From the NCBI GenBank assembly GCA_950097015.1, contig CATNEN010000041.1, positions 2,232,001-2,296,000 of the forward strand: 64,000 nucleotides of DNA. Direction: 5' to 3'. Of this stretch, positions 1-64,000 are shown one piece after another. Below the pieces are notes generated by a model. That model did not search any database. It had not been told where the DNA came from and saw nothing but the letters and a program-made list of their open reading frames with translations. The first letter of the stretch is position 1; the number at the start of each line of letters is the position of its first letter. Made by a program: the position numbers and the translations under genes. This DNA comes from Macrostomum hystrix. Taxonomy: Eukaryota; Animalia; Platyhelminthes.

Positions 1-324
1 GGAGTAATTGCAATTTGTATGCAGCGAAAACCGTGCGTGATGCCGAGTTTAGAGGACATGTACTTCTACGAGAACTTATAAAATCAAGGGCATATTATTA
101 GCACAATTGGTTCTAAAAACGACAAAAAATCATGATAAATCTTCGTAAAAACAATGAAAAATGCACTTTTAGAAAAATTAATGAAGCGAACTCTAAAAAT
201 CAAAGCATGACTTTTGTTAGTCTAAATCATAATTTTCTTGGAAATCAAAACGTGTAAAATTATTTTCAGATGCTACAAAACTCGACATTCCTTTTCTGCT
301 GTTCTGAGGCTGACGTGGACTTCA

Positions 325-1775
325 GATCCCACTGAATCCCAGCCACTCTCTACTCCTGAGATCCCTAGCATCCCACTGAATCCCAGCCACTCCCTACTCC
401 TGAGATTCCTGGCATCCCACTGAATCCCAGCCACTCCCTACTCCTGAGATCCCTGGCATCCCACTGAATCCCAGCCACTCCCTACTCCTGAGATCCCTGG
501 CATCCCACTGAATCCCAGCCACTCCCTACTCCTGAGATCCCTGGCATCCCACTGAATCCCAGCCACTCCCTACTCCTGAGATCCCTGGCATCCCACTGAA
601 TCCCAGCCACTCCCTACTCCTGAGATCCCTAGCATCCCACTGAATCCCAGCCACTCCCTACACCTGAGATCCCTGGCATCCCACTGAATCCCAGCCACTC
701 TCTACTCCTGAGATCCCTGGCATCCCACTGAATCCCAGCCACTCCCTACTCCTGAGATCCCTAGCATCCCACTGAATCCCAGCCACTCCCTACACCTGAG
801 ATCCCTGGCATCCCACTGAATCCCAGCCACTCCCTACACCTGAGATCCCTGGCATCCCACTGAATCCCAGCCACTCCCTACACCTGAGATCCCTGGCATC
901 CCACTGAATCCCAGCCACTCCCTACACCTGAGATCCCTGGCATCCCACTGAATCCCAGCCACTCCCTACACCTGAGATCCCTGGCATCCCACTGAATCCC
1001 AGCCACTCCCTACACCTGAGATCCCTGGCATCCCACTGAATCCCAGCCACTCCCTACACCTGAGATCCCTGGCATCCCACTGAATCCCAGCCACTCCCTA
1101 CACCTGAGATCCCTAGCATCCCACTGAATCCCAGCCACTCCCTACACCTGAGATCCCTAGCATCCCACTGAATCCCAGCCACTCCCTACACCTGAGATCC
1201 CTAGCATCTTACTGAATCCCAGCCACTCCCTACTCCTGAGATCCCTGGCATCCCACTGAATCCCAGCCACTCCCTACACCTGAGATCCCTAGCATCTTAC
1301 CGAATCCCAGCCACTCCCTACTCCTGAGATCCCTGGCATCCAAGTGAATCCCAGCCACTCCCTACACCTGAGATCCCTAGCATCTTACTGAATCCTAGCC
1401 ACTCCCTACTCCTGAGATCCCTAGCATCCCACTGAATCCCAGCCACTCCCTACTCCTGAGATCCCTGGCATCCCACTGAATCCCAGCCACTCCCTACTCC
1501 TGAGATCCCTGGCATCCCAGTGAATCCCAGCCACTCCCTACTCCTGAGATCCCTGGCATCCAAGTGAATCCCAGCCACTCCCTACACCTGAGATCCCTAG
1601 CATCTTACTGAATCCTAGCCACTCCCTACACCTGAGATCCCTAGCATCTTACTGAATCCTAGCCACTCCCTACACCTGAGATCCCTAGCATCCCACTGAA
1701 TCCCAGCCACTCCCTACTCCTGAGATCCCTGGCATCCCAGTGAATCCCAGCCACTCCCTACAACTGAGATCCCTG
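325..1775. repeat. 44-bp minisatellite, ~33 copies (ATCCCTGGCATCCCACTGAATCCCAGCCACTCCCTACTCCTGAG), intronic in SLC38A9
   Basis: Period read directly (TGAATC at 421 and 465). Minor variants CTAG/CTGG, ACTCC/ACACC and CTTACT. Confidence 0.97.
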
Positions 1776-1874
1776 GGTACAGTGCAAGCCTTCAGTAAGG
1801 TAGAATTTCGCGGAAATGAAAGCCTGGAATCGCCAGCAATTAAGGCGGCGCAAGCGCTAAATGCTTTGGTTTAC

Positions 1875-1981
1875 ATTGTTCTCTGGCCGTTTCTGCTCCC
1901 GCATCAGCGACACGATGAAGCAGTGACTGAACAGGGCCAGAGACAGCACGCCGGCCATGGTCACAAAGCTGGGGGAGAACT
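1875..1981 (-). CDS. SLC38A9: SLC38A9 TM6 exon, variant B ([35 protein letters not shown])
   Basis: Acceptor ccttgcag|AG, donor AAT|gtaaac, 107 nt, same phases as variant A, open frame, homologous to A. Not annotated as such by the ORF track. Confidence 0.82.
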
Positions 1982-4900
1982 CTGCAAGGCGGGGTGGGCA
2001 GGGCGGGCAGCGAAAGTGTGCGGCGGAGCGGCCAACGAGCGGCCTGGGCGGTGGGTGGCTCAGGTGCGATCATCATCAAGCGGCCGCACCTCGAAAGCAA
2101 CTGAGTTGCATTGTGTAAGCAATTTAGCACAACATCTCCAATAAATAAAAAACTCAACAACAACAAAAAAGCAACAGAATTAGGGACACTGAGATCTCCC
2201 TGCAACAGTTCACTAACATTATTCTCTGGCCGCAGCTGGTTCCTGGTCAGCGTGATGACTGCGTTATGGCTGAACAGCGCCAGAGATAGCACGCCCGTCA
2301 TGAGGGGAAAGGTCCGCCGCAGCTCTGCAGGTGCGTCAGGTGACTGACTGGCTGACTGCCTGACTGCCTGCCTGACTGCCTGCCTGACTGACTGACTGAC
2401 TGCCTGACTGACTGCCTGACTGCCTGCCTGACTGACTGCCTGCCTGACTGCCTGCCTGACTGACTGACTGACTGACTGACTGACTGACTGACTGACTGAC
2501 TGACTGACTGACTGACTCACTGACTGCCTGACTGACTGACTGCCTGACTGCCTGACTGACTGACTGACTGACTGACTGACTGACTGACTGACTGACTGAC
2601 TGACTGACTGACTGTATTACCCAAAACGCATACGCAATTGTAAGGGAGGTCGGTGGCAGAGCGTTTAACGCGTTTGCCTCTCGCACCACGGTCCCTAAGT
2701 TCGATTCCACGGCGAGGCCACATTTATTACGGGCGCAGCCGCGGAGAGAAGGCTTGGGGGGCCCTTGAGAGCCAACCTCAAAGGCACAGTGAAGTGTACA
2801 CTGCCTGACGATGAGAAAGTCAGGGCAGATGTGCACGCCTTTGTAAGCGTATGCCTGCGTACAGTATCTGTGTGCGTGTGTGCTCAGGAGTCAGCGAAAT
2901 GGGCAGAATTGCCTCCTCGCTGGCTGCGGGTCTAAAGTCACCAAATGATGTGCCATGCCCGCAGCCCTCCTGCAGCTATTATTATTATTATTATATGCAA
3001 TCGTACATATAAACAAGTGAATAGCAAGCAATGGAGATACCAGTTAAATGCTGTGTCTGTGCCTATCTGCCGGGGTGTCCCGTGTGCGCATGTCAGCTAG
3101 GAAAGCAGGCTGAAGGTGCATCAGCAAGACCCCAGCTAATGTAAGCAGCTAAATAACTGGCTCGTGTTTTCAAACTGAATACTGCAAATGCACTGTGCAG
3201 ATTGAACTGATTGCTTTGTCCAAGCCGCACGGCCTGTCCAAGGCCCTAACCATAGTGCTCTAAATTTCTTTAACCTGTGGTTTAAGGCTAGCCTATTTAA
3301 TTGGGAATCAAAAGTACAAGAAACAACACTATTAGGGCACAGTCGTGGAGAGAAGTCTTGGGTGCGAATTGCTCAACTTAAACTTTTGAGAGCCGAACCC
3401 AAAGGCACTCAATCACGGCTGATGTACAGTACACAGCTGTGTGTGAGTGTTTGCCTGCGTACAGTGCATGTGTGCTTAGGAGTAGACGGATGGGCAGAAT
3501 TGCCTCTCACTGTCAGCGAATGAAAATGATTGTCAGCTAATGCTAATGATAATATTATTATTATTATTATTAGAGCAACAGGTAAACAGCAAACACATGG
3601 GGAAAGTTTATAGAAAGAAAGTTGCACTTCTTGAGCACTGGTAGCTCAGGCTGAACTGCATATTACAAACTGAGCAGTACTCACGATGGATAACACTCCT
3701 GACATCCGTGGCGCTGAAGTCCAGGTGGAAGCCCCACTGAGCGGCCTTCACGCCGACAAAGACCAGCACGTAGACCACGGCCACGGTGCCCAGCGCGTTG
3801 AACTTGGAGAAGAAGCCGGGAGACTTGATGCAAACCAGCGGGAACAGCAGCACCACCAGGTAGAACGGCACAGTCCGCGTTTTGCTCCACACCTTCTGGA
3901 ACAGCGGCTGTGTGGAGTTGTCGAACTCGGGCGGACCAGCGGTGGCAGGCTGGGGGGTGCCGGTGGTGTTGGGCAGGCCGGTTGGTTCCACGGGCACCGA
4001 TGGATGAGTTGGGCAGAGCACGTGGAAGGTGCGGTTGCCAAAGTGGAACTCATTCGGCGTGCCATCGATCTCGCTGACGTTGAACAGCTGGCTGTGCACG
4101 AAGCAGCCGCTCTGCGGGTGTGGGCATCGAGCTTGAGTGAGTATAAGGGAAGCGGGAGCGACTGGGAGATGCAGGACCCGCTGTGAGCATGAGGGATGCA
4201 GGACCTGCTGTGAGCATGAGGGATGCAGGACCTGCTGTGAGCATGAGGGATGCAGGACCTGCTGTGAGCATGAGGGATGCAGGACCCGCTGTGAGCATGA
4301 GGGATGCAGGACCTGTTGTGAGCATGAGGGATGCAGGACCTGCTGTGAGCATGAGGGATGCAGGACCTGCTGTGAGCATGAGGGATGCAGGACCCGCTGT
4401 GAGCATGAGGGATGCAGGACCCGCTGTAAGCATGAGGGATGCAGGACCCGCTGTGGGACTGGGAGATGCAGGACCCGCTGTTGGGTTAGAAGCGGTTGTT
4501 CTGAAGGAGCTACCTTGTACATGATGAGCTAACCTACCTGATAGAGGAAGTTGGACAGCAGCACCCAGTAGACGATGATGGCGCCGAGCAAGGCGGCTGC
4601 CGAGAAAAGCACGGCCACGAGCTCGCCGTACTTGCCCAGGTAAAATTTGCAAACGTCGGAGAATTCCGAGACTGGCACGCCGCTGCGGCCTGAAAGGAAA
4701 AGTTTAGAGAAATTCTGTGATCAATGATTGACAGGTGCTCAGGCTCAGGTGGTCTTGCGGGCTCACCCAGGTTGGAGTAGCTCCGCAGCACCAGGTAGGC
4801 GGTGTAGAAGGTCACCGCCGTCATGAACAGCAGCACCGCCAGGCTAGTGGCGAAGCCGGCCTCCTTGACAGCCCACGGCATGTTCAGCAGCGAGGTGCCC

Positions 4901-5510
4901 ATCATGGTGTTCCAGATGCTAAAGCTGCGGGCACAGCGGCAGAGTCAAGGGTCAGGGCTAGCGATCCAATGATTGCTCCAAAACAACAAACAACTCACAT
5001 AGTGATAATGCTGCTTTGCTTGGAGATCTGCTTGAAGGGCAGGATTAGCAGAAACTGTGGCGGCACCACGTGAGCGGGCATGAGCAGCTGGCTATCAGCC
5101 CCTGGAGCAATCCTGCTGTAGTACTTGTACCTGCTCAGCATGGCCGTTGTCCGGGTCTGAACGTCGGTGCCGGGCCCGGGGGGAGTTGATGTCGAAGGTC
5201 CGGGCGCTGCAGGTGGCTCCGAGCGGGCGCGGTCTCTCGCAGGTTCGGAGAGGGTGGAGTCGACCGGCTGCTCCGGCAGGTAGCTGGACGCGGGGGCGTT
5301 TACCGAGCCATAGCCAATGGGCAGCCGGACGGCGGTGCCCCGCTCAGTCTCGTAGGTGCGCGCAAACGAGCCGGCGCGGCCAGCACTGGCCAACGAGGAC
5401 AACGAGGGCGACAAGAGCGGAGCTGCAGCGGCGCTGGAGTCAGCGCGGCCTGGTCGCTTGGTGTTCACAAGCAGTGGGCGCCGTTCAGTGGAGGACTGCG
5501 GATGCGACAT
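1875..5510 (-). CDS. SLC38A9: Lysosomal amino-acid transporter / mTORC1 arginine sensor SLC38A9; 5' part only, the gene continues left of the window
   Basis: Spliced exons on minus: 5510-4999, 4924-4767, 4689-4538, 4111-3685, then 2324-2218 and/or 1981-1875, all GT-AG and phase compatible. Motifs [71 protein letters not shown] and [16 protein letters not shown] match SLC38A9 as recalled. Confidence 0.93.
2218..2324 (-). CDS. SLC38A9: SLC38A9 TM6 exon, variant A ([35 protein letters not shown])
   Basis: Acceptor cctgcag|AG, donor AAT|gttagt, 107 nt, phase 1 in and 0 out. Confidence 0.88.
2340..2614. repeat. (TGAC)n/(TGCC)n tetranucleotide microsatellite
   Basis: Read directly; it generates the spurious SQSV ORFs. 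Confidence 0.97.
2643..2992 (+). mobile_element. tRNA-derived SINE, full length
   Basis: A-box-like GGTGGCAGAGCG, B-box GTTCGATTCC and (ATT)n tail. Imperfect TSD ATACGCAATTGTA (2630-2642) / ATATGCAATCGTA (2993-3005). Homologous copies elsewhere in the window. Confidence 0.85.
3331..3571 (+). mobile_element. Diverged 5'-truncated copy of the same SINE
   Basis: Shares GGAGAGAAG(T)CTTG, TGCCTGCGTACAGT, GGGCAGAATTGCCTC and the (ATT)n tail. Confidence 0.65.
4160..4480. repeat. 27-bp minisatellite (GTGAGCATGAGGGATGCAGGACCTGCT), ~11 copies, SLC38A9 intron 3
   Basis: Read directly. Confidence 0.95.
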
Positions 5511-8500
5511 TTTTGGTGTGGAGATTCAGCACAGTTGGCTGAGAACTGCAATTTAATGAAACCAGCAATGCTCTTAATTAGATTATTCAACTGAGTCAGC
5601 TGCTTAGTCAACAATAAATAAATAAAAGAATATTAATTTAATGAAAAAATCAAGACAATGTTGTAGACATAAAAATTGCTTTGAAAGAAAGAAGCTTTGT
5701 AGCTAGTTTTTAAAGTACTGCAAGCAAAGCTATTATACAAGTAGTATTTGTGCTGTTTAAATGTACTTTTTATTGTACAAAAATAAAGTTTTATTTTTTT
5801 ATATTTCGATGAAATGTACCTATATGCAAATCAAATTATATTTGTTCAATAATTTATAAAATAATTTTTTTTCCAAGTTCATTTATATAAACTAGATGAT
5901 GTACTTAAAAAAGTATGTTAGGCCTTCTTTATAATTGACAGCCAAAATTTTTAATGCCTATATGTTTATTGCTTATTATATACAGGCACTATTATTGGTA
6001 CTTTTATTATGTAATCAGACTTTCATTTCTAATATACACAAAACATGTAGCTTTGTGTAGGCCCACATCAATATATAAGCTACCAAAAAGATAGGAAAGA
6101 AAAAAGTAAAAAAACAAAGTTATAAGTACAAGAAATGGAATTAAATAAATCAGAGTTAAAAAATCCTTAATATTTTTGGGGTCCTTGAGATTTTGTCAAC
6201 TTACAAGGTCTAGGCACATTGTTATCCAACTATGTGTGTTGGATACTTTGGAGACAATCTTACAATCTCACAATGGCATAACTTCGGTTTCCCACTCAAT
6301 TATTGTATCACATTTTGCACATTTGGGTGGCTACAACAAGCAAGCTAACCACCTGACTGTGAATAACTCTTTATACTTCCGAGTCTCAAGCAACCCAGAT
6401 GCACACAAAAATACATTGTCTTGACTTGATGTATGCTCTATAGGATCCAAAATATGCAAAAATGTGTATGAATAAGTTAGGCCTACAGCAGGAAACCGAA
6501 ATTATGTCTTTACACCTTGTCTTATATTATATATACTAGGACCTAGCCTCTGTCATTTAATGAATATAATTACTAAAGTAATTATGTAATAATTAGTGTA
6601 CTTTTATTAGATACACCTTTATAAGATTTATTAACTACCTTAGCAAAAAAACTGTAAATTTAGCCACTATCCTTTTTGCATTCTGCATTCTGAGTTTAGG
6701 AATATAGCTACACTGTTGAGCAATAACTCACAAAGAAAGTTATCCAGATAATCTGACTTTGCTTTCAGAGCACAAATAAGAGCATAAACGTACATAAATT
6801 AAGTAAATCATAAATGTTCTTGATTGACACCGCTTTTTGGGGTTCCAAATCTTAAGTAGCGAACCAAATTTTTACATTCCAATAGCTGTACGGCTACGGG
6901 AAACTGAAAATTTTATTAATGTCTCGTGAGCTCCTAATATAGCTATGCAAAATTTTATTGCTACGAACATTATTGTCACTGAAGTGGATGTTTTGGAAAA
7001 AGGATATTGCACCATTGTCAAATCCTTTCTGTAGTACCGCATTATTTATAGCAGCAGCTGGTTTCATAGAAAACCAAGGTATTAAAATTCAGAACAATAT
7101 GCTTAGCTTATATGAACTTAATGATGAGCATGCCAAGTTCTTTGTAAAGAAGCAATTGATATATGATAATGCTTACCATTTACATAATATTTTATATACT
7201 TTGCACTATCTCTTTTGTTTAGAATGGTAAAAGAATTTGATTTCTTAAAACCATAAGTTACTGTCCTACGTTCTTAAAAAAACTGTGCACAGTTTGCCAA
7301 TGTGCACGGCTATTGTCATGGCTGACGTATGACATTATTGTTTCATTAATCCCATCGTTAAATCGTATTCTGGTTCTGGGTTTTGTAAGTCTGGGTTCCA
7401 TGGAAATACCATTCTTTGTTACTAAAGTTATACAGTAGGCCCCTAAGCAAAAAACAGCAAAATTGTTCTTATTACACTAATAGACTAAGGAACTATAATA
7501 TAAAGACTATACTAGTAGTGTCGTAAGTAGTAGGCCTAGAAACTTAGTTAACTTAGTAGCCTAGTAATAGCAACTAGTTCCAGTTCTAATTTTTATAAGT
7601 TAATGTTTTTTAATGAAAAGCAGGATCATGTCAGGGCCTATTGGCCTAACAAAAATGTAAATTTCAGTTTTTAATGTTATTAATGAATGCTAATTAGCCA
7701 GGGCCCACAAAGTTGTTATTGTTATATATATATTTTACAGGGTAGCTTCTTTAATATAACATAGGCCTAACTTGTCTAAGAAATTTCTCAAATTTGAACA
7801 ATTTAGTGCTGTTTTAAAGGTAATTTTTTGCCAATCGTAAAGCTGCATTGAAGCCAATTAGCTAGTAGGGCCTAGGCTCTACAGTATCTTCTTTTAGACA
7901 AACCCTTTATATATATTATTTCCCTATTCTTATCCTATAGTAAGGTGGTAAAGTTTTTACCTAAATTTCAAAGTGTGGGTCAAGGGAAATAACTGATAGG
8001 CCCTAGTCTGGATCTAACTATTAGATTGTCTGGGTGGGTAGATTTATAAGTAGATAGACCCTAAGTTGATACACATGTAGGTGAGGCAGAATAATTTTCT
8101 AGGACAGACAGAAAAAGAAAGAAAAAACTAACTTGAGTATTTACCAGTCTCAATCATGTTGGAACTCAGAAATTCTGGTGCATCACAGAAAAAGAATAAG
8201 AAGGCTAAAATACACACAAAAATGTTAGTTTTGCACTCTTTATAAGTTTGAAAATTAAACTAGGCCTAAAAATTCTGATAAATTGGCAAGGAGTCAGTTT
8301 TCTATTTTCAATGAACTTACTATTTACACTCCAGTGTAAAGCAAGTACTCACCAACCATGTATCTCTAATTTTGCTGGCAACACCAATGCAAGTCTAAGG
8401 ATGAAAGTAAATTAAAGGATTATAAAAGGAAAGGACAAAAGAGAATTTATCTATCTATAAGTAGGCCTAACAGTTGTAGATAAAGAAGGCCATTTTGTCA

Positions 8501-9218
8501 CCTTTCAAAGAGTAATAAAACATTATAGATAGGCCATACTTATAAAATATAGTAATAGCATGTAAGCAATATTTTTGTATCTTAAACCATGTTTTCTCTA
8601 CTCTGGAATACTAGAGCAAATACTTGCCGCAATCAATAACAAAGGAGGAAATATAGTCACCTCTTATCATTGGAGCCTGTCAAAGCTAGGCAATCATATG
8701 TGGCATTATGGGTCATGTCTTGTGTGTATCTTTTTTGTCCTTAAATTAAGCTTTTAATAATATTTTTAATGTATTGTTTAAATGTATTATATCACTAAGC
8801 ATAACTTCCTTAAAGTATTTAGGAGTTTGAAATGTATATGAAATATTAAATCAGAATTAGAATGCAAAGTGAGTTTACAAGCAGGTAGACATTGGCTAAG
8901 GCTCTAAGCTAAATTTCTTAATTAAATCTAAATTTCTATTGCCAGGTGCACCAAAATGCTGCTGCAGGCCAGTTATTATGCTTGTATCCCCTTTACACTG
9001 TCTCATATAGAGTGATTAAGATAGAGGCTACAGAACCATGTATTTTTAACTTATGGAATTTAAATGGCTTTGTTACTGATTCTTGTAGGCATATCTAATG
9101 ATCAGGTGCATAATGTTTGTATTAATTATGTAGAATGATTTCGTACAGATACAAGTCAAGTATATTTCACTCCTGCGCCAGCTTCCGCCTCCATTTCAGC
9201 CAGTGGCTCCCGCCCGCA

Positions 9219-10103
9219 ATGTCCAAGTTGAAGCCCACCAAGACCCGCAAGCTCCGTGGCCACGTGTCGCACGGCCACGGCCGAGTCGGCAAGCACCGCA
9301 AGCACCCCAGCGGCCGCGGTAACGCAGGTGGCGCCCACCACCACCGCACCAACTTCGACAAGTACCACCCCGGCTACTTTGGCAAGGTGGGCATGCGGCA
9401 CTTTCACCTGAAGCGCAACCCGTACTACTGCCCGGCCGTCAACACCGACAAGCTGTGGTCGCTGGTCTCGCAGCAGACCTACGACAAGTACAAGGACGGC
9501 AACAAGGAGGGCAAGGTGCCCGTCATCGACTGCCTGCAGGCGGTGAGTCAGCTCAGTAATTTTAAACTGAGCCATCGATTTATTTAACTCTGCCTGAATT
9601 CTGTTAAACAATGCTTCCAATGCCTTTGCAGGGCTACTTCACCTGAATTCTGTTAAACAATGCTTCCAATGCCTTTGCAGGGCTACTTCACCTGAATTCT
9701 GTTAAACAATGCTTTCAATGCCTTTGCAGGGCTACTTCACCTGAATTCTGTTAAACAATGCTTCCAATGCCTTTGCAGGGCTACTTCACCTGAATTCTGT
9801 TAAACAATGCTTCCAATGCCTTTGCAGGGCTACTTCACCTGAATTCTGTTAAACAATGCTTCCAATGCCTTTGCAGGGCTACTTCACCTGAATTCTGTTA
9901 AACAATGCTTCCAATGCCTTTGCAGGGCTACTTCACCTGAATTCTGTTAAACAATGCTTCCAATGCCTTTGCAGGGCTACTTCAAGGTGCTCGGCAAGGG
10001 AAACATGCCGAAGGTGCCGGTCATCGTGAAGGCGAAATTCTTCAGTAAGAAAGCCGAAGAGAAGATCAAGGCCGTGGGCGGCTCCTGCGTGCTGATGGCC
10101 TAA
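9219..10103 (+). CDS. RPL27A: 60S ribosomal protein L27a (uL15)
   Basis: Exons 9219-9542 and 9975-10103. [42 protein letters not shown] and [14 protein letters not shown] at 10144. Confidence 0.97.
9593..9984 (+). repeat. 8 x 49-bp tandem repeat spanning the RPL27A intron 3' end and the first 10 nt of exon 2
   Basis: Unit CCTGAATTCTGTTAAACAATGCTTCCAATGCCTTTGCAG|GGCTACTTCA; one substitution at 9715. Confidence 0.97.
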
Positions 10104-10911
10104 GCACAGATGCTTTTTGACTGACTGATTTTGTGACGAATGAAATAAACTATTGCAAAAGTAATGGCTTCATGCTCACTGCGGCTGCTGCCTTTTGTCA
10201 GAATCGTGGAACCAAAAAGTGGACAGCAAGCTTCCTTGTTTTTTAATTATGCAGTTCACGAATTTCAGAAAAAGTTCGTAAGCACATCTATATTTGTTTC
10301 TCATGGTTTGAGTTCATCGAAATTATCCAGCGTACGCTAGTACAGTGGGTGTCAGGGCCAAGTCATGTTTGAAATGGTGTGGGCTCAGAGGTGCCATGAA
10401 AGCAAGTTGAAGTGCATCAAACCCAGCTTTAGGGCATGTGAGAATACTGGTTGGCAATAGGTTCAATGCTTGATAGTTAGCATGTTCGAAGGCCTGCCAA
10501 GAAAACTTTAAAACAAAAGCGATGCATAGCGTGAGAAAACTTCACAAACTGAGCTAGCTTTGATGACTCATTTAAGCTAACCTGTCAGTCGCTCCGTAGG
10601 CAAGAGGCAAGGCTTTGTCTGACTTAAAACGTAATCTTTATTTGAACCTGCAGAATTGGGGAAGGAATATGCAACTACAATGCCTGCGGACTTCTAAATT
10701 GGTTGTTGTAATTTGTTGCTTTGTGACTGGCTGTTGTCAAGGACCAGCTGTTTGACCAAGGAAGATGCTGTTGCAAGGAGATAAATTTTAGTCAATTGGG
10801 GCCGGGGCGGTTTAAGCAGTGTTTAGTTCTGCGGAACCCAAATAGCATACCAACAGTGCAAGCCAAAAAGTAGATTACAGGAGGCAAATCCAGTTGGATA
10901 TCGTGTGTATT

Positions 10912-13900
10912 ATGAGCGTTTCTCTGAGGCTCATTGTCATATGCATTGCTGTGCTCGGAAATGGACACACCAGCCTCTGCAGCATTGATCTGGGTAAGAT
11001 TTCCGCTAGTAACTGCATGAGCAGCTTTTTTAACTAATGTGGCATGATGAGCTCGTACTTATTTGCCGGAACTTCAAGCTTGAAGTCATTTCTACAGAGC
11101 TTTTGATAGATTCTTTGAAGCTGTTCGAGCTTCAAATTATCACCGAACTTTTGTCACAGACGCAGAGGATGCGCCGCCTCTGGTGTCCTACGGCCCACAC
11201 CAGGTCAGGGCCGTCGGCACAGCTTATGCCGAGTTCCCGCCTGCGGCAGTGAAGCTCAGCTGGTCAACCGCAGGCCATCCAGCGCTCGCGAATCAGTCAT
11301 ACTTCAACGGTTACGCCACCTCCGACTACTTCCTGTTCACCTTCGACTTAGTCAACGACATTCGGGGCTACGTGATCGGCCGGGACTCTCCCGGCATCTA
11401 CGTGAAGACCTTCCAGCTCGCCTACTGCAGCTCGCCCGGATCAACACTGCTGAGCTACTCTGCAGGCTCTCATTACTCCCCAGCGCTGCTGCCTGGCATC
11501 AACAGCAGCGACATGAGCAACCACACCTACCAGCTTCCCTTCGGCAGCATCAGGGCGCGGGTGCTGAAGCTCACACCAGTCGACTTTGTTGGCAACAAAT
11601 CCATCAAGATTGAGTTCGTCGGTCTGCCCGTTCGTGAGTGAATTCAGGCTACTCCGAATTGTGCCGACGGTAGCCGCAGATCATTTTCGAGGTGCAGCTT
11701 GATTGAATTACCATAAATGATAACTGGCATAGGGGATGCTCGCTTACCCCTGCTTCACGAAGCCAACCCTTTGATACAGTACCAGTATAACGTCTTTAAA
11801 GATGAACAAATCAACCAGAGAATCTGGATTTTTTGGCAAAACATTTCGATTGTGATTTGATCGACTCAAGAACTTGACATCATTCTAGGATTTAGGCAGA
11901 CTAGGGCAAGTTTTGTCGAGGTTCCTCAAAATAAATTGCTCAATAGCTGCTATTCCACGCGGTCTCTCTGAGGACTAAGGTAGCAAATATACATTTCTCT
12001 CCTGTACTCTCCAATGGACTGAGTTTGAGGCTAGCCCATAGACAAGATAATCAACAGCAAATCATGCGAAATGTGGTTGTGCTTGGAGAACACTCCAGTT
12101 TAAACGGCTGCTGCTTTGGCTTTCAGAGTGCCCGCCCATTTCAACCTACAAGCTGACTCTGCCGGCGCCCAGGCAGGTCAACGCGACATCCTTCACACTG
12201 AGCACCAACAACAGCCAGACCGTCTGGTTCGAGGACCTCTATCATGTAACGAACGTGTCACTAACAGGAAACAACTGCACTCAGAGTCAGTCCATGGTGA
12301 TCACTTTCATCACTAACAATGGGATTGCCGTGGGTGACCCACTGGTGAGTTCTGTCTCCTGGCCACTTATGCGGGCCGAAAAGCCTACATATAGTGGCGG
12401 CAATAACTAGAAGAAGGATGTTGCGCTTGCAATTGGTGGGAACTTTTGCGAATCTCGCTTACACCTAAGGGCACGTTGAGTAGATAGCAAATAATAATTT
12501 TTTAACTTCATGAAATTCGCTAAGCGTCACAGCTTGGACACCTGCATCGGAGCATTTGAAGTATGGAAGACAATTACTTTTTTGAGAGCATTATTTCTTG
12601 AGCATTTTGTCAATGTGTTATTTTCTATAAATCGTTGAACTGTACAGTTTTGTAAAACAATTTGGAATAGGGCTTGATGTGAACTGTTTGGTTAAATAAA
12701 CGAAATGAAGGCAATCGATTGCGAATGCATGTTCTCTGTAGCAGCAAGAGGCCAAAAGAGATATCAGACACGGAGCTTCATCAGTGCATGCAAGCTACCT
12801 TTACTCCTGCTATTTCGATGCAACCACATTTTCAGACGCTGACGGCCAACCCGGAAGACATTATGGGCACGCTGTACCCACTGAACGCCACCGTCAACGC
12901 TGCCAAGGTCCGGGTTTACTTCCGAAGCAGAGACTGCGACAACGTTGAGTTCAAATTCTTCGGCTGCCTTGCCGACGGTGCGTCAAAATAAGCACAATCT
13001 CAGAATACTAATATGAGTTGACTTGATATTCAGCAACAGCCTGCCAGTCAATTGGCAGCATTGAATAGCGCCTCAGTTTTCGTCCATTATGTTAGACAGC
13101 CGTTATAATTTCCCCACGAGCTTTCCATTACTTTAATTTTATGTCTCTAGACAGAACCCTGCTGTTTTAGCTAGCCAAACTCTGGGACGTCTGTCAAGCG
13201 TGTTGTCAGAGGTGACAAGTCGCAGCTGAAGTGGAAGTTACCATTTGTTTCTTTCTGCAGCCTCTGTCTATTGTATTATTTTCCAGTTCAGGTTTTTTAA
13301 TTCCTTGAGAAGCTAAAACACTTTCAAAATGAGACCTGCTCCATGCCTGGGCCTGCATTCTGCCTCAGCCTTCTCCGGGCAGGAATGCATGGAAACTCTG
13401 GAAAGCAAACAGCACTGTGGGGCTCCCATAGTCCCACATTCTTTGCCATATGGTCACAAATGCTTTTTGCTCTACTTGGATGGACGACAACAATTGAAGC
13501 CATGCATTGACTTTTGAAGCGAAGCTTGCAGAAGCTTCTGATCAGCAGGTCGGGCCTTCCTCTGCTGCTACAGCTTTCTCATCTGTTTTGGAATCAACGA
13601 TTGCCTTCATCGATCAGTACAGGAAAGATGCGCATTGTGGCCCAGCTTCACACCAAGTCCCAAGTCCTGCACAGCTTCCCCCGCCCCTATATTGTCTTCA
13701 TCTGCGGCAGCTGAATCCAAGTCCTTGTTTGTCAGCCGCCTTGCGCGTGACCGGTCGAGTGGAGATTCTGCAGCTCTCGCTTATGCTACTTTAATATGCA
13801 GCTATGAGAAATCCAAGTGGGCCGGGTGGGCAGTGACTTCTGCAGCTGATTTTGCTGAAGGAAGTCGTTGGGGTAAACCAGGTGATGTAGCCTTAATTTT

Positions 13901-16900
13901 TGGAATGTCACTAGCGAGCCACTGAACCCGTTGCACAGAATGCCCGGCCTCGTCCTTCTACTTCAACGGTCAGTGCTACTATGCGGGCAAAGAGCCCCCG
14001 CGGCACCGGGCTCTGGGCCTGAAGCTCTGCCGAAGCGTTAACTGGATGGACAGAGGCGGCATATTTTTGCCGCGCTCCTTCGAGGACAACATAATCGTGA
14101 CCATGGCGGCCCTGCAGTTTGCCGGCTCACTGGATAGCACGTTCTTGGTTCACCTCGGCTTGACAAAGACCAGCAGCGGCTGGGTGAGCGAGGAAAAGCC
14201 TGGCTTGGCTTTAAAATGGAGCTTCTTTGAGCCGTTCCAGATTCAGCCGGAGCACACTGTAGTGCTGGCCAACCTAAGCCGTATGAGCTGGTGGGGCTCC
14301 GTCAACGCGTCCCTGCCCGCCCACACCATCTGCGAAGTAACTGCAGGTGATCCTTCGTAATAGCTGGAAAGGTGCCAATAAGCCGTAGCCAGGAGAGACA
14401 AATGCGTTGTTGTAGAAAAACTTTGCGAATGAAAATTTAGTTGCTTTCAATAAAAAAAGTATTTTAGCTAGAATAGAAGATTTAAGTGACAATATTGTCT
14501 TCATCCGCTAACCGGGAGCAGTTCCTCTTCCAGGCCGCAGGCAGAACCGAAGCTGCGATGAGCCCTACTTTCTGCCGGTGCCGGACAGGAGCTACGGCGC
14601 TGTCTCACAGTCGGAACTCAGCAAGTCAGCTGACAACATCAGCCTCTTTGACGCGACCAGGCAGTGTATGGAAGGCTCAGTTGCAGGCACCAGTTGCAAC
14701 TATGTAGTCCAGAACCAGACGCATTTTGCCATGTCGAATAAGCCCGTCCGAGGCTTCTACCCGTTCCAGAGCGAGAAGCTGGGCAGCTACACGGGCTTCT
14801 TCGTATTCTGCCGCTGTGAGTTCGTTTGCTGCCTGATTCTGACTCAACAACGGCTGTATAGACTGCACAGTGTACTACCCAGCTTGCCACATGGCTTGGA
14901 GCAACCCGTGTGTACCACAAGCCCATGCCTACCACAAACCCCCGCCTACCACAAACCCATGCCTAACACAAACCCCTGCCTACCACAAACCCATGCCTAA
15001 CACAAACCCCTGCCTACCACAAACCCCTGCCTACCACAAACCCCTGCCTAACACAAACCCCTGCCTACCACAAACCCCTGCCTACCACAAACCCCTGCCT
15101 AACACAAACCCCTGCCTACCACAAACCACTGCCTAACACAAACCCCTGCCTACCACAAACCCCTGCCTACCACAAACCCCTGCCTACCACAAACCCCTGC
15201 CTACCACAAACCCCTGCCTACCACAAACCCCTGCCTACCACAAACCACTGCCTAACACAAACCCCTGCCTAACACAAACCCCTGCCTACCACAAACCACT
15301 GCCTAACACAAACCCCTGCCTACCACAAACCCCTGCCTACCACAAACCCCTGCCTACCACAAACCCCTGCCTACCACAAACCCCTGCCTACTACAAACCC
15401 CTGCCTAACACAAACCCCTGCCTACCACAAACCCCTGCCTAACACAAACCCCTGCCTACCACAAACCACTGCCTAACACAAACCCCTGCCTACCACAATC
15501 CCTGCCTACCACAAACCCCTGCCTACCACAAACCCCTGCCTACCACAAACCCCTGCCTACCACAAACCCCTGCCTACCACAAACCCCTGCCTACCACAAA
15601 CCCCTGCCTAACACAAACCCCTGCCTACCACAAACCCCTGCCTACCACAAACCCCTGCCTACCACAAACCCCTGCCTACCACAAACCCCTGCCTACCACA
15701 AACCCCTGCCTAACACAAACCCCTGCCTACCACAAACCCCTGCCTACCACAAACCCCTGCCTACCACAAACCCCTGCCTACCACAAACCCCTGCCTACCA
15801 CAAACCCCTGCCTAACACAAACCCCTGCCTACCACAAACCCCTGCCTACCACAAACCCCTGCCTACCACAAACCCCTGCCTACCACAAACCCCTGCCTAC
15901 CACAAACCCCTGCCTACCACAAACCCCTGCCTACCACAAACCCCTGCCTAACACAAACCCCTGCCTACCACAAACCCCTGCCTACTACAAACCCATTCCT
16001 ACCACAAACCACTGCCTACCACAAACCCCTGCCTACTACAAACCCATGCCTACCACAAACCCCTGCATACCACAAACCCCTGCCTACTACAAACCCATGC
16101 CTACCACAAACCCCTGCCTACCACAAACCCCTGCCTACCACAAACCACTGCCTACCACAAACCCCTGCTTACCACAAACCACTGCCTACCACAAACCACT
16201 GCCTACCACAAACACATTTTTACAACAAACCCCTGCATACCACAAACTGCAGTTGGCCCAGAAAGTACAAGCCCCACTCCTCAAACCAGTCAAATTCATT
16301 TTGTTGAGAGAGAAAGAGTGCTTTTCGTTCCCGAATATGCGAACCTGAAACGCAAACCAACGGAAGCTTTACTTGTAAAGGCCTGTCGTATGATGGCAGT
16401 TGCGAGCTGGCGTACCCCTAACTGAACAGCTTTCGTGTGCGCCATCTGATTAAACTTAACAATGAAGGGCCGAAAGAAGTGTGAGATTTCATTCTGTATT
16501 TATTATTATTATTACTAATCTTAAGCGTCTGATGTCGAGAAAGTGTTCGCAAACTTCGCCAAGACAACTAGAACGTCCAACCCGGCTGTGGGAACGACCG
16601 GCGTACCTCTAGCAGCGGGCAGTTTCTGGAGTGGCACTGAGCTTGTCGTAAGTGGCAGCTGCATTCCATTAGGAGCAAATTAGTTAAGCTATTTAAAAAT
16701 GTATAAAATACGTGCTGATCAATGTAACGCATGGCCATGTGACTGTGCTCTTGCAGATGAAGTTGCCAGCAAAGTATCTGCTAGATAGTGTGCTCATGAT
16801 GTGCTACATTTCAAACTCAATGTTTGGCAGCCAGGATCTCAAATTTGTAATGGAATTTTTTAACTACAATTTCAACTCGTGGGAAATGACGTCCAACGAC

Positions 16901-19900
16901 TTCAAGAGTGGAGTGCCGGTGAGTCTTGGACCAATTCGTGTGGCTTCCAATCATTGTTACGAATTTTGTTACGACTCCTTCAACCTGGAATCCAACGAAG
17001 ATTTAAAATGCCTCCCGCGCTACGGAAATTGAAACCGAGTCTTATACCATATTCGCAGGCACCGGTGGTCATCCCGAAGGCATCGATATTCACTCCGATG
17101 TACTACCTGATCGTCAATGCCGCCTTCAGCGACAGTCTTCGATTGACGACAACTTGGGATCGCAGCGTTGGGATCAAAATGGATCTGTATGCAAGAATGA
17201 AGAACATAAGCGGTAGGACAGTTTTTACGAGTATATTGAGAATAACGTGTGATACTTGCTCACATTGTACTTATGTATGTACATGCGACATTTAGCAGCC
17301 CTCGCTATGCAAGAGAGTATCTCTCCTTTGGTAGACTTGACTCTGTCTCGTCTCTGCCAGTTAGCTAGCAGCCACAACACTTTAATTGATATACGTGAAG
17401 CTGATCCAAATTGGATTGCGATCGCTTTTACACTATTTATTTGCTACTCTTTCACAAGTGCAGTTGGGTGTTTCTTTTAACGCAGAGCTATCTTCGACCG
17501 CCTGCAATCGCTCGCAGTCAGTGGTGCTGGAGCATCCTTACTTCGGAGTCGCCACGCTGCCCTGCTATCGAAGCTCCATTGTCGTGTACCAGAAGCTTTC
17601 GGCAAGCCTCGAGACCGGACGAGCTGCAGTCGACTACCGTCTCGGTTTTGCTCTGAGCCGGCCTGCCATGGACTTCAACTTCGTTCAGGCTGACCAGCTG
17701 AGCTTCTGGACTGGACTGGACTTCTTAGAGCAGTTTCCGTCCTACTTTGCGAGCCAATGGCCTCTGACTCTGAGGCTGGAGGCCTCAAACGCACAGGGAC
17801 TCGGCAAGTATGTGGAGTGCAAGGAGTGGTGGGTCGGGTCCCGCGCAAGCGGCTACCGAATGCATGTGAAAGACTGCCAGACCGGCACTCTGGATGAGTA
17901 CACTTTGGTTGAGCTCGACAAGGCGCAGTTCGGCTTATTCTCTAATCTGTCTTGTGCGCAGCCGCTTTCTTCCTGGTGGCAAAGCCAGTGTGATTCCAAA
18001 AACTTCATCAAGCTGACAGCGGACTCAAATGGAGCGTCCAGGTGGCTTCCGGACCTGCCGGCTGACAGTGGCATGCGAGTTCGCATTCGCTTGTTTCCGC
18101 CTGGCATGATCCCCGGTGAGGCTGTTTTGTTTTCATTCCCGCAATGAAATACTGCTAATTAAAGTAAAAATTAAGAAAGTAGAAGTCATGCCGCAGCTAT
18201 AAAAAAGTTAAAAATACCTATCTACAGCCAGCCTTTGTGCGTATCAGCATGATGACATCCTCATTTCCTACAATTTAGACTCACATCGTGGCGAAATGGG
18301 TGATCCCTGCACAATGGATATCAACTGCAGCAACCAGACGGTCTGCATTCCACAAGGGTCTTCACTCACACCACAGTGTGGGTGTGCCAACCTACAAGAT
18401 CAGAATTCACAGACATGCGACATCACTGTGGACATGAGCATGTTTTTTATCAACGAAACGTTCAATATTCCGCCGATTCGAGGAAGTGCAAGTCAGTTCA
18501 CTGCAATGATTGGAATGAAGTATGCCAGCGGTAGCGCTGAAATACCAGATTCTGCTCCGCCAAAGCCACTCGCGAGGTTCTATTCTTACTTTCTTAACAA
18601 GTCATCCAACGTCTACCCCCCGGTCGATCAGCAGTTGTACTATCAGCACAGTCCCGTGAGAGTAATCGAAGGAGACATTTTCAAAGGACGCAGATTACAC
18701 GATGAATTCTTCTTCACCATCTCAGCCAACTTCAGCATGCCGAAAGGCGGGCAGTGTGTCTCTGCCTCTTACCTGTGTGTCGGCTTTATCGCCACGGAAA
18801 ATGAGACCGTGCGAGACTCAAACCCAGGAAACAATGCGATATGCAAAAATATTGATAGCCAAAAGGTGTGCCAACCAGAAGGTGACACCGCGCTGCTGAA
18901 CCTAACCCTGCTGCACCTGAGCCCAAGTCGGCTTGTGCGGCATCAGAACGTGTCTGCTGCATACCTTCTCACAATTCAAATCAAAGATATCAGCCGACCG
19001 ATTTTGGATTCTGTGACTGAAGACAATTTCGCTGTTTACCTATACCTGGCGACAAGCGACTGTCAGAAAGCTGGAGGCAGCGACAAGACTGTTAAAAACT
19101 GTTTAGCCGAGTCTCTTGATCGCTTTGAGATGCAAACGGAAAACCGAACTTTGCTTAAGATCGGGTACAGCAGTGGAGATGTTTTCACACTGAGTGTTCA
19201 GCCTCCGCCTTTTGAAATCAACCAGACTCAGTGCAACCGCACCTCGCACTTCTGTGTGATGTTTACTAGCGCTGTTAACTCGTCATACTCGGAGCGAAAC
19301 TTCAGCAACAGTGTGGCTTGTCATCCGGTGGAAACGTTCTGCATGATTTGTAAGTGTAACAATGCAGCTGCTTCAATTTTTATCTAGAGCTGATAGAACA
19401 CAGAGTGATTTTTTGTTTTTACTGAATGAATTTGGCTCACGTTAGATTCGTCTTAGTACCTGTCAATACGACAGGAAATTGAGAATTTCATGAGATTCGT
19501 GAATATCAAGTCTTGAATGTCTTGGGCCTTGACGAACAGGTAGACTTCACATTCAAGCCTTGAAATACTAAGGTTTTAGTGGAGTTTTCCACACAAACTG
19601 ATTGGTTCAATTAGGCTGCTCACTTAGCTAATTCCTTACCTGATCATTTTGCATGCAACCATGTGCCTTTTTAGTCTCCGACGTCTCGCTGGAAACTGTA
19701 GCCCTGATTCCGAATACGACAGACCCCTGGGTTCCTGAGTACCGCCACACTGCTTCGTTTTCGCTCGGCGTGCGCCTGGTCAGCGGCTCGAAGATCGACC
19801 CTGTAGTATCGCCCAGTATCAACTTCCAGCCAGAAATTTCGATTATATTTCCCAACTCCTCCGGCCCGCTACTAAACATGGAGAGCGTTGAGTGCATCGA

Positions 19901-22900
19901 GAAGGACAGGACCTTGGGACTTCAGGAAGGTCAAATTGTGTACGTCTTTTGCGACGCCACATTTTTCGTAAGCTTCCAACAGTGCACAACGAAGCAAGTG
20001 ACTCTGCGATTCGGAATGGTGAATTCGGTCAATCCGAGTTACATTGACGCGAACGAAGCGAATAACTGGAAGGATGTTGAAGTTATGAATTTATTCATTT
20101 GCATTGGTGAGATCATAAATGATTGGGTATTCTCGTAATTTGCAAGAATCCAACCACCTAGAATATTATTTCTAATTTTTTGTAGGACTCGCGATTTCCA
20201 ACCCGAGAGTTGTTCATGACACTTACATCTTACCCGATAAGGCAGCAAAGTTTGTCGTACAATGGGACTCTGGGACATATTTGGATTGTCTCATATCCAG
20301 TCAGGATGGTTACAATGCAACATGGAACTGGCAGCGGAACGGATCGATTGATAGCTACCGCGCCTACTCGTTGTCCGTCCAGCACCAATTCACTGGATCT
20401 TATGGAGACTATATTGTTAGCTACAGTTGTGCAAACGAAATTAGCAGCTACAGCGAAAGCAGATCCATCCTATACAATCCTAACCCGATTGATCTCGTCA
20501 TTACGGCTTTGTACGAGCGGCTGCCCGCTCCAAACAACGTAACTTTTGCGTTCGGTATGAAAACTCTGGGCAGTGGATATGTGAGACTAAACTGCACATT
20601 CACATTTTACACGGGCAACGTACAGTCGTATCAAGATCTCAGGTTCTACTTCGGCACTCCACTGAGCATTTCCTACATATATGATCCTGGGAAGTCTGTC
20701 GTAACTTCCTCCGTGCAGTGCTTGAACCCGTGCGGAACGTACAGCAATTCCTACGAATTTCGACTTTACACACCTTTCGAAATCGAAGGTGTTGAAATTC
20801 GGGTCAACGGGACCATCTTGCGCACTAATGAAAAAATCTCAATCCAGATCACGGTTCAGAACGGAACTGACGTCACTTACACCGTAACTATGACTGATGC
20901 AACTAGCAAAGTGATTGTGCACCCAGAGCCCGTTTCATACACACAGTCAATTAATGTTACGCATGCTTTCAATGTGCCTGGGGTCCACCGAATACATGTC
21001 CTCGCCTCGAGTCCGATGAATCGGGAAAGTAATGAATTTTCTGGAATTCTCGTGCAGAATCCCATCGCATCAATGTCTCAGCTGCCACATCAATATGCTG
21101 CGATGCCTAGCATCAACTTCTCGCTAATTCATGGGCCTGTTTTGCCGACAAATGTCACATGCGCAGTAAAACTTCAACGTGAACGCGACCATCAACTACA
21201 AACAATAGCATTTACAAAGTCAAACGAGTTTGTTCTTTTTAACTGCTCTCCGTTGTACATCACAGAGGAAATGCTATTGTCAGTCCATTGCTGGAATCTC
21301 GTCAGCGAGTACCGTAGGAACTCCACTATCGTGTGCGAAGAGGCCGTAGCAGGTCTCGAAGTAAACGTCAGTGAGACGTTCATTGAAGTCATGCAAATAA
21401 TGAACATTACAATCAATGTGTCAAATGGAACAACAGTGACGTATACAACTAATTTTGGTGATTCGTCGCCGAGTTCTGTGTACGTTCATCCAAGCAAGTA
21501 CGCATCTAGCAGTGCAGTACAATTGGCGCACTCTTATGCAACTGCGGGTAACTATGCCGTCTCGGTGAACACATCGAACCCCGTGAGTTCACAGAAAGTT
21601 CTGCTTCAGCCTATATCAGTGCTTAGGCAACTGATTAACGTCTCTGTAAACTACAAGGACACAGTTAATTGGCCCGTGGAAGGCGCGCGCTTCATTGTCA
21701 ACAATATTCCGGAAATGCAAACCGAACTTGTTGTATGCGATTTTCAGTTTTCAAACTTTGGATCCAGAAGAGTTTTTATACAAAACCTGACTAGAAATTC
21801 TGATGCCGTCGTCACATTCGCTTATTCCTTCGAGGCTGTGGGTACACAGGAAGTAAGCATGTGGTGCCGGAATCCAGTCACACCTGATGGAGTGAGGCGC
21901 AATTTTTCACTTGTGGTTTTGAAAGAAAATGTAAAAATTGCCAACTTCACATCGAATGGAACCGTATGGAACGGTGCACCTACTATATTTCTGCTTGATA
22001 TGCTTAGCCTTCCAAACGAAACCTGCATTGAGGTGTTTTACAATGATTCGCTCGTTCCAACTGAAATGCTGGGGTCAACGGAATGGTGTCGTGTTTTTGC
22101 AGATCAAAAAAATGCCAACTATAGTACAATCAATCTGTCTCTAACTAGAATTACGTGGAGTCGAGTCTTACCAACCGTGGGTGTAATTCCTGTTTCAGTT
22201 TTTGCCTACAACAACGTCAGCAACGATTCAGCGCAAACATGGGCTATTGTGATTGACATTCCTTGTGACAAACCGAAGGTAAGACTGTTCGACTCTGCAT
22301 CAACTCTTTTGCAGGCCTCATCTGTGCTGCAAAAAATGAAGTCAGAGCCTGTCAACTTGACTGCGATTGCTCAATATAACTGCTCAAAGCCGACCAACAT
22401 GAGTATCCTCTGGACCGTGGTGTCAGTGCAGTCGTCTGCCCAGCTTCCACTCTGTACAAGCGGCGGCACTCACTGCGAGATACTGCATCGGATCCTACCA
22501 TATGGACTGTACAATGTGTCATTCACTGCGGAACTGACGGCGGACCCTGCACTGAAGGAGACTGTGTGGATCTTGCTGAACATCACAAAGACTCCTTTGA
22601 GTCTTGGAGCGATTGTCGGTCTAGAAGCCGTGTCGTTCAATCAGAGTTTTGTGATGACCGCATCCATGTCAGCAAGAGATCTTGATGTTGAGGACGGTAA
22701 TCTCAGCGGCATGACATTCCAATGGAGCTGCTCGAGACAAGGTGAAGCAGATTCCACCAGCATCATCAGTGTTCCCTCACAGAATGATGTCAGATCAATT
22801 TCTGTTCTGAGAGGATGCTTCGGCAATGGACCAGGAGTCATTCTCGTTGGGAATGCAAGCAGTGCGGGTTCTCTCACAGTCAACTCATTCGAACCTATTT

Positions 22901-25900
22901 CCGAACGGAAGCTATGTGATCCGAGTTCGCTTGACGAAGGACAGCAGAGAGGTTTGGCAGTCGAAAACAGTGTTCGTCCAGTCACAGCAAAGGCCGGTTG
23001 GTCGTCTGAGCTGTAAGCAGAACTGTGACGTCAAAGTTTTAGCCAAGAAGCCGTTCGTGTACAACATTGTGTGCGAGCAGAACTGTGGCCACAAGTTCTT
23101 TGATGTGAGCAGCAACTTGACGATCGCGCGCCTAGATGCCAAGGGAAACGAGCTAGAGTCAGCGGGTCACTTAGCAAACGGTCAGGAGTTGTCCGTTGCA
23201 GCCGGCACGTTGATCGAGAGCTCGTTCTATCGTCTGAGAGGACAGATGTGGAATCTGGGTCAAGAGAGCACGGAGCTTTTTGCCAACGTGATTGTCAATG
23301 GTCCGCCTGTCGGTGGTCACTGTTATGTGGATCCAATAGGTACTTGATCTTAATTATATTTTGGAGTGTTCTCTTTGACTAACCTGACTGGAATGAGTAT
23401 TTTCTATTGAGGCTGCAAACAATCCGTAGTGGCTCGTATTCGTAGTACAATTTTCTACTTGGGATGCTTGCTGGTAGTTGATAACTTGGCTCGTATTCGT
23501 AGTACAATTTTCTACTTGGGATGCTTGCTGGTAGTTGATAACTTGGCTCGTATTCGTAGTACAATTTTCTACTTGGGTTGCTTGCTGGTAGTTGATAACT
23601 TGGCTCGTATTCGTAGTACAATTTTCTACTTGGGATGCTTGCTGGTAGTTGATAACTTGGCTCGTATTCGTAGTACAATTTTCTACTTGGGATGCTTGCT
23701 GGTAGTTGATAACGTGGCTCGTATTCGTAGTACAATTTTCTACTTGGGATGCTTGCTGGTAGTTGATAACTTGGCTCGTATTCGTAGTACAATTTTCTAC
23801 TTGGGATGCTTGCTGGTAGTTGATAACTTGGCTCGTATTCGTAGTACAATTTTCTACTTGGGTTGCTTGCTGGTAGTTGATAACTTGGCTCGTATTCGTA
23901 GTACAATTTTCTACTTGGGTTGCTTGCTGGTAGTTGATAACTTGGCTCGTATTCGTAGTACAATTTTCTACTTGGGATGCTTGCTGGTAGTTGATAACTT
24001 GGCTCGTATTCGTAGTACAATTTTCTACTTGGGATGCTTGCTGGTAGTTGATAACTTGGCTCGTATTCGTAGTACAATTTTCTACTTGGGATGCTTGCTG
24101 GTAGTTGATAACTTGGCTCGTATTCGTAGTACAATTTTCTACTTGGGATGCTTGCTGGTAGTTGATAACTTGGCTCGTATTCGTAGTACAATTTTCTACT
24201 TGGGATGCTTGCTGGTAGTTGATAACTTGGCTCGTATTCGTAGTACAATTTTCTACTTGGGATGCTTGCTGGTAGTTGATAACTTGGCTCGTATTCGTAG
24301 TACAATTTTCTACTTGGGATGCTTGCTGGTAGTTGATAACTTGGCTCGTATTCGTAGTACAATTTTCTACTTGGGATGCTTGCTGGTAGTTGATAACTTG
24401 GCTCGTATTCGTAGTACAATTTTCTACTTGGGATGCTTGCTGGTAGTTGATAACTTGGCTCGTTCGTTATTGGCTCGTTTTTAATCGGATTTTTATCCGT
24501 TATGGGATGAAGAAATTTTTACCTGAGACTGCTTGCCTACCTGGTGTGAATAAAAAATGCGACGTTGCTTCCCAAATTGGATTATTTGTGATTGACTCAA
24601 GTTTTCTATGGATTGAGAATTAGGCACTTGAGTCCAAGGAAATTTCAACTTTGCGGTTTCCTCAGCTACGAAACAGAATGTAGTTTTTTTACCTACTATC
24701 TTCCGGAGCCACGCCTTTATGTGAAAATTTTATGTGAAAACTCCTACTGTCAAATATTTATTTCAGAACTGAATCTAAGGACTCCGGCTCAGCTTGTCTG
24801 CGTCAACTGGACTGAATTCGGAGTCGCTACAGCACCTTTGGCCTACTCAGCAGCGCTGTTCCGGTCTGAGTCACCCCAACCTCTATCTCGATTCACATCG
24901 AGCGGCGCCAGCTTCCCCAGACTGCTGCTGCCCCTCGGAGCAACCAGCGGCTGGGGCACGGTCCAGTTTTTCATCGCGGACTCCTTCGGATATGAAGCGA
25001 CCATCAACATCAACATTTCGGTCAGCATGCTTTGTCATATTTGCTAGAATATTTAGCCTTTTTCTAGCAATGTAATTGAAAGTTTAAACACACGATGCAG
25101 ATTTCAGCCTTGTCTTGCACGTCAATCGAGCTGTTGGTAGATCTGGGAAACTTGCTGAGCTCCGGCAGTTCGGATGTAAGCAGATTCCTGAGCTCCGGAG
25201 ATTACAGCGCCGCTGCGGTTACACTGAATTCCATCGCACTGGTGCTAAATGCCTGGAATGAGGACGCTGAAGGAGCCGCTTCAACGCCGGAAAAGCGGGC
25301 GGCTTTCGACTTGCAGATGGCATCCGTAAAATATTTCATTTGCCTTTCCGGTGGCTAGAAAGCCCGCAAGATTTCTTGCTTGCTGATGCCTGAAATCTCT
25401 AACCTGAATTTCAGATGAGATTGAAGTTTCTAAACTTTGTGGACGCATTCCCCATGAACTACTCAACGGATGCGCTCAAAACTACATCAAATCTTCTGCG
25501 ACTTGGGGTCAATAAGCCGAGCCAGTTGGACATTGCTGGGCAGGTGAGAAATCAAATGACCGATAAAGTTCCGCTTTTTTATTTCGTCTAATCAACATCG
25601 CTGCGTGTTACGACCGGACCTTGTCATTAACCGACCTTCTGGTGTGGCTTGAGGTCTGCCCCTGCCCAGAAAATTCTAATGCTTTCTGGGTCAAACCTTC
25701 ATAATATACTTTAGAACTTTTTAGCTAGTCTGTTTCTTCCACATTTCTTCAGTTAAGCTATTATTATTAAGCACAAAATTGTGCTAGCTGAAAATCCCGA
25801 AACAATAGCTATCCAGAAAGCTGACCTTCCAGCGAAAACGATCAGCGGAGGTGATGCATAATATGAGAAACCATATTTCTACCTTGATCAGGAGCTTGCA

Positions 25901-28900
25901 ACAACAGTGATGAGAAAGGTCGTTTCACAGACCTGGCTTGATCGCAAGAACATTTCACAACAGACAAGCGAGGAAATTCAAAATGACCAAATTAAAACTG
26001 GACTTAGCATTTGGAACGCCTCCGAGGCCTGGGCAGGAAACTACAGTGACATTGCGCAGGTGAAAAGTGTTATGCTCAAGATGCTCGACTGCATCGACGA
26101 AGTCGGACTTCTAGCTCTAGAGACAGTCACCAACTTCACAAAGATTGAGTCTGGCTTCGCTTTAATAGGCATCACCCAGGACACTCCGGATGCGAATGTG
26201 ACCGGAGCAAAAGTGGACACTGACATTGGGAGCATCTCCCTGCCAAGATTCTCCAGCACAAATCCATCTGGAAGGTGCAATGTCACACTAATGATGAGTA
26301 CATCGAATCCGTATCATTGGAGTCAATCACGATCCAAAGTAACCACATCTTTCCTGCGAGGCCGCTCTCAAGGATGCAGCTTTGATGACTTCCAGAATAG
26401 GGGTCGATCCAAGCGTTCAACCCCATCAGCACTGACTTATCAGCTTCAATTGGCCTCGCATGAGGAACCGCTGCTAAGAGTTACTGCGACGCCCACTGAC
26501 AAGTGGCTCATGATGTATCACCACTTCGTGGCTACAGGAGACGCTGTTCAGCTTGTCGTTCAGCCTGATGCGAACAACCAACTAGAACTTTTTGTTAACG
26601 AAGGCACACTACCAGATCCTCAGAATCACACACTGTACAGATTGGTTCCGCAGTCCTTGAATTCGACCAGCGGCAAAGCGAGTACTCAGGAGCTCATTCT
26701 GCTTCCAGCAAGTCTCTTCTCAGTCAACCAGAGTGTGTTCATTGGAATGAGGAGGCTGGGCTGCTCAAGAGATCCATCAGGTACTCCCAACTGTGGCAAC
26801 ACCACCTTGTCCTATCAGCTGAGAATCTCAACCCAACTTTGCTACTCATGGGACAGCGTGGCCGAGGAGTGGCGAGTGTTGGAAGCAACAAGCTGCCAGG
26901 TGAGTGATCTGACACCACTGAATCACGTAACAGTTCTTGTGGATGACCAACTATTGGTAAGATTTAACTCTGTCTCACAGGCCAGCGACCAGACTGCGGT
27001 GGGAAGGCCGGCCTTCAAGGTTCACCTGTTCGGCAGCATCGGAGCTGGAATCTCATTTATGCCAAACACCATCAACTTCGGCAAGCTGTTTGAGAACTGG
27101 CAGGGCAAGCTGAGTGAAAGCAGGGCGGTGCTGTCAGTCGTGATCGCTCTGTGGGTGCTGTTCATTCCGCTGGCAGTGATCCTGAGGCGCATGGACCTCC
27201 GAGATGCACAGAAGGTGAGCAGTCGCTTCGACTGAGTCTGCCGCTCGGAATCTGGCTAATGCTCACTCGTTCACTTTTCAGTTTCGATTCTTGCCTCTAA
27301 AAGACGAGCAGCAGAGTAAGGAATTCGTCTACAAGATTGAAGTGTTCAACGGGTCTAACAAGGGAAATGAGGTTCCACTCGGAGTCTTTATCTCAGTCAA
27401 GGGACTCAATGCAAGTCAGCTGGTGAGAACTCTGCACGATGGAGAGAGACGGGTGAGAGTTGTTTCAGTGCACCTTCAATGTACGATGATAGAGATTCAA
27501 TTGCAAAATCTCAAATACTTCGTTCATTTTTAGAACTTTTTGAGAGGAACTGTCGACAACTTCTTAATGACTGCCGATGAGCATCTCGGAGACATTCGGT
27601 CCATCTGCCTGACATACGACAAGACAGAGTCGGGAGCAGGACGCTGGTATGTCGGTCGCGTGATCGTCACGGATTGCAGTACGGACTACAGATATGTCTT
27701 CCTGGTGGAAGACTGGCTGAGTCCTGGCGTCGATGCTTCAGTCAACTGCGCCTCCTCACTCGACCTAAAGTTCTCGAAGAACCTCGTTCGCAACCACCTG
27801 AGCAGAAGATTGCAGGACGACCACATCTGGCTCTCAATGCTTCGGCGAAAGGTGGACACAAACTTCAGTAGACTGCAACGTCTTGGAGTGTGCTGGAGCT
27901 TGCTGTTCATGACGATGATCGCGAACGCCATGTGGTGAGTGTCAGGCTGGCTGGATTGACTAACGAGGTACAAGCGTATCTAACATGAGCTTTTAACGTA
28001 TAAATCAGAGGAAATAAACAAACTCAATAACGTGAAACTAGGTACAAAGTCGCCGACAGCTCGTCAGAGGCCTTCCGAATCGGACCAGTCAAGGTGTCCT
28101 ACGGATCTCTCATCACATCCATTCTCGGTGCGTTCACAGTGCTGCCGGTTTCCATGGCGACGGTGCTGTTGTTTCTAAAGTCGAAGCGGCAGCCAGACCA
28201 CACTGAGGCAGCACAGCGGTACCAGCCTGAGTCGAGTCGCTGTCGGCGAGTCATCAGCAGCGATGCGGCCACAGAGGAGGAGCCCGGAGCTGAGGAACAG
28301 AAGAAGAGCTGGTTCTCGCAGCTGCTGCTACCGCACTGGTGCCAGTACGTTGGCTGGGTGCTGCTCATCGCGAGTGTTCTCACGGCTGGGGTCTTTATCG
28401 TCTTCTACGCAATGGACTGGGGCAAGGACAAGTCTGAGGACTGGCTGCTCGCGTTTTTCTTGTCCTTCTTCGAGACGGTGCTTCTCATTCAGCCGCTCAA
28501 GGTGCTGGCCGTCGGGCTGGTGCTGGCTCTGCTGATGAGGAAGGACTACGACTCCATGGACTCTCGCTGCATCCGAGTTCGCGAGCTGCAGGACAGCCGA
28601 GGTCAGATATTGTACCAATCATCTCTTACCATCAGTGCTGTGCTCATGTCTCTCATGCTCAGACATCCTGCTCACTGTTCACTTCCCCCCTGCTCACTTC
28701 CAGAGAAGTTCACGACGTTACAAGATGTCCTGGCCTCTCAGTCGAACGACAAACTCAGAAAAAAGGCAAAGTCGACGGCAATCAGCATCGGTCTGAACCT
28801 GGCGTACCTATTCCTCCTGTACTGTGTCTGTTATGGATCGATGGACCCGATCGCGTTCCATCTGAACAACGGCCTGAAGATGCGACTCACTGTCAACCAG

Positions 28901-30576
28901 CCGAGCCCACAGTTCAGTCTCGACAAGGTATGTACTCGTAATCAGCTGTGAAATCCGTCTATGACAAAGTGACATCTCAAGCAAACAACAAACCGAATTG
29001 CAGGTGCAAAAGTGGGAAGACCTCCATGCGTGGTTCAATCACACGATTTTGCCGAACCTGTACCCCACACTGGCAGTGAATGGCAGACCACTGAGTGAGG
29101 CTGAACAAAAGTTCATTTCCGATGGTGTGGGATTCCGCCTTGGCCAGGTGAAGTTGCGACAGCTCAGGGTGCGTCCGTTGCGTCGAGACTCTCTGGCCGA
29201 GTCTGGCGAGTACAGTGCCCGCACCGAGGACCGCAGCTGCTACGGAATCGGCTGGAGCACTCAGCTACTCTGCAACAAGAGCGCGAAAGGCCTGGTCGCA
29301 GCTTTCCAGTCAAAGCAAGTCAGCCCGTGGCCGACTTGGGGCACCTACAACTCTTACAGTGGAAGTGGCTACGTGCTCGATCTGCCCAACAACTTCTCCG
29401 AGGCTGCCGCGTTGCTGAATGAAGCCAGACTGCAGCATTGGATCGACAACTACACCAGAGCAGTGCTGGTCGAGTGCAGCTTGTTCTATCCCGACACGAA
29501 CTTCTTCACCTCTGTGTCCATCCTGACTGAGCTGCCTCCGTTCGGCGGCGCCTTGAGCTCCGCCAGTCTCCGATCGACGAGTCTCTATCGCTACATCGGT
29601 GCCAGCGGAGCTCTCAGACTGTGTGCTGAGCTGCTGGCCGCCGCCACGACGCTCATTCTGCTGCTGTTGCAGCTGCGAGCCTGCTGGCAGCAGGGACCTT
29701 CCAGTTACCTCTCCAATGCTTGGAATCTGTGCCGCTTGCTCACCAGCCTCATCATGATCGCTGGACTCATCTTCCTCCTGCTGCGCAGCTTCGCCACAGT
29801 CGCAGCTCTCGAGTCCATGCAGAACTCCAACACTGGCAGTCTGGAAACCGTCATGTTCTTCGACGAGTCGTTTTACTACTGCCTCGGAATCGCCATGTTC
29901 TTCGTGCAGATCGGCTTCCTGAACCTGGTCCGCTACTCCCGCAGCCTTGCGCACCTGTCGGGCACTCTGAGGAACTCCGTGTCTGAGCTGACCTCCTTCT
30001 TCTGGCTTTTCCTCGTGATCTTCTTGGCCTTCGCCTTCACCACATACCTGGTTCTGTGCCCGGTGGACGGCGAGTATCGCAGCCTGATGCAGACGCTCAT
30101 CACCCAGCTGTCTGTGATGCTTGGAAAGTTCAATGCCACCTTCGAGGACAGCCGAAGCGCTCTGTACAAGGTTCTGTTCTTCTCCTACACGTTCACCATC
30201 GTATTCATCGTGCTCAACATCTTTGTTGTGCTGCTCAACGATAGCTACGCAGACGCCACGAAGAGCGACGAGAACAGTCAGCAGCAGGAGGCCTTCCAGG
30301 TTATTGACACGATTTTTGAATCATTGAAGTCCGTGGTTCGCCCAAGTCGTCAGTCGCCATACATTGACGACGGTTACTCCAATGGTAAGTTTAAAATAAG
30401 TTCTTGTCCTCAATCTTTTCATGCCTGTTAGGTGGACAAGTAGGCAGTTTTCGCGAATTCGTCGATTGACAAAGGGACTGATTTTCACGAAATTCTCAGG
30501 TGTGGAAGCTAGCGCCATAGTTCTTCTGGAGAGGCTGGATGAGCTGCAGCAGCACGTGGGCAGCCACCTTCGCTGA
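10912..30576 (+). CDS. Polycystin-1-like (PKD1L/REJ family) 11-TM receptor-channel, paralog 1, ~4,000 aa, ~23 exons; one +1 frameshift at 22891
   Basis: Exons traced with compatible phases: 10912-10993 (signal peptide), 11160-11633, 12127-12344, 12836-12977, 13939-14346, 14534-14815, 16526-16647, 16757-16918, 17059-17211, 17486-18115, 18279-19349, 19675-20106, 20186-23339, 24767-25020, 25101-25325, 25415-25543, 25892-27214, 27282-27452, 27534-27934, 28042-28601, 28704-28927, 29004-30384, 30500-30576. Recognisable PKD repeats (TNFGDS..HSY..AGNY.V), REJ (LPYGLYNVSF, FQWSC), GPS-like CYSWD..W, PLAT (RGTVDNF, WYVGRVIV), TOP domain (LRQLRV, YSGSGY, WIDNYTRAV) and pore/S6. Confidence 0.9.
14912..16250. 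repeat. 17-bp minisatellite (CCACAAACCCCTGCCTA), ~75 copies, intron of polycystin paralog 1
   Basis: Read directly; absent from the matching intron of paralog 2. Confidence 0.96.
23431..24456. repeat. 57-bp minisatellite, 18 near-identical copies, intron of polycystin paralog 1
   Basis: Unit GGCTCGTATTCGTAGTACAATTTTCTACTTGGGATGCTTGCTGGTAGTTGATAACTT; 1026 bp = 18 x 57. Confidence 0.97.
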
Positions 30577-31200
30577 GATCCAGAATTTTTAAAAGCATTG
30601 ACAATTTTTTTAGCTGTTTCTATTGAAAGGGAAAACAGTCCTGAATATATCCTTGACTCTGCTTCTATTTTGTTTTCTTTGTTCATTAGTTTTTTAGAAT
30701 TGTTTTTTTCGATGCACAGCTTCTGAAAGCGATATTTTTAATGATTTTCTCTATGCAATTGTACGATGTCTTGTTTGAACCTTATAGAAAAAGACCCATA
30801 CTAATCAGTAGAATCAGCAGAATGACAACTGTGCGAGCGGGGTGAAGCCTTTCAGAGCGGTCTACTTTTTGCTGACAGGAATTTAAGAACAGTTAGGAAC
30901 AGGCAGGTGTCACAGACAGGCATGTTTCCCACCTTTTTTATTCCCCTTGTAGATCCGCCGATCACATTTCCACTTTTTTCAGGCTTCTTCTTCTTATATT
31001 TTCTTTTAATTGCTTTAGGCAGCACATGTTAAGCTATTTATTTTTTTCTGTAATTGGCCTCAAGTTTGCACTTAGTCTCTCTGTCTTTTGCAAATAAAGT
31101 GAATTTCCTCGCAGTTGAGGTATCTGCAATCCTACACTTGCAGTTGATGATTCTTCATTGACTTCGACTTCCTTCATTGCCTACGGATTGACTGCTGTCC

Positions 31201-31831
31201 CGGTTAGCGCGTTTGCCTCTCGCACCGAGGTACCTAGAGTCCGATTCCGCGGCGAGGCCACATTCATTTGGGGTGCAGTCGCGGCTAGAAGGAAACACTT
31301 CGATACTCGTATTTTCCAGTGGGTCCATCCACAAGTTTAAAGATCGCAAGGCGCTTTTGGCACTCATTGTTACGACTGAGTTGAAGATCAATTAGAGAAT
31401 TATCAAGGCATTGATAAGTTTCTGAAAGTTGCTTGAGTCCGTTAGATGATGGTAATTTTGCTAATAATAATAATAATAGTAATAACTGCAGGGGGGCTGC
31501 GGGCAACGGCACATCATTTGGTGACACTGGACCCGCAGCCAGCGATGGGAAATTTCACATATGGGAAATTTCAATGAGTCAGCGCTGACTCATAAACAAA
31601 TACACACGCACACAGATACTGTACACAGGTACTCAAACAGGTGTGTACATCTGCCCTGAATTTCTCATCGTCAGGCAGTGTACACTTCACTGCCTTGGAG
31701 GTTGGCCCTCAAGGGCGTAAATTGCACGACAAGTCATCAAGCCTTCTCTCCGCGGCTGCGCCTCAAATGAATGTGGCCTCGCCGTGGAATCGAGCTCAGG
31801 GACCACGCTAACCGCACTGCCACCCACCTCC
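31201..31831. mobile_element. Tail-to-tail SINE pair: + strand 5' fragment (31201-31291) and full minus-strand copy (31462-31831)
   Basis: Homology to the 2643-2992 element, with a (TAA)n tail at 31462. Repeated at 53801-54429. Confidence 0.8.
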
Positions 31832-31993
31832 TATGGAATCCCTGGAGCAGTATTATTGAGTATCTTGGAAACATTTTCTCGTTTCATTGGAAAATAAGTC
31901 TATTCTTAGTGAGCTTTTGGCTTATTGTCTTGCCATATTTCCATATTTAATCCTTTTCACGTCCCGGTTTCATTCACGGCTGAACACAGCCGC

Positions 31994-32128
31994 GATTCTG
32001 TACCCGGTGGACGGCGAGTATCGCAGCCTGATGCAGACGCTCATCACCCAGCTGTCTGTGATGCTTGGAAAGTTCAATGCCACCTTCGAGGACAGCCGAT
32101 CGAAGTTGTCTGTACAAGGTTCTGTTCT
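31994..32128 (+). pseudogene. Short orphan fragment of the polycystin pore exon (YPVDGEYRSLMQTLITQLSVMLGKFNATFEDSR), broken by a small insertion
   Basis: Near-identical to 30053-30187; interrupted by TCGAAGTTG after GAGGACAGCCGA, then the similarity ends. Confidence 0.85.
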
Positions 32129-33710
32129 TCTCCTACTAAAAGGACAGCTAACCTACCTTGTTCTTTCATAAACTTGTTCATAAACTGCTGCTTTCCCCAA
32201 GCCCATTCGCGAGTGCGGGAGAGCACGTGGAAGCGCACCAGCAAACAATGTGAAAGCCTGCAGTTCATCACAATGGCTGTGTTCAGCTAAAGGCAGCTGC
32301 CATCTTCAGCTTGCTTCAGGCAGGGGAGTCGCTGTTTTTGTCCTGCCAGGGTGGGCGCTGAGAACTTCAGAATTTCTCCCGTCAAAGCCTCCGCGCGGCT
32401 CAGGGCCGGCAAATTAGCAGCCTCCAACAATGTGACTCTCGGCAGGCCTGCCGAGGAACTCTGGAAGGACAGCCTCTGCTGTACCTACCCGCAGTTGTTC
32501 TAGCGTTGCTTGTGCTCAAGTGCTCCTGCTGATCTTCTACTTTTAGCTTAACAGCTACGCAGCAGGGCCACGGAAAGACAGCTGAAGGAAGTCCTGCTCC
32601 ACTCCCCTGTCTGCAGGAGAAAGGCTGGACAATGGATTTTGCTAGTAGGGACTGCAAAAGTGCTTAGACATTCAGTCGTTAGAAAGCTTCTCGCACCTAA
32701 GGATGGAAGATCCTGTGGGCCTCAGTAAATAGCTTAGGGGCTCCCGATCTTGTCATTTGAACAGCCACAAAGAGCTTTCGTTTCATTTAAACTCAGACCA
32801 TGTGGTAGAAGCCTCTTGCAAATAATTCACTTGAGGAACTGGTCAGTTGTTTTCCCGATAAGTGAAATTGCAGTAGAGAAATGTTCTCGCTCGGAATGTT
32901 GGTTACAATGTAGATACTGCATATTTCATGAACTAGCTCTTCAGAACAACTGAAACTACTTTTTAGAACGGTTTTCGCTTCATTACGAGCCATATAGAAC
33001 AAGATTCGATTCTAGATAATTGTCTGATGGGGTTCCTAATTTCTCTAGAGTCAAAGGGTATAATTTCACAATGTAAGTTTGGGTCACTAATTTAAGATGA
33101 CGTACGTTTTACGATGATGAAGAAGCAAAATTAATGAAGACGCGGAAATTATTTTACTCCAAGAACTAGCAATGAACAAGCAACAATGGGACCTAGACAT
33201 CGGACCATAGAACAGCTACGAAGCAATCATCAAGGCTGAGTGATGCATGAACTCATTGTATCTCGATGCCACAACTAAGCCACGCACACACGAAACAACA
33301 TCCTGTTAAAATGCTAGCCAATTAAAAAACTTAAGACATCAGTGTTGAACAGGGCTGTCTTTGTGACCGATTCCAATGCATGCGTGGGACAGTTCTAGAC
33401 TTTATTTTACGCGCCTCATCACGCTCTCGTCTCCATGGCTGCGCTAGAATTGCCTCGATGCCGGTACGAGAGATGCACAAATCCACCCCAAAAACGTCCT
33501 TCAAAACAAGAAAAGCGCTTGTCCAATAGGCCTTCAACAATGAGATTTTGGGCAACCCGTGACACAAGTTAGTGGTTGCCAGGTACTCAAACACTAAATG
33601 ATGATTTGTTTCTCGAGACCGCCACTTAAGCCGAATCTCTAGAGCTTCTATCGCTCGATTGAGGGGCTGTCAGAAATTCACCACTCTGACCGGAGAATTT
33701 CAGTGAGACC

Positions 33711-36700
33711 ATGGAAGCCGGCGAAAGTAGCTTTGCCGTTGGCTTCTTGTTGCTGGTGCTGCTGCAGTGCCATCCCTGCTCGACTGCGCTGGGTGAGGAT
33801 TCTGAACACCTGTTTCATACAGACGTTTTTGGTCATACAATAAGCAGTACCTGATCAGCAGGGGCGGTGGGTTCTGGCACACCCATCCGCACCTACCTGT
33901 AGCACGCACCTTTCAATTTATATTGAAAGTGCTCAATATTAAATTGCTAGTTATTTTTCTCGCAAGATTGTCAAGAATAATAGTCACAAAACCAGCGCTG
34001 CTCTAGTTAGAAAATCGTAGTTCACACCACATGTACCGAATAATGAAATTTCAGCACCGCTGGTCACCTACGGAGCTCACCAGGTAAGGGCTGAAGACAC
34101 CGCCTTTCCTGAGTTCCCACCGCAAGCAATCAAGCTCAACTGGTCAATAAACAGCACACTACTGCTCAATGACGTGCAGTGCAGCAACGGCTATGCAACT
34201 TCCAACTACATGCTTTTCACATTCGACTTGGTCAACCTCATCTGGGGCTATGTGATCGGGCAGGATTCGCCTGATACCTACGTCACGACCTTTCGGATTG
34301 AATACGGCGAGTCGCATGAGTCGTTGAAAAGCTACTCACTCGGCAGCAGCGGTGGTGGTATCGGCGGCGATAGCAACCCAGCGCTGCTGCCGGGCATCAA
34401 CAGCAGCCAAACGACCAGCCAGATCTACAAGTTGCCTCTGGGCAGCATCCGGGCCAAGGTGATAAAGCTCACGCCTGTAAGCTTTGTGGGAAACAAGTCG
34501 CTGAAGATTGAGTTCATCGGACAGCCAATCGGTGAGTGAGCAGCCAGGATGCTTTGCTTTTCGGTGAAAAAATTCTGGAAGACAAGCCGAATGCTCAATC
34601 GGATTTCAGAGTGCCCGCCTATCGAACTGTACAAGCTCGCTCTGCCCAACCTGCTGGTTGAGGGCTCCTCCTTCACAGTCGCTTCGATTGCTGGTCAAGT
34701 CGTGGACTTCCAAGATCTCTATCACGTGACGAACGTGTCGATCGGAGGAATTAACTGTTCGAATAGCCAGCCGGTAGAGCTGATATTCCTGAATAGAAAA
34801 GGCGATCGTGTGGGTGGTCTGTTTGTAAGTTCACCATTTTGAAGTGCCTCTGTTTTTTCATAATCAGTACCACCACTTGCTCAGTAAAGGCCTCTTCTGA
34901 TTTACTTCAGAATCTGACCGTGCCCATGGAGGCACTAGTGACGTCATTCGCCCTAAATGCCACAATCAACGCTTGGAAGGTGCAGCTCGTCTTCCCGAGC
35001 AGCATCTGCATGGCTCTGGAATTTTCTTTCTTTGGCTGTCTGGCAAACGGTGAGCAGTTAACAAAAATACGCGAAACATTTTTTACGCGTGGTCCCGAGT
35101 AATTATAGAGTTTTCAGATACAAAATTGAGTTGGCAAGTCATTAAACTCAGCCGTAAACACTATCCAAAATTTTGCGATCGCTGATAAAAAATGTCAAAG
35201 ATTTTATCGCCCCAGCCCTCACTGGGAGTGGCACTCGTAGATCCTAGCTTTTCTTGGGCGGGCTCACTCAATGAGTTTCGACTCTGACAGTGCTTCATAC
35301 GCATCCTTAACCACCAAGGGAGACGCATGGCCCCATCACATACAAGCAACACATACAGATCCTAGCTATGACTGAAATTCCCTTTGTTTAACTCTCTATT
35401 TGACGGCAGCGCAGATGGTTTAATGCCCATGCGGGAGTTTTCATGTTGCGGCTCCTGCAGTGTTTCAGTGGCTCTTTATTCCCAAAGTTAGGTTTCAGCT
35501 GAAAGTTTTCCGCCCTTCCGAGACCAGCTCAGTAGAAAAAGCCAACTGCCTTCTCGCTCATTCATCAGCTGGGTGAAAACTGTAAAAATGCCTGAAACTT
35601 GGAAAATCTTTAAAGCATTATTCAAATTCAACGCTTCACCGCTGCCCGCCGCGGTGGAATTTGTCAATGAAAAGTCGCTGGCTTTCGGCATTAGGTAAAG
35701 GGGCCCCAAGTTCAGGGCCTGCTAGTATTAAGTCCTTTTGCTCTTATGTTTTCTCCTTAGCTTTCACGACACAGAGACATGAAAGTACGCCCACACGAAA
35801 ATCATCACGGACTACACACGAAACTTCACGTAATATTTTCCAAACTTTCTCGAAAGGTGAAAGTACGAGCTATGTCGCGCTTTGTCGTTAGGCCTTTTAG
35901 CAAGAGCTAATTAATGTTAGAATAGCATTTCGGTACAAGATAAGATTAGTAACTCGTATTTTTGTTAGCGCACAAGGAATGAAGCTCGCAACCATCTTGC
36001 TACCAGTCTACGGTGCACAGCTATGTATTTAAGAAACTGGAATTTTTCGCTCTATGCATAGAAAGTCGCGGATCTAATTTCTAGCAAGAGCTAAAAGACA
36101 CCAAGTTTTTTTCAGGTGCATTTTGCTTAATTGCGCCCAAACAGTGCACCTGGCGACATCAATGGCTGCGTGAGGCTGCTTGTCCAACGCGCCAATTGGA
36201 CTGAAAATGGGCGCCCATTGTCCAGCGGTGCTGTGTCGTGTGACTGCCAGGGCAAGTCGCAAGAAAGGCGGCAAGCTTTGGCAGGAAGAAAGTCCAAGAA
36301 AATACCTGCGTCAAGAAAGTCTTAAAAAGAATTTTAGAAAGTCGAGCGAAGATTTTGAATTACCTCTGCGATCTCTGCGGAATCGAAAACTTTACTTAAG
36401 AAAATTCCAATTCCTATGCTTTATTGATTGATAAACAAGCCTTCGTTTAAGTTTTCGTTTCTTTTAGCTTCTCTAGGATTCAAAGCTGAATCAAGCTAAC
36501 GGTGATTTTCAGTATACTTGTAGCCTTTTTGAAGCCCAAATGGCTGGTAGGCATAATAAAAAACGGTCACCGTTCAACTTTAAATCACGAATGCGCTTTT
36601 AACAATCAGTTTAGAAGCTCTGGCAGCATCAGCGTTTTTAGGTTCGTTTTCAAATCGTTTTATGCGGTGCTGACTTGACTGACTCTGATATGCAGAATTT

Positions 36701-38725
36701 TCGTCTCGGGGTTGGTGAGCTAAGCAACGCTATAGTTACTTCACTGCATCGAGACTTGATTGACGTTTCCCACAGAGTGTCCTCAGTCTTCAGTTTACTT
36801 CAATGGCCAGTGCTACTTTGCTACCAAGGAGCCACCGCGACACCGAACCCTCGGTCTGGAGCTCTGCCGTGGCATCCATTGGACCGACAGAGGACGCGTC
36901 TTCCTGCCGCGCTCCTTCGAGGACAACATCATCGTCATGATGGCTGCACTGCAGTTCTCAGGCAATCTCTCAAGCGTTTTTGAGGTTCATCTCGGGATCG
37001 AAAAGACAGGAAGCGACTGGGTTCGGGAGAGTGACTCATCAGCGCTGGCGTGGAGCCTGTGGCCAGCGGGGAAACCGATGACAAAGTATTCGTTGATAAC
37101 AGCCAAGTTGGGAAATCTCAGCTGGGTGGCCTCAATCGATGAGGCTAAGCGGGCCCACACTATCTGCGAAGTGATGCCTGGTCGGAGCTCTAATCATTAC
37201 TTTCTGCTATTTTCCCCTCCCCTGCAGCCTCAGTTTGAATCACTGAGGTTGGTAGGGCATCGCTCTAAATTATAAGCTATCCACCCTGAAAAAATTAATT
37301 TGCAGCGCGAAGGCGTAACAGAACATGCGAAGAGCCATACTTCTCGCCAGTGGTAGACAGGAGCTATGGAAGTCTGGCACCGGACGCAACTGCCTCGCTT
37401 TCACCTGTCAACAGCCTGTTCGATGCCGTCAAGAGCTGCTCCGAAAGCTCCGCCGCTTACGGGCTGCAGCTACGTGGTCAGACAGCCGGATCTAAGTTAT
37501 CAGCTCGTGAAAAAGGAGCTCCGCAGCTTCGTTTCGTTTAAGTCTGCAACTACTGGCAGCCACGTGGGATTGATTATCATTTGTCGCAGTGCGTAGGAGG
37601 TGCCATATTTTGGGATTTCTCATGATTAGGCGAGCTGTGATGCAAAATTGGGCTAAGAGGATTGATTTGGGAAATGCGAAAACATCTGTCTCGCACAAAC
37701 GCAGCATTCATAAGCGGCTCATTCTTTTTTTACGAACAAGGACCTGATGAGGCCTTAAGAAGCTTCACCGCTAGCCAGCTTGTCCCTTCTAAAAGCTCTG
37801 CTACAGGCCTGCCCCTGGCCAGTGCAACTGGAGACTTCTGGACTGGGAGCTCTGTTACGGTAGGCTTCGCCCATAACTTCTCAAACGCATGGTGATTACT
37901 GGAAAGGTCAATCGTACAAATTCATCGCAAAACTTCTTGACCGCAGCTGACTCTCTCAGCAAAGTACTTGCTGCTCAGCATCCGAGTTCTTTGTGCGAAG
38001 CAGGTCAGCGCCGCCAGTTTAAGACTGGAGTTTTATAACTACAACAGCAACCAGTGGGAACTGACGTCTAACGACCTCAGCTTGGGAAATCCGGTGAGAG
38101 AACCCCTTTTTTATTCTTAAGCCTCAGTCGATACGACAAGCCAAAGGACGGGGAAGAGATGATAGAGTAAATATTTTCCAACTTTTTTTGCGAGCTTCTG
38201 CTCAATTGAATTAATCGTAGATAAGTCGGGAAGATGGACCAGTTTGTCAAAGGGAAACTTTCATAGCTGGCTATATTTCCTTCATTGGCCTGTCTTCGTA
38301 AGACTTCTCTGCACAGCTTTAAAATAATTATATGCAAGCATATTTAACGAGATAACGAGTTCTTTCGAGCTACAAAGCGCGCAAGGGTGGCAGAGCGGTT
38401 ATCGCGTTTGCCTCTCGCACCAAGGTCCCTAAGTTCGATTCCACGGCGAGGGCACATTCATTTGGGGCGCAGCCGCGGAGAGAAGGCTTTGAGGGCTTGT
38501 CGTGCAATTTACGCCCTTAAGGGCCAACCTCCAAGGCAGTGAAGTGCACACTGCCTGACGATGAGAAAGTCAGGGCAGATGTACACAGCTGTGTGAGCGT
38601 ATGCCTGCGTACAGTATCTGTGTGCGTGTGTGCTCAGGAGTCAGCGAAATGGGCAGAATTGCCTCCTCGCTGGCTGTGGGTCTAGTGTCACCTAATGATG
38701 TACCATTGCCCGCAGCCCTCCTGCA

Positions 38726-38761
<36 letters not shown>

Positions 38762-41700
38762 ATTATTATTATTATTATTATTATACAAAGTGCGCTAGGT
38801 GAAATATTTTAATGAATAACTGACTCTTACAAACGTATATAGTATGTCATGCACTGTCATGTCACTTTATTATGCATTTCTGCAGGCACAGTTTAACTTG
38901 CCGAGCCATTCGGTTTTGCTGCCTGTCAACTATCTGGTAGTCAACGTGGCGTTTACGAATCTGCTGCGCATAAACAAATCATTTTCGGGCGGAATCAAGA
39001 TAGCGATATACGCAGCCTCAACTCGAATAAAGGGTGGGTAATTATGTTTTTCTTCTCACTGAATGTTTCAGAATGCATTCAGAAAACTAAAACTTTTTAA
39101 TGCACAGCGTTGAGACCTGTCCAGTGCAATGAAACGCAGTCAGTGGTGCTGGAGCATCCCTACCATGGAGTTGCCACGCTGCCCTGCTATCGAAGCTCCA
39201 TCGTCGTGTACCAGAAGCTCTCTCCAAACCTGGAGACCGGGCGAACTGCAGCCGACTACCGCACTGGCTTCGCTCTAAACCTACCTGCCATGGACTTCAA
39301 CTTCGTCCAGGCTGACCAGCTGAGCTTCTGGACTGGACTGGACTTCCTTGAGCAGTTTCCGTCCTACTTTGCGAGCCAGTGGCCTCTGGCTCTGAGGCTG
39401 GAGGCCACAAACGCACAGGGACTCGGCAAGTATGTGGAGTGCAAGGAGTGGTGGGTCGGGTCCCGCGCGGGCGCTTATCCGCTTCGCTTAAAAGGCTGTC
39501 AGTCAGGGACCCTGGACGAGTACACGGTTGTAGAGCTGGACAATGCTCAGTTCGGCCTTTTCTCAAGCCTAACGTGCGCTCAGCCGCTCTCTCCGTGGTG
39601 GCAAAGTCAGTGCGATGCGAAGAACTTTGTTAAGCTAACAAAAGATGCGAACAAAGCGCCGAGGTGGCTTCCAGACCTGTCCGATGACAGCGGCATGTCA
39701 GTGCGAATGCGACTGTTTTTACCGAGTATGCTTCCGGAAGGTGAGTATCAAGTACAGGTACGGAAACTTTAGCTAGAGTCTTTTTGCACCTAGAAAATGA
39801 TACATGCTTAAGGAAAAAACAGAAAGCTTGTAAATACAACTAGTCGAAAAGCGAGTACCTGTGTTTTGATCTAAACCCAATGTTTTTACTTGCGTACTAT
39901 TTTATGTGATTATATATAATCTTCCATTATGTAGATTGGGGAGCATCATAAAATGGTATAGGTCTTTCATACGAACCTAAATTATAATGGAATAGTTATT
40001 TAGCAACGAAAATACGAGCTAGTTAAATTTATACGCCAAATACTTCAGTCCGCTCTTGAACATGTACATACTCTTGAATAAAACATACTTCCGGATACTC
40101 TCGTACATCTGTATAATTAGAATTAAGCCCAGCACCGCTGTTCATACGAGATTCGATGCAATGCGCACTTAATAGTGAAGCTAACTAGAAGCTATTATAC
40201 TTCAAATTCAGAAACAGGATCAGGCGAGGTCAGCGACTCATGCACAATGGACGCTGAATGTTCTAGCGCTAATCGAACTGTGTGCGTCCCGCGTGGACCA
40301 TTGCTCACACCCCAGTGCGGATGTGCAAATCTCAAGGACCAGGGCTTGCAGGTCTGCAACATCACAATCGACATGAGTGTGGTATTCATGAATGAAACGT
40401 TTGAAACTGAACCTATTAGAGGGTTTACAAGTCACTACACGGCTACAATAAAGATGAAGCATCGAGCTGGAAATGCTGATATTCCAGATTCTTCACCCCC
40501 AAAAGGACTGGTCAAGTTCTTCGCATACTTTCTAAACAAGTCATCGACTGTATATCCCCCAGTCGAACCACAGCTGTACATCAAGCATAATCCTGTAGTC
40601 CTAACGGAAGGAGACCTGTACTCCGGGCACAAGCTTCACGAAGAAGTTTGAGTTTGATATCGCCGCTGACGTACTCACTCCAAAGGGGGGGCAGTGCTTG
40701 TCATCCTCGTTTCTGTGCATTGGCTTCCTCGCCACCGAAAATGAGACTGTGAGAGACATGAATCCCAATAATAATGCGTATTGCATAAACATTGACCGCA
40801 AGAAGGTCTGTCAGCCAGATGGAGACACGGAGTTGCTGAATCTCACTCTGCTCAATCTGAATCCCAACCCGATCGCCAGGCACCGGAACGTGACTGTCTC
40901 CTATGGTCTCAAAGTACGGGTGAACAATCTAACTCTTCCGATACTAAAACTGGAAAAAGAATCCAACTTCAATGTAACCTTGCATTTCACAACCAATGAT
41001 TGCAAAGCCTATGGAACAAACGAAAGTTATGTAAAGAAATGTCTTAACGCTGCTGTCTTGCAAGTACCATTGGCTGTCACCAATGAGGCAGTCTTCAAAG
41101 ATGGTTATTCCACTGACGATGTTGTATCTTTCAATGTGCGATCTGCTGTTTTCGAAATAAACCAAACGCATTGCAACATGACTACCCACTTGTGCGTTTT
41201 GTTCACCAATGCTTTAAACTCTACTTACACCGAGGTTATCATCAGCAACAACATTTTGTGCCATCATGTTGCGACATATTGTGACATTTGTAAGTGAATA
41301 TGAGAGTTCGTATTTCTTTGAATAAGACGTACGCGCTGAAAAAACAATAAACTAGCAGAGCTGTATGACATTTGCTTAAAAACTTTTGATTTTCTTTCTC
41401 AGTTTCAGACATTGCGCTAGACTCAATAACTCTACTTCCGAGTCCAAAGGATCCATGGCTTCCGGAGTATCGGCACAATGCATCCATGGCTTTCGTGATT
41501 CGCCACGCTGGAGGCTCGAAGGTTGATCCCGTAGTAGCGCCAAACATTAACTTTCTGCCAAAAGTTGTGCTTTACTTTCCAGAAGCTCCAGGCACATTTC
41601 TAAACATGGAGAGTGCGAACTGCAGTGACGATGACAAGCACCAGGGTCTGCAGCCAGGCGGTATTATCAATATGGAATGTCGTATACCATTTGTGCTCCA

Positions 41701-44700
41701 ATTCGATCAGTGCATGAGCTTGGTAACAATATGTGCTGACATGATCAACTGGGAAGGGCCGAGCTTTATCGACGAAACTCTGACGAACAACCGCCTCTTG
41801 TGTCAACGTGTCAGACGTTTTTGCTTGCGCTGGTAAGAAATCACAATTGAGAAGAAAATTTGATAAGCACAAGTTATTCAACTTCATTAGTTACTTCCAA
41901 GGCATGCTAAAGTTGAAGAACTCAACACTTGAAATTTATTATGAAACTATTTTTGAAGGCCACTTTAGAAAGGTAGCTTTTTCGATGGGACTTTCAAAAT
42001 GCACCCACCTTAGGCAGTAGCATTCTGGTCTTATTTATACATGCAGTTAACTTGCACTCTGTGCTTCCAAGATAGATACTACAGGGTATTGTTTAGCCTC
42101 GTAAAAGCAATTTTTTTTGTAAAAATTTGTAAAAACTATGGTGATACTGAGGTAAATAAAATAAAACTCAATATAGATGTGCACAATGTAACATACTCAC
42201 CAGTGCATAATAAATAACTTTCTTAATACAAAACGTTAGATTTGCTATTTCCTTTTCTGAAAAAATTGGGGAGAATTAACCTTAATAACTTTTTAAAAAA
42301 AAAACGGATATATTGCGTCCCGTAAATATGTTACTTTAGTCATCTTTCTAAATTCAACAGACTTTTACTTTAGAGACTTGATTTAATTATTCGAGCACTT
42401 TCATTCTGATTGGTGCAGCCATATTCACATTTGACTAGGTCTTCCTCTGCTCGACGCGGCAGTGAAGAACGATTTGTTTGTTCTACCGAACCGCGGCTAC
42501 ACTTTCACAGTATCTTGGACCCAAGGAACTTACATTGATTGTCAAATTTCATTGGAAGACAACATTAACATGCGGTGGAATTGGAAGCTAAATGGATCTC
42601 TGGACAATTTCTTAAATCAAACGGTGAACATCGGTTATCAATATTCAGCTCAGTACCGCGAATACAGCTTCAGTGTCTACTGCAGCAGCAACATCAGCGA
42701 GTTCAACAAAACAGGCACATTTCTAGTGAATCCATCTGCAGCCAGCGCTCTGAATATTGTGCCCATTTACAGCCGGTTGCCATCTCCCAACAATGTGACC
42801 TTCTTTTTTGGCATGCTAGAAGTCAAACCAGGATCATATCTAAAGATTACATGCACAATCACGTTTTACTCAACGCTTAAGAGTACTTATACAGACATAC
42901 TCGCGTACTATGACGATCCTCTCATGATATCGTACATCTACAATCCTGGGAAGTCTGTTGTTACCTCAACTGCGCAGTGCACAAATGCAGGAGGAACATA
43001 TACTAAAAACTACGAACTTCGACTTTACACACCGTTCGAAATTGAAGGTGTTGAAATCAAAGTGAAGAAAAGTGTGCTGCTTCCGGGTGAGCAGCTCTCA
43101 GCACAACTCTCAGTCCAGAATGGAACTGACGTCACTTACACTGTGAAAATATCTGACGGAACCAGAAAAGTGATAGTGCATCCAGAGCCAGTGTCGTACA
43201 CCCAACCGATAAATTTCGCATCATGTTTTCAACGCTTCTGGGGTATATGAGATTAACGTTCTAGCCTCGAGTCCGATGAATGAGGACAGCGCAACATTTT
43301 CTGGAGTAATCGTGCAAAATCCGTTAGTTTCTTTGAATCAGGTCGCATTTCTATTCGCCAAAACACCGCTCATTTACTTTCTGGTGACGCATACAGGAGC
43401 CAAACCATCCAATGTGACTTGCACCGTTTGCTTAGCGTCAGCGACTCACAGTCGATCAAATCAATTTGAAAATGGTTCAGCCACGACATCTATCGAAACT
43501 GTGATTCTGGCCTGCCCTCCGCAGCTCATTGCAGAAGAGATGATCTTGACAGTTCATTGCTGGAATCTGGTCAGTTCATACGCCAAGAACTCCACAGTGG
43601 TGTGCAATGAGCCAGTGGCCGGCCTCAGAGCTAATGCAAGCCTTGTTTATGCCGCGACTGGCCATATCGTGAAATTCACAATCCTCGTTTCCAACGGGAC
43701 ATCCGTGAAATTCACGACAAACTTTGGTGACTCGACACCAAACTCGATCGTCCAGCATCCTAGCAAGTACGCATCGATGAGCGAAGTTCAGTTGGAGCAT
43801 TCCTACTCAAATCCAGGAAACTTCACGGTCTCAGTGAACGCATCGAACCCTGTGAGTTCACAGACAGTTCAGATCGCTCCTATCGTTGTTCTCAATCAAC
43901 TGGTCAATGTGTCCGTCAGCTACACACAGCGGATTCTGTGTCCATTTGAGACTGCTCAGTTTTTCGTTAACAATTTGCCATCGGCTCAAGCCGAACTCGT
44001 ACTGTGCGACTTTCAGTTCTCCACATTTGGATCCAGGCGGATTTTTGTCCAAAGCCTTACAAGCAGCTCCAATGCATTGGTTGCCATTAGATATCCGGAA
44101 GAAGCAATTGGCACTCAGCTAGTCGGCATGTGGTGCAGGAACCCCGTCAGCACTGGTGGAGGAATCAGACGCAACTTCTCCCTAGTCTTGCTGAAAGATT
44201 CCGTTCGAATCGCGAACCTCACCACAAACGGAACAGTTTGGATCGGCAGACCGACAGAGTTTGTGCTTCACATGATCCGAGTGGCATACGAAACCTGTAT
44301 TGAGGTGTTTTACAACGAGTCACAGGTTCCCGGGAACATGTTTGGTGTTTCAGAGTGGTGCAAATCAAGTGCTGTTATGAGGAATGCAAGCTACGTAACG
44401 ATATATCAGTCGACTTTGACAATTTCCTGGAAGACATATTTCCCATCAACTGGCGAGATTCCTGTTTCAGTTTTTGCCTACAACAACGTCAGCAACGATT
44501 CAGCGCAAACATGGGCTATTGTGATTGACATTCCTTGTGACAAACCGAAGGTAAGACTGTTCGACTCTGCATCAACTCTTTTGCAGGCCTCATCTGTGCT
44601 GCAAAAAATGAAGTCAGAGCCTGTCAACTTGACTGCGATTGCTCAATATAACTGCTCAAAGCCGACCAACATGAGTATCCTCTGGACCGTGGTGTCAGTG

Positions 44701-47700
44701 CAGTCGTCTGCCCAGCTTCCACTCTGTACAAGCGGCGGCACTCACTGCGAGATACTGCATCGGATCCTACCATATGGACTGTACAATGTGTCATTCACTG
44801 CGGAACTGACGGCGGACCCTGCACTGAAGGAGACTGTGTGGATCTTGCTGAACATCACAAAGACTCCTTTGAGTCTTGGAGCGATTGTCGGTCTAGAAGC
44901 CGTGTCGTTCAATCAGAGTTTTGTGATGACCGCATCCATGTCAGCAAGAGATCTCGATGTCGAGGACGGTGATCTCAGCGGCATGACATTCCAATGGAGC
45001 TGCTCGAGACAAGGTGAAGCAGATTCCACCAGCATCATCAGTGTTCCCTCACAGAATGATGTCAGATCAATTTCTGTTCTGAGAGGATGCTTCGGCAATG
45101 GACCAGGAGTCATTCTCGTTGGGAATGCAAGCAGTGCGGGTTCTCTCACAGTCAACTCATTCAACCTATTTCCGAACGGAAGCTATGTGATCCGAGTTCG
45201 CTTGACGAAGGACAGCAGAGAGGTTTGGCAGTCGAAAACAGTGTTCGTCCAGTCACAGCAAAGGCCGGTTGGTCGTCTGAGCTGTAAGCAGAACTGTGAC
45301 GTCAAAGTTTTAGCCAAGAAGCCGTTCGTGTACAACATTGTGTGCGAGCAGAACTGTGGCCACAAGTTCTTTGATGTGAGCAGCAACTTGACGATCGCGC
45401 GCCTAGATGCCAAGGGAAACGAGCTAGAGTCAGCGGGTCACTTAGCAAACGGTCAGGAGTTGTCCGTTGCAGCCGGCACGTTGATCGAGAGCTCGTTCTA
45501 TCGTCTGAGAGGACAGATGTGGAATCTGGGTCAAGAGAGCACGGAGCTTTTTGCCAACGTGATTGTCAATGGTCCGCCTGTCGGTGGTCACTGTTATATG
45601 GATCCGTCTGGGGGTAAGTCGTGATGCGTGGTAAAGTGGGTTTCGTGCTTTGTATTCGTATTACTTCTCCTAGTTATTTTTTGCTTTTACTGCTTGCTAA
45701 GACTATCGTATTTTTTGGTGCCCTTTTCAAGAATTTGACGGCCTATTGTGAAGTAATTAGCTATAGTCCCTCTTATTGAAAGTATGTACGAGCGTAAGAA
45801 GCTAGAAATTACATCAAATGCAGTTAGATGTACTACTGCCAGTGGTACATCTGAGTTTATTTCACGGATATTCAAAGGCGGTGCACTTCACTGAACTATA
45901 AGTCGCAGTATGACATTACCGTTCAGTGTTATTTAATGTTGTTATTTAATGTTAGCTCGTACGCACACGAACTTGTCAGCACTGTGCGTGCACCGTTGCT
46001 GCTGATGTTTGTGTCTGTATCACGCGTGGCTTGCGGGCCATTGGGGTGGGCCGTATTTCTGGGCCCAAATCCTCACGGTCGGCCAAACCCTTATGTTCTA
46101 GACTACAACGACCATAAATATAAGGAGCCACGATTTCAAACTGGCTGTTCATTCGTGTGTTTTAATTCTGGCCTTCTTTCTGCCTTTCAGTTATTACACG
46201 CTGTAACTCGCAGGGGTCACTTAAACCAAAACTTCTACCCCTGCCAATGCTGGTATTCATTTCATAGCCTGGTGAACTGAAGCAGTGGTTAATCAGTGGG
46301 GTCATGAATCATGAAGGGGTCTCACTCAAGGATGCAGTTTTTTCTCTGGGCTGAGGTTCGGTCGGTAATCCGAAGCAACATTCACCGGCGAAAACCTACT
46401 CGAAAACCTAGCTTCATTCACTAGTTGATAATCAGGAATTTATGACACATTTAATTTCAGCAATTTCATTCAAGACCAACGTGCAGCTCGTCTGTACAAA
46501 CTGGACGGAGTTTGGTGCGACAGTGGCTCCCCTAGTTTATCGGTCAAAGCTATACGTATCTGAATCTGGAAAGCAATACGCACTATTCAATTCGCCCAGC
46601 GCTGTGAGCCCACGAGTGCTGCTCCCTGTTGACGAGCCTGGCACGGCCGTGGTCGAGTTCTCTGTGGCAGATTCCTTTGGCGCACAGCAAATGGTTAACG
46701 TCAGTTTTCAGGTATTGTCTGTGACATAAAAAAGAAAAAATCACTTTTTTAATCTTGATTTATTGCGTCTTTTTCTTCGTGAGATGACAAGTGAGGAGAA
46801 ATCTCCCACCAGGTTGTTAGTCCGAAACTGCTAGCAAGTGAGTTGACGGCACTGCTTGACAGTCTGCTGAGCGGGAACGACTCAGCTGTAGCCTTGTTTC
46901 TAGCGGTCGGCGACTATGAAACGGCTCTTATATCGATGAGGTCGATCGCCTCACTGCTGAATTCCTACAACGAAGACGGGGAGGGTCCCTCAGTCTCCCA
47001 AGAGAAGCGTGACGCCTTCAATCAGAAAATGGCGCAGGTGATTTAACAAGTTCGACTTTTACTTTTTTCAACTTAACTATGCTCTGTTAATTTCGCAATT
47101 TTAATGCGTATTTTTACTACTCTCTGACTCTTTGTCGTCTCTAATTCATTCAAGATGGAGCGAATGTTCGTAGGAATCGAACTAAATGCGTTCAGTTCTT
47201 TAAAAGGGAAATGGAACGAGAGCTTAGATGCCATTCTCGCTGATTCTTCAGTGGCGGTCCCTGTGGTGCCCGTGAGATCCGATTATGATCCGGGCACTCT
47301 GGTGCTCTGGTTCCATTTTCAACTTATTAGAAGTAGATATGTACTAATATGTAGTATTTAGTATCTACTAACTAATAATAAAAAAATAATAATAAAACGC
47401 AACCCGCCGGCCACGCAGTGGCCCGAAAAAGGGGGGAAAGCGTCAAAACGCGCTTAAGGGCTAGTTCGCGGACATGCTTCACTCCGTCAGCCTGGCTCGG
47501 GGCGCGCGCGTCGGAGAAGAGCAGGTCGATATAACGGGCCGATCGTCCCTGTCCGCGCCTGCGCGGTCCCTGCAGAGTCCACAGAAGCACATCCTGCAGC
47601 GGCTCAGGGCAGTAGGCCTCAGCCTTGATCACGTGCCCAGCCAGCCGCAGGCGCCAATGTCTCAGCAGGTCTGAAGGCCGCGTCAGTCGCGCTCGCTTGT

Positions 47701-50700
47701 ACAGTGAGTCGGTCGTCTCGCTTCCTGGGTCACGGTGGGCGCCAAATGCAGCGAGAAGCAGGTCCGGATGTGTCGCGTTGAGCTGCCCCTCGAGCGCCTC
47801 CGTCAGAGTCCAGGTCTCCGCATTACAGAGCAGCACGGTCTCAACGACCGCCTGGAACAACCTGGCGCTGTCCGTCAGCGCGCCCGAAAGCAGCACCGTG
47901 CGCACTGATCGAAAGGCGGCCCAGGCCTTGCCGCGCCGTCTCACCAATTCGTCGCTATACTAACTAAATAGATAAATAGGACGTGGCATGGTGCATATTT
48001 GTCTAGCTACGGTAGTAATCGGTACACATTTGTCATGCGATAGGGTTCATGTAGCTGTCAGAGTGTTTAGGACTTGAGCTAAAATACTCCGCCCTGATGA
48101 GAAAACAAAAGGCCAAAAAGCTAGATGCTCTCCTGACAGCTGTAACTTAAGCGAAAGAATCGCGAGAAATATTCTCACGGACTACTTAAGTAGATGGTTA
48201 GTGTACTTCCGAGCAGTAGAAATGGCAATTTAGTAGTCAGTTTTTGTTTACTCGTACTTTAATGTAGTCATATAAACACATTGTCTAATGTTAACTTTTG
48301 CACATACACGGCACAAAACTTTTGTTTAACCTTTACAGCTACGATGCCAGTTCCTTAACTTTGTCGCAGCCTTTCCCACGGATTCCAACTCTGGTCTGGC
48401 GATCGCCTCTAGTCTGCTGCTATCGGGAGTTGAAAGAAGCAGCCAGTTAGATCTTCCCGGACAGGTACACGCGATCCAGCAATGTTCCTCACACAGCCAA
48501 TCTCAGTTAATACAGTATGACAAGTGAGAAGCCAGTTTTAACTCCATTTAGTACCATTCCTTAATTTCTAGGAGGTGGCTGCAGGAGTGCTGCAAAAAGA
48601 TATTAGCGAAGCGTGGACTAAAGGCCGGAACTTATCGAAAGAAGAACGAGAAAAAATTCCAAATGATCTGCTGAACTCGGGCATAAACATTTGGAATGCC
48701 TCTGTTATTTGGACAAATAATAACACTGATCCTAGCGCAGTAAAGAGAGTCATGGTCAAGACGCTTGGATGCATCGACTCCATAGCACTCCTGGAGTTAG
48801 AGTTCAATAACAGTTTCACCAAATTCCGACCCGGCTTTGCACTGACTGGCATCACACAAGACGCTCAGAATGCGAATGTGACTGGGGCAACAATCGATAC
48901 TGACTTCGGCACCATCTCGCTGCCGAGGTTCACAGCGGATTTTTTATCAGGAAGATGCAGAATCACAGCCATGATAAGCACATCGAATCCATACTTTTGG
49001 AGCGCATCCGAATCTCCAGTCACAACATCGTATTTTCGTGGCCATTCTCAAGGATGCGCATTCCTGGACTTCCCATCACAAAAACGGTCAAAGCGCTCAG
49101 TTTCCTCAACACTGACCTATCAGCTCCAGCTTAAGTCGTCGAATGAGCCGCTTCTTCGAGTGCTTGGGACGCCCACTGACAAGTGGCTCATGATGTATCA
49201 CCACTTCGTGGCTACAGGAGACGCTGTTCAGCTTGTCGTTCAGCCTGATGCGAACAACCAACTAGAACTTTTTGTTAACGAAGGCACACTACCAGATCCT
49301 CAGAATCACACACTGTACAGATTGGTTCCGCAGTCCTTGAATTCGACCAGCGGCAAAGCGAGTACTCAGGAGCTCATTCTGCTTCCAGCAAGTCTCTTCT
49401 CAGTCAACCAGAGTGTGTTCATTGGAATGAGGAGGCTGGGCTGCTCAAGAGATCCATCAGGTACTCCCAACTGTGGCAACACCACCTTGTCCTATCAGCT
49501 GAGAATCTCAACCCAACTTTGCTACTCATGGGACAGCGTGGCCGAGGAGTGGCGAGTGTTGGAAGCAACAAGCTGCCAGGTGAGTGATCTGACACCACTG
49601 AATCACGTAACAGTTCTTGTGGATGACCAACTATTGGTAAGATTTAACTCTGTCTCACAGGCCAGCGACCAGACTGCGGTGGGAAGGCCGGCCTTCAAGG
49701 TTCACCTGTTCGGCAGCATCGGAGCTGGAATCTCATTTATGCCAAACACCATCAACTTCGGCAAGCTGTTTGAGAACTGGCAGGGCAAGCTGAGTGAAAG
49801 CAGGGCGGTGCTGTCAGTCGTGATCGCTCTGTGGGTGCTGTTCATTCCGCTGGCAGTGATCCTGAGGCGCATGGACCTCCGAGATGCACAGAAGGTGAGC
49901 AGTCGCTTCGACTGAGTCTGCCGCTCGGAATCTGGCTAATGCTCACTCGTTCACTTTTCAGTTTCGATTCTTGCCTCTAAAAGACGAGCAGCAGAGTAAG
50001 GAATTCGTCTACAAGATTGAAGTGTTCAACGGGTCTAACAAGGGAAATGAGGTTCCACTCGGAGTCTTTATCTCAGTCAAGGGACTCAATGCAAATCAGC
50101 TGGTGAGAACTCTGCACGATGGAGAGAGACGGGTGAGAGTTGTTTCAGTGCACCTTCAATGTACGATGATAGAGATTCAATTGCAAAATCTCAAGTACTT
50201 CGTTCATTTTTAGAACTTTTTGAGAGGAACTGTCGACAACTTCTTAATGACTGCCGATGAGCATCTCGGAGACATTCGGTTCATCTGCCTGACATACGAC
50301 AAGACAGAGTCGGGAGCAGGACGCTGGTATGTCGGTCGCGTGATCGTCACGGATTGCAGTACGGACTACAGATATGTCTTCCTGGTGGAAGACTGGCTGA
50401 GTCCTGGCGTCGATGCTTCAGTCAACTGCGCCTCCTCACTCGACCTAAAGTTCTCGAAGAACCTCGTTCGCAACCACCTGAGCAGAAGATTGCAGGACGA
50501 CCACATCTGGCTCTCAATGCTTCGGCGAAAGGTGGACACAAACTTCAGTAGACTGCAACGTCTTGGAGTGTGCTGGAGCTTGCTGTTCATGACGATGATC
50601 GCGAACGCCATGTGGTGAGTGTCAGGCTGGCTGGATTGACTAACGAGGTACAAGCGTATCTAACATGAGCTTTTAACGTATAAATCAGAGGAAATAAACA

Positions 50701-53257
50701 AACTCAATAACGTGAAACTAGGTACAAAGTCGCCGACAGCTCGTCAGAGGCCTTCCGAATCGGACCAGTCAAGGTGTCCTACGGATCTCTCATCACATCC
50801 ATTCTCGGTGCGCTCACAGTGCTGCCGGTTTCCATGGCGACGGTGCTGTTGTTTCTAAAGTCGAAGCGGCAGCCAGACCACACTGAGGCAGCACAGCGGT
50901 ACCAGCCTGAGTCGAGTCGCTGTCGGCGAGTCATCAGCAGCGATGCGGCCACAGAGGAGGAGCCCGGAGCTGAGGAACAGAAGAAGAGCTGGTTCTCACA
51001 GCTGCTGCTACCGCACTGGTGCCAGTACGTTGGCTGGGTGCTGCTCATCGCGAGTGTTCTCACGGCTGGGGTCTTTATCGTCTTTTACGCAATGGACTGG
51101 GGCAAGGACAAGTCTGAGGACTGGCTGCTCGCGTTTTTCTTGTCCTTCTTCGAGACGGTGCTTCTCATTCAGCCGCTCAAGGTGCTGGCCGTCGGGCTGG
51201 TGCTGGCTCTGCTGATGAGGAAGGACTACGACTCCATGGACTCTCGCTGCATCCGAGTTCGCGAGCTGCAGGACAGCCGAGGTCAGATATTGTACCAATC
51301 ATCTCTTACCATCAGTGCTGTGCTCATGTCTCTCATGCTCAGACATCCTGCTCACTGTTCACTTCCCCCCCTGCTCACTTCCAGAGAAGTTCACGACGTT
51401 ACAAGATGTCCTGGCCTCTCAGTCGAACGACAAACTCAGAAAAAAGGCAAAGTCGACGGCAATCAGCATCGGTCTGAACCTGGCGTACCTATTCCTCCTG
51501 TACTGTGTCTGTTATGGATCGATGGACCCGATCGCGTTCCATCTGAACAACGGCCTGAAGATGCGACTCACTGTCAACCAGCCGAGCCCACAGTTCAGTC
51601 TCGACAAGGTATGTACTCGTAATCAGCTGTGAAATCCGACTATGACAAAGTGACATCTCAAGCAAACAACAAACCGAATTGCAGGTGCAAAAGTGGGAAG
51701 ACCTCCATGCGTGGTTCAATCACACGATTTTGCCGAACCTGTACCCCACACTGGCAGTGAATGGCAGACCACTGAGTGAGGCTGAACAAAAGTTCATTTC
51801 CGATGGTGTGGGATTCCGCCTTGGCCAGGTGAAGTTGCGACAGCTCAGGGTGCGTCCGTTGCGTCGAGACTCTCTGGCCGAGTCTGGCGAGTACAGTGCC
51901 CGCACCGAGGACCGCAGCTGCTACGGAATCGGCTGGAGCACTCAGCTACTCTGCAACAAGAGCGCGAAAGGCCTGGTCGCAGCTTTCCAGTCAAAGCAAG
52001 TCAGCCCGTGGCCGACTTGGGGCACCTACAACTCTTACAGTGGAAGTGGCTACGTGCTCGATCTGCCCAACAACTTCTCCGAGGCTGCCGCGTTGCTGAA
52101 TGAAGCCAGACTGCAGCATTGGATCGACAACTACACCAGAGCAGTGCTGGTCGAGTTCAGCTTGTTCTATCCCGACACGAACTTCTTCACCTCTGTGTCC
52201 ATCCTGACTGAGCTGCCTCCGTTCGGCGGCGCCTTGAGCTCCGCCAGTCTCCGATCGACGAGTCTCTATCGCTACATCGGTGCCAGCGGAGCTCTCAGAC
52301 TGTGTGCTGAGCTGCTGGCCGCCGCCACGACGCTCATTCTGCTGCTGTTGCAGCTGCGAGCCTGCTGGCAGCAGGGACTCTCCAGTTACCTCTCCAATGC
52401 TTGGAATCTGTGCCGCTTGCTCACCAGCCTCATCATGATCGCTGGACTCATCTTCCTCCTGCTGCGCAGCTTCGCCACAGTCGCAGCTCTCGAGTCCATG
52501 CAGAACTCCAACACTGGCAGTCTGGAAACCGTCATGTTCTTCGACGAGTCGTTTTACTACTGCCTCGGAATCGCCATGTTCTTCGTGCAGATCGGCTTCC
52601 TGAACCTGGTCCGCTACTCCCGCAGCCTTGCGCACCTGTCGGGCACTCTGAGGAACTCCGTGTCTGAGCTGACCTCCTTCTTCTGGCTTTTCCTCGTGAT
52701 CTTCTTGGCCTTCGCCTTCACCACATACCTGGTTCTGTGCCCGGTGGACGGCGAGTATCGCAGCCTGATGCAGACGCTCATCACCCAGCTGTCTGTGATG
52801 CTTGGAAAGTTCAATGCCACCTTCGAGGACAGCCGAAGCGCTCTGTACAAGGTTCTGTTCTTCTCCTACACGTTCACCATCGTATTCATCGTGCTCAACA
52901 TCTTTGTTGTGCTGCTCAACGATAGCTACGCAGACGCCACGAAGAGCGACGAGAACAGTCAGCAGCAGGAGGCCTTCCAGGTTATTGACACGATTTTTGA
53001 ATCATTGAAGTCCGTGGTTCGCCCAAGTCGTCAGTCGCCATACATTGACGACGGTTACTCCAATGGTAAGTTTAAAATAAGTTCTTGTCCTCAATCTTTT
53101 CATGCCTGTTAGGTGGACAAGTAGGCAGTTTTCGCGAATTCGTCGATTGACAAAGGGACTGATTTTCACGAAATTCTCAGGTGCGGAAGCTCGCGCCATA
53201 GTTCTTCTGGAGAGGCTGGATGAGCTGCAGCAGCACGTGGGCAGCCACCTTCGCTGA
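33711..53257 (+). CDS. Polycystin-1-like receptor-channel, paralog 2; same exon/domain layout, with four apparent +1 frameshifts (~37458, 40646, 41801, ~43221)
   Basis: Signal-peptide exon 33711-33792 (82 nt, same length as in paralog 1). Exon-by-exon homology with conserved intron phases through to HVGSHLR* at 53255-53257. Confidence 0.88.
38383..38783 (+). mobile_element. tRNA-derived SINE, near full length, in an intron of paralog 2
   Basis: A/B boxes and a long (ATT)n tail. Imperfect TSD TACAAAGCGCGC (38371-38382) / TACAAAGTGCGC (38784-38795). Confidence 0.87.
47376..47957 (-). mobile_element. 5'-truncated non-LTR retrotransposon (RTE-like) 3' fragment in an intron of paralog 2
   Basis: ORF 47372-47947 has post-RT motifs (RLFQAVVETVLLCNAETWTLT, RLRLAGHV, RRRGQGR) and a (TTA)n-like tail. 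Perfect 10-bp TSD TACTAACTAA at 47366-47375 and 47958-47967. Confidence 0.85.
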
Positions 53258-53800
53258 GATCCAGAATTTTTAAAGCATTGACAATTTTTTTTGCTGTTTC
53301 TATTGAAAGGGAAAACAGTCCTGAATATATCCTTGACTCTGCTTCTATTTTGTTTTCTTTGTTCATTGGTTTTTTAGAATTGTTTTTTTCGATGCACAGC
53401 TTCTGAAAGCGATATTTTTAATGATGGGGTAATAAGGGGTGAAGCCTTTCAGAGCGGTCTACTTTTTGCTGACAGGAATTTAAGAACAGTTAGGAACAGG
53501 CAGGTGTCACAGACAGGCATGTTTCCCACCTTTTTTATTCCCCTTGTAGATCCGCCGATCACATTTCCACTTTTTTCAGGCTTCTTCTTCTTATATTTTC
53601 TTTTAATAGCTTTAGGCAGCACATGTTAAGCTATCTATTTTTTTTTCTGTAATTGGCCTCTAGTTTGCACTTATTCTCTCTGTCTTTTGCAAATAAAGTG
53701 AATTTCCTCGCAGTTGAGGTATCTGCAATCCTACACTTGCAGTTGATGATTCTTCATTGACTTCGACTTCCTTCATTGCCTACGGATTGACTGCTGTCCC

Positions 53801-54429
53801 GGTTAGCGCGTTTGCCTCTCGCACCGAGGTACCAGAGTCCGATTCCGCGGCGAGGCCACATTCATTTGGGGTGCAGTCGCGGCTAGAAGGAAACACTTCG
53901 ATACTCGTATTTTCCAGTGGGTCCATCCACAAGTTTAAAGATCGCAAGGCGCTTTTGGCACTCATTGTTACGACTGAGTTGAAGATCAATTAGAGAATTA
54001 TCAAGGCATTGATAAGTTTCTGAAAGTTGCTTGAGTCCGTTAGATGATGATAATTTTGCTAATAATAATAATAATAGTAATAACTGCAGGGGGGCTGCGG
54101 GCAACGGCACATCATTTGGTGACACTGGACCCGCAGCCAGCGATGGGAAATTTCACATATGGGAAATTTCAATGAGTCAGCGCTGACTCATAAACAAATA
54201 CACACGCACACAGATACTGTACACAGGTACTCAAACAGGTGTGTACATCTGCCCTGAATTTCTCATCGTCAGGCAGTGTACACTTCACTGCCTTGGAGGT
54301 TGGCCCTCAAGGGCGTAAATTGCACGACAAGTCATCAAGCCTTCTCTCCGCGGCTGCGCCTCAAATGAATGTGGCCTCGCCGTGGAATCGAGCTCAGGGA
54401 CCACGCTAACCGCACTGCCACCCACCTCC
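53801..54429. mobile_element. Duplicate of the tail-to-tail SINE pair (53801-53890 on +, 54060-54429 on -)
   Basis: Near-identical to 31201-31831. Confidence 0.8.
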
Positions 54430-54602
54430 TATGGAATCCCTGGAGCACTCGAAAGTATTATTGAGTATCTTGGAAACATTTTCTCGTTTCATTGGAAAAT
54501 AAGTCTATTCTTAGTGAGCTTTTGGCTTATTGTCTTGCCAAATTTCCATATTTAATACTTTTCACGTCCCGGTTTCATTCTCGGCTGAACACAGCCGCGA
54601 TT

Positions 54603-55104
54603 CTGTGCCCGGTGCACGGCGAGTATCGCAGCCTGATGCAGACGCTCATCACCCAGCTGTCTGTGATGCTTGGAAAGTTCAATGCCACCTTCGAGGACAG
54701 CCGAAGCGCTCTGTACAAGGTTCTGTTCTTCTCCTACACGTTCACCATCGTATTCATCGTGCTCAACATCTTTGTTGTGCTGCTCAACGATAGCTACGCA
54801 GACGCCACGAAGAGCGACGAGAACAGTCAGCAGCAGGAGGCCTTCCTAGTTATTGATGTTATCGTCAAGTCCTTCAAAGCAATGTTCCATCCAACTCGTG
54901 AAGCGCAGTGCCTTGGTGCCGACGTGGAGATTGGTCAGTGGAAGTACTTTAGACGCTTGAATATTTTTCGCCTTTTTTCACTGCACTGGCATATTGTTTC
55001 GAATATTTTTCTTACTTTCAGATGCAGAGCTCACCGGGCAGGCTGTGGATCTGATGGGCAAGCTGGACGAGCTCGGCCTGCACATGACTCAGCTGGCTCG
55101 ATGA
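54603..55104 (+). pseudogene. Orphan polycystin 3' fragment: pore helix + S6 + a divergent two-exon cytoplasmic tail
   Basis: 54603-54843 is near-identical to the channel exon, then diverges. Phase-1 intron 54934-55021 (gtcagt..tttcag). Last exon DAELTGQAVDLMGKLDELGLHMTQLAR* is homologous to GVEASAIVLLERLDELQQHVGSHLR*. Confidence 0.8.
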
Positions 55105-55778
55105 GCTCGCAAAACTTTAAGTGGGCATACCTCGGGGTATACCCTCGTCGTGGGTTCTGTTTCAGACTGTCCTATCGCACAAGCAAATGCCAATCTCAGC
55201 ACAATGTCACAGGGTCTTGCTGTCAGTAGCGATGATGCATCCTATACAGATTTTTTAAAACTACGTTGTTGAATTCTCAGCAAAATTACCTGAATAACTA
55301 GCGGTGAGAAGGGAATTACCAATGAGACGCATAAATTAATACTAGACAAAAATCTTCAGAGCTTAAACTAAGTTGATTTGCTTTCTGCTTTTTTCTGTCT
55401 CGATCACTTAACACACTGCTTAGGAAACAGTTTTCCGCTGAAGTTCACTGCTTTTCACTCTGTAGAAGCACAGGCGCAATATTGACGGATACAAACCTTT
55501 TCTCACAAGCCTCATGTCCAAATCTGTCAGATACATGCGACTGCTTTTCTGTTCGTTTAGAGCGCATTGATTAGAAGACTAGCAGAACCGTTTAAAATAA
55601 AAGCAAGTTAAAAACGTATAGAAAAATCTATGATATATTCATTTATGAATTGAAGCACTTTCGATTGCGAATCTAATGAAGCTTGTATTGAGTAGCATAT
55701 TGAGTCCATGGTTCTCAGGCAAGCAGACGCACTTTAAAGGCAGAAAAACTAACAAAAATACATGTTGCAAATAAATAG

Positions 55779-56305
55779 GTTGCAAGCGGGAGATTACTAC
55801 AGGCTGTATATGGCTTGCTGCAGAGGTATCAGTTGCAAGCGGGAGATTACAACAGGCTGTATATGGCTTGCTGCAGAGGTATCAGTTGCAAGCGGGAGAT
55901 TACTACAGGCTGTATATGGCTTGCTGCAGTGGTATCAGTTGCAAGCGGGAGATTACTACAGGCTGTATATGGCTTGCTGCAGTGGTATCAGTTGCAAGCG
56001 GGAGATTGCTACAGGCTGTATATGGCTTGCTGCAGTGGTATCAGTTGCAAGCGGGAGATTACTACAGGCTGTATATGGCTTGCTGCAGTGGTATCAGTTG
56101 CAAGCGGGAGATTACTACAGGCTGTATATGGCTTGCTGCAGTGGTATCAGTTGCAAGCGGGAGATTACTACAGGCTGTATATGGCTTGCTGCAGTGGTAT
56201 CAGTTGCAAGCGGGAGATTGCTACAGGCTGTATATGGCTTGCTGCAGTGGTATCAGTTGCAAGCGGGAGATTACTACAGGCTGTATATGGCTTGCTGCAG
56301 TGGTA
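55779..56305. repeat. 53-bp minisatellite, ~10 copies
   Basis: Unit GTTGCAAGCGGGAGATTACTACAGGCTGTATATGGCTTGCTGCAGTGGTATCA. Confidence 0.96.
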
Positions 56306-56439
56306 ACGTTTGCAACAAGCTTCCGGAATAACTGGGTGAAATTCAGCATGGCTATTGTATAGAATGTATTAAAAAGTACAAAGTTGTGACTAGATAAGGC
56401 TTTAGGTTTACACAGCTGAAACCGTTAGCCACAGAGAAG

Positions 56440-56441
<2 letters not shown>

Positions 56442-56470
<29 letters not shown>
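56442..56470. repeat. (CAG)n microsatellite
   Basis: Read directly. Confidence 0.9.
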
Positions 56471-56475
<5 letters not shown>

Positions 56476-57342
56476 CGGAATAATGCGAAAAAAGCTTATT
56501 AATGAATATGACTGATTAACGAGGCAAAAATACTGAAGTGGCAAAACGAACGCAGGCAATGCTGTGACTAGACTAACTGCTCAATAGTGACCTGCGGTCA
56601 GACTCGTTGCATAGGCTCATACTACGAGCTAACAGAGACACGCCAAGTTCATAGAAATGTTGCTCGGCGAGCCAGGCCAGGCAATAGCAAGCCAGCGAAT
56701 GAAAATTGAACAAAAGCAATGCAAAAGCTGGAAAATCGGGCACCAAATTGACTTTTTGCTCTGCGAGGACCTTTGGCATTCAAAGGTTCAAAGAATCTAA
56801 GAAGAATGCTGCTCACGGATGTGTGAACTGAAAATTCTGTGGATGGTTCAACAATTTGGTCACTTGCGAATAAGCATATTTTAACAAGGGGGCAGGTGAA
56901 TGGTGAAAAGGACAGTCTCTCCCACATCAGAGATTACTTTGCAGCTGGACCGATTGCTAAAAGCCTGCAGTGCCGCACAGACAAAACAATAACAAAATAA
57001 ATTATTACGAGTAGAAAGCCAAATTTTAGAGAGCAAAACTCAGAAAAAAGTGCTCTAAAACTCGATTAGATTTAGCCAACATTCGAACTATTGCGGGTAG
57101 AAGCAATACCTGGATTGCTAGTCACAGAGGCTACAAGCAGGTTAAGCGCAGGTGCGCTGGAAGGCAGTTGGGACAATGCTCTGGATCGAACATTCTCTTA
57201 GAAAATTGCTCTAAAATGTATTATAACCAGATACTATCAGGTGCGCCATGGCAAGGTGAGCAGCACCCACCAATTCTTCGGGGCATTGCGATATTGAAAG
57301 TAGGCAATTAGTGGGTGCTGCGAAGCGGAGACTGAAGGCCAG

Positions 57343-58478
57343 TCAGGTCTCAGGAAGGATGGGGGCGTACACGCGCAGGATGTAGTCGGTGAGGAGGCTG
57401 GACACCTCGGGCGCGTTGAGCAGCATGGCTCGCAGGATTCCGTTCAGAGTTTGCAGGTGGTCAGTGTCGCTAAGCCCCCGCTTCCGCAGTGGCAAAATTG
57501 TGAATGCCATGTGCTGCGGATGGTGCGGCTGCTGCTGCTGCTGCCTGGACTCCCGCTTCTTGGCCTGCACAGCCGTCAGCAGGTTGATAAATTGCTCCTT
57601 GACCTCCCGGTCCAACGCCAGCTCGTCACGCCTCGCCAGTTCCGTCACCAGCACATCATTGAGCTCGGAGATCAGGCACTCCAGCTCGTTCAGGTATTCG
57701 TTCAGGGCACCGGACGAAAGCTGGCTGAGGTCCTCCCCGTTCTCCGCCCGGAACTGGAGGAGCTCCTGCTGACTGGGCGACAGCAGAACGCTGCCGATGA
57801 CTGCGCCGGCGGTGGGGCCCGCACCGTCGAATTCCTCGCCGTCGACAGACTCGTCACCGCTGTCACCGGCCGCGGCGTCGCTGTCGGGCCCACTGCCATC
57901 GTCGCCGCATTCGAGGAGGTTCTTGAGCTGCTGCACGAGTGCCTCAGTGCTGACTCGATCGGCATCCAGCGCGTCGCCAGCATCTTCTGGCAGCATGGAT
58001 GTCACCATGGAGTGAAAATCCAGCGAGGCGGCCATGGCCGAGTCGGAGTCCTCTGGCGTGGACTCGTCGCCGTCACCGACTTGGCCGGCCCAGTCAACCT
58101 CCTGAGCCGCATCCCCCAGAGGAGAGAGCAACGGTGGCGAAATCGGCAGTTTTTTCCCACAGCCTGCAGGTGTCGAAGCGGCGGTGGTGAGGGCGGCAAC
58201 GAGGCTCGCGCAGCAGCTGGTGGCGGCCCAGTTCAGGCCCTGCGGGGCGGCGGCGGCCTCCACTCGGCGAGTCAGCGCCAACCACACCTGCGAGCGCGAC
58301 GCATCCGACTGGGCAGCCGCGGCCGACGCCGCTTCGACAGCGGCTTCGACATCAGCGGCGCCGGCGGAGGCAGCGGCAACGGCTGCTGCAGCAGCCTCGG
58401 CATCAGCGTCGGCAGTCAGGTCGGCGAGCAGCTGACTGTGCAAACTGCACAGGCGCTGCTGGCTGTCTGGCAGCGAGT
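57343..58478 (-). CDS. FEZ1: Fasciculation and elongation protein zeta / UNC-76 family; main exon, start exon uncertain
   Basis: VWLALT, LDFHSM, ELARRDELALDREVKEQFINLLTAVQAKKRE and LQTLNGILRAM..VSSLLTDYILRV match the FEZ/UNC-76 family. There is no in-frame ATG upstream; candidate phase-1 acceptor ccgcag|AC at 58479/58478. FEZ1 versus FEZ2 orthology is not resolvable for an invertebrate. Confidence 0.88.
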
Positions 58479-58682
58479 CTGCGGACTGTGGAAGCAGGGC
58501 GGGGACCCAGATTAGTATCTGCTGCCAAAAAGCCTTTTCTCAACGCACCACATGACAAAAAATTAATAAAATATAACAATGAAGACAATAGTTAATCGAA
58601 TTCAAGGGCCTATGGGTTCCGAAGCACAATTTTGATGTGAGAAGACCTAAAGCACATACTCAGTTGCTTAGATTTTCCTTGA

Positions 58683-58836
58683 GCTTTTTATCATCAGGCA
58701 GTGTGAATCCTCACTGTGCCTTGGGGACTGGCCTTTGTGGCATAAATAGCATAACAGCCCCCAAGCCTTCTTTCTGCAACTGTGCCCCTGCAGATTCTAG
58801 CTTCTAGCAGAGTCAGTACTCTGCCACCCACTCCCT
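58683..58836 (-). mobile_element. Old, diverged 5' partial copy of the SINE
   Basis: Reverse complement reads GGGAGTGGGTGGCAGAG..AGAAGGCTTGGGGG..AAGGCACAGTGAG..CACTGCCTGATGATAAAA. Confidence 0.6.
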
Positions 58837-60592
58837 TCTATAATTGGCATCTCTTGTTAAATATTTTTAATCAATATATTTTTAGAACTACACACAATTG
58901 AACAAAATATTGTATATAAATTTAGGAAAATGGAATTTAAAATTATTATAGATGTCCATTTAATATATACATTTTATAATCATACTAGAAAAATTATAGC
59001 CCTTAATATCAATATAGTTCTTATTACTTTTTTTCATTAAAGAAATTTTTATAAAAGGTCTACCATTTACTCGTATAATGCATTAATAATATTAAAAAGT
59101 ACAAAAATATTTTAATATTCAATTTCTCTTTCTTGAAAATGCTGCTTTAGAGAGTGTAACTCATTTTTGCAATGGTTTTAGGTTACAAATCTAGTTATTT
59201 GTTAATCCAATTATCCAATTATTTGTTAAGATATATTGGTATAACAATATGGCATATAATAGATTCATCAGTCAATGTTAACTATAATTAGCTATTTGTT
59301 AAACTGACATTTAAACGAAAAATTTGTTTGCAATGCTGTACTTTTATATTATTTAGCGAAGTCAAAATGTTATCTAGATTGCTGGTTTACATAAACATAT
59401 TAGCAATCACGAAACTGACAAAAACAAGTAAATAATATACAAATATACATCAAGAACCACTAGTAGTACTACTTGTGTTCCTTGATATACATGACATATA
59501 GAGCAGATATCAATAGCTATGTATTATCTATAGCTACTTACTCTATAATTATCATTTAGAACTAGAAAACTATATTTTCTTCGAAAATCGCATTATCGAA
59601 ATTTCACTACCGTTTAAAACAACTATGTCAATAGTGTTGTTTTATGGTGATAGTAAAAGGCTAAAATATTCTCCTAATTTACTAATTATACGCATTTTTT
59701 AGTAATAAATTAGACAAGCAAAAATATAATATCTCTTTTTTACAATAGCATTTATTTAACAGCCGCATTTTTAACTTGCAAAATTTGTGCCATTATTAAC
59801 ATGAACGAAATTCTCAAGCGTTGGAAAAAGATTGATAGTTTTTCTCGCGTAGCTTCTAACAGCGATACTGTTAGACAATATTATATTATTATCTTATAAT
59901 ATTACCAAAAATTCATTTGCATCTGCATTTGGACCTTGGTATTCACTTTTCTTCATCGTCAAACTGATTAGTATTTGGAGTAGTAAAATTAACGAGATTG
60001 GCAAAGCAATTGTACTTTTACCTTTTTAACAGCAGCAGATCAATGCTGATTCGCTACAAACAATTTTTTTATATTTTGAATGAAACTTTGTATCATATTA
60101 CTAGTCATTTATGTGTGCTACTTTCCAAACAATAAATATTATGTTTTTATTAACTCATACTTGATAAGTGTTGTATAAAACGTTAGAGAAGTTAAGAGAT
60201 TGATGTATATTTCACATAAGCAGCACTGCACTATACTGGCTTTCATATAGGGTTCTCAAACAAAAAAATAAAAAAGTGGTTGAAAATGCTCTGCTGAATA
60301 ATTTCAGTAAATTATATACTTAAAATATGCGTGGGAGAAATAAAACACTTCTGCAACACAGACTAGCATTTGATATTAGATTAGCAGCTTTCTTGATAAC
60401 CTGAAACAGCAGGTTGCGAAAAAAACTTACTTTTTCCAATTTCGGACATAATTGGCGTCCAAAAAGTTTATTTTTATAATTGAAAAGACAACATATTTGG
60501 ATAAGCCATGATACGCCGATGAATGTTATAGTTTTTATGCACTGTTTTGTTTCAGAAGAAACTCTAGAACTGCATGAAACAAAATCACAAAC

Positions 60593-61758
60593 ATGGTTCT
60601 TGTTACATTGGAGTTGATGGCCAAGGCGAGCACTGGCTATCACAAAAAGAGGCACGACGAAACGCTGGAACAGTTTGCTAAGCGAGTCACTCACCTTTAC
60701 CTCGAGAACAAGGGCATCGATGATGTGGTAAGACTAACTTCAATTAGGACTCATAAAAGTACACACATCTCTACTCTAATCTTAATGACTTGACTGGCAA
60801 TCACTGGCCTCGCGTGACCCGATCAATCGCTAGGGAGATGACATCACGCAATGTCGCAGTCTGCTGGTCCTGTACCTCTACGACAATGAGCTACTGACGG
60901 TGCCCGAGCTTCCGGGCAACACAGCGCTGACTCACCTGTACCTTCAGAATAACCGAATCAGGAAACTGGACCACCTGCAGCTGCTGCCACGGCTCAGCAA
61001 GCTGTACCTGGGTGGAAACCTTCTCACCGTTGTGGAAGGCCTCGAGAGGCTCCAGAGCTTGCAGGAGTTGCACGTGGAAAACCAGCGGCTGCCACCAGGC
61101 GAGAAGCTGCTGTTCGACCCGCGCAGCCTGCTGTCCCTGAGCAGCTGCCTGCAGGTGCTGTGCGTGTCCGGCAATGGCATCGACGACCTTGTCCAGTTTG
61201 AGTGCCTTGGCCAACTGGTTCAGTTACTGTGCTCAGACAACCAGGTAGCTGATTGCATGCAATGGTCATTTGAAATAATCGGTAGTTTGTGTGATTAAAT
61301 TGAGGACGCAGCTCAAGGCCTTCACTCACCGTCCGCAGGTGTCGGACCTGGTGGACCTGACTGTTTGCCTTCGCAGCTGGCGCTACCTGAAGCGCCTGGA
61401 GCTCTCGGGCAACCCGGTGTGTCAGGCCAAGAAGTACCGCGACCGCGTGGTGGTGCTGTCCGACAGCCTGGCTCAGCTGGACGGCAAGGAGATCGCGGAC
61501 AGCTCGCGCAACTTTCTGCGGCGAATGCAGGAATCCAAGGAGAGGCGGCGAGAGTCCAGCAACCCGACATCGGCTGGCACCGACGGCTTGGCTCCTGGGC
61601 TGCCGCGACCGCCTCCGCTGGGCCAGGAGGCGCCCGGCGGCCATGTGCTGCTGCCCAGCCTGCCGTCGAGGCACTTTGACGCTTTCGTGCAGAAGTCGGC
61701 GACGACGGCGGCTGCGGCTGACACAGGCGGGCCGAAGCGCAGCCAGTCGGAGAAGTGA
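60593..61758 (+). CDS. PPP1R42: Protein phosphatase 1 regulatory subunit 42 (LRRC67/TLRR), leucine-rich repeat protein
   Basis: Exons 60593-60727, 60834-61244, 61339-61758. THLYLENK.ID, LYLYDN, LTHLYLQNN, ELHVENQRLP.GEKLLFDPR and GNPVC..KKYRDR..LDGKEI match the family. Confidence 0.93.
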
Positions 61759-61869
61759 GTTGAAAGACTTCCCGCGGCTTTAAACTGCTAAGGCCTGGCC
61801 ACTGTTTCAGACCAGGGAATATTTAATTAGATGCCCCAGGATGATCAGACTGTAGACTGTAGAATTCTT

Positions 61870-62236
61870 AGCGCTCATCTGTACCAGACTGAGCCTCACC
61901 TGTACCAGACTGAGCCTCACCTGTAACAGACTGAGCCTCACCTGTAACAGACTGAGCCTCACCTGTACCAGACTGAGCCTCACATGTACCAGACTGAGCC
62001 TCACCTGTAACAGACTGAGCCTCACCTGTACCAGACTGAGCCTCACCTGTACCAGACTGAGCCTCACCTGTAACAGACTGAGCCTCACATGTACCAGACT
62101 GAGCCTCACCTGTACCAGACTGAGCCTCACCTGTAACAGACTGAGCCTCACCTGTAACAGACTGAGCCTCACATGTACCAGACTGAGCCTCACCTGTACC
62201 AGACTGAGCCTCACATGTACCAGACTGAGCCTCACG
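61870..62236. repeat. 21-bp minisatellite (CTGTACCAGACTGAGCCTCAC), ~17 copies
   Basis: Read directly. Confidence 0.95.
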
Positions 62237-63560
62237 TTAGGCCTTACCTGTGCCAAAGCAAATCTCACCCGCATTATGCTTAACCTGTACAAGAATAGAA
62301 CTCACATGTACCAGACTGAGCCTTGCTAACGCTCGAACTGAATCCCCAAACCAATGTTTCAGGAAGGCCAACCCAGTCCGCCTCATAGCTATGTAGCTGT
62401 GTTAACACTCCAGCTCACTTAGTTTCTGCTTGCCAAGTTCATTGTTACCTTTACTATTCGTGTAAGTTGTTTGAATGTGCGGACATGATCCACTAACCCA
62501 AAAACATTGTGTCAAAAGAGTGTTACACAAAAAATAACATTTTCCTTTGCGTTCGTAAGATGCATCTAGGATGCATTGAATTTTTCTTACCGGTGGTGCA
62601 AATGTACTTAACAAAGAGTGCCGTGAGTTAAACCCCGATTCGAATCCGGGTCGCTTGTCACATCCCGCCGGTGGCATTGTGGAGCTTGCATGGAATACAA
62701 ACTGGCACTATTGAAATTGAAATTGTAATTTCAGGTTTCCCAATCTCCTGAGAGGCGAAACAACATTCCTCTCCATCAATAGGTTGTCCTTCTAGGAGGA
62801 GGCTGGCTCGACCGATCGGATGGGCGCGGCGGAGGTTTCTGTGCCAACCATTTTTTCTCTGTTTCAAATTTTCCTAGAAATGCGACTCATTGCCTCTAGT
62901 TACAGCTGAAATCTGCTTATGTAGGAGGGCTCAGCACTCAATGCCAGCCTTCGAAATGCGATTGTCTAAGGAGGGTTGCTTTGATGCTATTTTTAGAAAA
63001 CCTTACGGGAATCCCAAAAGGGAATCCCTCTCACGGGTCACGCAATTGACTGCACAGCAAATGAAATTTCGAAGACAGATTTATGTCGAATATAGCAGCA
63101 ATGCACAGGCAGGGACTTCTAAATTCAGTAAAATCCTATAGTAATTTAGTAGTCCTGGCACAGGCCTACAAGTGTAGGACAAGAGCGCTTTCAGCCAGTG
63201 AGTGACAGTCGCACAACCTGATTGAAGCCGTCATAAATGTGCATAATAAATAAAGATTCGCTGTGTTTTCTAATGAATGATCCAATTATCAGTGCTTTGC
63301 CGTGAAATTTCTGGCTGACTGTCCAGCACGCCGCCCTGCAGCCCAGAGCCTCCTGTGTGACTTCATGCTGCACTAAATCGAATGAGAACTTTGTTTTTTC
63401 CCAAGCTTTTTATTTTTACTCAAATTTCCTCCGTAGTTATTTGCAGTATAAATCAGTTTTTATCGATGTGTTCACTTCAGCTGTTTTACAATCATATGAG
63501 CAAATTTAACTCCAAATTTAGAGAATCAAAATCAATAAAGCAATCAATCAATTCGAAACT

Positions 63561-63708
63561 TGATAAGTTTTTAATTATCTAGCTAGCGATACATGTCCCA
63601 ACTACCGCTACTTGCAGTAGTACAGTTTGGTGCTTGATAAGTTTTTAATTATCTAGCTAGCGATACATGTCCCAACTACCGCTACTTGCAGTAGTACAGT
63701 TTGGTGCT
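63561..63708. repeat. Perfect 74-bp direct duplication
   Basis: 63561-63634 is identical to 63635-63708. Confidence 0.93.
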
Positions 63709-63728
63709 CAATGTAAACTGTCACGCAC

Positions 63729-63884
63729 CTTTCCAATTTCAAGCCGCATCGCCATCAGCCCCCGCTCGGTCGTGTCGGCCGACCTGGTCGGCAGCAACAG
63801 CGGCCTGGCCCACCTGCCCAGCAGGCCCAGCAGCGCAGCGCACAGGCTGTTCGCACCTGCCGTCAGGTCTGCTGGCTCCCGCAT
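63729..63884 (-). CDS. Possible short coding exon (MREPADLTAGANSLCAALLGLLGRWARPLLLPTRSADTTERGLMAMRLEIGK), product unknown
   Basis: GC-rich island with coding-like codons, ending at AAG|gtgcgt. No recognisable family. Confidence 0.25.
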
Positions 63885-64000
63885 ATGACAACAGAGTGCT
63901 TGTTAGATGTGCCTTCATCTCCGCTTGTGACCCTTGCTCCGATTGCACTCCATTGCACTCAGAGCTGTATTGAATGCATTGCTGAATTCTCTTGCTTTTT

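What the first reader, a model, noticed from the sequence alone, without database searches (positions are those of the whole stretch)
1875..2324. Candidate mutually exclusive exon pair swapping TM6 of the lysosomal arginine sensor SLC38A9
Seen: two tandem homologous exons (2324-2218 and 1981-1875), each exactly 107 nt, phase 1 in and 0 out, with intact GT/AG sites and open frames. They share [12 protein letters not shown] and RPENN but differ in between ([11 protein letters not shown] vs [11 protein letters not shown]; LRRTFPL vs FSPSFVT). 107 is not a multiple of 3, so including both would frameshift, which is the classic mutually-exclusive-exon signature. Known: in LeuT-fold SLC38 transporters the unwound TM6 (LAFFIHN in vertebrate SLC38A9) lines the substrate site with TM1. 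Inference: this animal may make two isoforms with different substrate or sensing properties for mTORC1. Variant A keeps the vertebrate HN; B has HC. I know of no described MXE at this position.
Basis: partly seen in the sequence, partly recalled or inferred. Interest (0 to 1): 0.8.

Follow-up and report, generated by a model that had tools for sequence, protein, structure and literature searches.

The report
Alternative TM6 exons in flatworm SLC38A9
A Macrostomum flatworm's gene for the lysosomal amino-acid sensor SLC38A9 carries two interchangeable, selectively preserved copies of the exon for the core membrane helix TM6, and RNA shows each spliced in without the other, so the animal probably makes two versions of this sensor.

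Summary
On the minus strand, two 107-nt exons (A 2324-2218, B 1981-1875) have AG/GT sites and open frames. Both align to zebrafish SLC38A9 residues 344-377, which cover the end of loop 5-6, TM6a, the unwound hinge, TM6b and loop 6-7.

RNA contigs join the upstream donor (3685) to A in two runs and directly to B in two runs from two studies. One contig runs exon 4, then A, then 553 nt of other sequence, skipping B. Including both exons gives a stop seven codons into B.

The Macrostomum lignano orthologue keeps both exons in all three gene copies, with the same length, phase and splice sites, although the introns no longer align. Between the two lineages dN/dS is 0.12 for A and 0.08 for B, the same as for the constitutive TM exons.

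A keeps the H-N motif found in 106 of 122 relatives. B has H-C-F, seen otherwise only in a Macrostomum paralogue that has a single B-type exon. Every annotated M. lignano protein from this gene uses A, and I found no paper describing the pair. Schistosoma has one exon.

Not shown: B's donor joined to the next exon, isoform ratios, the selection mechanism (no RNA pairing found) and any functional difference. The scan has noted alternative exon pairs in other genes of this genome, not in this one.

The parts
4999..5510 (-). Exon 1 of the SLC38A9 orthologue (ATG at 5510), encoding the N-terminal cytosolic region with the Rag-binding / N-plug motif (..[29 protein letters not shown]..)
   Evidence: Sequence reading. 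Aligns to human SLC38A9 residues 60-94 of PDB 6wj2 at a modest E of 0.014. tblastn with M. lignano P0154.
4767..4924 (-). Exon 2, encoding TM1 with the [11 protein letters not shown] motif
   Evidence: Pfam Aa_trans E 1e-7. Splice sites read. 89% identical to M. lignano P0154.
4538..4689 (-). Exon 3 (TM2)
   Evidence: Pfam Aa_trans at a weak E of 0.009. Splice sites read. 91% identical to P0154.
3685..4111 (-). Exon 4 (luminal loop, TM5 region). Its donor at 3685 serves both alternative exons.
   Evidence: PDB 6c08/7kgv SLC38A9, E 1e-17. RNA contigs cover 3685-4114 and continue upstream (records 24, 31). Joints 3685->2324 and 3685->1981.
2341..2614 (-). (CAGU)n microsatellite in intron 4 that ends 16 nt before exon A's acceptor. 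A (CAGT)n array sits in the same position in M. lignano.
   Evidence: Tandem Repeats Finder. Sequences read.
2218..2324 (-). Exon 5A, 107 nt, the canonical TM6 version (R at the zebrafish R344 position, H-N-A hinge)
   Evidence: RNA joint 3685->2324 in X3 and X4, and X4 record 25 covers exactly 2218-2324. M. lignano counterpart at L001:10107-10213, dN/dS 0.12.
1982..2217 (-). Intron between A and B (236 nt; 164 nt in M. lignano), too long for steric exclusion
   Evidence: Not alignable between the two lineages.
1875..1981 (-). Exon 5B, 107 nt, the divergent TM6 version (S at the R344 position, H-C-F hinge)
   Evidence: RNA joint 3685->1981 in X2 and X3. M. lignano counterpart at L001:10378-10484, dN/dS 0.08, P=7e-5.
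1..1874 (-). Start of the intron downstream of B, containing a 44-bp x33 minisatellite at 326-1776. The next exon lies off the window.
   Evidence: No SLC38A9-like coding hit in 1-1874.

Best explanation
This is a tandem-duplicated, mutually exclusively spliced exon pair in the SLC38A9 orthologue of a Macrostomum flatworm. The exon-4 donor (3685) is joined either to exon 5A (2324) or to exon 5B (1981), and the chosen exon is then joined to exon 6, which lies off the window. Each exon is 107 nt (3n+2). Taking both puts a stop seven codons into B, and taking neither shifts the frame, so only one-exon mRNAs encode a transporter. The rest are presumably removed by nonsense-mediated decay (inferred). 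The swapped 35 residues cover the end of loop 5-6, TM6a, the unwound hinge, TM6b and loop 6-7. Isoform A is the canonical SLC38A9. Isoform B changes the luminal-gate arginine position (R to S), the near-invariant hinge asparagine (H-N to H-C) and the next residue (A to F), which in zebrafish is Cys363 and contacts the inhibitory N-plug. B therefore most likely alters gating, substrate handling or N-plug release (inferred, not tested). The duplication arose in the macrostomid lineage, probably before the gene duplication that produced a paralogue carrying only a B-type exon.
For: Anatomy and identity.

RNA:
- Joint 2324<->3685 in X3 and X4.
- Joint 1981<->3685, which skips A, in X2 and X3, from two studies.
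- Both joints have GT..AG ends.
- X4 record 25 (783 nt) is 123 nt of exon 4, then exactly 2218-2324, then 553 nt lying nowhere on 1790-2217. The A mRNA therefore skips B.

Frame: A plus B gives ...PENNSSPPAL-stop.

Conservation:
- M. lignano locus L001 has both exons, 107 nt each, with CAG|..|GT.
- Loci L004 and L005 carry both exons with only synonymous differences.
- Window versus L001: A has 10 synonymous and 4 non-synonymous changes (omega 0.12, P=9e-4). B has 11 and 4 (omega 0.08, P=7e-5). This matches constitutive exons 2 and 3 (0.08 and 0.07).
- The introns are unalignable.

Structure mapping:
- The model of P0154 has helix 422-432, a break at 433-438 (LFCHNA), then helix 439-444.
- Zebrafish R344 and P348 form the luminal gate and A357(O) is part of the predicted Na1 site (10.1101/288233).
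- Cys363 on TM6 binds the N-plug (PMC9994763).

History:
- The whole-protein tree places P0154 and paralogue P0155 as sisters, 100/99.
- The TM6-only tree groups the paralogue with the B exons, 96/86.
- Schistosoma bovis has a single A-type exon.
Against: The junction from B's donor (1875) to exon 6 was not among the rows shown, and exon 6 is off the window.

Thirteen further joints were not printed, so rare A-to-B co-inclusion cannot be excluded.

All the runs are assembled contigs whose RNA nature is the tool's guess. X3 also has low, continuous intron coverage, which could be pre-mRNA or DNA. Isoform ratios cannot be read.

M. lignano has three near-identical copies of the gene, and this genome may too. 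A and B mRNAs could therefore come from different copies.

No docking/selector pairing or U12-type sites were found, so the selection mechanism is unknown and NMD is only inferred.

The TM6 tree rests on 35 columns.
Confidence: 0.85

Rival explanations
1. Copy-specific exon use. The genome holds several near-identical copies of this gene, as M. lignano does. One copy always uses A and another always uses B, so no single pre-mRNA is alternatively spliced.
For: M. lignano has three copies, g1-g3, that are 96-97% identical across this region. Assembled contigs cannot be assigned to a copy. X4 shows only A and X2 only B.
Against: All three M. lignano copies keep both exons and all four splice sites intact, with only synonymous differences. 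That is not expected if each copy had given up one exon. X3 holds both junctions at similar contig depth (6.98 and 6.4).
Confidence: 0.07
2. B acts mainly as a poison or regulatory exon. It is included together with A, or leads to intron retention, to down-regulate the mRNA by NMD. It does not encode a second protein.
For: A plus B gives an early stop. B's donor-to-exon-6 junction was not displayed, and X3 has unspliced coverage downstream of B.
Against: B is joined directly to exon 4, skipping A, in two studies, and that mRNA is in frame. B's codons are under strong purifying selection (omega 0.08, 11 synonymous against 4 conservative replacements), which a mere poison exon would not need. 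A paralogue uses a B-type exon constitutively.
Confidence: 0.05
3. B is a decaying, functionless duplicate (pseudo-exon), and the B junctions are splicing noise.
For: No annotated protein uses B. B departs from the near-invariant H-N motif.
Against: Frame, length and both splice sites are kept across a divergence of dS about 0.5-0.7 at which introns no longer align. The neutrality test gives P=7e-5. B junctions were seen in two independent studies.
Confidence: 0.03

Closest known systems
Vertebrate SLC38A9 (zebrafish structures 6C08 and 7KGV; human N-terminus in 6WJ2)
   Same: It is an orthologous protein. The only PDB hits are SLC38A9. The [10 protein letters not shown]1 motif is present, the YYSR..P.HVVP N-terminal motif aligns to the human Rag-binding segment, and exon A keeps F-x-H-N and ..PENN.
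   Different: The zebrafish and other annotated sequences recovered here show a single TM6 version, and Schistosoma has one TM6 exon. This gene has two alternative exons. B replaces the hinge N with C and the residue at the N-plug contact position with F.
Macrostomum lignano paralogue BOX15_Mlig002873g1 / Mlig024480g1-2 (P0155, P0237, P0238)
   Same: It is the sister gene of the orthologue (100/99). Its single 107-nt TM6 exon is B-type (FSP.F...H-C-F) and groups with the B exons (96/86).
   Different: It has only one TM6 exon, so the B-type is constitutive and no A-type copy is found at the locus. It is about 50-57% identical overall.
SLC7A2 CAT-2A/CAT-2B mutually exclusive exons (from my own knowledge, not checked here)
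   Same: It is an APC-superfamily arginine transporter in which two mutually exclusive homologous exons give isoforms with different substrate affinity.
   Different: It belongs to a different family (SLC7). The exons encode a different segment, near TM8-9 rather than TM6. It is a vertebrate plasma-membrane transporter.
SLC12A1 (NKCC2) A/B/F tandem-duplicated exons
   Same: Tandem-duplicated, mutually exclusive exons swap part of a cation-chloride cotransporter. They are listed among human tandem-duplicated exon substitution events (PMC9741552). That they encode TM2 and change ion affinity is from my own knowledge.
   Different: It has three exons, belongs to a different family and swaps a different helix. 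The exon length there does not by itself enforce exclusivity (from my own knowledge).
Dscam1-type docking/selector RNA pairing
   Same: One exon is chosen from a tandem homologous set. Earlier notes of this scan report such pairing in other genes of this genome (I did not check them).
   Different: No inverted repeats link the introns around A and B in the window or in M. lignano, and no intron sequence is conserved between them.

Membership tests
SLC38A9 (lysosomal amino-acid transporter / mTORC1 sensor) | Aa_trans (LeuT-fold, SLC38) transmembrane domain | tested here: met
   Pfam PF01490 on exon 2 (E 1e-7) and weakly on exon 3. The M. lignano orthologue is annotated Aa_trans. Its AlphaFold model is a multi-helix bundle with pTM 0.75.
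SLC38A9 (lysosomal amino-acid transporter / mTORC1 sensor) | Closest to SLC38A9 rather than to other SLC38 members | tested here: met
   The only PDB hits are SLC38A9 chains. Named database relatives are SLC38A9 or 'neutral amino acid transporter 9-like'. The tree places it within flatworm SLC38A9 sequences.
SLC38A9 (lysosomal amino-acid transporter / mTORC1 sensor) | TM1 WNTMM / GTS motif used for arginine binding | tested here: met
   [13 protein letters not shown] is encoded in exon 2. The motif is described in 10.1101/288233.
SLC38A9 (lysosomal amino-acid transporter / mTORC1 sensor) | Long cytosolic N-terminus with the Rag-GTPase-binding / N-plug segment | tested here: met
   Exon 1 residues 117-151 align to human SLC38A9 residues 60-94 in 6wj2, but only at E 0.014.
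SLC38A9 (lysosomal amino-acid transporter / mTORC1 sensor) | Lysosomal location, arginine-regulated Rag binding and leucine efflux | not testable with these tools
   This needs cell biology and transport assays.
Mutually exclusive, tandem-duplicated exon pair | Adjacent homologous exons of equal length and phase with their own splice sites | tested here: met
   Both are 107 nt, phase 1 in and 0 out, with CAG|..|GT, and are 65% identical in DNA and 57% in protein.
Mutually exclusive, tandem-duplicated exon pair | Each exon joined on its own to the common upstream exon in RNA | tested here: met
   Joints 3685->2324 (X3, X4) and 3685->1981 (X2, X3).
Mutually exclusive, tandem-duplicated exon pair | Each exon joined on its own to the common downstream exon | tested here: inconclusive
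   For A, X4 record 25 continues for 553 nt past 2218 without touching B. For B, the donor junction was not among the rows shown, and exon 6 is off the window.
Mutually exclusive, tandem-duplicated exon pair | Both together or neither is absent or non-productive | tested here: inconclusive
   A plus B is non-productive, with a stop seven codons into B. No 2218->1981 joint is among the 15 listed, but 13 joints were not shown.
Mutually exclusive, tandem-duplicated exon pair | Both copies kept by selection in relatives | tested here: met
   Both are present in three M. lignano loci. Omega is 0.12 for A and 0.08 for B.
Docking-site / selector RNA-pairing mechanism | Complementary intronic elements flanking the alternative exons, conserved between species | tested here: not met
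   No such inverted repeats were found. The introns are not conserved. A finer RNAduplex scan timed out.

The most novel reading that the evidence does not exclude
Macrostomum makes two functionally distinct lysosomal amino-acid sensors from one SLC38A9 gene. The B-type TM6 loses the luminal-gate arginine, has hinge H-C-F instead of H-N-A, and alters the N-plug contact position. This changes which amino acid gates the transporter, or how readily the N-plug is released to the Rag GTPases. Exon choice would be regulated by tissue or feeding state. The same B-type innovation was later fixed in a separate paralogue, a case of splice isoforms resolved into genes.
Probability: 0.3. Interest if true: 0.72.

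Novelty: new member of a known kind. Interest (0 to 1): 0.55.

Why it matters
SLC38A9 is the lysosomal arginine sensor upstream of mTORC1. How TM1/TM6 movements couple to release of its N-terminal plug is still inferred from two zebrafish crystal structures.

Evolution has kept a natural isoform pair here for a long time. It swaps exactly the TM6 hinge, a luminal-gate residue and the N-plug contact position, and leaves the rest of the protein identical. A paralogue fixed in the B state accompanies it. Together these amount to a ready-made structure-function experiment.

The case also adds a nutrient sensor to the transporters and channels diversified by tandem exon duplication. It documents an unannotated coding exon in the model flatworm M. 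lignano. It may also illustrate alternative exons being resolved into separate paralogues.

Tried and rejected
- **Word-index protein searches.** I searched for short or mid-length fragments carrying A or B, using an ORF with a region restriction. Both searches came back blank, so no congener transcript fragments were available.
- **The look-up of encoding contigs for P0001.** Nothing is on record. P0154, P0155 and P0235 worked instead.
- **RNA pairing as the selection mechanism.** The repeat finder found no inverted repeats linking the introns. The one 24-nt, 75% complementary pair overlapping B's donor (185-208 and 1861-1884) is weak and I took it as chance.
- **Steric exclusion.** Rejected, because the A-B intron is 236 nt here and 164 nt in M. 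lignano.
- **U2/U12 incompatibility.** Rejected, because all donors read as ordinary GT sites (GTGAGT, GTTAGT, GTAAAC).
- **A third exon copy.** None in the window or in L001.
- **An older origin of the duplication.** The Schistosoma bovis locus has one TM6 exon. No planarian genomic locus was available.
- **Mis-laid paralogue transcripts as the source of the B junctions.** Rejected. The X2 contig matches 213 nt of exon 4 with one mismatch, whereas the paralogue is about 50% identical in protein.
- **A tRNA-derived SINE in intron 4.** ARAGORN and Rfam found nothing.
- **A relic A exon in the paralogue locus.** Only an 8-residue match at E about 9 was found, which I treated as chance.
Full report
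**What is there**

The minus strand of window 1-5510 carries the 5' half of an SLC38A9 orthologue.
- Exon 1 runs 5510-4999, starting at the ATG.
- Exon 2 runs 4924-4767 and encodes [11 protein letters not shown], the TM1 motif.
- Exon 3 runs 4689-4538.
- Exon 4 runs 4111-3685.

All introns are GT-AG. Pfam Aa_trans matches exons 2 and 3. Exon 4 hits only SLC38A9 chains in the PDB (6c08 and 7kgv, E about 1e-17). Exon 1 aligns to human SLC38A9 residues 60-94 in 6wj2, the segment solved bound to Rag-Ragulator, though only at E 0.014.

After the exon-4 donor (3685, C|GTGAGT) come two homologous exons, A at 2324-2218 and B at 1981-1875. Each is 107 nt, flanked by cag|..|gt, and runs from phase 1 to phase 0. 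They are 65% identical in DNA and 20/35 in protein, while their flanks are unrelated. Each peptide on its own hits only SLC38A9 in the PDB, over the same zebrafish residues 344-377. The window holds no third copy. The next exon lies beyond the window's start. The region 326-1776 is a 44-bp x33 minisatellite inside that intron.

**RNA evidence**

Six public runs hold this locus, and I laid four of them on 1790-4140. All are assembled contigs, and their RNA nature is the tool's guess. However, they contain precise GT..AG joints.
- 3685->2324 appears in X3 and X4.
- 3685->1981, which skips A, appears in X2 (study P1, organism B) and X3 (study P2, organism C).
- X4 record 25 (783 nt) consists of 123 nt of exon 4, then exactly 2218-2324, then 553 nt that lie nowhere on 1790-2217. 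That A mRNA skips B and continues into downstream exons.
- X3 carries both junctions at similar contig depth (6.98 and 6.4). X4 shows only A and X2 only B. Contigs show presence, not absence.

No 2218->1981 joint is among the 15 listed, but 13 were not printed. The junction from B's donor to exon 6 was not displayed. X3 also has thin continuous intron coverage, which could be pre-mRNA or DNA. Splicing A to B gives ...PENN-SSPPAL-stop, so co-inclusion is non-productive.

**Conservation**

An exhaustive HMMER search with exon 4 and a word search seeded with its best hit found the closest relatives in Macrostomum lignano.
- P0154 (BOX15_Mlig026656g2) is 74-90% identical to the window's exons. The window therefore comes from a different Macrostomum lineage.
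- P0155 is a paralogue, 50-57% identical.

The M. lignano locus L001 contains both exons: A at 10107-10213 and B at 10378-10484. Both are 107 nt with CAG|..|GT, and they are separated by 164 nt. The two other M. lignano copies (L004, L005) also carry both exons, with only synonymous differences.

| Exon (window vs L001) | Synonymous changes | Non-synonymous changes | dS | dN | omega | Neutral binomial P |
|---|---|---|---|---|---|---|
| A | 10 | 4 | 0.46 | 0.055 | 0.12 | 9e-4 |
| B | 11 | 4 | 0.66 | 0.052 | 0.08 | 7e-5 |

Constitutive exons 2 and 3 give omega 0.08 and 0.07. Outside the exons nothing aligns between the two lineages. Both exons are therefore as constrained as the constitutive TM exons.

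Every annotated M. lignano protein of this gene uses A. A search for short proteins with the B peptide found nothing, so B is unannotated.

**What is swapped**

An AlphaFold model of P0154 (pLDDT 80 overall and above 90 in this region) places the exon as follows:
- Positions 5-15 form a helix (TM6a).
- Positions 16-21 (L-F-x-H-N-A) form a break.
- Positions 22-27 form a short helix (TM6b).
- The remainder is the loop into TM7.

The zebrafish papers assign roles to several residues in this stretch.
- R344 (loop 5-6) and P348 (TM6a) form part of the luminal gate, and A357(O) is part of the predicted Na1 site (10.1101/288233).
- Cys363 on TM6 is hydrogen-bonded to the inhibitory N-plug (PMC9994763).

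By the alignments, A and B compare as follows at these positions:
- At the R344 position, A has R and B has S.
- At the P348 position, A has P and B has V. The M. lignano A exon has A here, so this position is not strictly kept.
- At positions 361-363, A has H-N-A and B has H-C-F.

Among 122 family members with a TM6 match, 106 have H-N and 112 have N at that position. H-C followed by F occurs only in the three copies of the M. lignano paralogue. H and N are at least 90% conserved in a 50-sequence alignment. That B changes gating, substrate handling or N-plug release is an inference from these positions. Nothing here tests it.

**History**

In a whole-protein tree, P0154 and P0155 are sisters (100/99) within flatworms. 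The paralogue locus L002 has a single 107-nt TM6 exon of B type and no A copy.

A tree of the 35 TM6 residues groups the five Macrostomum sequences together (85/93). Within that group, the paralogue falls with the two B exons (96/86). Forcing A and B together without the paralogue costs 7.2 log-likelihood units (p-AU 0.046). Schistosoma bovis has one A-type exon with the same boundaries.

The simplest reading is an exon duplication in the macrostomid lineage, followed by a gene duplication, after which the paralogue lost A. An ectopic transfer of a B-type exon from the paralogue cannot be excluded. With 35 columns this remains tentative.

**Mechanism of exclusivity**

- Steric hindrance is excluded, because the A-B intron is 164-236 nt.
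- The donors read as ordinary GT sites with no U12-type consensus.
- No inverted repeats link the flanking introns in either lineage, and no intron block is conserved. A finer duplex scan timed out.

What is established is the frame rule (107 = 3n+2). Removal of wrong products by NMD is inferred.

One conserved feature near the choice point is a (CAGU)n array ending 16-20 nt before exon A's acceptor. It is present in both lineages, at window 2341-2614 and L001 9596-10086. I did not test its relevance.

**Comparison and novelty**

This is the well-known class of tandem-duplicated, mutually exclusive exons, which is enriched in channels and transporters (PMC9741552). Functionally the closest parallels are SLC7A2 CAT-2A/2B and SLC12A1 A/B/F (the details are from my own knowledge). 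Full-text searches found no such event described for SLC38A9 or for Macrostomum. Earlier notes of this scan report other alternative-exon pairs in other genes of this genome, but none for this gene. I rate it a new member of a known kind.

**Limits**

- No raw reads were available, only contigs.
- Run organism names are coded.
- The species of the window is not identified beyond 'a Macrostomum lineage distinct from the sequenced M. lignano'.
- Exon 6 is off the window.

Noticed in passing
window 2341-2614 (minus strand (CAGU)n); L001:9596-10086: A (CAGT)n microsatellite ends 16-20 nt upstream of exon A's acceptor in both the window and M. lignano, although the rest of the intron no longer aligns. 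It puts dozens of tandem CAG triplets just before the real 3' splice site and leaves A with a short, poor pyrimidine tract. B has a C-rich tract. It may bear on the choice of exon.
   Followed up: partly
window 2650-2995 and about 3335-3576: Two diverged direct copies of a high-copy repeat lie in intron 4. Contig depth there reaches about 14,000 in runs X3 and X4, against about 10-20 on the exons, and hundreds of contigs from all four runs match at 85-95%. ARAGORN and Rfam give no hit.
   Followed up: partly
window 326-1776, 4168-4481; L001:8143-9210, 10707-11044, 11525-12694: The introns of this gene are packed with minisatellites in both lineages: 44 bp x33 and 27 bp x11.6 in the window, and 30/60 bp, 20 bp and 22 bp x54 in M. 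lignano. The units are unrelated between the two lineages but sit in comparable introns.
   Followed up: no
L001:11525-12694 versus L001:9596-10086: The 22-bp unit of the M. lignano intron-6 minisatellite contains ACTGACTG, the exact complement of (CAGT)2 in the array upstream of exon A. Many 8-bp pairings could loop out A, B and exon 6. No counterpart exists in the window's visible intron.
   Followed up: no
L001:4766-4918 and 6952-7104: Exon 3 is present twice in the M. lignano locus, with about 2 kb between the copies that matches RNase H / reverse-transcriptase-containing M. lignano proteins. The 894-aa UniProt model P0001 reads through this insertion.
   Followed up: no
window 185-208 and 1861-1884: A 24-nt inverted repeat, 75% complementary, has one arm covering exon B's donor site. 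It is weak and probably chance.
   Followed up: no
window 1790-4140, runs X2-X4: The samples differ in which isoform their contigs show: X4 only A, X2 only B, X3 both at similar depth. This hints at regulated or individual-specific use, but contigs cannot show absence.
   Followed up: no
window 9135-10103 (+): The neighbouring gene encodes a ribosomal protein L27a-like product (..[15 protein letters not shown]..). This identification is from my reading of the ORF list only.
   Followed up: no

What the first reader, a model, noticed from the sequence alone, without database searches (positions are those of the whole stretch)
10912..20106. Polycystin-1-like channel with an innate-immune/adhesion-style ectodomain (discoidin x3, C-type lectin, PAN-like, fibrinogen-like, EGF)
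Seen after splicing, in order: signal peptide; F5/8C-discoidin-like (11160-11633, RARVLKLTPV..IKIEFVG); a second (12127-12977, ..EFKFFGC); C-type-lectin-like (13939-14346, CP..FYFNGQCY..W..HTICE); PAN/apple-like (14534-14815, tentative); a third discoidin-like (16526-17211); fibrinogen-related (17486-18115); an EGF-like Cys module (18300-18420); then PKD, REJ, GAIN, PLAT and 11 TM. Known: human PKD1 has LRR-WSC-PKD-CTL-LDLa, PKD1L2 has CTL+SUEL, and urchin REJs have CTL/CUB/SUEL. I do not know a polycystin with this string or with a fibrinogen domain. Inference: a glycan- or pattern-sensing receptor coupled directly to a TRPP-type channel, acting in mucus, microbe, gamete or substrate-adhesion sensing in ciliated cells.
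Basis: partly seen in the sequence, partly recalled or inferred. Interest (0 to 1): 0.8.

Follow-up and report, generated by a model that had tools for sequence, protein, structure and literature searches.

The report
Flatworm polycystin channel with lectin-like head
A Macrostomum flatworm gene really does fuse a string of adhesion- or lectin-type modules, including a divergent fibrinogen-like domain not reported in this family in the papers and homologues checked, to a polycystin-1-type receptor-channel. Only about half of the proposed modules could be verified, and sugar sensing is not shown.

Summary
They are under purifying selection, and M. lignano has the same exons in the same order, where public gene models join them to a PKD/REJ/PLAT/TRPP-channel body.

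Pfam recognises none of the N-terminal modules. More sensitive tests give a graded picture:
- **Fibrinogen-related domain:** well supported (profile-profile E 2.5e-5 to a true FReD, plus four concordant weaker lines).
- **C-type-lectin-like domain:** probable.
- **Discoidin-like 1:** weak profile hits to lactadherin C2 and discoidin I.
- **Discoidin-like 2:** a confident jelly-roll of the CBM32/discoidin class.
- **Discoidin-like 3 and PAN-like:** unverified.
- **EGF-like:** Cys spacing only.

By my reading, the lectin-like and fibrinogen-like modules lack the canonical Ca2+/sugar-site residues, so "glycan sensor" is an inference. Matrix tethering for mechanosensation is an equally good reading.

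The window holds two tandem paralogs. Copy 1 has a 1-bp frameshift in its REJ exon and copy 2 has at least three frame changes; assembly error versus decay is undecided. Earlier notes of this scan report other lectin-rich polycystin genes elsewhere in this genome, so this is one member of a lineage-specific expansion.

Verdict: a new variant of a known kind, of moderate interest.

The parts
10912..10993 (+). Exon 1: start codon and putative signal peptide (alternative donor at 11008)
   Evidence: ATG after an in-frame stop, hydrophobic core (Kyte-Doolittle max 1.83), GTAAGA donor in phase 1. No RNA or cross-species support obtained for this exon.
11160..11633 (+). Exon 2: module D1, probable divergent F5/8C discoidin domain (158 aa)
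   Evidence: 62% aa identity to copy 2 and 74% to M. lignano; dN/dS 0.27-0.28. Profile against PDB: lactadherin C2 E 0.035 and discoidin I E 0.062, aligned to the domain's C-terminal end. Pfam negative. AF2 pLDDT about 25.
12127..12344 (+). Exon 3: first half of module D2
   Evidence: CAG acceptor and GTGAGT donor. Conserved in copy 2 and in L001.
12836..12977 (+). Exon 4: second half of module D2 (about 120 aa in all), a small jelly-roll of the CBM32/discoidin class
13939..14346 (+). Exon 5: C-type-lectin-like domain (136 aa), non-canonical
   Evidence: Language-model features: 18 of 20 nearest clusters are Lectin_C, top score 0.95. AF2 strand/helix order is beta-beta-alpha-alpha-beta x5, but pLDDT is below 50. 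Pfam and PDB sequence searches negative. By my reading, EPN/WND positions are not kept and only the outer Cys pairs are present.
14534..14815 (+).
   Evidence: Four Cys conserved in three lineages; dN/dS 0.24-0.43. No Pfam or PDB profile hit.
14913..16247 (.). Intronic 17-bp minisatellite (78.6 copies), not part of the protein
   Evidence: Tandem Repeats Finder. It lies between the exon 6 donor and the exon 7 acceptor. The homologous M. lignano intron is about 115 nt without it.
16526..16647 (+). Exon 7: first third of module D3
   Evidence: RNA contig joint 16647->16757, GT..AG. 56% aa identity to L001.
16757..16918 (+). Exon 8: middle of module D3
   Evidence: RNA joint. Conserved in copy 2 and in L001.
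17059..17212 (+). Exon 9: end of module D3 (146 aa in all); fold undetermined
   Evidence: Read from the sequence. No PDB or Pfam hit. AF2 pLDDT below 50. hhalign finds no similarity to D1 or D2.
17486..18115 (+). Exon 10: divergent fibrinogen-related domain (210 aa), the best conserved ectodomain module
18279..19349 (+). Exon 11: EGF-like six-Cys module (about 18300-18420) followed by about 310 aa of unassigned ectodomain
   Evidence: C-x5-C-x5-C-x10-C-x-C-x10-C spacing, kept in copy 2 and M. lignano with a 7-residue second gap there. RNA contigs at 18294-18578 and 19103-19270, and joint 19349->19675. No Pfam or PDB hit.
19675..20106 (+). Exon 12: unassigned ectodomain module (144 aa)
   Evidence: RNA joint and contig. 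Conserved. No Pfam hit.
20186..23344 (+). Exon 13: PKD repeats and REJ domain; the frame is broken by one extra G near 22891
   Evidence: Pfam PKD 9.6e-16 and REJ 6.5e-15 / 7.8e-13 in two frames. 1-bp difference from copy 2 inside an otherwise identical tract.
25862..30428 (+). Exons for the pre-TM1 region, PLAT, TM2-TM5, and the polycystin (TOP) domain plus six-TM TRPP pore
   Evidence: Pfam PLAT 3.4e-6, Polycystin_dom 5.1e-35, PKD_channel 2.1e-23. PDB: PKD2L1/PKD2 about 1e-39, PKD1L3 5e-24. Hydropathy peaks.
34042..53300 (+). Copy 2: tandem paralog with the same module order
   Evidence: blastn and tblastn. Ectodomain aa identity 42-80%. The 3' half is 96% identical at DNA level, introns included. 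Frame changes near 37458-37464, 40630-40645 and 43222-43229.

Best explanation
This is a real gene of the polycystin-1 (PKD1-like/REJ) family in a Macrostomum flatworm.

**Shown.** Its roughly 1,400-residue N-terminal ectodomain was assembled by exon shuffling of phase-1 modules. In order these are: signal peptide; a probable discoidin domain; a small CBM32/discoidin-type jelly-roll; a non-canonical C-type-lectin-like domain; a four-Cys module; an unassigned beta-rich module; a divergent fibrinogen-related domain; an EGF-like knot; and about 450 unassigned residues. Then come PKD repeats, REJ, PLAT and an 11-TM body ending in a PKD2-like pore. The modules are conserved and under purifying selection.

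**Inferred.**
- The protein sits in the membrane of a sensory or ciliated cell and pairs with PKD2-like subunits, as PKD1/PKD2 and PKD1L3/PKD2L1 do.
- Its head binds an extracellular partner (matrix, mucus or another cell's surface), and binding or pulling on the head is passed through the REJ/GPS region to the channel.
- Because the lectin-like and fibrinogen-like modules lack the canonical Ca2+/sugar residues, the partner is as likely a protein or polymer as a simple glycan.
- The family is expanded in Macrostomum. Heads diverge between tandem copies while the channel halves are kept alike by gene conversion.
For: - **Exons and phases:**
- **Conservation and selection:**
- **RNA joints and coverage:**
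- **M. lignano models joining the modules to the channel:**. P0014 runs from D1 to the channel and P0009 from CTL to the channel.
- **The genomic locus has the same exon order and splice positions:**
- **Polycystin body:**
- **FReD:**
- **CTLD:**
- **D1:**
- **D2:**
- **Tandem copies with a 96%-identical 3' half, introns included:**
- **Pairing with PKD2-type subunits** follows from the solved PKD1/PKD2 and PKD1L3/PKD2L1 complexes that appear among the PDB hits.
Against: - Pfam recognises no N-terminal module in any lineage.
- Both AF2 models are poor overall (mean pLDDT 42 and 36). Only D2 has a trustworthy fold.
- D3 and the PAN-like module have no fold evidence.
- Junctions from exon 1 to exon 7 and from exon 9 to exon 11 of this gene itself are not covered by RNA. 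The joined form rests on phase compatibility and on M. lignano models.
- Copy 1 carries a frameshift in the REJ exon.
- No expression site, ligand or current is known.
Confidence: 0.6

Rival explanations
1. Mechanosensory tether. The head is not a chemical sensor. It is an anchor that fixes the channel complex to extracellular matrix, mucus or a neighbouring cilium, so that flow or touch pulls on the PKD/REJ stalk and gates the channel.
For: - Planarian PKD1-like genes are expressed in ciliated sensory stripes, and the paper on them treats sensory-neuron function (PMC11448475).
- By my reading the lectin-like and fibrinogen-like modules lack canonical sugar/Ca2+ sites.
- Discoidin, fibrinogen-like and EGF modules also occur together in adhesion proteins such as CASPR2, whose discoidin domain is among the D2 matches.
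Against: The planarian PKD1-like proteins described lack such N-terminal heads, so a head is not needed for their function. There is no expression or localisation evidence for this gene.
Confidence: 0.3
2. Gamete or mating-partner recognition receptor, analogous to the sea-urchin sperm receptor for egg jelly. The head binds a partner-derived polymer and triggers ion flux in sperm.
For: - REJ proteins with lectin domains are sperm receptors, and their lectin domains evolve fast (PMC1934368).
- Heads of the two tandem copies are only 42-62% identical outside the FReD, while the channel halves are 96% identical at DNA level.
Against: Every module shows dN/dS well below 1. Site-wise tests were not possible with three lineages. 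No testis or sperm expression data.
Confidence: 0.12
3. The copies in this window are decaying duplicates of a large gene family and make no full-length protein.
For: One frameshift in copy 1. At least three frame changes in copy 2. Fragments of the last exon are scattered downstream.
Against: - Synonymous change far exceeds non-synonymous in all modules.
- Spliced RNA contigs match copy 1 at 99% or more.
- Single-base indels are a common error of long-read assemblies (my knowledge).
- The tract around 22891 is otherwise identical between the copies.
Confidence: 0.15
4. The 5' exons belong to a separate secreted lectin-like gene that merely lies upstream of a polycystin gene.
For: RNA junctions between exons 1-7 and between exons 9-11 were not observed in the one run available. 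Several M. lignano database entries are short N-terminal fragments.
Against: - All junctions are phase-1 compatible, with no stop or terminal exon in between.
- M. lignano models P0014, P0010 and P0009 run from the head into the channel.
- The same order is kept in two tandem copies and in a second species.
Confidence: 0.05

Closest known systems
Human PKD1L2 / PKD1L3 and polycystin-1 (PKD1)
   Same: REJ, PLAT, 11-TM body and a TOP domain plus TRPP pore, with PKD repeats in PKD1 and PKD1L2. A lectin-type module sits at the N-terminus: C-type lectin in PKD1, PKD1L2 and PKD1L3, and SUEL lectin in PKD1L2 (PMC1934368; Pfam lists).
   Different: No LRR, WSC, LDL-A or SUEL modules were detected here. 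Instead there are a fibrinogen-related domain and discoidin-class jelly-rolls. Neither is listed for any human or sea-urchin member, nor found in 20 long homologues. The pore exon is closer in sequence to PKD2/PKD2L1 than to human PKD1.
Sea-urchin receptors for egg jelly (SpREJ1-10)
   Same: The PKD1 family with variable heads built from lectin and EGF modules. The family is expanded to ten genes, and the lectin heads evolve quickly (PMC1934368).
   Different: SpREJ heads use C-type lectin, SUEL, EGF and WSC modules. No fibrinogen or discoidin module is reported. SpREJ function in sperm is established; nothing is known here.
Planarian PKD1-like genes (Smed pkd1L-1, -2, -3)
   Same: Same phylum and the same core (REJ, PLAT, polycystin domain, channel). 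Expressed in ciliated sensory cells (PMC11448475).
   Different: They are described as lacking a complex N-terminal ectodomain, which that paper assigns to chordate PKD1 only. The Macrostomum genes have about 1,400 residues of extra head.
CASPR/CNTNAP (neurexin IV) adhesion proteins
   Different: CASPR proteins have laminin-G domains and a single TM, with no PKD/REJ/channel part. No sequence relationship was shown, only a similar choice of modules.
Public M. lignano gene models A0A1I8GF37, A0A1I8INE8, PAA77182.1
   Same: Same module order and splice positions; 48-82% aa identity per exon. These are relatives of the window's genes in the sister species.
   Different: They are unreviewed predictions carrying different automatic names (LysM, SRCR, CUB, C-type lectin, EGF-like). 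Their N-terminal parts have no precomputed Pfam hit. No paper names their locus tag.

Membership tests
Polycystin-1 family (PKD1-like / REJ) | REJ domain | tested here: met
   Pfam PF02010 at E 6.5e-15 and 7.8e-13 on the two frames of exon 13; 1.5e-47 on M. lignano P0001.
Polycystin-1 family (PKD1-like / REJ) | PKD repeats before REJ | tested here: met
   Pfam PF00801 at E 9.6e-16, two stretches.
Polycystin-1 family (PKD1-like / REJ) | GPS/GAIN autoproteolysis region before TM1 | tested here: inconclusive
   No Pfam GPS hit. The translation shows only a loose C...W...W...C and an H-L-F motif before TM1.
Polycystin-1 family (PKD1-like / REJ) | PLAT domain after TM1 | tested here: met
   Pfam PF01477 at E 3.4e-6 on the exon; 4e-9 to 5e-9 on M. 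lignano proteins.
Polycystin-1 family (PKD1-like / REJ) | Eleven TM segments, the last six forming a TOP domain plus TRPP pore | tested here: met
   Polycystin_dom 5.1e-35 and PKD_channel 2.1e-23. PKD2L1/PKD2 about 1e-39. Ten to eleven hydropathy peaks.
Fibrinogen-related domain (PF00147) | Reaches Pfam's score threshold | tested here: not met
   No hit up to E = 10 in three lineages.
Fibrinogen-related domain (PF00147) | Detectable homology to bona fide members by profile methods | tested here: met
   - hhalign E 2.5e-5, 75% probability, 99 columns, to P0005, which has Pfam Fibrinogen_C at 1.4e-81.
- E 3.5e-4 in a 1.84e9-protein library.
- PDB top 8 hits are all angiopoietin FReDs, E 0.016.
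- 20 of 20 feature neighbours are Fibrinogen_C.
Fibrinogen-related domain (PF00147) | FReD fold (A, B and P subdomains) | tested here: inconclusive
Fibrinogen-related domain (PF00147) | Acidic Ca2+-binding loop before the conserved P-domain Cys | tested here: not met
   The loop is a gap in the alignments to angiopoietin-1 and to P0005. The identity of the loop is from my knowledge of FReD structures.
F5/8 type C discoidin domain (PF00754) | Reaches Pfam's score threshold (D1, D2, D3) | tested here: not met
   No hit up to E = 10.
F5/8 type C discoidin domain (PF00754) | D1: sequence similarity to solved discoidin domains | tested here: inconclusive
   The best three PDB rows of the profile search are lactadherin C2 (two chains, E 0.035) and discoidin I (0.062), in register to the C-terminal Gly. 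The fold model failed.
F5/8 type C discoidin domain (PF00754) | D2: distorted jelly-roll of the galactose-binding-domain-like class | tested here: met
F5/8 type C discoidin domain (PF00754) | D3: any similarity to discoidin domains or to D1/D2 | tested here: not met
   No PDB profile hit to any discoidin. hhalign to D1 and D2 finds nothing. Model pLDDT below 50.
C-type lectin-like domain (PF00059) | Reaches Pfam's threshold, or matches solved CTLDs by sequence | tested here: not met
C-type lectin-like domain (PF00059) | CTLD fold and signature | tested here: inconclusive
   18 of 20 feature neighbours are Lectin_C, 0.95. The strand/helix order fits but pLDDT is below 50. N-terminal hairpin Cys pair and outer Cys pair present, inner pair absent (my reading). 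UniProt names one M. lignano fragment 'C-type lectin domain-containing'.
C-type lectin-like domain (PF00059) | Ca2+/sugar site (EPN or QPD plus WND) | tested here: not met
   E-P-F and W-W-G stand at the places I take to be these positions in all lineages (alignment; the motif positions are from my knowledge of the CTLD consensus).
PAN/apple domain (PF00024) | Profile or structural similarity | tested here: not met
   No Pfam hit and no PDB profile hit. Only four conserved Cys. Not folded.
EGF-like domain | Six Cys with the C-x-C spacing | tested here: met
   C-x5-C-x5-C-x10-C-x-C-x10-C, kept in copy 2 and M. lignano with a 7-residue second gap there. Pfam negative. UniProt names P0007 'EGF-like domain-containing'.

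The most novel reading that the evidence does not exclude
Macrostomum flatworms have expanded a family of polycystin channels whose fast-diverging heads of immune-type recognition modules (fibrinogen-related, C-type-lectin-like, discoidin-class) act as direct recognition sensors. The targets would be microbes, conspecific mucus, mating partners or gametes. A pattern-recognition module would then be wired straight to an ion channel, with the tandem copies giving a repertoire of specificities on a homogenised channel.
Probability: 0.2. Interest if true: 0.75.

Novelty: new variant of a known kind. Interest (0 to 1): 0.45.

Why it matters
Polycystin-1-family proteins are thought of as receptors whose ligands are mostly unknown. 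Their heads are the least understood part.

A lineage in which the head is rebuilt from fibrinogen-related and discoidin-class modules, and duplicated in tandem with diverging heads on a conserved channel, offers a natural experiment on what the head does. Macrostomum lignano is amenable to RNAi and transgenesis, so expression, knock-down and ligand tests are feasible.

It also shows that flatworm PKD1-like proteins are not all head-less, contrary to what the planarian survey suggests. Finally, these modules are invisible to Pfam, so standard annotation under-reports such architectures.

Tried and rejected
- **Pfam, exon by exon and on M. lignano segments, up to E = 10:** nothing in the head.
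- **PDB sequence or profile searches:** blank for the CTL, exon 11 and PAN-like modules, and one chance-level, non-discoidin row for D3.
- **A four-sequence FReD profile** scored worse against PDB than the single sequence (E 0.33 against 0.016).
- **hhalign among D1, D2 and D3:** no mutual similarity, so 'three copies of one domain' is not shown.
- **AF2 on two three-module segments of the M. lignano homologue:** mean pLDDT 42 and 36; only D2 was usable. The alignments are shallow (three lineages). MAFFT repeatedly misplaced short exon rows, which had to be dropped.
- **ESM-Atlas shape search on model 1:** only generic CBM jelly-rolls at TM below 0.3 by query.
- **Word-index protein searches:** only Macrostomum relatives of the head, and 20 long homologues of the channel, none with fibrinogen or discoidin Pfam domains. 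The sample is small, so absence is weak evidence.
- **Paper searches:** none describes this architecture or the locus tag.
- **RNA:** one small run only, two junctions.
- M. lignano database proteins served as the joined reference instead.

Full report
**What is in the window.**
The + strand carries two tandem paralogous genes, copy 1 at about 10912-30600 and copy 2 at about 34000-53300. Their 5' halves are 68-82% identical at DNA level where they can be aligned at all. Their 3' halves (25974-30745 against 48654-53425) are 96% identical, introns included. The finding covers the 5' half of copy 1.

**Organism.**
The nearest database proteins are all from Macrostomum lignano, at 48-82% identity per exon. 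None is above 85% over a stretch of 80 residues or more. This fits earlier notes of this scan that the genome is a sister species of M. lignano. I did not test that further.

**The polycystin body.**
- Pfam on single exons gives PKD (9.6e-16), REJ (6.5e-15 and 7.8e-13), PLAT (3.4e-6), Polycystin_dom (5.1e-35) and PKD_channel (2.1e-23).
- The last large exon matches solved PKD2L1 and PKD2 channels at about 1e-39, PKD1L3 at 5e-24 and PKD1 at 3e-9.
- A hydropathy scan gives one TM before PLAT, four to five after it, and five in the pore exon.
- No GPS hit was obtained.

**Exon model of the head.**
- D2 is two exons, 12127-12344 (GTGAGT donor) and 12836-12977.
- D3 is three exons: 16526-16647, 16757-16918 and 17059-17212.
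- Exon 13 starts at 20186.

Every module (exon 2, exons 3+4, 5, 6, 7-9, 10, 11, 12) begins and ends in phase 1. From general knowledge, this is the pattern of shuffled extracellular modules.

The 17-bp minisatellite at 14913-16247 is intronic.

**Are the exons real?**
- All are conserved in copy 2.
- All are conserved in an M. lignano genomic locus, L001, in the same order and with splice sites at homologous positions.
- Nei-Gojobori counts give pN far below pS in every module: dN/dS 0.14-0.45 between copies and 0.09-0.43 against L001.
- The FReD exon is the most constrained head module (80% and 77% aa identity).

**Are they one gene?**
- The one public run that holds the stretch (kind not on record, contigs only) has contigs matching at 99% or more that skip 16648-16756 and 19350-19674, both GT..AG. 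It also covers exons 11, 12 and 13. That shows transcription and two junctions, not the whole chain.
- The chain is supported by phase compatibility and by M. lignano models. A0A1I8GF37 (P0014, 3975 aa) runs D1-D2-CTL-PAN-D3-FReD-exon 11-exon 12-PKD-REJ-PLAT-channel. A0A1I8INE8 (P0009) and PAA77182.1 (P0010) cover most of it.
These database proteins served as the joined reference.

**The modules.**
Pfam finds nothing in any head module, in copy 1, copy 2 or M. lignano, up to E = 10.

*Fibrinogen-related domain (exon 10).*
- phmmer against PDB sequences returns angiopoietin-1/-2 FReDs as the top eight hits (best E 0.016), aligned over the F-W-x-G, L-R-x-E, G-Y-R and C-A...W-W...C motifs.
- A two-sequence profile searched against 1.84 billion proteins finds only Macrostomum polycystins, two rows without FReD features (P0003, P0004), and P0005 at E 3.5e-4. 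P0005 is a bona fide Fibrinogen_C protein (Pfam 1.4e-81).
- hhalign of the module profile to P0005 gives E 2.5e-5 over 99 columns.
- Language-model features give 20 of 20 Fibrinogen_C neighbours.
- The acidic Ca2+ loop of canonical FReDs is a gap in both alignments.

*C-type-lectin-like domain (exon 5).*
- 18 of 20 feature neighbours are Lectin_C, top 0.95.
- The low-confidence AF2 segment has the beta-beta-alpha-alpha-beta5 order.
- The alignment shows the long-form N-terminal Cys pair and the outer pair, but not the inner pair.
- By my reading, E-P-F and W-W-G stand where EPN/QPD and WND would.
- PDB and Pfam are blank.

*D1 (exon 2).* The four-sequence profile's three best PDB rows are lactadherin C2 (two chains, E 0.035) and discoidin I (E 0.062), in register to the C-terminal Gly. 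The fold model failed.

*D3 (exons 7-9) and the PAN-like exon 6.* No support of any kind. Four Cys are conserved in exon 6.

*EGF-like.* The six-Cys spacing with C-x-C is conserved.

*Unassigned.* About 310 residues of exon 11, exon 12 and the first 250 residues or so of exon 13.

**How unusual is it?**
- The survey of sea-urchin and human PKD1 proteins lists C-type lectin, SUEL, EGF, WSC, LRR and PKD modules, and no fibrinogen or discoidin (PMC1934368).
- The planarian survey describes PKD1-like proteins without complex heads (PMC11448475).
- Twenty long homologues found through the channel region (Lingula, a jellyfish, vertebrate PKD1/PKD1L2) carry WSC, GPS, Lectin_C, Gal_Lectin and LRR, but not PF00147 or PF00754. 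This is a small sample.
- The head cassette and the FReD subtype have no detectable relatives outside Macrostomum.
- The same architecture already exists as unannotated, inconsistently named public models in M. lignano.
- Earlier, mostly unchecked, notes of this scan report several other lectin-rich polycystin genes in this genome, one said to have a predicted counterpart in an annelid.
- So this is one member of a lineage-specific expansion of a known receptor family with a new choice of head modules.

**Function.**
Nothing here shows a ligand.
- The body predicts a PKD2-partnered channel subunit, by analogy with the solved complexes.
- The head predicts binding to something extracellular.
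- By my reading the canonical Ca2+/sugar sites are lost in the CTLD-like and FReD modules. That weakens 'glycan sensor' and makes matrix or protein binding, including a mechanosensory tether role, at least as likely.
- A REJ-like gamete role remains possible.

**Integrity.**
- Copy 1 has one extra G near 22891 relative to copy 2, within an otherwise identical tract. It shifts the REJ frame.
- Copy 2 changes frame in the PAN-like exon, exon 11 and exon 13.
- Given strong purifying selection and transcription, assembly error is the more likely cause, but this was not tested.

Noticed in passing
window 14913-16247: A 17-bp minisatellite of 78.6 copies (93% matches) fills most of the intron between the PAN-like exon and D3. 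It is open in all three frames and mimics a Pro/Thr-rich coding repeat. The homologous M. lignano intron is about 115 nt without it.
   Followed up: partly
window 23430-24463: A 57-bp tandem repeat of 18 copies (99% matches) in the intron after the REJ exon of copy 1. In frame 2 it reads as a long open frame.
   Followed up: no
window 22885-22895 vs 45155-45165: Copy 1 has one extra G inside a tract otherwise identical to copy 2, which breaks the REJ reading frame. It is not in a homopolymer run.
   Followed up: partly
window 37458-37464, 40630-40645, 43222-43229: Copy 2 changes reading frame three times within exons that are continuous in copy 1 and in M. lignano.
   Followed up: partly
window 25974-30745 vs 48654-53425: The channel halves of the two copies are 96% identical with introns included, while the heads are 42-80% identical at protein level. 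This is the signature of gene conversion limited to the 3' half.
   Followed up: partly
window 30052-30307 / 54601-54856 and 31996-32136 / 52733-52869: Fragments of the last channel exon are repeated downstream of each copy (95-99% identity).
   Followed up: no
L001 9662-10117 (M. lignano NIVC01000759.1): The public model PAA77182.1 starts inside the D1 exon, although the whole D1 exon is present and open upstream. The M. lignano annotation truncates the head.
   Followed up: partly
window 22105: One low-depth RNA contig carries an extra A after 22105. The window's frame there agrees with M. lignano proteins, so the contig is probably in error.
   Followed up: partly
M. lignano proteins P0009, P0013, P0014, P0016, P0018, P0007: Members of one 90%-identity cluster and a close paralog carry different automatic UniProt names (SRCR, CUB, LysM, C-type lectin, EGF-like). 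Pfam gives no such hits on the head segments scanned, so the names are unreliable guides to the head.
   Followed up: partly

Follow-up and report, generated by a model that had tools for sequence, protein, structure and literature searches.

The window, a stretch of 64,000 nucleotides from the genome of Macrostomum hystrix, contains two adjacent PKD1/REJ-type polycystin genes in tandem, A and then B. Gene A, a polycystin-1-like (PKD1/REJ-type) receptor-channel by its Pfam matches, extends from a signal-peptide exon at 10912 to ~30573. Its 3' end is approximate: the open reading frame of the channel exon stops at 30431, and a possible short final exon runs on to ~30573, with the alignment of M. 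lignano P0001 reaching 30496-30573. Gene B (33711-~53254) was recognized as the tandem paralogue of A from Pfam PKD and REJ matches, a signal peptide, colinearity and junction phases. About 24 coding segments of A are colinear with B and with an outgroup paralogue, O, and the exon order and intron phases of B are those of A. Both genes, like the parts and relics of them described below, lie on the plus strand. Exons were searched individually, and per-exon alignments were concatenated only for the four-taxon trees.

Pfam identifies PKD (2.1e-16), REJ (6.1e-15), PLAT, Polycystin_dom and PKD_channel domains in A, with one or more PKD (Ig-like) repeats preceding REJ; in B it identifies REJ (1.6e-33) and PKD (1.5e-13). 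The PLAT/LH2 domain of A follows the first transmembrane segment, TM1. Its Pfam match (9.7e-06, at 27540-27935) covers profile positions 46-106, and by eye the N-terminal part of the domain is found in the preceding small exon. The C-terminal channel is represented by Polycystin_dom (TOP; 6e-35) and PKD_channel (2e-23) matches at 28998-30428, and the M. lignano homologues carry the name PKD_channel proteins. No Pfam match to a GPS was detected in A or B. Directly before TM1, however, stands KVHLFGSIGAGISFMP, which by eye resembles the PC1 stalk but has F instead of the T/S of HL^T/S; we regard it as a putative GPS-like motif. The remaining N-terminus of both genes gave no Pfam match at E<=1.

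One ectodomain exon (17488-18114 in A, with its counterpart at 39110-39736 in B) had been labeled as a fibrinogen-related domain (FReD) in the preliminary description. The label holds at the level of a profile but not for A and B singly, neither of which has a Pfam hit at E<=1. Fibrinogen_C (PF00147) is matched by six of nine aligned paralogous exons (best 2.6e-22), and a profile built from the alignment of these exons matches structures of fibrinogen, ficolin, tenascin and angiopoietin chains (best 1.9e-18). The FSTxD...GGSGWWY motif is mostly lost in A and B, whose FReD is divergent. At least 10 FReD-bearing polycystin loci are present in the genome.

The two genes had been described as a mosaic of diverged and ~99% identical blocks. 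We reproduced this mosaic by self-BLAST, MAFFT sliding windows and base-level boundary alignments. Block 1 is the 3' part of the REJ-domain exon, at 22186-23334 in A and 44458-45605 in B (1.15 kb, 99.6% identical); over its 1149 bp, the copies are separated by 4 substitutions and a single 1-bp indel, a total earlier put at about five. Block 2 occupies 26488-32136 in A and 49168-54737 in B (5.65 kb). It begins in the middle of exon 19, which encodes the C-terminal part of GAIN, the putative GPS-like HLF motif and TM1, and proceeds through PLAT, the TM exons and the channel exon, taking in all introns, the 3' untranslated region and 1.7 kb of flank. Up to the channel-exon stop, its two copies differ by 10 substitutions in 3.9 kb (0.25%). 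The shared 3' flank, said to carry a few indels, is ~1% diverged and does contain several, for example 93 bp versus 10 bp at 30746. Both blocks are ~99.6% identical, introns included, and their divergence is equal (Fisher p = 0.53). We also asked whether the flank of block 2 differs in age from its genic part: the comparison gave p = 0.0007 over all sites but p = 0.14 over neutral sites, and we make no such claim. Between the block copies there are substitutions as well as indels of 2, 4, 7 and 93/10 bp. Hence, the copies were assembled separately, in agreement with the earlier argument, made from substitutions, against simple copy collapse.

Inside the blocks, dS is ~0.01 or less (0.012 and 0 for the two halves of block 1) and introns are identical, whereas outside them dS is saturated and introns are unalignable. 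Saturation is already seen immediately upstream of block 1 in the same exon. At the edges, a few bases suffice for identity to climb from ~60% to 100%. The boundaries had been reported as abrupt and as falling within exons. Abrupt they are, and the left ends do lie inside exons, but both right edges required correction: that of block 1 stops 6-9 nt short of the exon end, and so is barely inside the exon, while that of block 2 is non-exonic, 1.7 kb beyond the stop and within a relic of a channel exon described below. Exact register is kept at three of the four edges; the right junction of block 2 is non-homologous. When differing sites were shuffled in a Sawyer-type test, none of 10,000 shuffles reached the identical runs observed in the REJ exon, exon 19 and the FReD exon (497, 729 and 61 bp; the longest shuffled runs were 69, 74 and 56).

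The FReD exon contains older tracts, nested within it. The ~96% identical tract noticed previously maps to 17662-~17846, with 7 mismatches in 185 bp and a dS of 0.11. A second older tract, at 17512-17661, has a dS of 0.46, and the rest of the exon is saturated. There are thus three age classes of tract, with dS of ~0.005, 0.11 and 0.46, which bears out the suggestion that conversion had recurred at different ages.

Most A/B exons share only 37-58% of their amino acids, with saturated dS and dN/dS of 0.14-0.47. This range describes the exons of the N-terminal ectodomains, whose strong divergence had been noted before. Between the two blocks of A lies an unconverted spacer (23335-26487, comprising an intron with a minisatellite and exons 17-19a; B counterpart, 45606-49167). 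Here the genes are diverged again, as reported: amino-acid identity between exons is 44-51%, synonymous divergence is saturated and introns cannot be aligned. In the ectodomain, dN/dS is 0.14-0.47, which indicates purifying, not diversifying, selection. The converted segments are the most conserved of all when compared with O (Mann-Whitney p = 0.0002).

Separate trees were built for the diverged and the homogenized parts. Diverged exons group B with M. lignano P0003 (support, 85/90), and block 1 and the C-terminal exon group A with B (support, 83-90), each from four taxa only and with AU p = 0.13-0.18 for the alternatives. Since an (A,B) clade for the diverged exons stays unrejected by the AU test (p = 0.14), these sequences suggest, and do no more than suggest, that the A/B duplication is older than the split from M. 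lignano. Polarizing the block differences with O and M. lignano yielded too few informative sites. A third-party donor was sought across the genome. The nucleotide queries were block 2, the two spacers and the two outer flanks, and the protein queries were the FReD and channel exons; none retrieved a copy closer than A and B themselves.

Downstream of B, within an open frame at 54492-55229, lies a relic of the 3' end of a channel exon (54588-54944; 119 codons covering the pore loop, S6 and C-tail). Its first 256 nt are 98.8% identical to 52733-52988, and the remainder matches at ~50% of amino acids. Gene A is followed by a truncated copy of this relic, 140 nt long with a 4-nt insertion (31996-32136), and block 2 stops at its 3' edge. 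The sequence past the relic of A is unique in the genome, as are both outer flanks. Neither the relic nor the ending of block 2 inside A's partial copy of it had been noticed in the preliminary description. We considered the relic as an alternative last exon and rejected this: by eye, there is no donor/acceptor pair of matching phase, and the A copy is frameshifted and truncated.

The shared flank also includes a dispersed repeat (31462-31804 in A, 54060-54402 in B). The flank elements had been taken for SINEs; they are instead MITE-like, with ~90-bp inverted ends. The A and B copies of this element are ~100% identical to each other but only 79-84% identical to copies elsewhere in the genome. 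Hence, the flank was copied en bloc. A 57-bp minisatellite repeated 18 times (23429-24463) lies in the spacer intron of A, 95 bp 3' of block 1, and has no counterpart in B. We regard it as a candidate break site, which would make A the recipient.

As assembled, the pair carries four +1 frameshifts, one in A and three in B, that had previously gone unnoticed. In A, an extra G at 22891 in the REJ exon, which is the single indel of block 1, leads to a stop at 23016; B and O are open here. The apparent frameshifts of B are at 37458 (exon 5/6), ~40646 (exon 10/11) and ~43215 (exon 13/14), and at each of them a single frame continues unbroken in A, O and M. lignano P0003. The assembly was produced by canu from PacBio CLR reads, with Arrow and Pilon polishing (PMC10468722). 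Local consensus problems do occur in its paralogous arrays: one copy of a related array has 58 singleton 1-bp indels. The four frameshifts are probably consensus errors of this kind, and 1-bp frameshifts in a CLR-based assembly should not be read as pseudogenization without read or RNA support. Cross-copy read correction or polishing could also have inflated the level of identity inside the blocks. In a search for independent contigs or RNA, a word search with exon 19 gave no match, and the channel and REJ exons matched only M. lignano models.

What produced the mosaic? Repeated non-allelic (ectopic) gene conversion between A and B is, in our judgment, very probably the best explanation. Identical introns and synonymous sites inside the blocks, set against saturated dS outside them, point to a non-reciprocal exchange of sequence. 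A and B would be an old tandem duplicate pair, both kept under purifying selection until their ectodomains were only ~50% identical. On at least three occasions since then, parts of one copy would have been overwritten from the other. The older occasions would have left two tracts in the fibrinogen-like exon (dS 0.46 and 0.11), and the recent exchange (dS ~0.005) would have left both the 1.15-kb REJ-exon tract and the 5.65-kb tract that starts in mid-GAIN and ends 1.7 kb beyond the gene. The pair of recent tracts may reflect one discontinuous event or two near-simultaneous ones.

Several features of the edges suggest how conversion could have proceeded. The left ends, in register inside exons, are consistent with homology-guided strand invasion. 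The non-homologous right end falls within a relic that is complete only downstream of B, a single structural argument from which we infer that the latest direction of copying was probably from B to A. Conversion took place at the segments with the highest remaining similarity, so the homogenized half of the genes would be a by-product of homology-dependent repair and not a part designed to be constant. Two caveats apply to gene conversion as an explanation: the flanks of the edges are ~60% identical, and this is a poor substrate for classical homologous recombination; and the right junction of block 2 lacks homology.

Perhaps the near-identity was made, or exaggerated, by the assembly? Under canu correction, Pilon cross-polishing or repeat collapse, the real copies might be diverged or the blocks single-copy. 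The source is noisy PacBio CLR reads, and the 58 singleton indels of the related array demonstrate a failure of polishing in paralogous repeats. However, cross-copy polishing and correction blur only sequences that are already ~97% alike or more, and a passage from 60% to 99.6% at base-sharp, in-register edges is beyond the reach of cross-polishing. CLR reads trivially span the 1.15-kb block between its unique flanks. Because the blocks retain substitutions and indels of several bases, they are not a single consensus entered two times, and the type of error actually seen, the unpolished indel, lowers the likeness of copies and does not raise it. An artefact is therefore highly improbable. Unequal crossing-over or segmental replacement, giving an A-B hybrid in a three-gene array whose third gene was mostly deleted and left the relic, would account for a diverged channel 3' end downstream of B. 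Such a history, or alternatively a microhomology-mediated template switch that pasted the 3' half, would also suit the non-homologous right junction and a tract as long as 5.65 kb with its flank. Yet a crossover predicts shared intergenic DNA downstream of the 3' half of A, and both flanks are unique. Nor does it explain why A possesses the first 140 nt of the relic, why there is a separate 1.15-kb block 1 with diverged sequence on both sides, or why three of four edges are in exact register. We consider these alternatives unlikely.

The preliminary description had gone further and likened the pair to a variable/constant receptor family, in which the channel is held constant by conversion and the sensor is left to diverge. 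This amounts to a selected modular design: conversion would be favored, holding GPS/PLAT/TM/pore identical while selection diversifies the ligand-binding ectodomain. Indeed, the long tract spans the entire signaling and channel half, the ectodomain is far more diverged, and it includes a lectin-type FReD module of the kind carried by the other polycystin loci counted above. However, this reading was not supported. Only two genes are involved, and the channel half has undergone essentially a single recent event; the ectodomain (REJ, FReD) itself holds block 1 as well as the older tracts; and 1.7 kb of non-coding flank is part of the long tract. The ectodomain dN/dS values give no sign of diversifying selection. 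That the converted segments are those most conserved against O is what homology limitation alone predicts; hence, conversion appears limited to surviving homology, and nothing here suggests it as the cause of conservation. Along a related four-copy array on contig 29, identity stays evenly at 97-99%, without a mosaic, and other pairs in the family have no homogenized C-terminus in common. A constant C-terminus across the whole family was likewise rejected, given the even similarity along the contig-29 array and an identity of no more than 54% for other paralogues. In a variable/constant family, several members would carry a homogenized module while their variable modules diversify; here, the module is common to two genes only. 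We judge a selected design to be very unlikely.

M. hystrix is a selfing, highly inbred flatworm. Possibly, though we regard this as doubtful, it owns an unusually permissive ectopic repair that pastes kilobase tracts repeatedly between ancient paralogues whose flanks are ~60% identical. If so, base-sharp mosaics would be expected at many receptor loci, and the polycystin pair, whose junction is one-ended and marked by a relic, would be no isolated conversion but the footprint of a lineage-specific mode of templated repair, homeologous and in part non-homologous. For gene conversion between A and B, our preferred reading, the consequences are nearer at hand. A and B look young from the C-terminus and ancient from the N-terminus, which matters for annotation and trees of Macrostomum polycystins and of other tandem receptor families in this genome; trees and dating should therefore proceed segment by segment. 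In a small space, the locus also illustrates conversion restricted to the best-conserved modules of old paralogues, with three tract ages and one junction that probably records direction.

How do A and B compare with known systems? In PKD1, PKD1L1-3, PKDREJ and the sea-urchin suREJ, the canonical order is PKD repeat, REJ, GAIN/GPS-like, PLAT, polycystin/TOP and PKD channel, and A and B follow the same order, with a putative GAIN/GPS-like part. They differ from that family in having a divergent fibrinogen-related domain in the ectodomain and, by eye, in a GPS-like motif that reads HLF and so has no Thr/Ser nucleophile. Conversion is itself familiar from the polycystin-1 superfamily: human and chimpanzee PKD1 and six pseudogenes, PKD1P1-P6, on chromosome 16 show non-allelic conversion tracts, detected as identity runs with GENECONV, and concerted evolution (PMC2564946). 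Copies with disabling changes occur in both systems, in A and B as the apparent frameshifts of the assembled sequence. However, the copies in primates arose by recent segmental duplication and remain ~97% or more identical along their whole length, so that conversion acts on uniformly similar DNA. The flatworm pair is ancient (dS saturated, ~50% of amino acids shared), its tracts are islands with base-sharp edges, and both copies have long been under purifying selection. A and B also recall the mosaic ectopic conversion of receptor and immune clusters (Teshima and Innan-type models, PMC3924837), where conserved modules are likewise homogenized while ligand-binding segments diverge, tracts include introns and boundaries are abrupt. 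From those clusters they differ in gene family, in the unusual length of the tract and in a 3' end that is non-homologous and flagged by a relic of an exon. We conclude that A and B are very probably a clean case of familiar gene conversion and not a new receptor principle or design.

The two tandem polycystin-1-like (PKD1/REJ-type) genes, A (10912-~30573) and B (33711-~53254), both on the plus strand, have the canonical Pfam domain order: PKD, REJ, PLAT, Polycystin_dom and PKD_channel. A signal-peptide exon opens each gene, in agreement with the starts proposed in the preliminary description. The N-terminal exons had no Pfam match, even at E<=1. The label given there to the fibrinogen-related domain (FReD) exon (A 17488-18114, B 39110-39736) holds at the profile level. 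When the A and B exons were aligned with seven paralogous exons of this genome, six members of the alignment matched Fibrinogen_C (best 2.6e-22), and the alignment profile matched fibrinogen, ficolin, tenascin and angiopoietin structures (best 1.9e-18). At least 10 polycystin-1-like loci in the M. hystrix genome carry such an exon in the ectodomain; to our knowledge, this combination is not found in described PKD1/REJ proteins.

We checked the proposed block map of A against B by self-BLAST and by MAFFT alignment in 100-column windows, and it was borne out. Block 1, in the REJ exon (22186-23334 in A, 44458-45605 in B), differs by 4 substitutions and one 1-bp indel. Three of the 4 substitutions fall within 17 bp (22683-22699), a cluster for which a multi-nucleotide change, a micro-tract and patchy mismatch repair are candidate explanations. 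Block 2 (26488-32136 in A, 49168-54737 in B), which includes the 3' part of exon 19 with a GPS-like 'HLF...' stalk and TM1, has 10 substitutions over the 3.9 kb ending at the channel-exon stop, and its 1.7-kb 3' flank shows ~1% divergence and several indels. In base-level alignments, identity at the edges 22186, 23334 and 26488 steps from ~55-65% up to 100% in the space of a few nucleotides, with A and B in exact register at each. Outside the blocks, 20 homologous coding segments are 37-58% identical in amino acids, the FReD exon (80%) excepted; dS in unconverted coding segments is >1 or not computable, dN/dS is 0.14-0.47, and introns are unalignable. All A/B sequence outside the converted tracts is thus old. 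The identical runs observed in the REJ exon, exon 19 and the FReD exon were reached by none of 10,000 shuffles of the differing sites. Within the FReD exon, dS is 0.11 at 17662-17847, 0.46 at 17512-17661 and saturated in the remainder; together with the two recent blocks, these nested classes imply at least three tract ages at the locus.

How old are the paralogues themselves? The nearest paralogue in the genome, O on contig 39, has the exon order of A and B. Its ectodomain is 25-45% identical to theirs, and its PLAT, TM and channel exons reach 52-58%. Across five diverged exons taken together, the M. lignano gene model P0003 and B are 56% identical, versus 53% for A and B. In the maximum-likelihood tree, B pairs with M. 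lignano (support 85/90), while block 1 and the channel exon group A with B instead. Since the alternative topology survives the AU test (p = 0.14), it is likely but not proven that the duplication predates the M. hystrix-M. lignano split. A has evolved somewhat faster than B (174 versus 127 unique changes, p = 0.007). At the end of the FReD exon, the final 61 residues (17929-18111 and 39551-39733) show the opposite affinity to every other diverged exon, P0003 being nearer A (82%) than B (74%); either a conversion on the M. lignano side or a chimeric model of its gene may account for this.

Because identity extends to synonymous and intron sites, selection is excluded as the origin of the blocks, and, judged from the sequence, only recent non-reciprocal transfer would fit. 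Polycystin loci are numerous in this genome, and a search of all 220,453,370 bp (42 contigs) found no closer relative of A or B than each other in any segment, which rules out a third-party donor for the diverged parts. Could the islands be products of assembly? The assembly derives from the inbred line SR1 by PacBio long reads, canu, Purge Haplotigs and Arrow plus Pilon polishing (PMC10468722). As assembled, an extra G at 22891 disrupts the REJ exon of A, and B has three +1 shifts (~37458, ~40646 and ~43215) at sites where A, O and M. lignano stay in one frame. On contig 29, four tandem polycystin units at ~50 kb spacing are 97-99% identical throughout; copy 3 (3651901-3681900) carries 58 singleton 1-bp indels in ~17 kb (38 insertions, 20 deletions), and each sister copy at most 4. 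These indels mark a locally unpolished stretch and are direct evidence of residual consensus errors in places in this CLR assembly. The four frameshifts in A and B are probably assembly errors; young pseudogenisation of one or both genes is a possible alternative source. Residual consensus error is the main caveat on the exact identity level of the blocks. Such errors cannot make base-sharp 99.6% islands within 60% surroundings, and multi-base indels persist between the block copies. We conclude that the mosaic is real and that A and B are ancient tandem paralogues subject to recurrent ectopic gene conversion.

The two blocks are equally diverged (Fisher p = 0.53) and may stem from one discontinuous event or from two near each other in time. 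Downstream of B lies a relic of the channel-exon 3' end (54588-54944, 119 codons); over 256 nt from its start it matches B's own channel exon at 98.8% identity, and its tail retains ~50% amino acid identity. In A the relic is cut to its first 140 nt; block 2 ends exactly there, and beyond it both sides are unique. That the relic is longer in B and cut in A at the block edge favours copying from B to A, in which the left end would have been homology-guided and the right end non-homologous. The relic sits in an open frame (54492-55229, 245 aa) extending well beyond the homologous part; no in-phase splice sites for this frame were found by eye, and the relic is therefore probably non-functional. 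An A-only minisatellite of 18 57-bp units, ~99% alike (23429-24463, in the intron that follows the REJ exon), lies 95 bp from block 1 and is a plausible break site; its translation gives a spurious 'tify' Pfam score.

The elements previously called SINEs proved to be MITE-like, ~340 bp with ~90-bp inverted ends (31201-31292, 31462-31804, 38386-38750, 2652-2994 and 53800-54402), with >3,500 candidates genome-wide at first look. The flank copies are ~100% identical between A and B and 79-84% identical to the thousands of others; hence the flank moved together with the gene. A ~1.3-kb array of 17-bp repeats in an A intron (14903-16247; GC skew -0.44, strong strand asymmetry) is absent from B. A B intron holds a ~590-bp dispersed repeat (47373-47956; at least 40 genomic copies, 77-91% identity) that overlaps a minus-strand ORF of 191 aa. 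Further tandem arrays lie outside the genes at 326-1776, 2341-2614, 4168-4481, 55779-56315 and 61867-62235 (periods ~44, 4-12, 27, 53 and 21 bp).

Why were these segments converted? The exons best conserved against O are the converted ones: their median identity is ~45%, that of the unconverted exons ~36% (Mann-Whitney p = 0.0002), as homology-limited conversion predicts. The channel half was most likely converted because similarity had persisted there, which reverses the causal arrow of the preliminary description. Its reading of a variable/constant receptor family is not supported, given this ranking, purifying dN/dS in the ectodomain, converted tracts within the ectodomain, and the contig-29 sister array, which is uniformly similar and without mosaic.

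Our literature search found no paper linking Macrostomum and polycystin conversion. The general pattern of a conversion mosaic is textbook (PMC3924837), and in primates, PKD1 and its pseudogenes provide a documented case of gene conversion between copies of polycystin-1 (PMC2564946). The mosaic of A and B, likewise a product of conversion between polycystin-1 copies, is a further instance of this already known process.
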